From Raillietiella orientalis (taxonomy: Eukaryota): DNA of 64,000 nt. Made by a program: the position numbers and the translations under genes. The stretch spans positions 3,596,001 to 3,660,000 of the forward strand of contig JAYWIR010000009.1 of NCBI GenBank assembly GCA_036172245.1, in the 5' to 3' direction. This document shows, piece by piece, positions 1 through 64,000 of this stretch. Position 1 is the stretch's first letter. Every line of letters begins with the position of its first letter. The notes under the pieces were generated by a model. That model was not told where the DNA came from, searched no databases, and worked only from the letters and a program-made list of their open reading frames with translations.

Positions 1-1463
1 CCCATCGAGGATTGCCGCAGGGCATTGATTGAAGATAAATAAATACACAGTGCTATTCTAAGGAGCAGCACGTACCGGCCCCAAACTAAAGGGACTACCC
101 TCGATAGGAACACAACTAGGGAGATAGGGAACAAAAGGAGAAAATATCAATTCCCTGGCTTGCCCAGTGACCGACCCTTGTACATCCGTCGTGAACCAAA
201 CCTCCATGAACAACAAGGAATATGTATTTATTTATTTGATTCCTAATGTCCCCCTTGATCCATCTGTACTGAGCGTAAGTTTCTGGTACTGGCTGTCGAC
301 TTGCGTGCCGGCGTTCTCCGACTCGCTCCTCCAGGGCACGTGAACGCATGTTTACCTGCTTTGAATAAACTCCCCAGAGTGGCCAAGTTTAAAACAACGG
401 GGAAGCGCTGCAAAATAAAGAGTACATTCCTCCATGTAGTCCCAGAGCTTCTAAGTTAATCGCGACTCCTTCAAAGCTATTTATTCCGTAGCAACTTGGC
501 ACCCCTGATTCCAGATTGCTATTCGAAGCAAGCAACGGGGTTACCTTCGAATCGATAGACTTGGAACGAAAGTCTGCTCATGATCTTCATTCATACCTAC
601 AACCAATTATCTGCTGGTGGAATGAATGCAACAATGATGATATTACTGATACCCGGTGTGAACGGCGTGCAGCTTCGATTTCAATTCATTAATGGCGTGT
701 TAGTCGTTGAATACGTGAATATCGTTTGTAGGTACCTACCTCACCATTCGTTTCTGTTCCTTCTGCATGTGTCTAAGAATGTATCTGGAAGTTTCTGTAA
801 ATAGAGGAGAACAGTTCTCAGGATTCGCCACTTCCTCCATAAAGTTCTCTCCCTTCTCTTTCATCAGTACGCACAAACGAGGATACTGTTCGCCTTTTCT
901 CTCCCCCCCCCCCCCCTATCGCATCTTCCTTCAAATTCTCCAGAGCTTTCCCGCCATCGGGAGTCGAGAACCAGCAGTCGCAGAAGCGCAGCAGACCGCA
1001 GTTGAACGAGGAGAAAAGTCGGCGAGAATTCCTCGATACCTCCGCGAATTCCCTCCATTTCCTAGTCATTTGGTTCCGCAACCCACGTGCTGCGCCTAAA
1101 GCTCTATGACGAGCTCCATAATCTATTTCTTCCTCCATAAAGATGCTTCTAGCCAGGGAGGCGACGGTAGCCAAACCAATGGATTCCTGTGTAACAGCAT
1201 TTCTGAGTGGAAATTTTTTTTTTTTTTTTTGCGCCGCGAAATCGGAGAAGAGCGATGAACGAACGCTAAGACACTTGAACTTCAAATTGCATGCGACTCT
1301 TCGTCTCTGGCGGAGGTTTATAGATGCAGGACGCTCTCATCCTGGTGATGTGGACATCAGCCTTCGCTTTCAATCTACAATAACGGGTGGCTGAGTGGGT
1401 CGTTGGCTCTGTGCGCCGAAGGAATTTTAAGCAAACTCGTGTACTTCAACGACTAAGTGTTCC

Positions 1464-1498
1464 CGCTTCTCGGCCTTTTGGCTAAGATCAAAATGTAG
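1464..1498 (+). pseudogene. U2: U2 snRNA 5' fragment (about nt 3-37)
   Basis: CGCTTCTCGGCCTTTTGGCTAAGATCAAAATGTAG matches the conserved U2 5' end ATCGCTTCTCGGCCTTWTGGCTAAGATCAAAGTGTAG. The rest of U2 (TATCTGTTC...) does not follow. Confidence 0.9.
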
Positions 1499-4400
1499 AC
1501 GTCAAAGTGAGAGAAAGTGGCGGCAGGATCATGGCCGCCCCCATGGTTGCTTGTCTCTCGCGATGAGGAGAAAGCGCGCTCCTGTAGAATTCGATGCTGG
1601 TTGTAAATGTAACTCGAATTATAGCCCCGTGATGGGAAGCTATTCCTTCCGAAGCAATTGCTTTTTGGGGATTTCAGGCAAAAAAAAAAAAAAGATGGCG
1701 GTGGTGATCTCCTTGGTTACTTGGTGTTCCGACTTTCCGATCCTATTGTTGGCGCATTCATTGTTGAACAACGCTGGCTCCAATTTACGCTTCCGGTTTT
1801 TGTTTTTTTTTTTGGCTTTTTCCTTTCTGAGGAAAATTGCTCACTGCTGCGCGCCCGACGTTTCCCGAAGAAAAGTTTTCGGGAAGATGCGCAGACACGC
1901 CGCGCTTTCAGACGGTATCTCTGGGTCAGCCCCGCACCAGAAGCATGCCGGAAGGGCCTATTCTCCTTGAGAGCGAACGAGGCTGCTTGGGAGCTCTTCA
2001 AGGACCGTTGGTACGATTCACCCAGCATCCCACTCTGCCGAAACGGCGCATCCAGGTTGCAAACATCGTAGAGTGTCTGGAAGGGACAACGTCTGGGATT
2101 TCCTGCGGACGGGACAAGCCATTCCTTTTATATCGAACCGCCATCGGAGTGTGACGTGCGCTGTCCTTGCTGCTCCGCGCGATTCTTCAAGTTGTAGAAG
2201 ATACGTTTTAATCTTCACCGGAAGCGAGGGAACGCGGAACACTTTTATGAGTCACCACATGGAGAACGACTCCCAGTGGATATTCCAGATCATGCGAAAC
2301 CGGAAATCTGCCTTTGTCGAACCAACCAGCAGGAAGACGGAAAGAGGGGATACCAGGAGCGACTAGCTGCAAAACAACTCATTTCCATGAACTCCTCGGT
2401 GCGTTCCCCGCGCGCCTGTGGGGCACGCACCGTAGTCTTCCAAGGAAGCTCCAGAGCCCTCCTCTTCCTCGGATTGCACTGTGTACGATAAGAATCTACT
2501 CGGATGGCGCTCCGACGGTTTCACCTCCCCGGACGTCTTCCCCCTGCTAATGCGCTTCCGGCTGGACAACACCGAAGGTCGCTTTCCAGGATTATGCAGG
2601 GAACCTTCTCTCCCCCTCGCCAACTGCAGACCTTCGCAGCCTGCTGATCGACCGCGCGTGTATCACCTGGAGCGGACCAGACTTCCGGGAGACTCGAAAC
2701 CTGCCTTCCGTGTTTCCAGGGACCCTCCTCCTCGCGCCATCTTCCGGCCGGCTGCATCCTTCCTGCAAGCGAAATGAAATCCTTGCTGGTCCACCGGTCC
2801 CTCGGATGCAGATGTAGGCGACAGCTCGCAGGCACGCCTGCTCCCCTCCTGCACTCGGGAGGGAGAGTCATTCCCTTCGGTTTCGAGTTCTCCCTGCTGA
2901 CCGTTCCGAAAATGTCTCGTTGCAGCCTCCCCGAGATCTCCTTCCGAGATGAAACCCTGAATGCGTGCTCGTTAGGGAAGCCCATCAGTTCCGGCAGGGA
3001 CAGCACACGGACAGCACATCGTTTCGCTTACGTGCTCCCTCTGCAACGTTTCCCAGAGTGAATTCCGTCCCACGGCTTATGGGTGGGAAAGCTCCCGCAC
3101 GACCAGCTCCGCCTGGCGTATGTGAGATTCTGCTGCGCTCCCCATCCGCCTGGGTTCGGAGATTTGCTCCCCGAGCACAGAACCATCGGAGGGAATTACT
3201 GGCGCTGCGCCTCACGTGCCCCGGAGGAATCGCGGAAGACTTACCGATGGCCGGCCTCTCCCCCCCCCCTCGAGCCACTTCGCCAAGCTTCGCTTCTTCC
3301 CGGAGCAACTCCAGACCACAACAGGATTCGCCCTTTCGAACCTCTGCATTCGGCGAACTTGATCCCCTCATCCTCGCGAAATTCCTTCCGGATGTCGTAA
3401 GACGGGATTCCTCGAAGCCGCAGGCTCGAAGATCCGCCGCGATCTCCACGGAACTCTCACTATCTCCTGCAAATCCGTTCACTTTAGCATTAAATCATCA
3501 AGTTATTTCGGAGTATTTGGACAGCCAGGTCTCCTCGTTTCGATATATCGCAATAAAATAGGGCGGCGAAGGAAAATAGGATGACAGGAAAATAGTATCC
3601 GACTCGATCAGATGCCCGGAAACGTTTCTTCTACGACCGGGGGGAGAGGGGAGAAGCAGCCGCTCTCGAGGAGCGGAAATCTGTAAGCAACTCTGCGAAG
3701 GCCCCCCCTGCAGACTCGGAGCTAAGCTACCAAAAAATTGGTAATTACGTCCTCCGAAGCGAAATCTTGAGGAGGACCAAACGAAAAACACCCGGTCGTT
3801 AAATCTGAATAATCGAAACCGTAAAAGGGACTTGGAGCACGTGCAAATGCCCTCGTGATTGGCTCCAGGGAAGAAGTCGTCGCCGATTATGAAGTCTGCG
3901 TTGGTCTCTGCAAGCGATGGAAAGCTCCGCGGTCTTTCGCTTGCTGCACGAGCTCGGGAAGCCAACATCCTTGCGCCGAGGCTTCGGACGCGCACGCACG
4001 CACTCTTGGAGGAATGCTCGTCTGCCGCCGCTTGCCCTGTTCCCTTCCTGCAGCCCGAGGGAGACGCTGGCGCCAAGTGACCGAGTCACGGGTCAGGTCG
4101 TGTGCGGAGTCCGGGCCGCGCTGCGGATTCACCTGTTCGCTCGCCGGGTCTGCCCTACTTCCGCCCCCCCACAGCTGCCGCCGGTCGAGTGGGTTCGTCA
4201 GGAACATCCTTGCCGCAGGGTTGCCCCTGACTAACCCGCTCGAACCGCGAGTGCACAGAGAACGGCTCCTTGCTGCACGTCGCCGCTACTGCCGAGAGAC
4301 CTTCGTACGACCCTCGACCTCGTTCCAGAACGCATTCCTAAGAAGTCCCCATTCGAAGAGGGGTTTCGTCTCTTGGCTGCTGCCAGGACGCAGCCCAGTT

Positions 4401-5040
4401 TGCCCGAGCCAGTTCTCGGTGAAGCTCAGAAAATTGTTAAGGAGGCATCAGGGGGAAAGCTCAGGGACGCATTGAGCACAGAGGCGAGATTCGAAAGCAC
4501 TCATCAGAGAACAGACGGCAACGGCATGTTTACTGCCGCTGTCCGGAGTCTGCAGATGGATGAAGATGTTTGCTCTGAGGAGCAGGAATGGTGTTCCTCC
4601 AAAGAACGCGGCGAACCCTCTTGCTCTTCTAGGAAGGAAGCCGGTGACATCCGTTCGCAGGAATCCGTTGCGTGTTGCCTTAGGCAAGGCTCGAGTCCTC
4701 ATCCAAGGACTCACGTGGGTTGTCGCATCGCTTCTTCCGCTGCCGCAACGTCCAGCATCCTTTCCATGTCGATGCTCCTTCCCCCGGTCTCTGCTGCACC
4801 GAAGGGGGGGTAGGGGATGTGGAACGCACCTTCGAGAGCTCCAGTGAAAAGAGCAAAGACGCCTTCCTCGATAATGAAAACCATGATGGAGTAGCGAGAC
4901 GTGCTGGCGTCTCGCCAAGATCTCGAAATGTTTCCGTCCGGCCAGGTCATTGTGGAAAGAAAGTCAGCGAGTCATTCGTCCGTGCTTCAAGAAGACTTTT
5001 CGATGAACAAATCGACCCAAATAATGTGACTGGTCAGACT
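1499..5040 (+). mobile_element. Decayed Utopia-like (RLE-clade) non-LTR retrotransposon, 5' and RT portion
   Basis: Starts immediately after the U2 fragment. Cys-rich zinc-finger-like remnants (VRCPCCSARF ~2155; HIVSLTCSLC ~3015). RT-like remnants: LAPRLRTRTHALLEE (~3970) and ARRRYCRETFVRPSTSFQNAFLRSPH (~4275-4350, resembling ARR..VAWLDL.NAFGSVPH). Many frameshifts. Confidence 0.55.
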
Positions 5041-5102
5041 TGAGCGCTTATGATCCCTTGCGACTGGGTCTACTGAGATGAAAACGATCGAAGATCCGAG
5101 AG

Positions 5103-5140
5103 TCGCTTTCTCGGTCTTTTTGGATAAGATCAAAGTGGAG
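5103..5140 (+). pseudogene. U2: Second, more degenerate U2 snRNA 5' fragment
   Basis: TCGCTTTCTCGGTCTTTTTGGATAAGATCAAAGTGGAG aligns to the U2 5' end with a few substitutions and indels. Confidence 0.8.
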
Positions 5141-5520
5141 CACTTGGAACATGGGACCCCGGCAATGATGCTGCGTTACGCGAGTTAGGAGTCCTCAGAA
5201 AGTGCTCAGACGAAATGAGGCACCTTATTGTGGCCTCCTGTATCCGGCACACTGGAGACATTTATTGGAGACGGGACGTCCGAGCATCTGCTCGGACGTC
5301 CCTTCCTTCGAACGAGAGACGGAGATCAGTCGAGGCATCTTTTAGACGAAGAGAAAGACATTCTGCGAGCAGAAATAGAGGAACATCCAGAAGGATAAAG
5401 TCTATGGGTCTCTAATCCTTCATCTTCCTTACGGATGAAGAGATTTCTCAATGCAGTAAGGCCAGACGAGAAAAAGAACTCGAATGAGGGGACACTGCCC
5501 AGCTAATGGCAGGGTTCGCC
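5141..5520 (+). mobile_element. Severely 5'-truncated Utopia-like element (RLE C-terminus plus 3' UTR)
   Basis: Translates GALGTWDPGNDAALRELGVLRKCSDEMRHLIVASCIRHTGDIYWRR, the GALG.W / MR.L..S..I..SRDIY-type C-terminus of NeSL/Utopia RLE domains. The downstream UTR resembles 6190-6275. Confidence 0.8.
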
Positions 5521-5559
5521 GATTTCCGATCCACGCAAGCACGAAAACTAAAATCTTTT

Positions 5560-6275
5560 GCCAATACATGGTTTGGCAAGAAGGCCGGTCCTGCCGAAAG
5601 TGTGGCTTATGGACAAGGTAACATCGTATCTTGAATCACTGTAAGAGACACTCCTCCCAATACAGCCCTCAGACACAACAGCATGACAGACAAGCCGCCT
5701 CCAACGTAGAGGGATGGATATGAAATCCGAAAACAGACGAATCCTGGAAACCAACTCAGCATTGCGTCCGGATTGAGTTGCTCCAGAAGGGCAAGTGCCT
5801 GGTCATCTTGGATGCAGCTTGTCCATACGAAAATAGCGAATCTGCATTCACTGAAATCAGACAGGAAAGGAGAAAGGAAATGTTAAGAAATAGCCCAGCA
5901 GCTAGCAAGAATGGGGTGCTTATCCAAGGTCCAAGACATCATTGTAGGCTCTTCAGGAGCATGAGAGCCATCAGAGTGAACTTGGAATGCCAAAACGGCG
6001 CGCTAAGAAGATGAGGCACCTGATGATCGCCTCAAGTATCCTCTGCAGTCGCGACATTTGCTGGATGCATCGATTGGAGCACCTACTAAAGACTTACACA
6101 TAATCGAAAGAGGAAAAGAGAAAGAAGACTCAATCCCGGAAGAATAATCACCATCCTCATTTGTATCTCGGCTCCTGGACGAAAGATATTGAAGAGATTC
6201 CTCAAGGTTGCCGTTTCAGTAAGGCCAGATGCGAAGAACTCAAATGCGAGAATATCGCCTAACAAACGACAAGGA
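5560..6275 (+). mobile_element. Utopia-like 3' fragment with CCHC knuckle, RHN motif and PD..D endonuclease
   Basis: Frameshifted remnants: CRKCGLW...ILNHCKRH (~5592-5650), RHNSM (~5671), RPD...LVILDAACPYENSESAF (~5765-5850) and MRHLMIASSILCSRDICWMH (6011-6070). Confidence 0.8.
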
Positions 6276-6299
6276 ATGGACCAACAATTGTCAAGGTTC

Positions 6300-6896
6300 A
6301 GATACTGCTAGTGGTCTCTCTCGGTGGCTAGGAGCCAAGCAACGATGGAGCTCTACAGGAGCCAGTAATTTCATTATGGTACACCGAAAAAACATTAGGC
6401 AACTCATGGTTGCAACCGGTGTAGCCGTGACGCTTTCTGTATCCCATAGAGTGGGGTACAGAATGCGACCAGAGGACGTTGATCACCTAGTCCAAGCTGC
6501 AAACGGAATGGAATCTCGAGAGATTCCTCAGGGTTGCTGCGGTGGCAGGTACCAGAAGACCTCTGCCTACTCATTTCAATCCAGAAACCTGAGATGGACC
6601 GACCATTTCTTGTGCCGTGCCTTTCGATCCCTCTCGCTACCACAGAATTCAGCGGTCTTCCGACTCGCGCAGCCACAAGAACTCCATACACATGTGGCTT
6701 GCGAGCGGAGTCAACGTCTCAGGGAGTGACTACCTGCCGACGGCGATCGCGGCTCTTCGCCACCTACTGGAGACAAGAAGCGCAGCTGAAAAAGGACTGA
6801 GTGGAGGGTGCCCTTCTTTGCATTTGTTTTTTTTTCGCGCGTGTGTGTGTGTGTGTGTTTGTTTGCAATGAACGCCCCGGAGTGTCTGGGTTGTAA
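6300..6896 (+). mobile_element. Degenerate LINE 3' end terminating in the conserved hairpin motif
   Basis: Ends in AATGAACGCCCCGGAGTGTCTGGGTTGTAA (6867-6896), a variant of the terminus on other L1/Tx1-like relics. Preceded by LPTAIAALRHLLETR and a T/GT-rich UTR. The 5' limit is a guess. Confidence 0.45.
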
Positions 6897-7727
6897 CAGA
6901 AACAGAGCGGATGGGGAAGAATGGGGGCATATAAGGAGCTTTGCAGCTCCCCCTCGTACCCAAGTGTTTCTCCCTTTGTTGAGTTCCTTGCCATCCATCG
7001 AAGGTCTGCGATGAGTCTGCAGTCAACCTGCAACTGCAAATGCAGAGCGCTGGTTCAAAAATAACTCAAGGAGCAACGAGTCTGTCTTGACTTCCCGGTG
7101 ACCTCGAGCATTTCCGCCGCGCGCATGCCTCCATTATGACCAAGAAAGGTGTAGGGGGTGGGGAGGGCATCCCGGCACGCAGGGGATGCAGCGAGTCACA
7201 TGGAAAGCGCAGACGCGCGTTCGAAGCACCTGACAGAGAGGGAAAACTGGGGTTCGATCTGGAAGATCGGAATCGCATCGGGCAGTTGCAAAGGAGGAGT
7301 TCTCTTTGCACTGATGTCTGCGGGGTCCACCCAAGATGCCGGCAAACGTCTCCGTCCAGCGTTCCGGAGGAGCGGCGAAAAGTTTCGTGTGCTCACGAGG
7401 CCTGTTGAGGCCGTCGGGCCTGAACCCGGGTTCCCGGGAACGGCCTTGTCAACGGCAGCGGAGTCGGAGTGGAAGCAAGACAAAAGCGAGGATCATTCTA
7501 ACCTTTGATCCCAGACAACGGCAGCGGCTCCCACACGGGAAGTCCGCTGGTGGATAGCGGGTCTTCCGGGAACGGGAGGAACCTTTCGGGAGAATTCTGC
7601 TGGAGTCCTGCAAGACCTCCTCACACACCCCGTAGGGCTGAGCCCCCCAGCGGAATCCATTCCCTCCCTCCCTCCCTGCACCTCCCCGCCGGAAAGAATG
7701 TGTTTCCAGAAACTCGGAAAATCTTAC

Positions 7728-8018
7728 CATCCAGAACATGCACGTGCACCTGAGCAGCCTGCACGTAGGAGACGCAGCATGTGTAGAGGCCGCTGTCCTT
7801 CAGCTGGACGTTGTGCACCAGAATTCTGCCGATGTTCTCCTCCCTGTCGGTGATTATGGAGATGCCTCCTCTCGTGGCATTGACGAGATGGAGGTCGTTG
7901 TGGAACCACTGGATCTGTTCCTCCAGCGTCTGGACGTCTTCCAGTATGCACGTGAGGTTGAGGTTGCTGCCTATGCGCAGAAAGACTTCTTGGGATCCGA
8001 GGATGTGGGCGCGGCTGT
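7728..8018 (-). CDS. dpr-family Ig-superfamily protein, exon encoding the second Ig domain
   Basis: SRAHILGSQEVFLRIGSNLNLTCILED...IQWFHN...RGGISIITD...LVHNVQLKDSGLYTC...VHVHVLDG. Acceptor ccttccag and donor G|gtaag; 291 nt, phase 1 to phase 1. Confidence 0.92.
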
Positions 8019-8476
8019 CTGGAAGGATGTGCACTCAGCATGAGAAGATCGGGGTCAGAAGTGGCAGGAGAGAGGTCGCTGCATCGATCAGCGGCTGCGC
8101 AGGGTGGAGGAGAACCGAGCAGGAGGAAGGAAGGAGGTCATCCTGGCTCGCCTGCCGCCGAAAGACGAGGGGAAAAAAAACCAGGATTTTACCGCGGACC
8201 GCTGGCCTCGAGCGTCGAACTCTGGGCAGCCGGACCTCTCAAAGAACGGAGAGCGCCAATCGACTCCTCCCCCATGCGAAGGGAAGACAAAGGGAAGATT
8301 CTTCCTTGTTCCTTAACACAGAACAAAAGGGGGCGGAGGGAGGAAGGAACGATCGGCAGGAACGTCCGGCGACGATGAACCGCCGTCGCAGAGACTCCAG
8401 CACAGGCAAATGAAAAGAAGTGCACTGCACGTTAGAAGCCGCGTTTTCATTATCGGGGGTTTTGGTTGCCCGCGTT

Positions 8477-9175
8477 GGTGGTCCTGCACCTGCGGTCTCC
8501 GCGTGTGGTGCCAAGCGGCGCGGGTTCCAATCGCACCCAAAGGATCGACGCCAGAAAAATGAAGGGTGCGTCGTAGGTTTCGAGTGCCCTCCCCCCCGCA
8601 AGATGACAATGGTTGGCCTGAGGTCTTCTGGATGCCCCCTTTGACTAACCGGGATCGGAAGCTGACTCTCGGAGGTCCTTTTAGGAAGCAACGAGCGCCG
8701 GTTCCCTTCGGGGGTTGATTCCCTCCGGTTGTGAGGATAGAGTCATCCATCTCGTACCATGGAGTTGGTTAATTGACACTTCTCCAGAGTATCAAGAAGT
8801 GCGCTGCTCCCCCTTCAGAGAAATTGGGGAGCGGGCCTTCGGGGTTCTCTTCAGAGGAGGGAACAGGAGCGGATCCTTGTGGGGGGGGTCCCTCCAGAAA
8901 AGAAATTCCAGGAGTGAATCCTTTTCCGGGTTCCCTCCGGAGAAGAAACGAGAGGTCCCTCCAGAGAGAACAAGAAAGAGGTCATTCCAGGGCTCCCTTT
9001 CAGGAATACGAGGAAAAGACTTCTCCTTCCGAAGCCTTCCTAAATTCATAGGGTGGTCCCTCCAGGGTGACATCCTACAACTGGAAGGGTGACACGCACC
9101 CTCGGGTGGCGTGGACAGTGTTCAAGAGCTCCATGAGCCCCTATGGCGGACGGTTCCTTGATTGCTCAGCTGACC
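8477..9175 (+). mobile_element. tRNA-headed ~700-bp SINE-like repeat, copy A (in dpr intron)
   Basis: Head ...GCGGTCTCCGCGTGTGGTGCCAAGCGGCGCGGGTTCCAATC with a B-box-like motif. Body is homologous to the seven other copies (e.g. CCCTTCGGGG hairpins, TTCTCTTCAGAGGAG). Confidence 0.75.
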
Positions 9176-9474
9176 TGATGAGTGTGCTAAAAATAGGCGC
9201 TGATGAAGAGCGAGAGCACTTCCGCTTAAATGACCGTCCCTCGCGCCGTCGGACCTGGAATCGCGATCGTTTACTTCCGCCGAAAGAAACTGCACGGCGA
9301 TGCCATGACAACTGTTCCACGGAGGGTTCCCGAAGCGAGCCCAGTCATGGTGCATCCGCACGACCTTGGCTGTCGGCGACTTTACAGGGAGGCAGACAAG
9401 CCGATGAGACCCTCCCCTAGCATCCGCGGCGACCCCCAGCAACGGACAAAGGAGAGTTGGAGGCAGAAACTTAC

Positions 9475-9685
9475 GAAGCACGTAAAGGGAGAACAGGAGG
9501 CTGATCTTCGGCTCCGTGTTGATCTGGCACTCGTATTCCCCGGAATCCTCCACGGCGACCGAAGTTATCGTCAGCATATAGTCACCGGTCGTGCCGTCGA
9601 AGTGCGGATGGAACCGGGAGTTGAAGATGTACGTCAGCAGACCGTTGCTGAGGATGTGGAGATCTTTCTTGCGTATCCAGGACAC
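9475..9685 (-). CDS. dpr-family Ig-superfamily protein, exon encoding the C-terminal part of the first Ig domain
   Basis: VSWIRKKDLHILSNGLLTYIFNSRF...YMLTITSVAVEDSGEYECQINTEPKISLLFSLYVL is the dpr signature VSW.R..DLHIL....TY...RF...DSG.YECQ..TEPK. Acceptor ttccag, donor C|gtaagt; 211 nt, phase 0 to phase 1. Confidence 0.94.
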
Positions 9686-10983
9686 CTGGAACCACACGAA
9701 ACGGTCAGGTCTTGGTCGGCAACCGCTTCCCTCGCTACAGAGCGCCGACAACCAGCAAGCGGATCGAATTCGCGACGCCAGAAGATATTTTTGACCCGTG
9801 GAACGGAAATGACCGCTGGGTGCCACCTTTCCAAGGCCAGTCCTGCCTGCCTGTGTCGTGTTCGTATTCCCGGACGGTTGTCGAGCACATCGAGCGAAGC
9901 AACGGCGGGAAGGGGGGAAAGGAGCGGCCTTTGCCTCTCTCTCCTAGGAAAACCTTCATGTCTTGCTTCTCTTTGTTCTTTTTTTGGTTCATCGAGCGCA
10001 CTGCAGATTCCATGGCATCCTGATGTTCATTTAACATGAATTACAGCACATGGAGTTCCGATCGCCACACGCAGTTGCTCGAGGAGGCTGCGTCCCATCA
10101 CAGGACTCAATAAATCTCTGGGTTTTCCTTTCGAAGAAGCTTCGCCGTTGAGAGGATGACGTCACCACGACCGAGCGTTCCGCGCCGAACGCGATCGACG
10201 CTAATGATCGGCGGCACTTCCGTTTCCGAAAAGTTTCTCGAGATCGCCCCCTCCCTCCCCCTCTCCCGGGTTGTGCAGGTCGCGCGAAGCTCGCCGGAAG
10301 CCGGATACAGGAGATACGTGAGGCACGGCCTGGCCGTCTCAAACGGAAGCGCGAAAACAATTTGCTTGCCGGGAGCAAGAATCCCTTATCCCGAATGCTT
10401 TGATTTCCTCCCGTCCCCTCCCTCCCTTCCGTTTCGTTTGCAGGAAAGCGAGCACTTCCTGCCCGGTCCGAGGACTTCCCCGCCGTTTAACTCCGCTTGA
10501 AGGGGCCGAGGACTCAGCCCCCCCTGCGGCAGCGGTTCGCTCCCGTTTCCACGAGCTTCCAGCGGATTCTAAGCTGACCGACGAAGGGGACGAGTCCGCT
10601 CCCTGGGTCCTCCACATTAGGGAAAGCCGCGGGGGTCCCTCCAAAATCTGGGAGCGAAACGTCTGCGAGACCCGAACCTCGGTGCAGCGGAGGTGGCCGT
10701 CAGTTGGAGATGCTGGGCAACGCCCCTGCTCCACAGAGAAGCCGTGTTCCGGGAGCAAACATCCCTCGGGACGAACTCCGCGGGAGAGCCTCTCAGATCC
10801 ACCGACCCAACGGTTACCCTCCTGCGACCTCAGGACGACTGGCGCGAAGCAGCAATGAGAGTTCGAAGAGAACAGGGCATTCCGTGGAAGAGGAAAACGA
10901 GTCCAGGGAACGCGCCAAATAGTTCAAAGTGGAACAGCCATCGAAAATGAAACCTCACGCAATGCTGTCCACCTGGAAAGGAT

Positions 10984-11605
10984 GGCCCGCGCAGTTGGCC
11001 TCCGCGCACAGCGCCATAGCGTCGCGGGTTCGAATTTCTCCAGAGAAAGGATCGCTGCCGAGAAATGAAGGGTGCGTCGTGGGTTACGAGTCCTCCTGCA
11101 AGATGCCCCGTTGACTGTCCGAGGTTGGAAGTTAATCCTCTGGGTCCTTCCAGGAATCAAAGAGTCGTTCCCTTCGGGGTTACCCTCCGGTCGTGCAAAT
11201 GTGGCCATCAACCCCCGCTGAGGGGGACCCTTTATCGCATACCAGAGAGCTGGCTGATACCCCCCTCAGAGGGTTGCCTTTCCAGAGCATCAGAAGCGCG
11301 CTGCTCCTTAGGGGAGCGCTCTTCAGAGAAATCTGGAAGCGTCCCTTCGGGGTTCTATTCAGAGGACACAAGGAGCGATTCCCTTGCTGGGGCTCCCTCT
11401 GGAGAAGAAATAAGGAGTGTTCCCCTATGAGGAATTCCTTCAGAGACAACTAGGACGAGGGTTCCCCAACCAAGCGTAAGAGGAGCGGACTCCTTCCTCC
11501 GGAGCTTTCCTGGATTCATAGGGTGGTCCCTTTCCGGGGTTATTCTCTAACTGGAAGAGTGGGGGGAACAGTGTCGAAGCCTCGAGCCTCGGCGAACGAC
11601 CTTTG
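10984..11605 (+). mobile_element. tRNA-headed SINE-like repeat, copy B
   Basis: GGGTTCGAATT B-box at ~11026, then GGGTGCGTCGTGGGTT and a body collinear with copies A, C, E and H. Confidence 0.75.
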
Positions 11606-13060
11606 TGTGCTTCCGAGAATGCCCGCACGAGACGCCGTCCACTCGTGCTGGCAGCAACCACTCAGTGCTGCCAACTTGCGCCGCCACGAGACTGCAGTGC
11701 CGCTCCCAGCTTCTCAACCCATTCATTCCCTGCCTGTTCTTCCGGACAGCCATTCAGCAACTCCACCCTCCCTGCTTCACTGAAGGTCTTGCATCGGGGA
11801 CTTGCACAGCCCTCTCTGGGACGGGGCACCTCTTCGTCCTTTTCCCTCTCCACCTGCAGTGCAAGAGATGCCCCGTCCCAGAGAGGGATGCGCAAGTCCC
11901 CGATGCGAGAGGTAAGCGCACGTTGGCCTCAGGCAACGCCAATGAAACCAGCATTGCTGAACCCTCACGGACACCTCGTCACTCAAGGGAAACCTGAGGT
12001 CATGGGCTCGGATGATGGGTGTTTGGTGGGCGTAGACTTCCTGCCTCATCGATCCTGCTGCATCCTGCTCGAAGCGCTCCCGGCACGCCAGGAAACCACG
12101 CCCCGTGATGAGGCGAGGGGAAGGAATCGCTTCCCGCTCTGCGCTGATGAAAGGTGACCAACGATCGTGATGAATTCCGTCACTCTGCCACCGGGCTGCG
12201 AACCCACGATGGCGACTGAGGCCGCATCAGTACGGACGTAGCAGGACCACCAAAGATGCAGGCACCAATCCGAAGGCGAGAAAGACCAGAGGCCTTTCTG
12301 GACTCCGGTCATAATTAAGCGAGGAGGAGGCGACTACGCGGAGGAATCAGAACGAGTGCAGCTGCAGCTGCAGGTGCAAACCGGGATGGGCAATACCCGG
12401 GCATCTGAGCCGAATCATCCTCGTTGCGTGGGAATGCTGAATCCTTTTCAGAAGAAAGTCTCGCCTTCTCCCCTTCCCGAAAGGGTGACCACTGCCGCAG
12501 ACTCTTTTGCTACGAAGACACGGGGATCCGTTCCATTAGGAGACGCAGGAATCGGAGAACACGAGCTCCACGAGGTCTCCAGGCTTCCGCCGTTCTCTTG
12601 CGTTTTCCGCACAGCGGGGTGAGTGGGGATCATCAGTGGATCGCCCTGGTGCCTAGGGCACGGAAGCCGAACCGGGAAAGCGAGGACAAGGCCTCATTCA
12701 GCTCGCTTCCAAAGAGACAAGACAATGTGAGGCTCTCTTGAACGCCTCAGGGAGTGACATCCTCGGACGGCTCTTGCGTGAAGGTTCCTGGAGCGGTGGG
12801 ACGAACGCCCTCGCACAAGCGAAATCGTTCGGAAGTGTCTCTGGGTGTCGCGGGGAGCGCATTCTAGGCAGGTGGTCCCTGAAACCCCTTGCGAAGGTGC
12901 TGCCACGCTGCGATGGTGGCGACGCCTGGCTTGCAGCTTCAGCAGCGATTCATCGTAATTGGCAAGCTTTCAGAGAAGACTTCGCCCCCACCCCCCTCCC
13001 TTGCACTCCCCACCCCAGCCAAGGGCAGCTGTGCTTCTCTCTTCGGAAAAGCGAGGATGA
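11606..13060 (+). mobile_element. Decayed L1/Tx1-like ORF2 C-terminal fragments
   Basis: 11610-11700 is similar to 59990-60120 and 63385-63510. WDGAPLRPF..VQEM (~11818) resembles WDNGTLPLQWQETA in the 53-kb copy, and QLQVQ (~12365) resembles IELQVQFRM in the 44-kb copy. May be two elements. Confidence 0.45.
11791..11906. repeat. Inverted repeat, 44-bp arms with a 28-nt spacer
   Basis: 11791-11834 versus the reverse complement of 11863-11906: 3 mismatches in 44 bp. Confidence 0.9.
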
Positions 13061-13869
13061 AGCACCAGGTCACGTGGTCGTTTCACCGCGCCCCCAACTT
13101 TTACGAGACGTAGTCTTCGCGAGTCGCCCACTTACGCCACGGAAGGGAGTGTAGTCTAAGTGCTGCCGGTAGTCTCGCTGGTCGCAGGGAGAAGTGGCGC
13201 CGCCGCTTCCAGGTCGACTTGCGTGAACGAAAATTCCGGAACTCGCACGCGCGCACTCCTGGCTTTTTCCCTTCGCGTTCCCAGCTGCTCCGGCTCCACA
13301 GACCTTTCCTCTCCCCACTCCCGCGCCATCCTGGAGAAGCGCAGTGCGGGACGGAAGAAACCTGAGTATGGAGCCGTCATCGTCCGCCCTTCTGCTGGCT
13401 GCGGGTTGACGGACCCGCAGCCAGCGGAAGGGTACTGCTTCGGAAGAGGTCAGGTCACGAAACGCAGAGTCCTTCCCGGCGTAGCGGAAACGCACGTGCT
13501 CCTGAGCGGTGCGCCCAAGTGTGACCCTACCTTCCCTTCCCGAGGGAGATTTCCGGCAACCCACGGTTCGTGGACTGCTACCTGATCACGTGGCCGCGAG
13601 GCGCGTCGGCAACGCGCGGCGCCCTCCCTGATCCTGGAGCATCCCGTGGAAAAGCGCGAGCAGGAACCAGCGACGCCGGGCGGTTCCTGCTCGCGGGGAA
13701 GGGGAGCCGGGAGAGCGGGGAGACGTCCACGCCCAATCCGGGGTTTGAGTGGATCGCGGGAAAAGGAGCGGCATTCGTGCGCAGGAGTGCCCCCTCTCTG
13801 CCGGAGCCTCCTCGCGCCCCCGGCATGCGGCACCTCGCTTTTTCCGTCGGCCGCAAAGACGCCTCAAAG

Positions 13870-13919
13870 GATGTTACCCCATTCCACCCCCAGAGGTGGG
13901 GGTGGAATGGGGTAACATC
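13870..13919. repeat. Perfect 23-bp inverted repeat with a 4-nt loop
   Basis: GATGTTACCCCATTCCACCCCCA-gagg-TGGGGGTGGAATGGGGTAACATC. Confidence 0.95.
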
Positions 13920-15092
13920 GTGGCGTGGCACCCGGGACTCCAGTATGTCTGAATCCCCGCTTGCCCCGGAAGCCTCGGTTCTCCGATGCACCAGGGGAGC
14001 GAAACCAGGTCTAAGGCTCTCAACGGGCAGCTTCCACCCTCTTGGAGTCATCGCTTCGGAACTCGAGGCACGTGGAAAGTACGGAAGGGAGTCGCCCACA
14101 TGAGATTAAGGAAGACGTGACCGATGCATCAGAGGAAGCTTGGGAAGTGCAAGTAAGAAAAAGGAGGGAGAGAGGGCGAAAGAAAAAGGGGGGGGGGGAG
14201 AAGAAATATCTGCTGTTGCCGGCCGGGACTCCAGATGTGGATTCCTGAGGAGACTCAGCACTCGCACCTGACGTCCATTCTCCCTGCGAAGGAACGATCG
14301 GTACCAAAAAGGAAAAGCCCCTCTTGTTTTCCTGACGATTAGCTCGCTACGGCGATCTTTCGGGATTCGTCCGCGGCGACACTTGGGCCCCGGGAACAGC
14401 TGCGGGAAAGAGCAGGGGAGGAGGGGCGTCTTCCGACCGGCGCCTCCGACTGCAGCCGCCGCCAGCGGAAGTGAAGTCGGCGGCCATCATTTTCGAGCAG
14501 GCGGCGTTCGGCAGCGCTGCCTCCTGGGAGAGACAGGTGCGCGCTCCCTTCCATCCATTGGGAGAACCCTCAGTCCTCCAGACGGCCGTCGTTCCTAGAG
14601 GGAGGGACCGAAACGCGAGAAGTGACCGCTCCGTCGTCTCCTCCAGTTGAGCGCTTCCCAGAGACTCTCTTGGGCGCCAGATGGCTTTCCAGAAACAGTC
14701 CGAGGTGATCCCTTCCTGGGGAAAGCGGAATCTCTCACTTTCCTGCCCTCCCCTTTTCTCCCCAGGGACCTATCTCCGGAAGTGGGCCTCGGAACCGCGC
14801 CGTTAAAGGATCGGGGTGGAAGAAGGGAAGCAGACAGAGAAGAATCTCTCCGACCGGTGCGGTCGTTGGAGTCCGTTGCGGTCCGTGGGAGGGAGGTGCT
14901 CCCTCCCACGCAGGAAGCAGAGCATTGGCTGTTGAGTGGGCCGGGCCGATTCCGCTGCCTGGCTCGAGCCGTCTCGATGCTGCCCACCTTCGTGTCGATG
15001 GGAGACGGCGGTTCTTGCCAGCAACAGCTACCTTTGACAATCGGAAGTGCTTGGAATTAGAACAGTTTGCTTCCTACTCTTTCTACTCGCAC

Positions 15093-15290
15093 CGTTTCTT
15101 TCCTCCTCCTCTTCCTCTTCCCTTCCTCCTCCTCCTTTTCCTCTTCTTCCTCTTCTTCCTCCGCCTCTTCTTTTTCCTCCTCCTCATTTTCCTCCTCTTC
15201 CACTTCTTCCTTATTTCCACCTTCATTTTCCTTTTTAACTTCCTCCTTTTCCTCTTCATTCTCCTCTTTCTTCCTTCACCTCCCTTTCAT
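15093..15290. repeat. Polypyrimidine (TCC/TTC)n low-complexity tract
   Basis: About 200 bp of almost pure C/T triplet-like repeats. Confidence 0.9.
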
Positions 15291-17309
15291 CCTCGAGGAT
15301 GCGACGAGGCGTCCTTCCGCTCGCTGCTGAGATCGAGGAGCGGCGGCAGTGGCGCTCCAAATGCGCGTTCGGAATCTACAAAGAGGGAGCGATTTCCCAG
15401 GACTCGCTGCTCCTTCCTCCGCGAAGCGGCGGCGCGGCTCCTATCGGAAATGGGGAAAGTGACGCCGCGCGAGGAGGTTCCAAGAACCTCTTGCTCAATT
15501 CGCCGTAACTGAGGCATCCTTTTGTTTCCACGGTGATTGGCACTACGTCCCTCCGCCGCTCGGGGAAACGAGTGCAATGATTTCCGGACCGCATTTTAAA
15601 TCGGTACGTCAGTCGTGCCTTCGGACGAAAAGCGATCCTTCGTTCCAGGAAGGGATTACAGGGGGGAGGTTGCCGCTCGAAAGAAAATCGGACTTCTTCC
15701 TTCCTTCCTTTCCTTCCCATTCCAGGATGAAGAGGAGATTCCCACAGTTCGACGCAGAGCGAAACAGCGGCGGGCTCGTCTCGCAGCAGACGAGCTGGAA
15801 AATCCCGTGACGCAAGGACGACGGCGCAGCGTCGCCAATTCTCGTCGGAGGAGGAGGAAATCACGCGCGAGCGGGATCCGCGCCGTGTGGAGGCGGCTCC
15901 AGAGACAGGACGGCGGCGGTGGCTGCTCCGCCGGTCCTTCGCGCGAGCACCTTGCGGATCCGAACGCGGGGCGGTTCCGGAAGCGCCGTGAAGGCGCCCT
16001 CCAGCGCTGCGGACGGCTCTGGGTCCGCGGCGGGCACGCCTTCCACTCCACTCAACCGCCCCGCGTGCCTCAGAGAGTTCCCTCCCCAGCCATGGAGCAG
16101 CTTCCTCAAAAGGAACGACGCTCGGAAGAGCCGTTTCGCGGGACAGTTGGTCTTTCTCTGTTACTCCAGAATTTTTTCTTTGAGTTCCCTTCTTTTGCCT
16201 TTCTCCCTGCTCATCGCTGGGAGGAACCACAAGGAAGGTCTTGAGGCGCCCCACCTGCGGGCTCTTCGAGGGGCAGTGCTCGTTCAGTTGGGTGCAGCGA
16301 TTTCCCGGAGAATCCCTCTGGAAATGGGTGTGGCCCGCCTGATTCGTGCGAAGGAAATGCGGAAGGAACCTTCAGGCTGGAGATGCAAAGCCACGCGATC
16401 GACTGGCACACATCGACGTCCCTGGTATTTTAGTCACTCCTGGCTCACACTTCTAGAGGAAGATGCTGCATTCTCCGAACACGGGCAGTTCAGCTTCTCC
16501 AGTCTCCGTACTCCAAGGTCTTTCCTGTTCCCACTGATATCCTCCTGTGAGTCGGCGTTGGTTTCTGGAGCTTCACCAAGAAGAAATCTCCAACATTTTA
16601 GACACCAATCATCTCTTTCCGTTCTTCTACGTCAGGACCACGCTCTTCCAGAACTGCCTCTACATCCTTGCCTTGGATAACAGATGCCATGCCACCTGGA
16701 TTCCTCCATGCCGCTTCCTGTTGCCGAGACAGTAGATTGCTTTCCCTTCCTTCGTCCGATGGCCTCATCTGGACAGTGGAGCCGGACGCCCCCAGTGGGA
16801 TCTCCCCGGCTACTCCTTGCGCTGAACTGCGCCTCGAGTTTGCTGGGATGGTCATTGGAAGTCCCCATTAGAGCGAAGGCTTCTCCACCTGGACCTGCCA
16901 GTTTGCTCCCTTAAGGAGGGCAGCACCGCGTCCCAAGAGGTTCCTGGACAGTCCCATCCTCCCTCTCAAGTGACGGGGAGGGCACGCTCACGAGCATCGA
17001 TGATCGCGGGGGTCTGGTGACTGTAGTGATGTGTGCAATCCGCAACACACGGTCATCGCCAGCGCCGGCAGCGCTCCCCAGGATGCCGAGCGCCCTCACA
17101 GGTGTCGGAGGGGAATCAGAGGATGGGCACCACGCGGACAAGCAGAAAGGCAACCTCTCTGATGGTGGCCGGAAACTCCACCCACGCTCGTCGCTTCCCT
17201 ACGTTCGTTTCTTTCCTTCCTCCGCGACAAAAATCTCCCAAGAGGCGGGTGGATCACCCGCGCCGTTCGCGCCCCGCTGCGTGTCCTACCACTCTAGCTC
17301 CAACAAGTA

Positions 17310-18362
17310 GCTGCACAGTGTCTGCACTGATCAGGGGGAACACCTGGACCTTTTGCCGCTCCAGGAACAGTCGCGTCTGGTTGCAGGAAACGGTTCGCAC
17401 GTGGTTGAAGACCAACGAGCCGAGCGCGGAGTCACGGCAGTGATTCCTTGTACAACGGCTGCTCGCTCCAGGGGACTTTCGCGCATCCCACCCGCGTGGA
17501 CAGAAAGAACCTCCCTGGGCGCGGCGCTGCCCTCCTTGAGGGAGCACATGGGAAGCTTCAGGTTGAGGACGCTAGGTGGTCGGACCACGGGCTAGCTGCA
17601 GACGCTGCGACACCAAGTGCCCTACCTAAAGGACTTTTGCTCTGGGGTGAGCGGCTGGCAATTCTTCGGGAAGATCTCATGTGACTCACAGTGTTCTTAA
17701 ACAGTTGCACCCTCTCTCTCAAGTTAAGCAGGAATCGGCGTTTCTGCTGCTGCACCGGAGCCTCCTATGCAGACACTGCATGGGACCCGGATGGGGGGGA
17801 TCCAAACTGCGGCAGGTGAGGGAACGCGAATCCCTCGTGCACCTGCTCGTGGGCTGCTCGTTGCCCTGCTATCGTTTCGGGGACGCTTTACAGCGACGAC
17901 CCTCCTGACCTCACGCGGCAACCCTGGGGACGCACGGAAACTCTGTCTTCGTGAGCGACTCATTGCTGCCAGCCGCGTCCCTTCCAGCTCTTTGCTGCCC
18001 TACGCGGGCGGCCTAGAGCGACGTCAGAGGAGGAAGCTGTGCTAGGAACGCCATCCACTTCGCCCTACGTTTTCTTGTGGAGGACGACGAGACGACCCTA
18101 CCTGAAGAAAACAGGAGAAGAACTTGCCGGCATCCTGGAGAGGATGCAGAGGACGACCCCCAGCAGGCTGTGATCCCTTCCCGCGCCCTCAAAATTCATT
18201 TTATTGATACTTATATTTTGTTTTGTTCCGTGCCTTCCCCTCTGCTGTCGAGGCGATCCTCCCCGGTCTGCGCATCGGGTTTTCGGCACTGTACGGTCAG
18301 TGGTCCCACACACCCTTTGTACCGTTCATTTCAATAAATGCGTAGGCGAACCCGAGTGAAAA
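17310..18362 (+). mobile_element. 5'-truncated L1/Tx1-like LINE (post-RT region, zinc finger, 3' UTR)
   Basis: ALIRGNTWTFC..VWLQETVRTW matches ALVRGNPWISC..TWLQESVSSW at 53.4 kb, and ERESLVHLLVGC is a zf-RVT-like motif. Ends with a degenerate AATAAA-hairpin terminus at 18333-18362. Confidence 0.75.
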
Positions 18363-21242
18363 TCCACCGCAAGAGAACCTACGGTCGTAGGATCCTGAGA
18401 ATAAACAAGAGGTTCTTGTCGAAAGCGCGGAAGAGAGCACAGAACAGCCACCATAGGCAGCGTCCGTCGAGAGAAGGCTCAGGCGCCAGCAAGGGTTAAG
18501 ATAGGCTGCTACCCATTTTAAGAACTCCAGCTGGGAGCGCCGACCAGGATACGTTTCCCACGAGCAGAAAACGGGATGAGCACATTCCGCGTTCCATGTA
18601 GATTCGAAGGGACTCGCATGGAACCCCAAATTACTGCGGTGGATAGCTTGGTGGCTTCCACGCAGAGTGCGTGTCGTGTAGATGACCTCGCAACCGAGGT
18701 ACGCTGATGGCCACGTGCCGAACCGAATCAACGTAATAGGGAAGAGTTCCGTGCGACATGTGTGCGAAAGATGCAGTGTTTGTTCACTCGGCGTGGGTGC
18801 TAATGAATTTTTTTTTTTTTAAAAAAAAAAAAGAGGGTAGGGGGTGGAATGGACTTGGCATGGGAAGATGCAATCCCTTCCCTTCCTAGAAAAAATATTT
18901 TGGTAGGAATGTCCTTCGCAGAGCATCTCTCCTTCGCTTCGTGTGTACGACAATTTTACAATCGCAGATACTTTACCAAACCAAAAGCAGAAGTGGAACA
19001 AAAGACAGAATTCAAATGCTGGCAGAATGGTGACCCTAATCCTCATGGATTCATCTCTTCATGCAGAAAGAAAAAGAAAATGACAGCCGTTCATGTAGAG
19101 CGTTTGTTATTTATGTGTGCAACGGCGGAAAACATACATTGTCTGGATATCTGGCTCTCCACACGAGTAGCAATCTGCAACCCGAAGCTCATATTGAATC
19201 GCGAATGACTGCAGACATTTTGGTTCCATTTTCCTTCTGCCTTCCTTTAGAAAAACGATGGTTCTTCCTTTAGAAAAACGACCATAATTATCTCCCGAAA
19301 TGGTGACAGAGATTTCTGCAGCCAAGTTTCCCTCTTATCGAAGATCTTGCATCTCTTTCCAAATTAATTTTCAGCTCCATAATGCACCCTGATCTTTTTC
19401 CTAAGGTGTTTTTCCCTTACGGGAACGTAAAGCGAGGCAGCGATTTACCTTCAGCTCTTCGATCATGGGCTTCCGGTCACGGGGGGGGGGAGAAGGAGGG
19501 AAAAAGAAAATGCGTTTCTGCCAACGATTTCTCCTGCAAGAAACAAATACTCCACGAGAAGCATTACTCTTCTTTTAGACGTGGACGAAGGCTCCTGAAC
19601 TGCTTTTTCCTGGATCCCAGTTCTTCCATTTCTCGATTCCCTCTTTTCCTCGGATGTGGCACAGCAAATTTTCAAGTTGAGCATCCACAATCTTTAAGAA
19701 GTCATGATTCTAACCAACGGTTTCTCATCCCTCCCTGCTGTACGAAATTAAGCAAATTTAGCAACGTCACTGGCAATCCTGCTTGCTCTTCCTCGTCCTT
19801 TCCTGGAAAGAAACGCTTTCCCGCTGCGAGTGACCGGGCTCTTAGTGTCTCATTTCCTGCCGGATAAATAATTTTATTTCGTACAACGGTTGCGTGTGGA
19901 CGTGAAGGGTCGTATTTTAGTTTGATATTAGGCGGTTAGAACTGCCGTTGCTACGCGCAACGCGCCCGAAACTCGAATTTCACACTTGGGAGGGCGAAAC
20001 CACGCTCCTTCTTGACGTCCACTTCGAGTTTCAAGGTCATTCGTATCCATCCTGGTCATCTTTGGGTTTTGAGCTGCACACTGCACCACGTTTTCAGATC
20101 AGTTGCCTTCAGGCAGCAGCAAGGGAGTGTCTGCACGGCTCTTTGAGCAACTTTTTAAAGCAACTCGACAGCCTGCCGTCCCAAAGATCCTGCAGTGGAC
20201 ATCTTCGACTTCTGACACCGGTTCAAAGCGGTGCCACTTCCCGATCTTACAAGAACTTTCCCCATGAAACCGCAGTAAAATACCTATAGTGAACACGGAG
20301 GAGTACTGCACTCTGGGATTTGTTCTGGCGCATTTTTTTTGTGGTTTTCCTGAAGGTTAGTGCGAGTTCTTGATTTTTCCAAGAGGAATATAAAAACATG
20401 AACTGTCTCTAAAGATCTCACTGATTTCGTTCTTTCAAAGATGGCGACCCTTGGCACCTCTCTGAGCCAACGAAGGCTGTCACGAAGCCCTGCTTGAGTC
20501 GCTCTGATTCGACTCGTCAGCTGCCGACTGGAAACCAAATTCATCACGGACGGAGTTCTGCTTCTTTGACGATGCTGATGGGAAGCTGACCCCACCCGCC
20601 CGTCCCGCCTTAACTCCGCCTGTGTTGAGCGATACGTTGGCCAAGGTGAACCAGAGAGCTGCAACGTCTCAGTCGATCCTTTCAGAATGAGAGAGGAATG
20701 GCCGGATGAAAAGATCCCATCAAGAGAAGATGCGGAGCAGAGAGCAGCAAGAATCGAAAATCGATAGCAGATTGGGGATGCCAAACGCGCATTCTTAGTC
20801 CGCACCACAATCCCCTGGGCAACTCTCGTATTGCTACTTTGTTTGTCCAACCTTTCTTCTTTGGTTGTTATGACATCAGATGAAAGTTCTCCTTGCGCTT
20901 GGTTCTTTCGCTTACAAATAACCACGATTGCAATTCTTTCCCGTTTTCAGTACCACGAGGCAAAACGGAAATTCTTTTCCTCATAAAGCGCTAACAGCTA
21001 CGCATCCTTCCTTGGAATCTTCGAGCGGGACCACTCGCTGATGTTCAACGATCCCGTGTTCCTGCCTTTCCAATCTGGCTTGAGAGCTATCTTGATTTCA
21101 GACCGCGGAAGTGTCCCATAACTCACTGCGCTCCTCTTGCACGGTTAGTTTGATAGGTTCATGCATTTCTTTTTCATTCTCTGATGACTGATCTATCCGT
21201 GCTTTGTTCCCTCTTCGTGGCTGCTTCCTTGCAGCCTGTTCC

Positions 21243-21720
21243 TCAGCAACACTCGCAAGGTTCCCTCCAAACTGCTCTGAGTGCACTGTCGGTCCTTTGC
21301 GTGGTTTCGCATCCAGCGGAAAGAGGAAAGAAGAATTCATGGAGGATGGTGGTATCTCCCTGGACACCTCTCCCTCCACCTTTCCCTCTCCCTCTCTTGA
21401 CGACCATCGTACAGCAGCGCTGCACTCTTTGACCCTTACGGTCGTAGCCCTCATGCAGAGAAAACAGCGCCAAAAACCATATGGCTTGCGAGTTGTTTTG
21501 TGCTTGTGCCCACGTGCTGACGTCTTTGCGTCTCAAGATCGATCGATCTCGTGCTGCCGAAAGCTCTGAAAAGATGCATTTAGTGTTTTTTTTTTTTTTT
21601 CTTCCTTTTTCATCAGAGTTGTTTATCTGCCCAGCAATCTGGTGATTTCTGTTGCAAATCATGAGGTTCTTTTCGATCCCAGGATAATAAACAGTTCAGT
21701 TCCTTTTTCATTTATATTTT
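21243..21720 (-). pseudogene. Possible decayed MADF(-BESS) DNA-binding domain remnant
   Basis: Frameshifted SWDRKEPHD/CNRNHQIAGQI...AIWFLALFSL resembles the MADF LWD...N...W..I and W....L.FL motifs. LHEFFFPLSAG resembles the BESS F..SL motif. By eye only. Confidence 0.3.
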
Positions 21721-22939
21721 CTTATGATCGAGTCACTTGGTCTTCCGTTTTGAAGCAAATGACCTTAAGATCCTCTTAGATTAACAGGGTCCTTGCGCTT
21801 TCTTTACTTTATGGCCCATTCCTATTCCTGATGACCCTGAGAATTCTTTCTCAGAAATGTCTTTGTTGAGCACACAAAAAAAAGACTGTGTTCATTTTAA
21901 GAGATTTTATCTTGCTCCTCAAGCTGAAACTGGTTGGTCCCCTTGTGACGTGCTCTCGGGATATCGTTTTCCATCGATCTTCGAGTGCCGCCTTTGCAAA
22001 TCCGCTTCCACCGACACCATCTGTTCCGTCGTGCACAGTTTGACACTTTCGAAAATTCCATCCGCTATTTGTCTTTTCCTCATCCGAAATCATTCTTCAA
22101 ATTCCTGTGGAAACCATCCTTGGCCCCCAAGCACTTGAAAACGAAACTTTACTTGAACTGTATCAAGCAGGGATGAGTGTTACTCTTCCATGCACCTCTC
22201 GCTTGCATTGGACACGTATGGAGATCAGAGAGGATGCGACACCATCCTGTTTTGACACCCCGGATGAAAAGAAGTAGGCTTTGCCGCCTGAACATTGCTG
22301 CCTTCCAAGAAGCAATGCCATGGAAAGGCTGACCGCATTCTGTCAAAGGCACCCGTTGCTATGGAAACTATCTGCACGGCACATCTTTTGATATGCTGTT
22401 GCTAACAAGCCTTGTGTTACTTCCCTGAGACTCATGCTAGCTGCAGATCTACTGCTACCCAGAAGCTCGAAGTGCAGGAAGGGTTCTAGAAGTGTACTGC
22501 ATCGCTGTCTGAACCTCACTGTACCACAACCACAGCGAGCTTCGAAGACCTGACCCTTCCTTCTACGACTTCAGAATCAACCCTCGGGACGAAATTCATA
22601 TGCAATGATGTCCCTTTCGAAGCATTCCTGAGCGATGCAGATGAAGTCAGCCGCATTCCTGTTTCGTCGTGACCTGTCCGGCTGGACAGGAGTTCACTTA
22701 ACAGTCTTTCCATCTGCTTTCTTATGCCTCTCCTGCAGGCTTCTTGGTTTCATCTTCATTTTCAAAACATGGTTCTTCAAGAACAGCGTTTTCGCTGTCG
22801 TTATTCCGATGGGTCGAAAGGAATTTTTGGACTAGGGAAAGGATGTCCTTGAAACATCTCTGACGAGGGCACGTTGGAAATGACTATACTGAGTTGGTCA
22901 TTTCTAAGTTCACCTCCTCCAAGTCTTGCGAACTTTCTC

Positions 22940-23735
22940 GGCTTCTTGGTGATTTCAGGTGCCTGAGCCGTTCTTTGAGAAACTGTAAGTCGGCCATCCA
23001 CCAGTTCCTCTGACTAATAACTGGACGTTTAGGGGAAAACATCAGGGTTCCGTTCGAGAATTTTCGATTTTTTCTCATCTCTGTTTATTGCTGTAAATCT
23101 TTGAAATTGGAGTCCCACATCCAAAACAGCTGAGGCATTGTTGGTCATCTGTTGGTCATGCCTTCCGGATCACTGGAATTCGCTTAGTTCTAGGTGGTTC
23201 CTCTGTGAGTGGATCCGTGAGGAACACGGAAGCCAATCTCTTGTTTCCTAGATCACCACCCTACTTAGCTTGTGATCAGCTCTCACTGCACATTCAGACA
23301 CCATGGCGTCTTCGAAACACAGGAGCACCGTATAGAGATGAAATCTCGTTCCAAGGCGGAATTCGAAGCATCTCACCAACCCTTGCAGACCACGTTCCGC
23401 TTCTGCACTACTTTCAGGCAATATTGCTCTCCCAGTCGAACCCATCGAAACTTTTACGAGGCGCTACCGCCCCCGATGAAGATTTTGTGTTTTCACCGTT
23501 ACGTGACAGAGCGATTTCTGGGCACTCTTCTGTGCACACGAGCCACTGGGGTAAATTCCGGAAATGCAACTGGTTCGAGAGCACTCTTCTTTCGATTCTC
23601 CGTTCTCATCGAGGCTGCTCACGTTTCCGTGAGCAGACTTCTCAACATGAACGCGATCGAAACGCTGCCCTTGTATTCCAAGTACATAAAAAGTCAAGGA
23701 TCACTCCATTCCTGAAGAAAATTGGCCATAGCAGT
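22940..23735 (-). pseudogene. Possible decayed MADF DNA-binding domain remnant(s)
   Basis: KRPVISQRNWWMADLQFLKERL (~22965-23030) resembles the MADF C-terminal W...L.FL motif. ENRKKSALEPVA upstream resembles N.K..AW..IA. Confidence 0.3.
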
Positions 23736-24027
23736 GCCCTATAAACAGTTCCTGAATGCAGCAGTGACGTCAACACTGAAAAGAGGACGGTCCGTAGCGA
23801 GGGAACACGTGGTCGTAAAAATAAACTGCAACTTTTAAACAGAAATCGGATTCCCCGTAATCAAAAGTTCATGTTCTCAACGCTAAGTTCAGGTGCTGCT
23901 CCACGAGAGCAGCGCTCGTGTTCTGTGGACGACGACAGCGCCGACTGCTTCGAAAAATCGGTGGAAATTTCGCCATCCGTCATTAAACGATGACGCATTT
24001 ACAATCCGCTCTCCGGAGGTGCGGTTT

Positions 24028-24325
24028 CGCGGCGCCACGTCGGAATTCGCGATCAGCATGGCGCCCAACAATGCAATCTAAAAATACACGGAGAGCGACC
24101 CTTCAAACAGTCCTGTCTCGAGAGCGGGCCCGCGGCGCCACGTCGGAATTCGCGATCAGCATGGCGCCCAACAATGCAATCTAAAAATACACGGAGAGCG
24201 ACCCTTCAAACAGTCCTGTCTCGAGAGCGGGCCCGCGGCGCCACGTCGGAATTCGCGATCAGCATGGCGCCCAACAATGCAATCTAAAAATACACGGAGA
24301 GCGACCCTTCAAACAGTCCTGTCTC
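24028..24325. repeat. Perfect tandem repeat, 103-bp unit x 2.9
   Basis: Unit starts CGCGGCGCCACGTCGGAATTC at 24028, 24131 and 24234. Copies are identical and have no spacers. Confidence 0.95.
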
Positions 24326-25720
24326 AGTCCGGCCTTGCAGAGAAACGCAGCGAGGCTTGAGGCGGGCTGGTTTAAAGTGACTCGCCCGCATGTTGTTACA
24401 AAGTCAGAAGCCGAAATGATTTGCAAATGGTTAAAGGGAGCAGCGTGTCCCATTTCTTTCGAATACCCAACCTCTCCTTCGAATCTTCCTGATGTTGCAG
24501 ACGACGTTTGGAGAAAGGTGCGCTGGAGGAGATTTATGAAACCTGCTGACAACAGAGTTCCCCAATCGGAACGTAGGAATGTCAGTGGGGAAAATTAAAT
24601 CCCGATGGATCACAGTCGAACGGGAAATTCTCTCGAAAAGAGTGCTGCTATCCGGAGCTGTTCCTTGTTTTCGGATGCGGGTTTCACACAATGAGCCATC
24701 GTGTTTAATGGATCGCGGTAAGGATCTGTTTCAAATTGCGAAATGAATTCCGACGGAATAAATTTCGGGTGAATTTTTGTGGCACGAACAGTTCCCTCTC
24801 ATTCCAATAAAATCTTCATTTGGTTAAGAATGTCATCAGTAAGGAAATGTCGGAGCCAAAATCAGACAGAGATGTAAGCTCCAAACATGCAAACGCATCC
24901 AGCTCGTGAGGACCGAAAGGAAACGACCGGATTCATCCCGCAGCATCAGTACCCTTGCAGTTTGCTGTGGTCGCTTCCTCTCGGAGAATCGACCGGAATT
25001 CACTCGGGAGAGTGCTGGTTGGCACAGGATTAAATGGTGACAGTTGAACCCGCAGAGTCGTCGTAGTCCTAATCATGTGCTCACATAATCATGTGCTCGA
25101 TAATCATCTCATTCCCTCTAGAAACTACTCGGATTCCTAGGCTCTGAAGGTTGCGTTGCTTTCACGCATTCCAAGGAAAGAAGTCGCGATGATTAATGGT
25201 TTCACTCGTGCACTGCTGGTAATTATACGATGGTCACCGCATCATAGAAGCTGCTTTCCTTTTATGGACGTGGAATTGCTTCAAAACATGTCGGTTTTCC
25301 CATTCCTCTTAGATTGATACTTTCCTCCGCATCCTCTACATGACAACAAGTTCCTTCGAAAGACGGAGCTGGTCTCATTCTGCAGCACCGATTGACCAAA
25401 AACAAGAAGCTCATAATAAGTCATTGTCCCTCTTGAAAATTTTCAAGCGAATTGTTTTTCTTCGTCTCTGGATGTAGCGGGGACGCAAAGTGAAGTACTC
25501 ATTTGCGATCCATTGTCCGAAAGATTAAGAAGCGAACGAATAAAAGCCAGCATCCTCTTTTACGTCGATGTATGGTCGTGGAGCAAAGCACAGGAAACAG
25601 GATTCGCCATATATATTTTTTGTCTGTGTGTTTTTTTTTTCCTTCTTTTTTTAAAAAAAGCTACTTTTATCTTTTTGCTATGTCAAGAGACAGTGGCTTG
25701 CGAGCCACACGGTTCGACTT

Positions 25721-25757
25721 AGCAATAAACGCCCCGGCGCACCCGGGTGAGAAGAAG
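25721..25757 (+). mobile_element. 37-bp retro-insertion consisting only of the LINE 3' hairpin terminus, with an 11-bp TSD
   Basis: CGGTTCGACTT (25710-25720) + AGCAATAAACGCCCCGGCGCACCCGGGTGAGAAGAAG + CGGTTCGACTT (25758-25768). Confidence 0.85.
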
Positions 25758-26689
25758 CGGTTCGACTTTTAGCTTTTGATACTTCGTTTGTTGTGATTCC
25801 CTCGGTTCAGATCTAAATTAGATCTAATTTTAGAATGGCTGAGTGCAAATCGATAACAACGGGTGGCGACTGTAAGTTCCAGTGAAATCATCGTATCCAA
25901 AGATGATTTGTCCCGAGCACACGCGTTTCATCCTTTCCACGAATACGGCAGCGCCCTGAGGAAGACTTCTTGCTCGAGTCCACTGCAAGAGAATGCTCAG
26001 GTCCACCGCGGGCGCCCACCAAGCTTTGCATTCCGTCTTGAAGGGAGGTGTGGGGCTGTTCTCGAGGAAGATCCCCCCAGCCGCCAGTGAAAGTCCCCGC
26101 CATTGTCTTGAGAAAATCGCGGGGGTTCCCCCCTCCCGGACGCGGCATCAGCTGCACGCGACCCACCTTCGCTCCCGACTTCCTCTTCTTCGACGCGGAG
26201 ATCGCAAGGGCGTGCCGAGCGGAGCGGCGCGCCCACACCTGCAAGGACCGCACGCATCCCCTCGCCCGGGACTGACCATTCGAAATGGAAAAAGAGAATT
26301 TCGAGAATGTTCGGATATATACGCAAGGAGATTAGAGGGAGTCTTTTTTTTTTTATTTTTTTACTCCCTTCCCCCTCCTCCTGCCCCATTCCCTCAGCCC
26401 TGTCCCATCGATTGTTGGCCCCACCCGCGAATTCGAAACTTGTTCGACCGGAGAATCTGGTCGCCTGCCGCCGAGGTCGGATGGCGCTTCCCCCGCCCCT
26501 CGAGCGCAATAAGACGCGCAAGCGAAACAAAGCAAAACTCGCATGGAAACAGTGGAAGCAGCGAACGTGGACGATGTAATGACTTTTATGTAATGGAAGT
26601 ATGAATGAAATGAACGAATAAAAGTGCAAGTGACACGCTGAAATGGGAACTTGAAGAGAAAAAGCTCCCGGCATGTGCCGTTCCGAAAC

Positions 26690-27830
26690 AATATCGACCA
26701 GACCTCTCCGGGGACGGAAGTAGGGAGGAGAAGAGGGAGGGTCAATAAATAAATAGGGGGGTGCGATGGACCAGTCCCACGATAATGAACATGATCCCCG
26801 AGGGTCTGACAGAAAAAGGGAGGGAGGATGCGGACCTCCCAACGATTTCTCATGCTGCCCTTGCGCAGGGACCGTGCTGGTCTTCTCGGCAACACCGCTC
26901 CGGTCTCCAGGGTGACCGTCGCCTTCGTCGGGACAGAGTCGAAGGCTGACGGAAGAACAACGCGACAGCCTCGGACGGAACGTGCGCCTGGAGCGAACCG
27001 GTGCGCTTGAAGTGCACCGACGGCACCACCGCCTGGCGGAAGCCATTCAAATGAAAGTCGGGCGCCTCGCACGAACCCGCATCTCGAAGGACGGGAAGGG
27101 ATGGGTGGGCCCATCGGTCGGGAGAGCCAGCGGCAGACACACCACGCGTCGGCCCTCTCGTTTACTTAGAATAAATAAACGAAGTGTTTACGATGAGGAA
27201 GGGGTCGACCCGAAAGGAAAAGGGAGATGGGAGTAAGCCGGCCTCCCGGTGATGAAAACGGTCCTCGAGGACCTGAGCAGGGGAGGGTGTGGGCTATGGT
27301 TGGTTGGTTGAGGGGTGGAGTCTTTTCCCTGTGCGGGAGCAGAGACGCCGGCCCGGCAGAGCGCCCATCTCGCAGCCGCCGCAACCCGCAGGCCGACGTC
27401 TTCGGAGCAGAGGTCAAAGAGGAAGCGACCCTCCGCTCCGGGAGCGCCGAGGGAGCGCGCCGCGGCAGACTCCGGCGCCACCGACTCCCGCGGTCGCATC
27501 TCCGGAAGGCAGAGGAGGAAACCTTCCGATTCCTGGTTCCCGGACGCAGACCGGCGAAGACCTCTGGGACCTCCTCGCCGCCTGCAGGAAGCGAGCTCCG
27601 CGCCTCGACCGCGGCGGATTCGCGCTTCGATTCCCCCCTCCCCTTCCCTTCCCCGTCTCGGAGCTGGGCACGGGATCGATCTCCTTCCGGGACACATCCG
27701 TTTTCCGCAGGGGGGCCGCTCGCAGGATCCGTTCTTCCACGACCGGTGCGGGCGAAGCAGCGTGACGGGACGGAGAGGGAGGGAGGGAGGAAGAGAGGAA
27801 GAGGCAAGAGTGCCATTCCATCGACCGGGA
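26690..27830 (-). mobile_element. Two stacked, decayed L1/Tx1-like 3' ends
   Basis: Each has a decayed zinc-finger/C-terminal segment (RFLFDLCSEDVGLRVAAAARWALCR at ~27340-27430; EAPDFHL...HFKRTG..VALFFRQP at ~26945-27070) followed by a pyrimidine/TTTATTTATT UTR. Confidence 0.4.
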
Positions 27831-29009
27831 GGACGACGGTTCCTCATCCCCACAACAGTCAGGGTTTACCTCGAGATGGGAAGGGAAGAGGAAAATGATG
27901 TTCCAGGACGTTCCCGGTTCCCGTGTTTCAGGCGGACTCGATGAACCGAAGCGAACGATCCTTCCCCGTCGAGGGACGGAGAGGGAGGGAGGATGCGGAC
28001 GACCAAGCGCGATCCCGCCGGCGAAGCGGCGGAGGCCACGGGAACGCCCGCCGCGATGGGGCGGCGCAGACGCGTCTGCGCGGCTCCTCAGGGAGACGGC
28101 TGGAGCGAAGACCAGGGCCTCCAGGGCGGCGACGAAGGATGGGCAAAAGGACGCCCGCTTCCAGGCCGCCCACTCCTCCTCCTCTCCGAGGACACCGCGG
28201 CTTCTGGGAAAGGACCTCCTCGGGTCGCCCCTCAGATAGGATCCCTCCCTTCTCTTCCGGAGCCCCTGGAGTGCCCCGTGTTGCGGGTTGGCGCAAGTCA
28301 GGAATGGCACACCAGCAGCAGCAGGAGATCCCGGAAAGAGAGTGTCCTTCAAAGGAGGGGGGGAGCTCTTCATGGATTCGCGAAGTTCTCGGTAGGAGCA
28401 AAAACATTCCAGAAAAGCAGCCGAGACTCCGCCCGGCGGCAACAGCCGCAGCCACATGGAGGGTCGGCGAAGCAGAGGCCCCACACCACTCGCGAGTGGG
28501 CGCAACGAAGGCGCTGGACCTTCAGCGGGGGGCGCCAGGAAACACACCGGACGAACGGAACGGGAGAAACCCACGGGGTCGGACGCGCCCTCGATTGCGC
28601 GAGTCCTGTCCGAAGCGCCGTAGGCGCCTTGAGGGAAGGCTCCCTCGAAGGCTCCCTCGTGGGGTCCGGACTGCCACCTCTGGGGGGGGGGGAGGCTCTG
28701 CGGTGCGCTTACGTGACACCGGAGGCGGAGAAGCCTCGGAAAGGGGGAAGGGAAGAAGGAAACGTATCCTCGGACCATGCCACGTCGGGGACGTTTCCCC
28801 GCCCTGCTCCCGTTCCTCCCGGAGGAGCATCTACCCCAACGTTCGCGAAGGCGGCGAAGGGCCCCCACGGGCGTGGTCCCGATAACTTCGGAAGCAATTC
28901 AAAGAAATAGGAGGGGTGAGGGAGTCCGGGAATGAAAGTTCTTTCCGGAGAGGAAGACTGAATCCTCGAATGAAGTGCAACTCGCACAGTCTCGCAGAGA
29001 ATTCCTGGG

Positions 29010-29135
29010 GAAGGTGAGTAAGAGGTGGGAAAGATGAAGAGGAAGAGGAGGAAGGGAGGAAGAGGAAGAGAAGGAGGAGGAGAAAGAGGAGAAAGAAAAG
29101 AAGGGAGGATGAGGAAGGGATAGGAAGTGGAGAAG
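29010..29135. repeat. Polypurine (GGA/GAA)n low-complexity tract
   Basis: Nearly pure A/G triplet-like repeats. Confidence 0.85.
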
Positions 29136-32100
29136 TGGGCGAAAGCAATTTCGCCGCCAAAGACGCTCGTTCGCGGAGGAGAAGGAAGGAGGAGCAGCGA
29201 CCCACCTCCCGCGTCCCGTTCCTCGCTTCCTGACGGAAAAGTGCTCCAGGAACGGACGAGCCCAAGAGTGTGGGAAGCTCCTCCGTGCAGCACGGAAAGT
29301 TCGGCTTCCCGCAGCACGGAAGAGGAGGAGGGGGGAAGCGAAGTGGTGTGCAGCGATTCACTTCTCTCTTTCCGGCGTCCTCGGCTTCCCTCGCCGCACG
29401 GCTGACCCGCGGGCGCCTTCGCAGTCTTTCCCGCCGAGGGGGGGGGGGGGGGGTGAGCAGCCCGGACCGCCGACGCCGCAGGGTTAATGTCGCTTGCCCC
29501 GAGGCACTGAGCCCCTCCTCCTCCTCCTCCTCCTCGAGAGCCGAAGCTACGGAGGCGGGAGGAGGGGAAGGCGACCTCTTCCGCTCGCGAGGGGGAACGG
29601 CCCAGCGACGCAGGGGAAGATCTGGAAATGCGAATCCCCGGTTGCTGCGAGACATCGGTCTTCTCGCCTAATCGCGGAAGGGTTAGGCGATCAGAGGAAG
29701 TGAAGCGGGAGGCATCCCGGCTCTACCTCCGAGCTACGAGGACCCACCAGGGTAGCGGGAAAAAAAGAGGTGGGGCGGGAGAGGAGACGACGAAGAGGAA
29801 GAAGCAGAGAGACGGAGAGCGGCTTTGCACTGAGCGGTAGCGATGTCGCGTCCGGGATGCTCCGCGGTAGAGGATGCAAAGCGTTTTTTCCCCCTCCCCT
29901 CACTCCCTCCCCCTTTTATCCTGGCCTTCTTCCTCTTGAGAGGAAGGAACGGAAGGACGAGATGGAATGCGACGGGATTGCAGGCTGCTCTCCGGGCGCT
30001 CGGCGTCCCCTCGGAGGGAGAGGGAAGGATATCGGAGGTCCCTTCAGGGGGTGAGGCCCTCTTTCAGGACCCACCCCGACAGGCTCACCCTCGAGAAAGC
30101 TCTTAGTAGCCGCTCTTGAGGCGCTCCCAGGTGCCTGCCGGTCATCGCCGGCCCGCAAGAGCGGTTCCACTTCCGGAGGGACAGCATCCGGGAAGCGGAG
30201 ATTGAAGGACCCCGTTCCACTCTGGGGTCCCCAAGGTCGCTTTTTCTGTTCGGTCGCCCCGCTGGCTCCCTCAACGGCGGCTCCCGCGGTAGCGTGCGCT
30301 TCCCGGAGCAGCAGCTCGGTGGGTTGCAGCGACAGCCGCCCTCGGGCTTTGCACTTCCGACCGGTTGCGCGCTGGTAGCGCAGCCCGGAGGCAGGGAGTT
30401 CGCCCGGCAGCAGCAGGGTCGAGGGGAGCCCAGCCTGGCATTTCGCGGCCTCGCTCGCGGGTGTCCTGGGATGACCTCTAACTCTGAAAGGTGGTCCTGG
30501 GCTACCCGGGGTCATTTATCGCTTGCCGGAGGGGAGCATGGCGGAGCCGCCTGGGCGCGTTCATGGACCTCATCTCTGCGGTGGAGGGAATGCGTTCCGG
30601 TCTCAGGTGCGGCGCCGGGGCAAGTTCACCCCGAGAGCTTCCGCTCGGCGAAGGGACGCAACCGTCACAAGCGGGAGGTTCCTGGCCGCGCTTCCCGCCG
30701 GGGAGTGCGAAGGGCGGCGGCGGAGCAGGACACGTCTAGGAGCCTTTTCGACGGGGCGCCCCCCAGCGCGCGGAAGGCCTCACTTGGCCGCAGGCTGGAT
30801 GAGGTTCCAGCGGAGGTGGTCGGTAGGCAGGACGGTCGACAAACGGAACCCCATCAGGCGGAGAGCTTCGCCGCCTTCCCCCGAGATGGCGGCACAGTGT
30901 GGCGTTTTCCTCTTCGAGAGCCTCAAGACGAACGCCGCCGCCTCGCATTCCTCAAGGCGTGGCACCCCCCCGGTGGCACCCCCCGGGGGAAGCTCGAAAC
31001 GCTCCTCACCGCTGCTGCCTCCTCCATCGCGACCGCCGGGCAGAGATGCGGGACCACTCGACTCGCCTCCTCCAGGGTAAGCGTGGGCGGCGAAATGGCT
31101 CCATCCTCAGCAAGGGATGAACGGAGGTGCCAGTCAGGAGAGTGAAAGCTGGCAGAAGAGACGGTTCCTGCCGACCGCGTCCCTCATCGCACCGCATCCC
31201 TTTCTCATCCATCGATTCCACTCGTGATCCCATACCCTCACCGCTGTGGCCTTTCCGCACAGCCGCGGTCCGAAGGTAGGTCAGCGATCCGGCTCCTCCT
31301 CAAACTGTGAGGGTCTAGCAACCAGTTTCCCACTCTGCATCGTGCTTGATGGTTCCGGAGATGAACTCCCTGGTGTGATCAGGGGAGACGGTCTGATGTC
31401 TTCTTGAAGTCGGCTACAGTTGCGTTGACTTCTTGCTCACCGAAAAGGCTGCGAAACAGAGCATCCAAGAACTGCATAATGATGGTTCGAGTCACCAGTG
31501 CCATCTTAGCCTTCCCCATCTCGCTGACGCTGGAGATCACCTCCCCCCCTCCACTGACCAAAGAACTGGGCGAAAGCATTGCAGCCGTGCGGAGAAGATT
31601 GCCAACGAGACTTTGGAGGCACAGCAGCCAGAGCTTTTGAATAGCCAGGGCAACCGCGCGATCCAAGAGCCCCGACTCCAGCTTCGGCTGGACCCCAGCG
31701 CCAAGCAGTGTCGCTTGGAGGACACTCGCCCATTCCGGTTGGGGAGGAACGGCGTCGGCAAAAAGCCCGAGCTCGTTCCCTGAGTTCTGGACGTTCGGTC
31801 AGGTCATTCCGCGGGGGTTGGCGGCGCCTCACCTGAAACAACGTGGTCGCGGAGAAACGCCGCCGTCATTTGCTCCGAGGACGGAATCGTCGAGCCGCCG
31901 CCCACTTCCGGGGGTCAGATCCCGGTAGCCAGCGAGTTCCCGTTGAGCCCCATAAGCGCAGAGAGGGCGCCCCTTCCCCCCCCCCCCCAGCTCATCCGCA
32001 GCGCGGAGCGAGGTCACGCGTACCGGGGAACCGGGAACCAGAGCCGACTCCCGGGATCGCCGGCGAGGAGGTGGGAGGGAGAAAGAGAGGGGAAGGGTCA

Positions 32101-32994
32101 GAAGATCTGATAGAAGGACGTTTCCTTCCCCCTCCCCATTCGAATCACCTTGCTTCGCCTCCCGTGAAACTCCCCCACTTTCCGACCCACTCCTCTGCCG
32201 ACAGCGGACGGCGGAGACCTGCCCCCCTTCCGGAATGCTCGGATACCGACGCTGGAGAAACAGCATGAAAGATTCATGCGCGCTTCCCATCAAGCGCTCG
32301 CTGCCACCCGTACCCTTGGAAATGGCGCCTGTGAAATAACGTATAGTTCCACTGAGGGATCGCTCTTGCCTGCCAGAGCCTCTTTAACGCGAGATAAAGC
32401 GGAGAACCTCCGAGGAAGCTGAGCTGCCGATCTCGTGTTGCCGATGAAAAATGATCCCAAAACCCGAGAGCGGTGCTGATCTTTTGTCTGGGAGTCTGGA
32501 GAGCCCTCCCTCCTTGACGCTCCTGAAACGGTAGGGAAGAGGGCAAAAAAAACCGAGCTGACGATGAACGGGAAGCATCCGCCGGGCTTCCGTCGGTCCT
32601 TCGCGGGATATCCTGACGAAAACGCGGGAGTGGAGGAGAACGCAGCAGGGAAGACACTGGCCTAATGAAGCCTTGAAGACCGGGCAGGAGCCGTCGCGAT
32701 TTCCCCCTACCGTGGAAGGGAAGCGCTCCCTACAACAGCGGGGAGGAAGAGGAACTTCATCCTCACCGTTTCAGGGGGAAGAGGAACTTTACCCTCATCG
32801 TTCCAGGAGGAACCGGAAGGGAACTCCGAAGGAGGCGCGCTGCCATCTCGCAAGCCCTGCAGGCTGACGGTGACGCGAGGGAGGATCACCTGCGTGCAGT
32901 CGTCGCGCGGCAGCTCGGGCGGGACGTAGGCGACTCGCGCGAGAGCCCCGGCGAGCTCCTTCCCTAGGGGCATCAGCCCGGAAAACCCACGTAC

Positions 32995-33143
32995 CGACTT
33001 GTCTCCCAGCTTCCGGATGCTGCACCTTAAAGTCACAGTCTGGCCCACTCTTGCAGTGAGGACCGTATCTTCCATGTCACTGAAGTAAGGATGCTTTGCT
33101 GATGCTTTCGGACCGTTGTATAAGAGGTCATCTTCGTATATAT
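32995..33143 (-). CDS. dpr-family Ig-superfamily protein, exon encoding the N-terminal part of the first Ig domain
   Basis: IYEDDLLYNGPKASAKHPYFSDMEDTVLTARVGQTVTLRCSIRKLGDKS is the dpr PYF...V.A.VG....L.C....LGDK.|VSW signature. Acceptor ctctttag, donor TCG|gtacgt; 149 nt, ends in phase 0, matching the exon starting at 9685. Confidence 0.9.
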
Positions 33144-34029
33144 CTAAAGAGGGTAGAACAGCACCCTTTAGCGATATTCAGTGGATTTCGGGACGGATTC
33201 ATTCACGCCGAAGCTTGCTCATTCAGCGTTTGCACCGCACTTTCTTCCGTGGATGAAAGCAGGCGCGCGGAACAGTCCAGAAACCCTCGCCTCCGAGGTG
33301 CACAGAGATCGACTGCAAGAGCAAGATCTTTGCGCTGTCTTCGAGGCGCATCCCGTGCCTTCCTCGAAGGCAAGAGTCACCGGAGATCAGGGACGCTTAG
33401 AGTGATGGCCGACGCAAGGCAGCTGCGTCACCTATCACTCGCGTAATTTACCCGAAAGCGACGCGTCCCGATAAAACAGGAAACGAGCGGGAAAACTACA
33501 TGGGATTCGAGGAGCATCCCGGAAGATTGCGGGGTCTTCTCCTCGCTGAACCAATGCCTTACCGGTTTGCACGAGCCGTCAAAAACAGGCTTCCTTTTTT
33601 TTTTACTACCCCTTCCAATGGGCGGCCACTGTCCCTCAAGGATCACAATTAGACACCTCGAAGCCAGGTAAGTACGCAAGCTCGAAAATCCCACCGGAAA
33701 GCAAGCCAGGCGTCCACCGCTTCGAAGTCCCTGCTCCCGTCTACCGCACTCGCAGTCGTCCGGGGAAAGCTGTTGCGTCTTACGAACACGAGCTCGATGC
33801 CCTCAGGAGACACGAGTAAGCATCACCGGCCCGAAGACAAGGGAAGGGCAAGGAAAAAAAATTCCCTGGAATCTGCTGCTCTTGTTTTCGTGTCTGGAGC
33901 CAGTCTGGATTTCAAGGAAGAAGCAGCGTTGCAGTCCAGACCATGATGGCCCATCAGTACGTTTGAAGGCTGCAGAATTTGGAGAAGTGTGGATTTAGGG
34001 GAAGGAACAGTCCTGAAATTTCCAATGTT

Positions 34030-34782
34030 TTGTTTCTTTGGATGTTTGCCAAGTGCTGAAGAACCGTTCGCCTCCCTGAGGAGAGGTCACGAAGATCCCT
34101 TTGACTCTGTCCACCACACCCGAGGGTGCGTTTCACTCTCCAGGTTATAAGGGGTAACCGGGAAGGGATTACCCTATGGAATCCAGGAAGGCTCCGGAGG
34201 AAGGATTCTGTTCCTCTTACACTTGGGAGGGAATCCCAAAAGGAACCTCTTCCTTAGTCTCTCCGGAGAGGAGGCCTCCTTGTTTCTTCTCGGGAGGGAA
34301 CCGCTCCTGGTTACTCCTCTGAAGAACACCCCGAAGGGACGCTTTTAAATTTATCTGAAGGGCGCTCCCCGGAAGGAGCAGTGCGCTTCTGACACTCTGG
34401 AAAGGCAACCCTCTGAGGGGTGTATCAGCCAGCTCCATGGTATGCAATAGAGGGTCTCCCCTGAGGAAAGAGACGGTTCCATTTGCGCAACCGGAGAGGA
34501 ACCCCAAAGGGCTCCTTGGTTCCTGGAAGGACCCCAGAGGGCCGACTTCCAATCCCGGCCAGTCATCAAGGGTTTCCGGCGTCCACCCTTGCCGCATCCG
34601 AAGCCAATTTTAGTATATGTACTGCCGAAGCCAACCAAGACCAACCAGCGTCATCCTACCGTGGGGAACTCAGAGCCTACGACGCATCCATTTCTCTGGA
34701 GTCGACCCTTCCCCCAGGCGGGATTCAAACCCGCAACTCTTGGTGCCACGCGAGGAGAGACCACTGCCACACGACCGCCATT
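34030..34782 (-). mobile_element. tRNA-headed SINE-like repeat, copy C (near full length)
   Basis: Reverse complement begins GGCGGTCGTGTGGCAGTGGTCTC...GCGGGTTTGAATCCC and ends CAGCACTTGGCAAACATCCAAAGAAACAAAA. Confidence 0.8.
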
Positions 34783-35304
34783 GCGGGCTCATGGCTTCGA
34801 AGTTTTTTCGGTGTCCTACCAGTGTAAGTTCGCCAACACTTGCAAGCAAACGGTGTTTGCCGAGGGTTGTTGCTTCCCTCGCAAGCACGGGACTTTTCCC
34901 AGAGAACACCGAAGGGGAAAGCCTCGACTGGGATTCTGCTGAAAGCATGCCATTTCGCAGGAGCGACCCTGTCGGGAATGGGGAACGCTTGCGTCTTCAG
35001 GGAACTTGAGTTTCGAGAGGGCTACTTGTTCCAGGAAGCCAATGGGTTTGTCCTCGGAGAGACAATAGGGCGCAAGGAAAACTGGACAGGTGACAAGGAG
35101 ACAGAAGAAGGAAAGTGACAAGAACAAAACTTCATTTGCATACGTAAATGAAGTTTCATTCTTCGCACTGATGGAAACAGCATGCGCATCTTCGAGAGAG
35201 GACCATCAATACTTAAACTGTTGTTGATAGTGCAAGCAGGCCTGCCAGCTTCACTCTATGCGACTTTTAAAAAACCAACTCGGAAACCATGGGAACCCGT
35301 ATCG

Positions 35305-35560
35305 GAGGCCACGTGGTTGCGGTCTCGGCGCGTGGCACCAGGTGTCGGGGGTTCGGATGCTCGGAAAGAGTCGACGCCGAGAGATGGGGGTGCGTCCTGG
35401 GTTTGATTTTCTCCTACAAAATGACGCTGGTTGACCTCTGGTCATTCAGGTGAGTCACCAGTGGAGGTTCAAACCGGATGTCCCCGATGAGTGGCCGAGA
35501 TTTGAGAGTCGACCCTCCGGGGTCCTTCCAGGTTTCCAAGGAGTCTGGTTCCCTTCGAGC
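35305..35560 (+). mobile_element. tRNA-headed SINE-like repeat, copy D (5' part only)
   Basis: GTGGTTGCGGTCTCGGCGCGTGGCACC...GGGTTCGGATGC, ATGACGCTGGTTG and GGGGTCCTTCCAGG as in the other copies. Confidence 0.7.
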
Positions 35561-36749
35561 TTCCCCTCTAGTTGTGTCAACCATCAGCAAAGAACCACTT
35601 CGCCACGTACTGCTACCACGATTCGCTCTGCCGACGAAGCCAGCGTTAACATGGAAACAAGGCGTCTGTCAGCAGACAGACGCCTTGTGCAACCACAGCC
35701 GAGGAAATCGCGTTCCAAGGCGCGAACCGCACCACCGTTTTATGTATTCATTTCAGGAACTCAACTCAGCGGAGAACGGAAGAACGAAGCAGCTGGAATG
35801 GTCCGAAGCTAAAGAGGGCAGAAGAACCCTAGAAGAGCACGTCCGCCTTTCTCTCTTTGTTCCGGGGAAACGGGTTCGAGTGGCCGACGTTGCATTTTAG
35901 GACGAAGGAAAATCCCGGTGGGGACCGCAGTGCTGTCGATATTGGGTCACTGCTAAGTGGCTTCTGATGATCCTTAATCGGATCCGGATCCTTTTGATTC
36001 CACTCTCTAAAGCGACCCCAGGAAGAGGAAGCACGAACCGAGAATCCTTCCTCCCCTTCTCCCTAGGATGTTAAGGGAGGAAGGACGGGTAAACAATGCA
36101 CCTGCGATTGAGAAGCAGAGTGGATGGTGGGCGTCTGTATTCATCCTACATGTTGCAGAATGAACTCTTGACTCTGTGTGGCTGCACTTCTTGGAAGGCG
36201 GCCGTGCACTGGATGCCAGGAGAGAAGCTCAACACGCAGTGCAGCGTGACAACCCTCCTCGTGTACCGGTTGACCAGCGCACGAAAGCCTCAGACACAGC
36301 GCATGCTCACGCCGACTCACATAACGTGGAACCAACCTCGGTTTCGGGGATAAGACAACGACAACGCCGGTGGCCATCTCGTGCACGCCCAGCCACGTTG
36401 CTGTGAAACCAGCGGAATTCTGCGAGCATTTCAAGCATCCGGACACTGAATATGGATCCAAACAGGCCGCGAAACAACCTTATCAGGTTATTGGTCCATG
36501 GCTGCTAAGAGCTTTCGACCAGCCAGCGACATATCGTTCGTCGAACGTGGAACCATCTCTAGCCATTTCTTGGGGACAAGGGAGAAGGAGTTGACAAGAG
36601 AAATCATTCATAAAAAATAAACATGAAATCCAAATTTTTTTGAGAGAATCTTTCATTCCCTGCACGCTCGCTGCTTCGATCCCATCCATCTTCAATGCGG
36701 GAAGAGAAACTGTAGATTCTCTGAGCTTCCTCCTTCGGAGCTCATCCAT

Positions 36750-39347
36750 CAATCATCTCTTCGCGGTTCGCGTTCCGGACCTGCACAGAACGGAACCAGA
36801 AATTCAGGCGCTCCGAGATGGTCGCTCGCAAGTTCGGGGTCGTGTCCCCGACCATGCCAAAGAGATGTCTTGGCCAGCCCCTGCGTTTGAGTTAAGGAGC
36901 CACCGCGGCACGCGCTACAGAAGGATGGGGGACGAATCTTGCACCCGCAAACCATCCCCTCGCCTGCTCGCGCTCACTAATCGCGCGGTGGAGTGAGGAG
37001 AGGTCCCTTAGCAACGGGATCTCAAGAGATCATCCCGATGGTGGGTCAGCTCTCCTGGGTGCCTTTTCACACTTGCCCTGGGCCCGTCCGTTCGTCTGAC
37101 CTCGAGTTCTTCCGCTGCCTCTCTGCGGCATTGACTCCGATCGCCAACTCTCAGAGCGATCATTTTGGGATCGAATCTCTGACCCGGGACAGTCGTACCA
37201 TCACACCGTATTGCCACGAAGACTGCTGGAGCTGCCGGAGGCGCAGCTCCACAGGACGGAAGCGAGGGTCACGGAACTGCTCGTGAGGACGGACGAAGCG
37301 GAAGGCGACCTGGCGGCGTGCGAGCAAGCTCGAGCCGAGGCCATGACCGGGGAGGAGACTGTGCTCCGAGGAAGATCGAGCTGCTGCTGGAGCTCGCCGC
37401 CGACACGTGACTCTCCACGGTTCGAACCCGGGCCCTTGGCCCCCAGCGCCGCCCCGAGGGAGGAACTCGGGAATGATGGGAGTAAGGGGCGACTACCTCC
37501 TCCTTGGCAGAAAAAGTACTTTGGAGAGGTCAGTCGGAGAAGTCCGCCTTGTGAGTTGGATCTGGCCAGAGTCCGCAAAAAAGTGCTCCCTCGAAAGAAT
37601 CCCGGCTTCTTCCGTTCGGTCCGCGCAGCCTGGATGGTTCCTCCTCAATCATCGATGAAGCGCAGCCTTCGCTGAGGAATCCCCAGACGCAATGAAACGA
37701 GCGCAAACCATCGGCATTAAAGGGGAGAGCTTCATTCCCAGAGTCTCGACGGGAATCCGGATGGGCGCAATCGCTCACACTGGTCCTCCTCCACCATGGA
37801 GACAGAAGGAAATTTGTATCCGCAGCTACACCCACTCGCTCCTGAGGTTGTTTACCATCCACGCGCGACGCTCTGTGTGGAAAACAAAACCCCGTGAGGG
37901 CACCTCGTCATCACCCATTTTCACTCTGGAGGTAAGGAGCACGCGCGTCGTAGGGATACTCCAGAGACTGCTCCTGTACGTGCACCACCATCTTCACCTG
38001 CAAGCTGACGAAGTCGACGCTTTGAGACGACAGACCGTGCCCGCAGGCGGAGACGTCTACGCCGAGCTACGAACCCACTTTCTTTCAGTGCGCCTGATCC
38101 TTCGGAGATGCGCCAGCAGCGAAGGAGTGCTCCCATTGCCGCTGAGCTCCCAGTGCAGGATGTGGGGATTTGGTTTCCCAGCTCGCAACCGTCCTGGAAA
38201 CTCCCGTCCGTTGATCTCCTGTCTCCCGAAGAATTTCAACGCCTGGAAGCGGGAGGCTGTTGCCTCCTGCCCACTAAGCAGCGCTCCCGGAGGAGCTTTG
38301 TCACTTCCTCAGACATCCGCTGGAAGCGGTGATGGAAGACTCGACGAAGTGGCCGACCCTGGCCCCAGACCCCTTGCCACGGCGCTGTCTGCCCTGAGGG
38401 CAAGCGACGACAGCTGCCAGTCGACGGGTAGGGAGTTTTCCTGCACCCGTTGCAGGGAACTCCTTGGCGGCTGAAAGGCGCTCGAGGTGCGGCCACCCCG
38501 CATGCTCTGGAGATGGAACTACGTCAGCACGGTGTCGGCCTTCGGGAACCCGTCCCTCCCACGACACGAATTCGTGTTACCTCCCTCATTCTGGAATACG
38601 TTGGTGTTCCCGCTTTGATGGAAACGCGAGGTGCCCCTTTTTTGCTCTGGGACTTCGTCTCCAAGGTGAGTCCGATCCCCAAACTGTTGATTCCAGGTGC
38701 GGGTCGGCGGAGTTCGATCCGGCGCCCGCCTTTCGACTGCGGTCATCTCGGCAGACCATGGTGAAGACTGAACTTAGGCGCTTCAGCAACAGGAGGACAC
38801 TGTCCTTGACCTCCCGCAGCGGTTCTTCGCGCGCGGGGCGGTGGACTTTTCGACTGGAGCAGCGATCGCGACGGCGCGCTGCGTCCACGTCGTCGTCACA
38901 ACCCGCCATGCGTCAGAGTCTCGGGCGCAGCGAAGGGAGGTCACCGTGACGGCAGTCGCTCATAGGAGAACGGCGGCGAGTTAATCCCATCTGAAGAAGG
39001 AGTGAGGACGGTGATCGCTGGCATGGAACATCAGTTCTGAAGAAGAGCGGCCGACACCGGTGACCCTTGTCCCCAGATTCCACGTTTATTCACTTTGTTT
39101 TTTGTTTTTTATTGTCCCCTCCCTTTCGCTTCTTTCCCGATTTTTTCGTTTATCAACAAGCGACACCAAACACCCCTGTGCGGTCCCTTCCGTGTTCCCA
39201 CATTTACTTCTCATCCCCTCCCTCCCGCTCCGGACATTCAGTGTGCCGACGGACTTTCCCTGGACTTCGTTCGCCTTCGGTCGGGAACCGCGTGCTCCGC
39301 GTGCTGGTTTTTCTGGAAGAAACGCCCGGGCGTGAGCGGGTGGAAAA
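36750..39347 (+). mobile_element. Internally deleted L1/Tx1-like LINE ORF2 relic
   Basis: SDH motif of an AP-endonuclease C-terminus (~37155) and an RT-like IGIKGESFIPRVSTGIRMG (~37710). The post-RT segment is homologous to 44280-44420. Ends in AAACGCCCGGGCGTGAGCGGGTGGAAAA (39320-39347). Confidence 0.6.
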
Positions 39348-39899
39348 CTTCCCTATAGCGTTTCACCCCTCTTTCACTATCCACGCCACATCGCGCGCAA
39401 TCCCCGCGGAGCTCCTTCCCCTGTTGTCGCCTCCGCGACAACTCAAACGACTGGCAGCCACGTGTGTGACCCGTGTAACTTTTCTTTCCCTTCCTGGCCA
39501 AGCTCGACCCTCGTTTGCGCGGGAAGGAAAGAGGAAGGGCAGCACCGCGCGCGCTCCGTCTGCCGCCCTCACCTGCCCCTTCTTCCCGAACTGGCGCGGG
39601 GCTCCCTGCCTCCTGCGCGAGACGCACGGCTCGTAGAGACCTCAGCAGAACGCTGCGCACGGAAGCGGCTAACGGGGAGCCGCGAATTAGCAGCCGGCGT
39701 TCGGTCGGTCGCTCTTCCTCGCGCGGTCCCGCCGAGTCAGGAAGCTGGGATGAAGCAGCGCCTCCGTTTGAAAGTAGCCGACGTGTTCACATCGGTGGTC
39801 GTGTGGTCGCGAGCTCCCGCTCTAGGCATGAGACGCAGTAGGCTTGAATGCCCACCCGCAAGATGGCGCAGACTCGGACGCGCCGTACATCCGCGGATC

Positions 39900-41240
39900 C
39901 TGATGCCCCGTCGGCTACCTGAGAAACGAGGGAGTGGGATGGAGCACGGTTTGAGAGAACCAAGGAGGGGGGAGGGGGAGAAAAAATGGCCGGCGCATCG
40001 GTGCAGCCTTGGAAACGGTCTCCATTCTACGCTCCGCAACCAAGCATTCGCTGGTTGCGCGGCGCCATAGCAGCGATCTTCGCCTGACCTCTCCGCCAAG
40101 CGATTCGTCCCTGCTTTCCTATCGAACCGAATCGAAGTCCAAAGGCAAACGACTGAATGACTTCCGGCAGCTCCAGATCACAACCAGCAACTGCGGACTC
40201 TCAGCGCGGCTCGCCAGTGGAGGAGGAAGTGGGTGTTTGACTGTCCATTGTGAGGTGGGGGAGGAGGGAGAAGTCACCTGGAAGAGGTCATCCTCGCGCC
40301 GTTTCCAGGAAGCGAAGGCACAGTCACCCTCAGCAGCTGCTTTCGGGTAGACACGGTTACGCGTCCTCCGGCCAGGTGACCGCGGCGAAGGACCGAACCC
40401 TTGCGTACGTCCTCGAGGCAGTCCCGCCCCACCGTGCTTCGACGGTCCGGCGTTTCACACCATCCCCCCCAGGCAACGCAGCACGAAGCGGGGGCTCTCC
40501 ACGCTGGGAACCACGGTGGCACCAGCATCTCGCGTCTCGGACGAGGGGGAGTCTTTGTGACGCCTCCAGGGCAGGTACGATGGCCCGCGTGAGAACACAG
40601 GAACGCCCTGCCGCGCGTGGAGGCATCCCTGGCGCCTGGATCTCCTTCCTTCGTCCGTGGCACCGTGATGTCGCGCTGCGAACCGAGACGCCGCCGCTTC
40701 ACTGAGAAAGAGGTGCTTGAGAAACGGTCCCGCTGGAAGGAAGAAGTCCTTAGGATGAACGCCTGCATCCCGCGCAGGCTGCAGACGGTTCGAAGCGACT
40801 CAAACGGTGACCTTCGCCCATTTCCGCTGCCCTGTGAGTCCCTACACCTGCGGGAGACAGCACAGGTCTTTTCCGCTCTCGTTGCAGCCGTCTTTCCTTG
40901 CTCGCTCCTCGAGAGGTCTTCTCCCTTACCCGTCGCGCAGCGTCCCTTTCCGGTCAGCCATCTCGATGGGTGTAGCGAAAGGAGTTGTTTCCGTACAAAA
41001 CTGCAGGGGCGCGGGGCCTTCTTGATGGAAGCCTTCCCGGCCGGCCCCCGATGGTCGGAAGCCTCCAAAGGAACTTCCGCTTCCCGTGCGGCACTACCTG
41101 ATCTCCGGGATGGCAACGAGCTCATGGAAGACCTCGAGAGGAAGCTATGTCGCCCGCGGGCTGTGGTCCTCGGAAGGTTTTGCGAGGGAGGGGGGGTTTG
41201 CGCTATCCGGGCACTTTCGCCCCCTTACGGTGCGACAGGG
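39900..41240 (+). mobile_element. Highly decayed LINE RT / post-RT relic
   Basis: SKGKRLNDFRQLQITTSN (RT K...L.NFRPI-like), HPQQLLSGR (P.Q.GF..GR-like) and NGDLRPFPLP..LRETA. Confidence 0.35.
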
Positions 41241-43185
41241 TAAGAAGCGAACGAAGATCAAAGCTCGAAAGTGGTTAAAGTGGACGGCGCCAATCAGCGG
41301 GGCTCAAATGCTGGGAAGAGGACTGAAGCACGGGGAAAATGACGTCACGATCCTCTGAAGCTCGAGGCGATGACTCTCCCCCGCTGCCGTGTGAATAGAG
41401 GCGCCGAGTTCAGATAGGGGCACGCAGGATGATTTTTTTTTTTTTTTTTTCATCCCCTTCCGCAGCCTGGATCCCTGTGGAATCCCACGCATGAACGCGA
41501 GCGCGAAAGCCCGGGCGGCGAAGCGGACCTCTCCCCGCCTGGAACATTTAGAAGCTCCTCTTCCAAAATTCCCTACTCCTTTCTCCTCCCCCACCACTTA
41601 TCCTCCTCGTCTCATCTCGCCAGTGCTCCGGTGATTGGCATGAAGGAGCTGCCGCATATCTCCCGATCTCCTCGGACGATTGATATTCGCTCACCGCGCG
41701 CCTCGAGGCCTGAAGACGGGGACGTCCCTCTTCGCATTCCCTTGTTCCCCCCGCCGATGCTGCTTTTCTTTCTCTTCCGCGCTCCGAGATTCCCCCTCCG
41801 CTCAACTGGGAGAGCTCTCCCTTTCCCTGCCGCCTCCGCCACGAGATGAGAGGGAAGATCGGCCCGTCGTCACGTAGTGACGCCTGCATCTGCCCCTGAG
41901 CGGCCGATCCCCGGAGCCCACCCGCAGGTGGCCAGCCGAAGTGCCGAAACGCGGACGCGAGGATGGAGTCGAGATGCAGCACCGTAGGAACGTGCTGGAC
42001 CCGTGCGGGTCACGCGGGACAGCTTCTGGCGGTCGGACCGCGGTTGGGGAAGGCCGAGGGCCCCGGCAGAGAAGGCGGCGAGCGCGCTCAGCGAACGCAA
42101 GAGAAGGATGGGCCGGTGGGGCGGGAGGAGGCGGTCCAGCGACTCAGGTGCGCGCCTCCGGCGCGTTCCCCCGGAACAGCCAAACCGGGCACCGCTTCCG
42201 CCACGGCGACGCGTCGCCAAGGAACCAGCAGGGTTCCTTCAGCCGCGGTGCCGAGGAGCCGCGGGTTCGCCAACGCCTCCGGAAGGAGACGCGTGTGCTG
42301 ACACGGATGCTGATTGCCGAGTGACTGCAGCGCCCATAAATCTGCCCGTCCTCCTCGAGCGACTCTGCTTTCGATCAAAGCAAAAAAAAAAAAGAGTTCT
42401 CGATCTCTATGGAAACGAGTTCACAGGAAGAGAGGGGCCGGAAAGGAGTGCAAGACCGGGGGGAAGATCATGCCAATTCGTTCCTTTTTTTCATTCGTCT
42501 TTCTTTTTCTTTTCTTTTTTTTTGCGCTTAGCGACGCTTGAAGATTCACCTCTCTTCCGACCCTTTAGCAGGGAAGACATTGTTGACCGCCACACCGGGA
42601 ACCCCCGAAGCGTCCCCTGCGGAAGTGGACGAGTGGCTGCACCGCAGCGCGAGCGAGAGCGCAGTGGCAACAGCAGCGACGCGAGCGAATGCGCGCAGGA
42701 AAGCGACGACAAGGAGGAGGAAGAGAAGGAAGAGGCATCTTCGCTCCCCGAACGCATCAGGGACGGACGGGTGGACCCGGGGAGGAAAGTGCATCACAGA
42801 ACCAGGGGACCAGCTGCTTCCGCCTTGGTCTCTCGCAGATGGCATCGCGTCGAGGACCTCTCTCGCTCTCGCTCTCTCTGGAATGCTCGGCCAGCAAATG
42901 AGGCACGGCAGCACGGAGGGGTCGCCTGGAAAGCGGAGGAGAGGCACGAAAAACCGGGGCCGCCGAATTCAGATCTCTCTCCCATCCCGAGGCCATCGCC
43001 TCCATCCATTCCCAGAGCGCCCTCATCTTCTCGAAGCAAGGAATTTCCATCTAGCAAGGAAATGATTTTTTTTTTTAAATACAAAAAAGACCAGTAGGCG
43101 ACCTCACGGGCAGATCGTCGTCATTGGCCTAAGATGATGGAAATCCTTTAGGGATTCTTCTGTTTTCGCTGCTCTCCTTCCAGCC

Positions 43186-43862
43186 TTTTTTTTTGGTTCG
43201 GCAAGTGCTGAAGAAACGCCCGCCTATTTAGGGGGAAACTCACGAAGCTCTTGATGCACCGCTTGCGCCACCCGGGAGGGGAGGGCGTGAAGTAACTCTT
43301 CAAGATGCGGGGTACCACAGAGGGACCACCCTGTGAATCCAGAAGCCTTTTCCTCTTACTCTTGAAAGAGGACCCCGGAAGGAGCCTCTTCCTCGTTCCC
43401 TCCGGAGGGGGAGCACTCCTCGTTTCTCCTCCGGAGGGAACCCGCAAGGGAACACCGCTCCTTGCATCCTCCTCTGAAGAGAACCCTGAAGGGATGCTTC
43501 CCAATTTCTCTCGAGGGCACGCTCCCCGAAGGGGAGCAGAGAGCTTCTTACATTCTGGAGAAGTATCGACCAGCTCCGTCGAACGCCTCGAAGGGTCGCC
43601 CCTTGAGGGAAGGAGGCAACTCCTTGGCTTCTGGAAGACCCCGGAGGGACAACTTCCAATCCCGGTCAGTCAACGGGGGCATCTGATTTTTCACCAGTGC
43701 CCCACCCGATTAAGGGCCCACCAGCGGAATAGGGGGAGCACGGCTCGAAACCCACAACGCACCTTCTCAATGTGTCGCCGTTGATCCCTCCCTGGGCGTG
43801 ATTCGAACCCGCGACTCTCTCGCTGGTGCCATGGGTGGAGGCCGCAGCCACACGGCCGCAAG
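43186..43862 (-). mobile_element. tRNA-headed SINE-like repeat, copy E
   Basis: Reverse complement GCGGCCGTGTGGCTGCGGCCTCC...GCGGGTTCGAATCAC. Ends CAGCACTTGCCGAACC followed by an A-run. Confidence 0.8.
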
Positions 43863-43922
43863 GCGGGGGGAACGATTTTCGGGCTCGCAGACGAGCACTG
43901 CTCGTGGCTTGATCTCGAGACA

Positions 43923-45600
43923 GCATCGAGCTGCAGGTGCAGTTTCGGATGCTGCGGCTCTGTGCCAAGCTCTGGTGTACGCCGTGGTGCTTGCCCGCGC
44001 GCCTTCTACTAAGGCGCTGCACGGGCAGCAAAGGACTCCTTTCGTTGCTGCCCCACTTTCGGCACACCAGGAAAGGGTTTTGCTTCCCGCTGAGGCAGCT
44101 GTCCTCACTGCTGGAAGTCCAAAGTTGGATCTCCTGCCGCCCCATGAACAGTAATGCATGGCGGCAGGAATCTTTTGCATCGTGGGCCGCTTCCGAAGCA
44201 ATGCACCCGGAGGATCTTCGATGCTTGAGACTTCTCTTGATTCATCCCCTGGACGAAGTCATGCAGGACAAGAAGAAGTCGGATCGTCTGGCCGCCACAC
44301 CCCTCACCGCAGCGCTGTCTGCCCTCAGGGCAAGCAGTGACAGTTGCCAACCGGCGGAATGGGAGTTCTCCTGCACAATTGCAGGAGTGTCTAAGCTCCT
44401 CGGCGGCTGGACCACAAAGGAGCCGGTGGAAGCCGCCACTCTTCGGAATCGGGCAAAGGACCTGCTTCGGTGGAGCGAACATTTAAGTGTGCCCCCAGAA
44501 GAGATAGTGGCTGCCCCCGTTTGTTTGGACAGCTCCGTGTTCCCCTTGAAATGGAAACAAGATGTGAAGTCTTCACACTGGGGTTTCCATTATAATCGGC
44601 GGCGAAGCATCGTTTCCGGGGGAGCTGTCTCGTGAAGCTGTTCGAGATGCGGAGAGATCGAGTCTTTTCTGCACCTCTTGCTGGACTGCGGTGATCTCCG
44701 TGAACTGTGGCGGAGGCTGATTTCGGCCATCATGCCGCAGGCACTGCAATGGACGTGCTGCGGCACTTCTTCAGTAGGAACGGACTTTCGGTAGGCGTGA
44801 TCGTCGCACCCATATGTTGCATTCGCGCCATCGTCAAGGCCCGCTACGCCCGGGAGTTGTCAGCGCAGCGAAGGGAGGCCCACCTGCTAGCAGTCGAATC
44901 CATGGAGAGGGCCTAAAGGTGGTCTCATATTCATGACGAGGTGAATGAGAATATCGATATCGCCGGCATCCATCGCCAGTACACAGACGTCTAAGAACGG
45001 TGTACTCCGGTGACCCTGTGATCTCTCGCCCACCTATGTCCCATTCCCGTTCGCTCCGTTGAATTCTCGATGCCAGTGTTTGCATCCCGGTGCCTTCCGG
45101 AGCGATCCCAAAGACCCTTGTCCCGTCTCACCCTAGGTTATGTTTTTCTTTTGTTTTTTTGTTTGTTCTTTCCAATCCCTAACACCGTTGCGTTTGTAAT
45201 GTGATTGCTGTGTTAATGAGTGTGGTTGTGTTTATGGGAGGGTATGGGTTGGAAATGGGAAGATGGTTAATGTTTTTTAGCTTGGGTGGATTACTCGTGG
45301 AGTGTATAAGGTTCATCCTGCTATTGGTCCTTTTGAGTATAGATACTGAGTAGTAGTATAGAGAAGGATGGGGGCTGTAGTCAAAAATTAAACTTAGAAT
45401 TTATTTAGTTAATAATAAAAATATTTTACGAATACATTTTCCCCAATTAATTAATTTTAATATTTTTCCGGCCTGTGTGCCAGGGGAATTCTGCCTCATT
45501 CTTCTCCAGTCGTCGGTTGGAAACTTTGTTCCCAACTGGTTTATTTTATGTAATGTATATGTTTACATGGAATAAACGCCCCGGCGTGACCGGGTGAGAA
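43923..45600 (+). mobile_element. 5'-truncated L1/Tx1-like LINE with 3' UTR and hairpin terminus
   Basis: ORF 43937-44635 (LLRWSEHLSVPPEEI...FPLKWKQ..HWG) is homologous to 53145-53984. RCGEIESFLHLLLDC zinc finger at ~44645; terminus at 45571-45600. Possible imperfect TSD ATCTCGAGACA/ATCGCGAGACA. Confidence 0.8.
45205..45415 (-). pseudogene. cox1: Probable degenerate mitochondrial cox1 fragment (NUMT)
   Basis: AT-rich island. With the invertebrate mitochondrial code the minus strand gives, across frameshifts, FWLQPPSFSMLLLS (from 45386), AGWTLYTP (~45320), LTIF and MNTTTLIN. This is collinear with COX1 FWLLPPSL.LLL / GTGWTVYPP / DL.IFSL / INFITTIIN. Confidence 0.55.
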
Positions 45601-46289
45601 ATCGCGAGACAAACCGCATATCGCACAGATCTCTGCACAGCATCCCCAGCTTCCAAGCCCGAAAGCTTTCTTTTTTGGGGGGGGGGACCTTTTTTCTTTT
45701 CTTTTCCCAGTCATTCAGATTGTCTGAATGACAGAGAATTCATCTACGGAATGGGGAGTGGGGGGAGGGGACAAAATGAAAAGTAGTTTCTCCAAATGCG
45801 GATCCTTAAAAAACCATTAGAAAACCCATTTGTCTTCCTCCGCTCGGAGCGAAGTGTCTCCTAATGTGTACTCGTCAATCTGTAGCCGGGGTGAGTGCCA
45901 AGCCCAAGAGTTCCCTGTTCTCCCGTTCTGGAGAGGAGGCCGGAAAGCGAGGCATCTGGGCTGCTCTGCCTCGAAGAGCTCACAATCCGCACGGGCGGCG
46001 CAGCCCAACTCGCCGCCCGGAACCCCTCCCTCGACCCCGGCGCCAGCGGTCTCCTAGCAACGAACACTTTGCAGGGGCCCGGATCGTCTTCGGTCAGCTT
46101 CCTGCATCCGCCGCGCGCGCGCACGACACCCATCAGCGGCAGCGCTGAGCGAAATGGGAAATCATACAGTGACGTCCCATAAATCGCGAATCCGCAGCCT
46201 CTCGTGATCTCATGCATGCACTGTAGCAGTAAAGTACCCAAAGGATATTTATGGATTTAAGGGAGAAATGAGAGGGTTTTACCCCATGG

Positions 46290-48500
46290 TAAGAATAGAT
46301 CCCGGGGCGCGCTGATGCGAGCACAAACCGCCTCAGGTCGCCCACCATGATGCTCGACCTCTTCTTCGTTTCCAAGGGCTTCCCTGTACTCTGGAGGCTT
46401 GATCTCTCGTGGAGGCCGCGCGAATCCGAACACCCCTCGTTCGATCATTTCGCGGCTCCATCGCCGGTCAGCGGTGACTGCCGCCTGCTGGAGGCGATGG
46501 CCTCAGCACGTGAAGGTTGGCAAAAGAGGAAAGGCTCGAAGGTCAGCTCGGAACCCGGAGGGCACCGGGTGGCAGACTGAAGGAGGATGGAGATGCTCGC
46601 GCACTTCCTCAAGACGCAGGAGGAAGGAGAAGACCCCGCGCAGGACCGCATCCCGAGAATCTTTGGAGATGCATTTTTCGCATCATTGCTCGAGAGAAGG
46701 GAATTTTGCTGTTGTTGTTGTCGCCGGAAAACGGAAGCAACGCGCGTGCTTTGCAGCAGATCGCCGTCACGTGCAAGAAGAAGACCCCCAGCATTCAATT
46801 TGACAGGCACCACTCGATAGTACCAGGGAAGAAACGGACTTCCAAGACCGTAGAACCCCAGCGGGCATTTCGGACAGGGCGAGCCTAGGACGTCTCCTGC
46901 TGAAGTTTGCAAAGTAGAGGGCGTTCCTTTCCGAAGGCTGGCCGGCTGTCGTTGCCACGTAGCGCCTAAAGCAATAACGATGTGGGAAGCTGCGTGCGGA
47001 AGCTCGTCCCTGCTCACCCCTTTCAAACCCTAGCGCGACTTCCCGCCGCAAGAAACATCAACACCCAAGGAAGTTGCCGCTGAGCTCTCCACGGAGCACA
47101 TTCTTTTTCCTTCTCCGACAGGCCTGGAATTCGGAAATGCTTGACCGATTTCTGCACTCCTGGGTAGTTTTCAACTAGCAATAATCGCGCCTCCCTTTCG
47201 TTCAGCGGCCGCGATACTTCCCGTGTGCACTCCTGGGTAGTCCTGGAGCTCCGGGACCCACGGTCGGACGTCTTTACCATTGTAGAGAAATCTTCCCCTT
47301 AAAAAACCTCTGGAGATCTCCAGCAGGCATCAACAGCCGTGGTAGGGAACCGCTTTCCTTCTTTTGTTCACCGTAACCACACCGCCGCCCAACGCGGGCC
47401 GTGTGGCCACGGTCTCTGCGCATGGTACCAAGCGGGTTCGAATCCCCACGTGGAGGATCGTCGCCAAGAAATCGGCATGCGCCGTCGTGGGGTTCGAGTT
47501 GCCCCCACAAGATGACGCTGGTTGGCCTCTTCGGATGCGGCATCAGTGGAAGCCGGAAACCCCCGATGACTGTTCAGGGCTGGGAGTTGACCTTCGGGAT
47601 TTTTTCAGGACATCAAAGAGCCCTTCGGACTTCCCCTCCGGATGTGAAAATGGAGCCGTTTCTCCCCTCGCAGGGAGGGGGACCCTCCGTCGTGGACTAT
47701 GGAACTGGTTGCCTCTTCAGAGTGTAAGAAGTCCGCTGCCCCCTTCCCGAAGCTCCTTCAGAGAAATTTGGGAGCATCCCTTAGGGGTTCTCTTCGGAGG
47801 AGTGACAAGGAGCGTCTTCCTTGCAGGTGCCCTTCGACAAAGAACTTCCAGGAGCGGATCCTTTCCGAAAATCTCTCCGGAGAAGAAAATGAGGAGCGGG
47901 GGGGAAGTGGAAGGGGTTCCTAGGCGAATGGTTCTTGGAAACTAGGCAAACCTTCTTCTGTTCACAAGCCCACGCCAGAGACCTGCCCTTTGATCGCACC
48001 CGTTTCGTGGGGTGAGCGAATTCATGGCTGGCAGTCGGACTTTTCCGAGCAAGTATGACCGACGGGAGGTCCTCGTTTGGGGGACTTTCACTTTAGGTGT
48101 GAAGATGGAACCGAATTTCTGGAAGGCAGGAAGAAGACTTCCATTTTTTCCTTTCTGGAGCAAGCTCCGGAGCTTCAAGATTCCAAGATCCAGGTTTCGT
48201 CCCACGGAATCCCTACCGGAGCTTTCGCGGAAGGACTGAACGAGCTCCAGACAAAACGGAGCTCTTGGAACGAGAGGAGACCCGCGCACCCCGGTGGACT
48301 CCGAAAGCTGGCACCGGTGGGGAATGGGGGAGAGACTCTCACGGGAAGCACTTTGGCGCCTTCTGGAGGGCCGGCAGAGTCGCCCCCGCTCCTGCCACGC
48401 AAGGGCCCGACTCTGGGTTCGCTGGATGCAAACGGACGCCCCGAGAAAAATCTGCTTCTTGGTCTCCATGCGGGAACGTTCTTCGCACAGGAGCTCCATC
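46290..48500 (-). mobile_element. Decayed L1/Tx1-like ORF2 (RT and post-RT), interrupted by SINE-like copy F
   Basis: STGVRGSPLVP..FCLEL (GVRQG.PLSP-like), FQKFGSIFTPKVKVPQT, and RREVALGF (GGLG-like) on the other side of the insertion. Confidence 0.5.
47395..47935 (+). mobile_element. tRNA-headed SINE-like repeat, copy F
   Basis: GGCCGTGTGGCCACGGTCTCTGCGCATGGTACCAAGCGGGTTCGAATCCC with a perfect B-box, a second GGGTTCGAG motif and a collinear body. Confidence 0.8.
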
Positions 48501-51297
48501 CGTGTGCGTTCGTTCTCTCTTTCCTTTCTCCCTTTACGGGAAAGCTTTTAGGACAAACACGTACGTGCACAGGGCGTGTGTTGGGAGGGCGCGCGCTAAG
48601 TGGCGCACTTGTGAATTTATCATGGGGTGAATCACGCAGCCCTCTTTAACCGTGTGTTCATGGCCCCTGTTGAAAATGGGAGACACCAGGGTTTCCCTCT
48701 CCGCATCCCGAAGATAACGCGAAACGGATACTAACAAATGCTTTCTTTATTAATTGAAGTCTCTTTCGGCCTTTCCCCTTGGCATCACAACGTTGATATA
48801 GGAGATGTGACCCGAATGAGGCTGTGCTCAAGAACGGTGTGCTCCGAATTCATCTGTGCATTATGTGCCTGCATGCGGAGTCACTGCAGCAGCCTTCGAA
48901 GCGAATTACGACACCCCCTGGGCATTCCAGAAGTGTGTCCACGGTGGGCTCGCACCGCAAACCCTGGAAGCGCACAGACATTCTACGAAACGCAAAACCT
49001 TTAGAATGGTCGGCTCAGTGGAAGTGAGGGAAATGCCCGAGAAGTGGAAACGAGGCGGAAAAAGAATTCTTCAAGGGCGGTTTCAAGCCCTCCTATGTTT
49101 TTTGTACTCTCTAATCCAAGAACGTATTAAAGGAGTGAGGAACAAGGGAGCTAAACGAAGCAAATTCAATAAAGAAATGAAAGCGCCAGTGGCTTAATAA
49201 GAAAGGATGACCAAAGGAGCACAAGCATGAGTCCTGGACAAACTGACCTCAGTATGAGGAGATAAAGATTCCTGTCAACCAAATCCATACGAGAGTTGGA
49301 ATGAGCACTCCCACCATCGAATGTCGTGAAAGAGTAGCGAAAAAGGGAAGGAAAAAAAAAACGACTTCAAGAGCTCCGATCCCTACCGTCGTGGGCCGCC
49401 TCCTGTTTTAAAACATAGAATAAAATACGACAGAAAAGCTCCTGCAATAACGATGTCTTTGAGATGCAATTTATGAAAGGAAATGGATGGTTCCACGGAA
49501 TCCTTGCAGTTTCTTCTCGCAGTGCATATGTCTTGGTGGTCGTTGAATCGGATACTCGTGACACAAAAAAAAAAAAAAAAACTCCATCCGCTCTCGAGAG
49601 CCACTTCCGAATAACCGCGTACCCATGAATTATCACCCAGTCCCTCCCTACATTGGGCGTGCAGGCAACTTTCTAACGGCGTTCGTACTTGAGAGCCCCC
49701 CCTACTTTGAAGGTCGCTTCGTTGGACTTTCCTGGGAAAAGCGGTCGGACCTCTTCATGATGGAATGCTCGCCGAAAATTCCGAAATTGACGCACGAGGT
49801 CTTGACCGGCCGAGGCTGCTCACAGAACGGATGACCTTCCATGCGCCACTTTGCGTATTGCTGCTGCTCTTTGGCGACCGCACTCCCTCTGGCTCGAACA
49901 CAAACGAGCCTCTCGGCAGCACCTACTTTATTGCATCCATGCTCGTTGAAATGTGCTGTGTTTTGGAAACCCTCTACCGCTCACGATGTCTGCATGAGCT
50001 GAGCTGAGTTCATCTTTCTTTTTTTTTTGGCTTCTTCGACTGCTGGCGGCGAAATGAGCAAACCACGCACGAGAGTGAGGATGCAAACACAGACGACGGG
50101 GCGAAAAGACGGGATCGAAACAGAAGCAAACGAACGCAACCCCTCTCCCACCCACATCAGAGGGAAAAATCGTAGCCCTACGTTGCCACGGCATGATTGC
50201 TTCTAAGAAGGGCACATTCGGAGCAAAAGACCTCCCTTGAGCTGATAATCGCTAACGGCACAGTCTCTCTCGCTTTATGAGGGCGAAAAAAAAAAAAAAG
50301 AAAAGAAAAGAATGCCGCAATCTGCCACTCTGCTATTCCCGCTCCCCCAACGCATCCTCTCCTCGGGATCGCACATGGAGGCTGACTATAGGTTTCCTCG
50401 AATTCGTTCTCATCAATCTCCATTTTTTGGTACATGATTCGTCTTGACCAAGCGTCTTGGGCTCGATTTTGGTAGCAGTCCGAACGGCGCCCATCGCCGC
50501 ACAAATCCCGGCCATTTTAGAATTCTCCGGACCACTTTCACATCCGAAGAACTCTCGAGAAATCTGCTCGGGTAACGGTTCCGCATATGAGCTCAGGTCA
50601 CTTGCACTTTCTTCCCGGAGATCTTCAGGAGCATTAGCAGGGATGTTGGCAATAAAAAAAAAAAGTTCCTCGGGCCCCACAATTTGTACGCTAAGGATAC
50701 TTAAAAAAAAACGGATGGAATCCACCCTCCGCGACCCCGGCTCCCTTGCATGCTGCGCGCGACACGCCCGCCGAGGCTGTTGAGTAGGGGGATCCGCACA
50801 CGGGGGCTCCCAGACGTAAGGGGGGGGGGGGGTCTGCTTGCCGTAAACGAATGACCACTAACTAAAACAAATTGCTAACTGATTTGGACGCTTCCGCGTT
50901 TGCTTGTTCGCTTCCGCGTGTCAATCGTGGGGGAGATTCTCGAATGGGATGAACGGGTCGGTCAAGTCATCCAAATGTTCTCGTAAAAGTTACCCGGTCT
51001 TTGCGAAAGAGGTCCGAGTCCATCGGAACCAGAAGTCGCAATCAGCTAAGTCTTCCGGATCTAAAAGTTTAAAGAGAAGAGTTTCCCCAAAGAAGTTTAG
51101 GGAGATCCCTCCGGTGACAGAAACACTCATAATGGACTCGCCACACATGGAGGAAATTGCTACTTTATAGCTCAAAGTCAAAGGAATATCGGAGTGTGTT
51201 GGCATTTTTTTTTTTTTCTTTTTTTTGCCCCCTCCCCGCCGGTCAACGCGACATTTCTGACGAGCACCTAACTACGAAATCCAGCCCCCGTTTTTTG

Positions 51298-51299
<2 letters not shown>

Positions 51300-51328
<29 letters not shown>
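51300..51328. repeat. (TG)n microsatellite followed by an A-run
   Basis: Direct inspection. Confidence 0.95.
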
Positions 51329-51330
<2 letters not shown>

Positions 51331-51521
51331 ACATTAAAAAAAAAAAAAAAAAAAAAAAATAGCAAGCAAGCACGAGACCACGGACTTTTCTAAATATTCT
51401 TCGCAAACTTTACGAGCCTTCAGGATTTTGCCGACTGCAAGGCGGCGAGCTGAGATTCCCGACCAAAGTCCACACACGACCCGACGGACGTCAAAAGGAA
51501 CGCAACCACAAGCAATGGGGG

Positions 51522-51532
51522 ACACACACACA

Positions 51533-51578
<46 letters not shown>

Positions 51579-51592
51579 CACACACACACACA
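51522..51592. repeat. (AC)n microsatellite
   Basis: About 35 slightly interrupted AC units. Confidence 0.95.
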
Positions 51593-53069
51593 AAACGCAA
51601 CAGCATGCACTTTCGTCCCAAAGTTGGAATCATAATTACCGTCCTGCGGGCCCATAGCTCTCAAGTATCCCGAGCACAAAACGAAGGAGATGCAGCATTC
51701 GAAAGTGAGGACGTTATAAAGACGCATTCCATAGTTGCTTTCTTGGGTTGCAGCACACGCAATACGTGCACTCCCGAGGCTGCGGGACAACTAACACGGG
51801 GGCCAGCCAATTTCTTCACCAACTCCCGGAATTGGGATTCACGCAACTCCTTTATTACGGCATCGGACTTTGTGCGGCGCTCGGAACAAACCCAACGTTC
51901 CCTAATAGGACGCGTTGCCAGGAGTGGGGGAATGGGAAAAAACACAGCGTGGATGCGAAATGAAGTCGCCGATTATTTGCGATGGGAAAGTACCTGCGTT
52001 TCGGATAAGGGTTTTTTTTTTTTTTTTTTTGGGGTGTGTGTGTGTGTGTGTGTGTGCATGGGAGGAGGGAAGGGAGGGCAGGGGCATGGAGGACTCTGAC
52101 GTTATTTGTTTCTGCGAGCTTTCGTATTTGCTGCAAGATGTAAAAATGGGATCACGGAAAAATGAGCCTGACTTCCTCGACGGGAAGCAGGATGCAAAAA
52201 AAAAAGGAAAGAAAGAAAATAACTGGGGCAGGCATGGGTTTCCAATCGCTGTCTATAACGAAGGGAATTCCGTGTCCCTTTAAATTCGGGATTGGGATAG
52301 AATCGATTTCGACCTGCGGCTGAGATAGCCGCTTGAAGTGAGCTGCTCGGATGCAGGCGCGTCCGCAGGTTCTCACCAAAGCAGAAGAGGAGGACCTCAT
52401 CTGCTGATAAAACTGCCATGCAAGGAAACGGCATCGGCAATTATCTGCAATAACACGAAAGACATGTCCAGGATATCTGCTAGTGGGGGGAGGGAAAAAA
52501 ATCGAGAAAAAAAAAACGTCCGGGCATTGCCTGCCTGCGATCCCATGATGCAGGACGGGAAAATGTGATCGCAGCAAAAGGAAGCGTCACTTTCGATGGG
52601 AAAAGAAGGGAACATCTCTTGGGCCAACTCGGATGCCGGTAGCTATTATGGATAGACGTGAGAGGTCCTCTGAATGTGCAGCGGATATGGAATCGATCTC
52701 AACGCATGAGCGGCGATTGCTTAGGCCTAGATGGCTGGATGCAGGCAGCTGCACCTCTTCGTGTGCTCACTGAATGAATATCAGGAGGTCAACCTTATGC
52801 CGCACATAGTCAGGTGGTGAGCGTGCTGCCTTAGGAATCAACTTCGCCACCTGCTTGCATCCGCTTCTTGAAAACTAAGGAAAGCATCAAAACTTCGTTC
52901 CTCAGGGCATTGCTCTTCCTCTGGCGGCTTTCAAAGTCCGAGGAGGTATGCGGGAAAAGGAAAAGGAGAAAAAGGGGGAGGAGGGAGGGAAACGCCGTCA
53001 GCCTACAGCGCGACTTCAAGTAACCCCCTAAGGCACTTCCTACGCCAACCATTAGAAGTGGTAATGCAG

Positions 53070-54530
53070 GACAAGGCAAAGCGGTCGACCCGACAATTCT
53101 AAGCCATTTGGGGCAACCGGAGGTCCCGCGTCCGACTTAAAGACTTGTGCGCTCCGCGCAGGGACGGTGGACTTGGTCTCCTGACGTTGGAGCGCATGGA
53201 ACGTCAGATCCGGATTCGGAAAATTGCCCTTGTGGCAAAACACTGGAATGCACCATGGTGTGCGCCCACACGACACCTCGCCCACAGGGCAACCGGCTGC
53301 TACGGATTGATCTCAATCCTAGCGGCTAACGATCGTAGTCTGAACCATTGTGGCTTTCAGCTACGGGACTTGGTTGCCCTGGTGAGGGGCAACCCGTGGA
53401 TCTCCTGCATCCCCGCGAACTGGACTACCTGGCTCCAGGAGTCCGTTTCCTCGTGGGCAAAGATCAACGGCTCCAGCGATGTGGACTTCTCCTGCCTCCG
53501 TCGAGGCAGGAACGCTGGCCAGCCCCTGCAGGAGATCGTTTCCAACCCACGGAAACTTCTGTGGCCTTCTATCACCCCCTTTGCCCCCGTGCTGCCCTCC
53601 CTCAGAGAAGCCAGGGACAGCCAAGAGGAGGCATCGTGGGAAGTGTCCTGCCTCATCGGAAGCAGGAACAAACCAATAAAGGCGTGGACGTCCCGGGAGC
53701 TAGCGGACGCTACAACCCCGAGTGTCCTGCCGAATGGACTTGTGCGCTGGGGCGAGCTGCTCGATGTGCCTCCGGAGGAGGTGAAGTGGCCCTCAGCGTC
53801 TTGGGACAACGGCACCCTCCCCCTGCAGTGGCAGGAGACGGCGTTGCTTCTGCTCCATTGGGGATTTCTAAGCAGAGCACTCCTTGTCTCACTGGACTTT
53901 AGGGAGCGTGGATGCCTATTGTGCAGAGTGCAGGGAAAGGGAGACCTTCCCTCACTTAATCATAGAGTGTGTTGCCCTCCGTAGGATGTGGGATCGACTC
54001 TCGTCGGCCCTAAACGTTCCAGTGGGCGACCCTAAAAACATTTTCGTCGCCTCCTGATGCGGAACTCCCTGCCAGGTGCCGCGTGTGTTGCAGTTCTCTG
54101 CTGCATACGCGGAATTTCGGACAAGTGGACCGCGTCAAGAAGAGGCCGCAGGAGTCGGAACGCCATCCACTGGGCAGTCATCTCCATGGAGAAGGCTTCC
54201 CGTTGGCGCCGACTTAGACAGCATATGCCGGCACTTGTTCGCATCCAAAACCGGAAGTAGAGACCTCCTCACGGCGCACCGTGATCCCTTCCCTTCCCTC
54301 CCCTCCCCATAAACATTGTTCCCCAGGCATTTTTGGTTTTTTTGTTTTTCTCTTTTTCCCGTCCCCTTCGCCAGTGGAGAGGACCTTACCGGCATGCGGG
54401 TCGGAAAGGACGAGTGCTCAAGACAGTCAGAACAATGTGTTCAACGCAGCTCCATCAGACAAGACTTTATTATGAAATTCATAATTGTAAAATTTTAATA
54501 ATAAAAGCCCCGGCTTACCCGGGTGAAAAA
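53070..54530 (+). mobile_element. 5'-truncated L1/Tx1-like LINE (post-RT region to 3' end)
   Basis: WGNRRSRVRLKDLCAPRRDGGLGL is the L1-clade LC.PK..GGLG motif; CLLCRVQGKGDLPSL is a zinc-finger remnant. Terminus AATAAAAGCCCCGGCTTACCCGGGTGAAAAA at 54500-54530. Confidence 0.85.
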
Positions 54531-54671
54531 CCTCACCGACTTGATTTCTGATGGCCCTGGTCGGGTCAGGAGGGAGGCGGAAGGGGGAGGTACTCTTACC
54601 GGTTTGGGTCCAGTCCCATTTCCCGGATCGATCCATTTCATCCCCCCTCGCACGTGGGATGCGACAATCAC

Positions 54672-56810
54672 TTTCCTCCTCCTTCCATCTTGACGGTCAC
54701 CGTTGCTCGTACTTGGCAGAAAAGGCTGGTCAGCGACGCGGCAGCCGACAAGCCTGGAGACGTGGACACCCTTCTAAAGAGGTCTTCTGGGGCTGCGTCG
54801 TGGAACCCAAGTGCCTCGGCGAGGCGCTCCCAGCCCTGGTCCCAGTACTGTTCCACAATAGGGTGGGCACTCCTCTGGCACCCTCCCCGCTGAGGCATGG
54901 TGGCGTTCCCCGCTTCGGGGGAGAGCTTAGTGCACCAGCAAGATGGCTGTCCTGCTGGTACCGGAGATGGAGGACGGAGGCGTCGACCAGGAAGCACGGA
55001 TGTAGTGGAAACATCCTAGAAACAGAAGAAGCTCGGGGATGGGTAGCCCGGAAAGACAGGGTCCATCTCACAGGAAGCGCGGTAGAATCCTAGTGCCGCA
55101 CGAGGCCACACTTGCCGTTTTCGACCGAGCCAAATTCTACGAACACCACCTTCCACAGTTTGCCGCCCCCACAGCTTCTGGGTTTCCTGTCGCGACGGCA
55201 GCGGATGTATGATGATTGGACACGACCAGTGCAGGAACGAACCTCAGGAGGTTTCCAGAACTTGGGTTCTCTTCCTGAAATTGGACGAGGAGCACTAGGA
55301 TCACCCACTGGATGCTCTTTTTCCTTCCCCCAGGACGAAAACCTAAGGCACCAGCTAAGAGGGACACCTTCTTGGTCAACTGAATCCGAAACTACGGCGC
55401 TGTCTCCAGAAGAGGGAAGGGGGCAGCACGTCTGCAGAGTCTCTCGGTAAATGCGGTGGCGACAGAATAGTATAGCCAGCCTGCCGGTAACGTGCTGTGT
55501 ATCCCGTTGGGCGTGCTCGACGGTCAACCCTGCGAAGAGGACGGACCTGCGGCAGCCCTCGATGCGAAGCCGCGGTCCACGACCCAACAAAGGGTCAGGA
55601 GGGAGGAGGTGCCCACCGCCACTCGGTCTGGGAAAGTAGAAAAAAGCTCCCCTCCTCCCTGAAGAGATCTCTCCCTCGGCTGTGGGCACGGCGCGCTCGG
55701 CTGCTAGGGTGCCGTCCAAGAGGATGCCAAGAGCTCCACGAAGCAGGCTTAGAGACGTTGAGACAGGAGAGAGGACGATGGACCGGCGAGAAAACGAGTC
55801 ATCAGAGTCGCTCCTCACCAACGAAGAACTTGGTCCGCCGTCTCCCCACATCAAGAGGGAACCCGCTGGCAACGCGGAGCAGCCGCTTGGGAGAGAAGAG
55901 TCCGCGAAGCTTCTGGACGCACAGCTGGGTACGCGGGACGAGTAGGAAACGGAAGATGCCGGAAAATCACGGGGCTGATACCGAGGACCCTGCGCCTTGC
56001 CTCAGCATGCATCTGACCCCATCCTCAGGAGAGCAGCAACAAGAACCGCTCGAAAGCGCAGACTGCCGCCCTCGCTTCCAAGAGCCTTGGAGACAACCCC
56101 TGCGTTTCCATGGTTTTCTGGAGCACACAGGCGAATTTGCCCCCATGCTCTCCATCCGCACTTTGAACCGAGTGCTGACCACCCTCCTTACTTGCCTCCG
56201 AGTTCGCATCCTGCACCGGGCCTTCTTCTTATTCGCCACTGTTGCAACGTTTCGAGGAAAGGGCAGAGCTGGTTCTTCTGGTTTCCCAGAAGCTGGAGGG
56301 TTTGGAACATACCTATGCTCTAAGAGGGACATCCGAACGAGGTGAAGGACACCTCTTCCCTTCGGACGCGAACAGCATGAAACAGAAGTCCCAACCGGCC
56401 CACTCCAGCTTCCTAGAGACTGCCACTCTTTTCTGCAACTCCTAGTGTCGCAGTGCCACGCAGCTCGAGGGATGCCTCCGATACCGGGTGTCCAAGGCGC
56501 TCCTTGGTGCTGGCAGCATTTGTCTCGGAGGCTGCAAGTTCGTCTTATCCCTGTCCTGCACTGAGACCGCTCCTCCGTGAGTTGTCGCTATCATCCGGGA
56601 GACGAAATGGCTACCGGCTGACCCACGTGGCCTTCGAAGCTGCATGTTCCCTAAGTCAGTCTATTCGCTCGTACCCCACTTCTCAGATTGGGTTATTCCA
56701 TCCCCACGGCCACATTTCTCCCCTTTCCATCTTGATGGCCACCGTTGCTCGTACTTGGCAGACGAAGGTGGTCCGGTGCAAGGCAGCCGACAAGCCTGGA
56801 GACGTGGACC
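54672..56810. repeat. Pair of related dispersed-repeat fragments (54672-54770 and 56716-56810), probably minus-strand LINE ORF1 remnants
   Basis: Both contain TTCCATCTTGA.GG.CACCGTTGCTCGTACTTGGCAGA...GGCAGCCGACAAGCCTGGAGACGTGGAC. Confidence 0.6.
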
Positions 56811-57738
56811 GGAAAGATGGCAGTCTGCTGGTACCGGCGCTTCCGCCTGCACATGGCAGTGCGGACAGCGTGGCAAGCTCTTCCGATGGAAGTCCAGAGG
56901 AAGGAACAGTGGACCTGTAGACGGTGCTGCACACTTGCGGAGTCGGGAAGCAGGGAGGAAAGTCCAGGAACCGGGCTGCCTGCTCTTTGTGACCTCAGAA
57001 CTCGATGCGTTTCTGGGGAGGAGTTAGACCAGCCACCAGGTTCCAGGGCTCAAGGCGCACTCGCCTCGGACCGGCGCGAGTGAATCCCTAGGGCTTTCCA
57101 GGAAAGTCCCACTGCCTCGGAATCGCCTCCCAGAATCCTCCAGGTGCCATTGAAAGACGGGTGGATCGATATCCTGAGTCAGTTAATTTCGAGATCATGC
57201 GGAAAGCTTGCCCCTGGAACGAAACCTGCCGCCAGCGTGAGGGGATCCCCTTTCCTGGAGGAAAACTGGCATCCTGGTTTAAATTTACGAGTCACGTTGT
57301 GACTTGGCAACAATGAAATATCGAAGATTAAGCGCGCGCAGACTGCGGCGGGTCCGATCCACGGCAGCGGCGCGAACGTTCTGCTGCTGGAAGGGTCGCT
57401 TTGCATTCCAGGCGAGGAAGCTGGGAGATGATGGATGAGCAGACGCAACAGCGCTTTTTTTTTCTGGGACCCGGCGCTTTCTTCCCTCCCTTTCTTTCCT
57501 CTTCTCCCTCCTCCTCCTCCTCCATTTCCTCGTTACATGCTGGGATTGCATGGGCTTTCAAATCGATCTTGTCCCGTGTTCTTGTTTGTTTCCCGGCTGT
57601 TCCCGACTTCCTAGGTGCCAGCCCTTTCCCGCGCTCGGCTTTGGCTGCTGCCCGGCGCTGACCTGTTGCGGGGGTCGATTCAGTGGGCGTTCCGGAAGCA
57701 CAGAGGACCAACTGTCCAAGAGCCAAGCGAGCCCGCTT

Positions 57739-60285
57739 TGGCGGTCGTGTGGCTGCGGTCTCCGCACCTGTCGCCAAGCGCTGCGGGTTCGAATCCCACC
57801 CGGGGAACAGTCGGCTCCGGGAGATGGGTTCCGAGTCCCGCCAGCTAGATCATGCTGGTTGGCCTCTTCGGGTGCGGCACTGGTGGACCCCCGGTCACGC
57901 CGGGGAGTTTATTGATATAAAAATAAACATACACGTCTGTGGCAGAACGCTCGATCCTGCCACGTTACTTATAAATACGGGAAGGAACCTGCCGAGAACT
58001 GACACGCAGGCCAGCAGGGCCGCCTCGGCAGCACAGGACAAGGGAAAACAAACAAAAGGGAAAACAAGTCAAACAAAAAACATCCAGTTGGAAAAGGGGG
58101 GGAGATGGGGTGATCGGGAAGGGATCACTGTGTGCTGAATGGTGTCCTCCGCATCCTTGTAAGGATGGCGGCAAGTTCCTGTTTTATGGGGCCACCCAGA
58201 TGGGGCCACCTTGACGCTGTCCTCATGAACATCAGAATGAACATGAAAATACATGGCATCCCTGTCGTCGTGGCCTCCTCTGGCGTTGCTCCATGCAGCC
58301 ACGGTCCTGCCACGTGGGAAGCACAGTGCTGCTGGAGATGCGGCCGGCGTGAGGGGGTCGCGCAGGAAGAGGCGCCTTCCAACGTCTCGGGCGTTGCCAC
58401 CGGCGGTTCCAAGGGTCGCGGGAAAGTGTCTCCAAAGCAGTCGAAGGGCAACACAGTTCATTAGGAGGTGCGGGAGGGATTCCCGCTCCCCGCACCTGGC
58501 ACAGTTCGCGTCCACCCCTCCCTCCCGTGTCCAATGATGCCGGCGGGCGTCGCACGCGAGGACCCCGTGCAGCAGCATCAACGCCGACTCCTGCCACTTC
58601 GAGGGGAGAGTACGGGTGTTCGTGAGAGCCGGGGGCCGCTGCAGTTCTTTTTCCGGAATACCCAGTTGCACGCCCCAGCGCAAAAGTCCACGAGATCGAG
58701 CACTCGAGGCTGCAGCGTCGGCGAGTGGCCCGTTTCCTAGTCCTTTTCTTCTTCCAGAGATTTCCTCAGTGACCTCCCATCTAACTGTAAGGCTGCTGCC
58801 CACGTGCTCCCTAAGGGAGGATTGCGCAGCGGCGAGGGGAGTTCTGCTTACCCACGCACTCTCTCCACGGGATCTTCCAGGATCTCCCGGAGCGTGCAGT
58901 TTTTGTTGCGCCTGGAAAACGTCGCACCTGTTCCGCGCTTGGCTCCTGGATCCCCGCCCACGTGCGAACGGTTCTCTGAGACCATGCACCACCGTTCGCG
59001 GGACGGCACGAGATGCATCCGTTTTTCCTGGCCAGCGTGGCCACCTGCCGCCGGTGCAGTCCGCAGTGGATGAGAATGCGTGGACGGCGCGCAAGGAACT
59101 ACGCGAGTCCCACGCTGCTGGTGGCTTGCTGGACGAGAAGACGTGCAGGTTGGCGCCAGCTGGCGCTCCAGAGCTTTTCCTCAAGGACAAGCGTCCGAAA
59201 TAGGAGCTGCAGCTCCATTAGCTCCCGCGACAGAAGGCCTAGGCCGCCGTCCCGGCGCGGAGCACACAAGTCCTTCAGGTGGACTCGGGACCTCCCTTTG
59301 TCCCAGAGGGTGATCTGGGGGATGTCCTTTGTCCGCTTCTTGATGCTGCATGGCGGTGGGCAAACAAAAGCAAGAGGCGGAGGAGGGGGAACACAAACGT
59401 GTTCGACACCGCGGCCCGCCCCGACAGGTAAAACCTGCCTCTTTGGAACTGGCCTCGTGCCTCGTGCCGCAATGGTGGAAACCGGAGAACTACGGATGCC
59501 CCCGTTGACTCTCTGGAATTGGAACTGGACAATCCGGGGTCCTTGCAGGAAGATGGTTCCCTTCCGGTTGTTAATATGAAATCGGCCTTTCCTCCCAGTG
59601 GGGCGACCCTCCGCCACGTAACATGAAGCTGGTTGATACCACCTCAGGGATGGCCTCTCCTCCAGAGGAATCGGGAAGCGTCCCTTCGGGGTTTTCTTTA
59701 GAGGAGGAAACCAGGGGCGGTTGGTTGCCTTGAGGGTTTTCTTCAGAGAGGAAACGAGAAGTGGATTTATCCTTATGACGGGCCCCTCCAGAGTGAATAA
59801 GGAAGAGGAGGTTTATCCCTTCGGAGACAACCAGGGCAAAAGTTCCCTCAGGGACTCCCTGTCAAGAGTGACAGGAGTCTTCAGGAAGCACAAGCAGTCC
59901 TAAGATGCACACGTGTGCAGGTCCCAGGACATGCGTTGCTGCGCCCGAAGACGTCCTGGGGTGGTAACCCTGCAGGTGGTACTACGTGACTCCGAGAAGT
60001 GGCCACGCGCCATCGCCGCAGCTGCTGCCTTCCCCACGAGGGCGTCGCGACAGTAGGGGTGGCTGGGGTCGCTGAACGCATCGGCAGCCGCTCAGCTCGA
60101 GAACTTTCCAGACGACGCGATGCTAAGCGCTTGCGCCTGTTCCTTCCTCAGGAGTCCCTCCTGGGTTCATGTAGTGACCCTTCCAGGGTCACACGCGCCC
60201 TCAGATGGCGTAAACAGCATCAAAGAGCTTCGTGAGTCCTTCCTAAAGAGAAGAGCGGTTCTTCAACATTTGGCGGACCAAGAGC
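57739..60285 (+). mobile_element. tRNA-headed SINE-like repeat, copy G, split into three parts (57739-57887, 59464-59878, ~60139-60285)
   Basis: Head with GGGTTCGAATCCC at ~57785. The body resumes collinearly after the LINE insertion and again after a ~260-bp LINE-derived segment. Confidence 0.7.
57888..59463 (-). mobile_element. 5'-truncated L1/Tx1-like LINE inserted into SINE-like copy G, with a ~16-bp TSD
   Basis: LWDKGRSRVHLKDLCAPRRDGGLGL and CARCGERESLPHLLMNC. Terminus AATAAACTCCCCGGCGTGACCGGGG on the minus strand (57888-57913). Flanks are GTGCGGCACTGGTGGA (57872-57887) and GTGCCGCAATGGTGGA (59464-59479). Confidence 0.85.
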
Positions 60286-62212
60286 CAAGCCAATGCCACA
60301 ACATGCTGCCTCCTCCTCCGACGGGAAGAGGGAAAGGGAGTGCAACAGGGGTGCACCTGCTTGGTTCTGTCCCCTGCATGCACGGTGAGACGCCACCGAG
60401 CCCTCACGAGGAAGAAGGGAACGTGGCGAGAGTGGGAGATCGTGTCTGCTTCCAGGAACGCTGCCTCCTTGACAGCAGAGGAGAGGACCTGCCCGACCTC
60501 GCCTGGTATGGATCTCGCTTCCCTTCCCTCCCTCAACGGCGACGGAATTGTGTTGGGGCCCGGGCTGGTGGTCGCCCTCATCCCCAGACGCAACTCGGTA
60601 ACTACGGCTCGGCTTCTGGCGCCTCCCGGCAGCTCGAGGAGGCGTCGCCTCCCCCTTTCCACTAACCGGCACTCGCCAACGCGTCCTGGAAGCTTTCCGG
60701 GAGCTTCGCACAGCCTCTCCTCTATCCAGCAGTTGGCTCCCAGTCCAGGAGGGATACTCTTTGGTGCGGGGCGGTCAAGGCGCACAGGAGTCCCGGTCGA
60801 GCTCGGGTGAAAATTTCGACTCCCACCCGCCCTCCCCTCTTATGGGATCATTCGTCTGTGCGTCGGTGAATGAGAAGACCCGGGTAGTCCTGGAGGTGGA
60901 AGCATCCACGCTCTCGCCGAAACCGCTCGTGCTCGGGTAGAACCCTTCAGATGCCCCCCGCTCGGGGGACGGGAATCCGGGATCGGAGCTTGTCTCCCTC
61001 GGGAACAACCCAAGAAACGCTGATCCCTCCTGGTTCCTCCCCCCCCCCCCCTACTGATGGCGGCTGCCAAATGAGCTCTTCGCCAGCTCTCCTGGTCCAC
61101 GGAAGAACGAACGTCCCCAAGCGAATCCATCTCTTTTGTCGCTCCTCCTCGAAACGGAGGAATGATACTGTCCTCTTCCTCTCAGGCATGAACGATGCAG
61201 CATGTTCCAAGGATAGAATCTCTGACTCCATGGCAACCGTTCCGTGAGCCTTTGATTGCAAATGTTGCATCCCTAATCCAGTAATGACCAAACCTTTAGG
61301 GGAGAAACCGTGCACGAAAATCACTGAAGCGTTGCTACGAGGCCCACAGCCCGGGTGTCGGGAAGTGACGCGCGGCTGGAAACCGGCCACTCGGAGCAGG
61401 TTCCTCCCTCCCTGCAGACCTGTTGGTCTCCCGGGAGACCAACAGGCTTCTCAGACGACCGGTTCTCATCGGCATTCTCGAGAGTTCGAAGCGACCTTCC
61501 CGCTTGAGCTGCAGGTTCCGTGATAACCGTACAAGAAACGTAACGCCTACATGTACGCGCGTGGGGCGTTCGTATTTCCGGTCTCGTGGTTCCGGTGGTG
61601 GGCTGACAACGTAGGGCTAGTGTCCTACGCCAGCGAGGCTTGCAAGGAGCGACGCGAATCGGTACGTGCAAGACGCTTTCAGCAGGGTCCTCCACTCCCT
61701 CTCCACGTCCCTGTGCTCGGTTCCCCGACCGAGCACCCGAAGGACTTGACCACCCGGTCAGCCTCGTCAAGGAAGCAGCTGAACCCAGGCACGGCTCGGG
61801 TCTTGCTGTAGCTCCAGAGCGAAGGTCGACCCAAACCTCCTAACACTGTCTGCCCCTCCAAGGACCCGGAAGCATCATCGGAAGAAGAAGTGAGACCAAA
61901 GAAAGAAGACCACCGGATGTGGGGAACCTTCTGATGCTTTCCGCCGAAGGAGCGCCGTCTCCCGAGAGATCCCTGGCGGCGAGTAAAGTTCTAAGGAGCA
62001 CCTGCAGAATTCTCAAGATCCTTCTATTCTTCGTGCACAGGCTGAAAGAAAGAAAAAAAGCAAACACGAAGTATGTGGCGCGCGCCAGCATCCGCCACGT
62101 ACCGGGAACGCATTCTCGATCACCCGCCAGGGTGATCAACCGTCAGAGAGCCTCAGCTGGACGCCACCAGATGCTGGACGTGGCGACAAACCTGCGCGGA
62201 CTGCCCGCGTCG

Positions 62213-62870
62213 GAGGCCGTGTGGTTACAGTGGTCTCCGTGCGTGGCACCATGCATCGTGGGTTCGAATACTCCGAAGGAATCGACGCAGTGTGTCGTGA
62301 GTTCCAAGTTCACCCAATAAGATCACGCTGGTTGGCCTACATTCATCCGGTTGCGGCACCGGTAGCGGTTGAAACCGGATGCCCCCGTAGAGGGCCGGGA
62401 CAAATGAGAGTCGATCTCTGGATCCTTCCAGGAATCAAGGAGTGGGGAGTTCCCCCTCCGGTTGTGAAGGAGCGGACCCCTATTCCGGGGGGACCCTGAG
62501 CGTCGTACTGATGGAGTAAGTCTGTCGCCACCACCTCTCCAGAGACTGCAGAGAAGCGAGCCGATCCCTTCGGGGAATCTGCGTCCTTCAGAGGAGCAAA
62601 AACAGGAGCGAATATCTTGTGGGAGATCGCTCCGGAGAAGAAATTCCAAGATCAGATCCTTTCCGGGTTTCCTTCAGAGAAGAAAGAATGGAGCTGAACC
62701 CCCGGGCGTGCTCCGGAAAGAATAAGGAAGGAGATTCCCTTCTGGATTCCCCTTCGGAGACAACCAGGGTGGTGATCTCCATTTCCAGGGATCCCTCCCC
62801 AGGTGTGAGAATAACGGACTCCAAGTCCTTCCATTCATAGGGCAAACCCCTCCCGGGTACCCCTATCTTA
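62213..62870 (+). mobile_element. tRNA-headed SINE-like repeat, copy H
   Basis: GGCCGTGTGGTTACAGTGGTCTCCGTGCGTGGCACC...GGGTTCGAATAC head, with CCCTTCGGGG and CCTTCGGAGACAACC in the body. Confidence 0.75.
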
Positions 62871-62874
62871 AAGA

Positions 62875-64000
62875 ATTATCGACGCGTACCAAATGGGAAT
62901 GAAGTCAGCTTCGTCGGGAGACGTCAGCGTGAAACACCAGCAGCGAGGAATCGATCTTTCTGGATGGGATACAGCCTCCGGAAGGTCGGCAGCGTGATAT
63001 CACTGAACGTCTTTGTCCTTTCAGCAAGCCTGTGGAACCCGTCGCGCGGGCATCCAGTGTGCTTTGTGGAAAGCAGCGGTGGAGACGAAGCCAGGTTTCT
63101 TACCAGAGCCAGTTGCCATTGGTTACGAACGCAGGGGCGATATCTGTTCCCTCAGGCACTTCCAGGTTTCCTTCACCGTGGCAGGAATGGGTAAATCCAT
63201 AAGGCTGGAGGTGGAGGCGCACGTGCGCGGGTCCCAGAACATGCCTTGTTCCTACCGAGGACGCCCCGGGGTCGTCCCCCTGAAGGAGGTACGACGTGAT
63301 CCCGAGAAATGGCCACAGATACTATAAAGGTTTTCTTCGGAAGAATAAACGCCCGGCGCACAAATAAACGCCCCGGGTGAGAATCGAGAAGTGGCCACGT
63401 GCCACCGCCGCAGTGCTGCCTTCCCCGCGGGGGCGTCGTGGCAGTCGCGGTGGCAGGAGGTGCTGAACCCACCGGCAGCCGCTCAGCCTGAGAACTTTCC
63501 GGGAGACGCGACCTGAAGTGCTCGCGCCCAACGACCGGCAGGCCAACCTGTCACGCCCGTGGACAACCCCGGGCTCCCCAGCCCCTCCAGACGGCGAAAC
63601 GCGGCAACGCCTCTGCTCCCGAGCTGCCGGCTCCTCCGCGGCGGATGGCAACGGGCGGCAGAGGCCCTCCGACCGCTGCCCCCGGCAGCTCCCTGCGGCG
63701 ATTCCTCCGCGCCGCAAGAGGGGAGCCACCACGGGGCCGCTGGCCATCCCGCGCTGAGCCATCGCGTGGGGTCAGCTGCAGCACCAGAGGACCATCCCGC
63801 TCCCTCCGCGTCGAGGGAAGAGGCGCCTGCCTCCCCGGATAACAAGGAAGATGCCGTCCGTCTCGCAGGCGCTCTCTGAGAAAGGCGTGGGGTGGTCGCC
63901 CCCGTGACCTACTCCTCCGTTTCCATTTTCGTGGGTCTTTTTCTTCAAGCGCCTTCTCCCGGTGGTCTCCTGTGTACATGTACAGCTCGTACTCGTACAT
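62875..64000 (+). mobile_element. Decayed L1/Tx1-like ORF2 post-RT region, running off the window end
   Basis: SLRKVGSVISLNVFVLSASLW and IQCALWK resemble the L1-clade LS..GR..L.N..VLS / FLW region. Homologous to 59900-60135. Confidence 0.5.
63317..63384 (+). mobile_element. 68-bp retro-insertion of the LINE 3' hairpin terminus, with a 14-bp TSD
   Basis: CGAGAAATGGCCAC (63303-63316) and CGAGAAGTGGCCAC (63385-63398) flank the insert. The homologous empty site is at 59993-60006. Confidence 0.8.

Follow-up and report, generated by a model that had tools for sequence, protein, structure and literature searches.

A conserved hairpin motif forms the 3′ terminus of LINE copies that lack a poly(A) tail in Raillietiella orientalis

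Terminal motifs and LINE relics in the window

We analysed a window of 64,000 nt from Raillietiella orientalis (contig JAYWIR010000009.1), in which a sequence-only reading had listed eight copies of a motif of about 30 nt, AATAAA followed by a GC hairpin, and had proposed that it caps the relics of L1/Tx1-like LINEs. The window was scanned with the pattern AATAAA-NN-CCCCGG-N5-CCGGGTG-NN-AA, allowing up to five mismatches and using 20 shuffles as control. The scan returned 8 matches against a mean of 0.15 in the shuffles, comprising seven of the listed sites and an unlisted degenerate copy at 364. The eighth listed site, 63344, escaped the fixed-length pattern because the motif is internally duplicated there (second AATAAA at 63363). 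All eight sites are thus present (8/8), together with a ninth. The features are as follows:

364..393, plus strand: degenerate ninth terminal motif, 4 mismatches to the pattern, absent from the earlier list
6867..6896, plus strand: degenerate terminal motif on what looks like a short piece of 3′ UTR that contains a (TG)n run
17318..18223, plus strand: decayed C-terminal ORF2 relic (tblastn, best E 2e-19)
18333..18362, plus strand: degenerate terminal motif with broken stem (pattern scan, folding)
25724..25753, plus strand: perfect terminal motif, loop CGCAC, on an apparent short 3′ UTR remnant
38061..39002, plus strand: decayed C-terminal ORF2 relic (tblastn E 7e-22)
39317..39346, plus strand: degenerate terminal motif (pattern scan)
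43340..43875, minus strand: uninterrupted SINE copy with an empty W target site, without the motif
43886..44991, plus strand: C-terminal ORF2 relic with 72–84% identity to family C, of which L073 (1201 aa) is one intact copy
45571..45600, plus strand: perfect terminal motif, loop CGTGA (sequence)
52998..54272, plus strand: C-terminal ORF2 relic (tblastn E 1e-72)
54500..54529, plus strand: perfect terminal motif, loop CTTAC, end TGAAAA (sequence)
57732..57883, plus strand: left part of the same SINE, with tRNA-like head, hit antisense by the W copy; the right part resumes near 59487
57884..57913, minus strand: W-copy terminal motif with 2 mismatches, abutting the SINE site CCAGTGCC
57999..58014, minus strand: upstream 3′ UTR hairpin of the W copy, CUGCGU hexaloop, 90 nt before AATAAA
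58072..59454, minus strand: C-terminal ORF2 relic of family W, including a weak zf-RVT match
63302..63398, plus strand: very short 5′-truncated insertion, 27 nt of UTR plus the internally duplicated motif (63344–63383)

The capping of LINE relics holds for five of the eight listed sites (18333, 39317, 45571, 54500 and 57913), each preceded by an ORF2 relic on the same strand; no ORF2 relic was detected within 1.6 kb of 6867, 25724 and 63344, which look like short 3′ UTR remnants. The insertion at 63302..63398 is flanked by 15-nt direct repeats matching at 13/15 positions. TGAGAA, previously described as the shared terminus, occurs at only 3/8 listed sites and at 23/174 ends sampled, so GAGAA is one variant; the sampled ends have T-(G)-N-N-A-A in common. 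The fold is lost at 18333 (−1.7 kcal/mol), and the folding of intact 30-mers is not stronger than that of shuffles (z about −0.9 to −1.1).

Pfam searches of the 187 window ORFs of at least 120 aa gave no RT domain, only Ig domains and the weak zf-RVT match. ARAGORN and Rfam found no tRNA and no Rfam match in the window; the tRNA-like head of the SINE was judged by eye. The possibility that the motif at 57884 is a truncated end was ruled out, as comparison with other W copies identifies it as a mutated full end.

Junctions, missing tail and hairpins across the genome

Genome-wide, the motif with at most one mismatch has 2187 matches (reversed control, 0), and the exact core CCCGG-N5-CCGGGT-NNN-AA, hereafter the type I end, has 2457 (reversed control, 3). 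Among loci picked by protein alone, 37/40 carry the motif, which places it at LINE 3′ ends; motif copies without ORF2 are short truncations where checked. All 12 families with at least three copies share the same terminal stem, across ORF2s that are only 33–70% identical.

Target-site duplications (TSDs) define the junction. Duplications of at least 11 bp flank 40/170 sampled type I ends, versus 8/168 in a control window, and 34 of these 40 start right after ...GGGT-NNN-AA (offset 0 or −1, all ten offset −1 cases being an ambiguous A). Unrelated sequence precedes the 5′ duplicate of the TSD-bearing copies. The TSD positions thus identify the motif as the 3′ terminus of the element itself. TSD length varies, mostly within 11–17 bp, and 5′ truncation occurs, the inserts measuring about 50 nt at the shortest and 5.9 kb at the longest; both are L1-clade traits. 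Type II ends, those of a sister clade described below, provide thinner evidence (6/41, with scattered offsets). A second hairpin between element end and TSD start was dropped by eye as not general.

The copies end without a tail, as the sequence-only reading had claimed: at least seven A's follow the exact end in only 3/2457 cases. In these three, runs of A10, A11 and A13 directly follow the terminus, and one of the copies has an 11-bp TSD. The type I end lies 24 nt after AATAAA, and the usual distance from AAUAAA to cleavage is 10–30 nt (PMC7614891). TGTA occurs within 60 nt upstream in 9/12 families versus 1/12 in a control interval, counts that are not independent since the families are related, and the region is U-rich. 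Together, the A10–13 copies and upstream UGUA suggest a polyadenylated RNA whose reverse transcription begins two A's inside the tail. The phrase 'instead of a poly(A) tail' thus applies to the DNA copies, but probably not to the RNA.

The terminal stem was checked for covariation, and no family-level covariation was found in type I. Its closing pair shows 7 double changes, 2 of them paired, and T:A swaps at pair 3 were set aside, being expected from CpG decay on both arms. Because it is invariant without covariation, the type I stem may be read as sequence. The sister clade (type II) ends in AATAAA-N4-CCCCA-CC[C/G]-N5-[G/C]GG-AC(T)-TGGGG-AAA, with 231 matches (control, 0), and its closing pair is C:G in 184/193 and G:C in 29/32, a swap that may be one ancestral event. 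Additionally, a hairpin with a CUGCGN hexaloop lies upstream of 80/174 ends versus 2/167 in the control; its pair 1 is C:G in 53, T:A in 20 and G:C in 5, counted only among hairpins already required to have 4 pairs. Covariation is present in the upstream hexaloop hairpin and in type II, and absent from the type I terminal stem. A conserved structured 3′ tail, a feature of stringent-type LINEs, is found in these elements.

Carrier elements, their targets and known relatives

Intact ORF2s are 1150–1227 aa long and contain PF00078 and, in the three type II ORF2s scanned, PF03372; the catalytic GDFN/SDH residues and C-terminal Cys/His are retained in both types. The layout is that of the L1 clade, namely ORF1 followed by ORF2 with an N-terminal APE endonuclease, RT and C-terminal CCHC. 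The ORF1 zinc knuckle is recognized as PF00098 in 2/4 scanned, and most ORF1s show a CCHC pattern. In the RT tree, which has long branches, R2 as its only named outgroup and no named Tx1, CR1, L2, RTE or I row, types I and II group together (99/95) within a larger clade of 54 rows (99/90) that includes vertebrate, tick, plant and fungal hits. Tree and domains support reading the carriers as gag-knuckle/APE-RT elements of a deep, long-branched L1-group lineage. The L1 part of the earlier assignment stands, while Tx1 placement is left in an open fork of this tree without a named Tx1; the zinc-knuckle ORF1 and target-specific insertion are both Tx1-group traits.

The closest solved relative is human L1 ORF2p, both by sequence (3e-45 versus 2e-13 for R2) and by fold (Z 24.5, rmsd 2.9 over 299 aligned residues). 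Compared with it, types I and II are each missing about 20 residues around the targeting loop of the endonuclease (betaB6–betaB5), and the long linker helices are shorter by about 38; for the shortened linker the AlphaFold model cannot be relied on (pLDDT under 50 at 288–336). The lineage still has WDxxK, the end of the PABPC-binding element in human ORF2p.

Fixed target sites are used by families H, C70 and C, and one SINE site, that joined to the W copy in the window, follows 24 of the 37 motif-bearing loci picked by protein; other families are dispersed. The fixed targets lie in the SINE and in the endonuclease-coding regions of sister LINEs. TSD starts are family-specific: ACA, ATCTC, ATTTCAAT, TGGAGATTCC, TCGAA and CCAGTGCC. 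Position +1 of the TSD is C in 24/34, and the A-rich start expected from the TTTT/A nick of canonical L1 is not seen. The base before the nick is A in 10/34, and position −2 is C in 22/34 and never G, a preference for which RNA pairing cannot account, since this position is outside any RNA-primer duplex. Five of 40 junctions are offset by 1–2 nt; only 3 of them are informative, and in each the 3′ side shows the family letter. Among the elements checked, namely the SINE of the window, which does not end in the motif, and the short motif copies without ORF2, there was no partner SINE with the same tail.

Several known systems share parts of this architecture. Human L1 ORF2p (PDB 8uw3, 9k6g) primes within poly(A) at T-rich nicks (PMC7617806, PMC1950540), whereas the canonical mammalian-type L1 tail is practically absent here (3/2457). 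The earlier contrast with known L1s is weaker than claimed, as stringent and tail-less L1s are already published (PMC3472496): a monocot L1 lineage, '1a', has a conserved 3′ hairpin read as stringent recognition (Ohshima 2012), and 9/233 plant and 5/15 algal L1 families have no 3′ repeat. Like the elements here, monocot '1a' L1s (LINE1-1_ZM, ZmSINE2/3) and Chlamydomonas L1-1_CR are L1-clade elements with a conserved 3′ hairpin end; there, however, the stem shows covariation and there are partner SINEs, and the end of L1-1_CR is poly(A) (PMC3472496, PMC3747384). Unlike both, the elements here have an invariant terminal stem right after AATAAA, a junction two A's in and an animal host. The L2-clade UnaL2 and ZfL2-1/2 also have a small 3′ stem-loop as proposed ORF2p handle, with binding mapped between endonuclease and RT, the region remodelled here; UnaL2 ends in TGTAA repeats, whereas the present elements have no terminal repeat and 11–17-bp TSDs (PMC4176376, PMC3747384). 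Crocodilian Tx1-Mar and the Tx1 families that insert in repeats share the zinc-knuckle ORF1, APE-RT ORF2, fixed sites in mobile elements and tandem copies with a TSD between them; the SINEU elements linked to Tx1-Mar are poly(A)-tailed, and the targets here are the SINE and sister-LINE endonuclease codons (Kojima 2015, PMC4494074).

Beyond this genome, the motif has no match in viral contigs, one weak type II-like match in 80 metagenome L1/Tx1 loci, and, across 596 Gb of sequence from prokaryotes, 39 matches that all lack similarity to ORF2. Two JGI proteins (P0226, P0242) are 69% identical to type I ORF2s. A literature search, with Repbase and most subscription papers outside its reach, found no description of the terminus.

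How copying may start at the terminal hairpin

On balance, we read the motif as the 3′ end signal of a deep L1-group lineage in which a hairpin ruler sets initiation, and hold this model as a whole to be slightly better than even. The Pol II transcript would be cleaved and polyadenylated just past the hairpin, directed by AAUAAA and the upstream UGUA/U-rich stretch. ORF2p would bind a structured 3′ UTR with two hairpins, one with the covarying stem and CUGCGN hexaloop, the other the terminal one with its pentaloop, which is a candidate for RT recognition. The terminal hairpin may then act as a ruler, such that TPRT starts at the observed junction, 6 nt past the stem, with about two A's copied and presumably without poly(A) pairing to a T-rich primer, against which the letters before the nick and the family-specific TSD starts speak. 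The DNA site would be picked by protein reading both sides of the nick, where the base preferences lie, loosely or at one exact site depending on the family.

Some observations stand against this mechanism. The three A-tailed copies could reflect slippage of the RT, nucleotides added without a template or an expanded homopolymer; the type I stem neither covaries nor folds above shuffles, and the PABPC-binding WDxxK is kept; no partner SINE came to light among the elements checked, and the type II TSD evidence is thin.

The alternative that survives best, though we consider it unlikely, is that the RNA is never polyadenylated. It would end in ...NNAA, protected by the hairpin like histone mRNAs, RT would start at its last base, and AAUAAA would serve only cleavage or as an ORF2p site. 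This agrees with an end fixed to the base and with fewer than seven A's at 2454/2457 exact ends. It is at odds with A10–13 at exactly the terminal site in three copies, one with a TSD, with the canonical AAUAAA spacing and upstream UGUA, and with the lack of any Rfam match, and therefore of a histone stem-loop match, in the window.

A shade less probable is a hairpin that works in 3′ end formation only, setting the cleavage site independently of flanking DNA, while the template is chosen through the upstream hexaloop hairpin or by cis preference and something else makes RT begin close to the tail junction. A terminal stem identical across families cannot distinguish them, whereas the upstream hairpin varies, and L228 and L231, poly(A)-tailed metagenome relatives, also have a hairpin between AATAAA and tail. 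This reading, however, leaves the uncopied tail unexplained, when, of the complete relatives in other organisms, 17/33 show eight or more A's in a row within 900 nt after ORF2.

It is less likely again that the RNA reads a few bases into the donor's target and that this extension, pairing with the nicked strand, fixes both junction and family preference, an RNA guide offsetting the shortened endonuclease loop. The family letters at TSD starts, the 3 judgeable offset junctions and the loop region about 20 residues short fit such a guide, and RNA-target annealing has been proposed for SART1 (PMC7265360); nevertheless, the preference at −2 lies beyond any RNA-primer duplex, 5/40 offset junctions are within what point mutation could give, and the A-tailed copies carry no extension. 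A pre-existing genomic target, the check that the sequence-only reading had set for itself, has next to no chance: it is refuted by TSDs that start past the motif, by unrelated sequence before the 5′ duplicates, by the empty SINE site without motif, and by loop and end letters that follow the LINE family.

Returning to the hairpin ruler, a fuller joint reading is tentative, and we would not expect all of it to hold. ORF2p would have been rebuilt, losing the region of the endonuclease targeting loop as well as half the linker helices; the RT start would be measured from the hairpin and fall two to three A's inside a poly(A) tail that is ignored in all other respects, without RNA-primer pairing; two sister clades would keep one architecture (AAUAAA, GC stem, pentaloop, A2–3) in different sequence; and family sites, up to one exact site in the SINE or in a rival's endonuclease codons, would be found by means other than the known loop.

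How L1-type enzymes switch between choosing templates by poly(A) and choosing them by structure is an open question (PMC4176376, PMC3472496). The surprise is limited, because 3′ stem-loops, tail-less L1s and targeting of other elements are already known; the data suggest a start of copying decided by a hairpin, a strategy known in other LINEs and unusual for L1 relatives. For LINE-based insertion tools, a short 3′ tag would be of interest where it yields fixed junctions without a tail at sites specific to each family. Intact open frames are available in this lineage, along with a 30-nt end signal and a base-exact junction; its sister clade with a different hairpin suits swap tests, and two defined protein deletions accompany the trait.

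Position and sequence of the terminal motif

The window holds all eight copies of the motif listed by the sequence-only reading, plus a degenerate ninth at 364. In the 210-Mb genome, the motif (AATAAA, a CCCGG-N5-CCGGGT hairpin and NNN-AA; the type I end) has 2187 matches at ≤1 mismatch versus 0 in the reversed control, while the exact CCCGG-N5-CCGGGT-NNN-AA occurs 2457 times versus 3 in the control. The proposed terminus "GAGAA" is not what is conserved, since the final six nucleotides differ between ends: TGAAAA (47) and TGATAA (36) outnumber TGAGAA (23), TGACAA (21) and TGTCAA (13) among 174 sampled ends. The claim that the motif caps LINE relics holds in the window for five of the eight sites, which follow a same-strand ORF2 relic, but not for the other three, which have none within 1.6 kb. 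Its preferential placement at LINE 3' ends was borne out by 40 loci picked by protein similarity alone, 37 of which carry the motif at the expected position.

Target-site duplications (TSDs) of ≥11 bp accompany 40/170 sampled type I ends versus 8/168 in the control window, in a sample that favours well-preserved copies, takes four of its 40 TSD cases from one site-specific family and has many 5' ends beyond the fetched flanks. The duplication starts directly after ...GGGT-NNN-AA in 24 of the 40; a further 10 begin one nucleotide sooner, in each case at an A that is ambiguous. That the motif is a pre-existing genomic target rather than part of the element is refuted by these TSD positions, by the unrelated sequence preceding the 5' duplicates of TSD-bearing copies, and by the window's unoccupied SINE site, which lacks the motif; we give this alternative virtually no weight.

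Carrier elements and their placement

In intact motif carriers elsewhere in the genome, a zinc-knuckle ORF1 precedes an ORF2 of ~1200 aa that encodes APE endonuclease, RT and a C-terminal CCHC; after it come a 3' UTR of ~190–330 nt and the motif. The nearest solved protein to their ORF2 is human L1 ORF2p (3e-45; R2, 2e-13), and named database relatives are at most ~38% identical. The type I lineage also appears to be present in a metagenome collection, as JGI proteins P0226 and P0242 are 69% identical to type I ORF2s. In an IQ-TREE phylogeny of 64 rows chosen from 135 RT rows (those left out include near-duplicates and two mis-cut rows), the motif-bearing families form one clade (100/100), a second clade of the same genome is its sister (99/95), and both nest in a group of L1/Tx1-type matches (99/90). 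The suggested L1/Tx1 assignment is thereby supported as to the broad L1 group but not as to Tx1 in particular, because branches are long and no row is a named Tx1, CR1, L2 or RTE. The motif-bearing elements are not canonical poly(A) L1s.

Full-length copies in loci L078, L081 and L085 start with a common GGACGTGT/AGACGTGT stretch, which we take to resemble the downstream promoter element of insect LINEs. RT elements in L069 and L070 group with R2-like rows and form tandem clusters. Nested and tandem LINE arrays with ~5.5–5.9 kb spacing occupy L051–L064 on small contigs (C150, C71, C139, C26, C189) and are possibly heterochromatic or centromeric.

The hairpin as sequence and as structure

The type I stem is identical in 12/12 families, across ORF2s that are 33–70% identical, and the loop varies. 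Covariation, put forward earlier as a check on the stem, was not found in type I: of the seven cases in the genome where both bases of the closing pair have changed, two are paired. Pair 3 has 50 double changes, among which T:A swaps fit CpG decay of both arms. Both CpGs are kept in active families, which argues for the type I stem being read as sequence, and folding energies of the type I motif are not above those of shuffles. The sister clade has its own (type II) end, AATAAA-N4-CCCCA-CC[C/G]-N5-[G/C]GG-AC(T)-TGGGG-AAA, with 231 exact matches in the genome, 0 in the control and none in the window. Examples are:

L091:1501-1537, type II end with bulged CCCCA...TGGGG stem, pentaloop and AAA
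L095:1501-1536, type II end with the same features

Its closing pair is C:G in 184/193 and G:C in 29/32 (the 32 counted by eye), a swap that is possibly one event. Runs of ≥8 A occur at 0/41 sampled type II ends, and a detectable duplication at only 6/41. Additionally, a CUGCGN hexaloop hairpin with several pair types, mostly 65–105 nt upstream, is found at 80/174 type I ends versus 2/167 in the control. The type II pair swap and this hexaloop hairpin, rather than the type I stem, suggest that structure may play a role.

Conserved L1 3' hairpins and L1s without a 3' repeat are already known: Ohshima 2012 (PMC3472496) counts L1 families without the repeat and describes, in monocots, an L1 lineage whose conserved 3' hairpin covaries, unlike the type I stem. 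No published account of the AATAAA-hairpin-NNAA terminus was found in the literature searched, which did not cover Repbase.

Tail-less ends, target choice and ORF2 changes

As first noticed, no poly(A) follows the motif, seven or more A being found at just 3/2457 exact ends. These exceptions carry A10, A11 and A13 directly on the terminus, and an 11-bp TSD flanks one of them; slippage or homopolymer growth could also have made such tails. Downstream of ORF2, 17/33 complete L1/Tx1 relatives in the metagenome comparison show ≥8 consecutive A inside the first 900 nt. In metagenome loci L228 and L231, AATAAA is followed by a hairpin and then A8–14, and L169 ends, with a short A run, beside what is presumably the 5' end of a U1 snRNA. 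The type I element ends 24 nt past AATAAA; the usual distance to cleavage is 10–30 nt, and sites preceded by UGUA are preferred by CFIm (PMC7614891). TGTA lies ≤60 nt upstream in 9/12 families versus 1/12 further up, in related families and a U-rich region. Type I RNA is probably tailed, though the DNA copies are tail-less.

Beyond what was observed directly (motif position, fixity and conservation, lack of a tail, target preferences and ORF2 deletions), we lean towards a tailed RNA with a hairpin-set start two A's in. The RNA would be polyadenylated after the terminal hairpin, and ORF2p would bind the hairpin and use it to begin at this fixed register. The motif-bearing elements would work like stringent LINEs; stem-loop binding is demonstrated for ZfL2 (PMC4176376), and a 3' UTR stem-loop is proposed even for human L1 (PMC5135761). 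An untailed RNA protected by the hairpin is unlikely, and next in order comes a hairpin serving 3' end formation only, which we consider doubtful. Pairing of read-through RNA with the target is more improbable still.

Signs of poly(A):T priming are absent: TSDs lack A-run starts, and an A precedes the nick in 10/34. Position -2 is C in 22/34 and G in 0/34, and +1 is C in 24/34. Some families are site-specific. Family W inserts antisense at one site of a SINE with a tRNA-like head; this site follows the element at 24/37 protein-picked loci (L121–L160), and the W copy in the window shows the same arrangement at 57884 (57732–59760). In family C70 the insertion interrupts, in sense orientation, the codons for the catalytic GDFN of a relative's endonuclease (L078:8173 onward; blastx, one locus), and families H and C are antisense insertions adjoining endonuclease-coding sequence (blastx, one locus per family). 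Tx1 families target other elements (PMC4494074). The W insertion and SINE flank at window 58072–59217 have a 98% identical inverted copy ~27 kb off (G000:C9:3681481-3682584, same genome), which suggests a local segmental duplication.

Eight own ORF2s, including L073:1883-5485(-) and L057:3291-6971(-), share the loss of ~20 residues in the region of the endonuclease hairpin loop and of ~38 from the linker helices. Specifically, two conserved aspartates of the endonuclease lie 39–43 residues apart versus 45–95 (median 63) in 109 relatives, and the span across the linker is 145–147 residues versus a median of 183 in 94 relatives, of which one, P0018, is equally short, as is P0273. When 98 further proteins were measured less strictly, the same pattern emerged, apart from one short linker and a few short endonuclease spans. 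The endonuclease gap spans the betaB6-betaB5 loop, whose deletion in human L1 lowered activity and altered specificity (PMC1950540). The linker gap falls directly after the PABPC-binding element (residues 272–297 of human ORF2p; PMC7617806), whose WDxxK end is kept. An AlphaFold model superposes on human ORF2p with Z 24.5, rmsd 2.9 and 299 aligned residues but is unreliable in the short linker. The deletions and the tail-less end are a correlation on a single branch.

The window also contains host gene exons, which may resemble the dpr family and make an arthropod host probable, and a tandem repeat:

7624-8034 and 9125-9943, minus strand, Ig-domain host gene exons
24021-24329, three tandem 103-nt repeats, 93–97% identical
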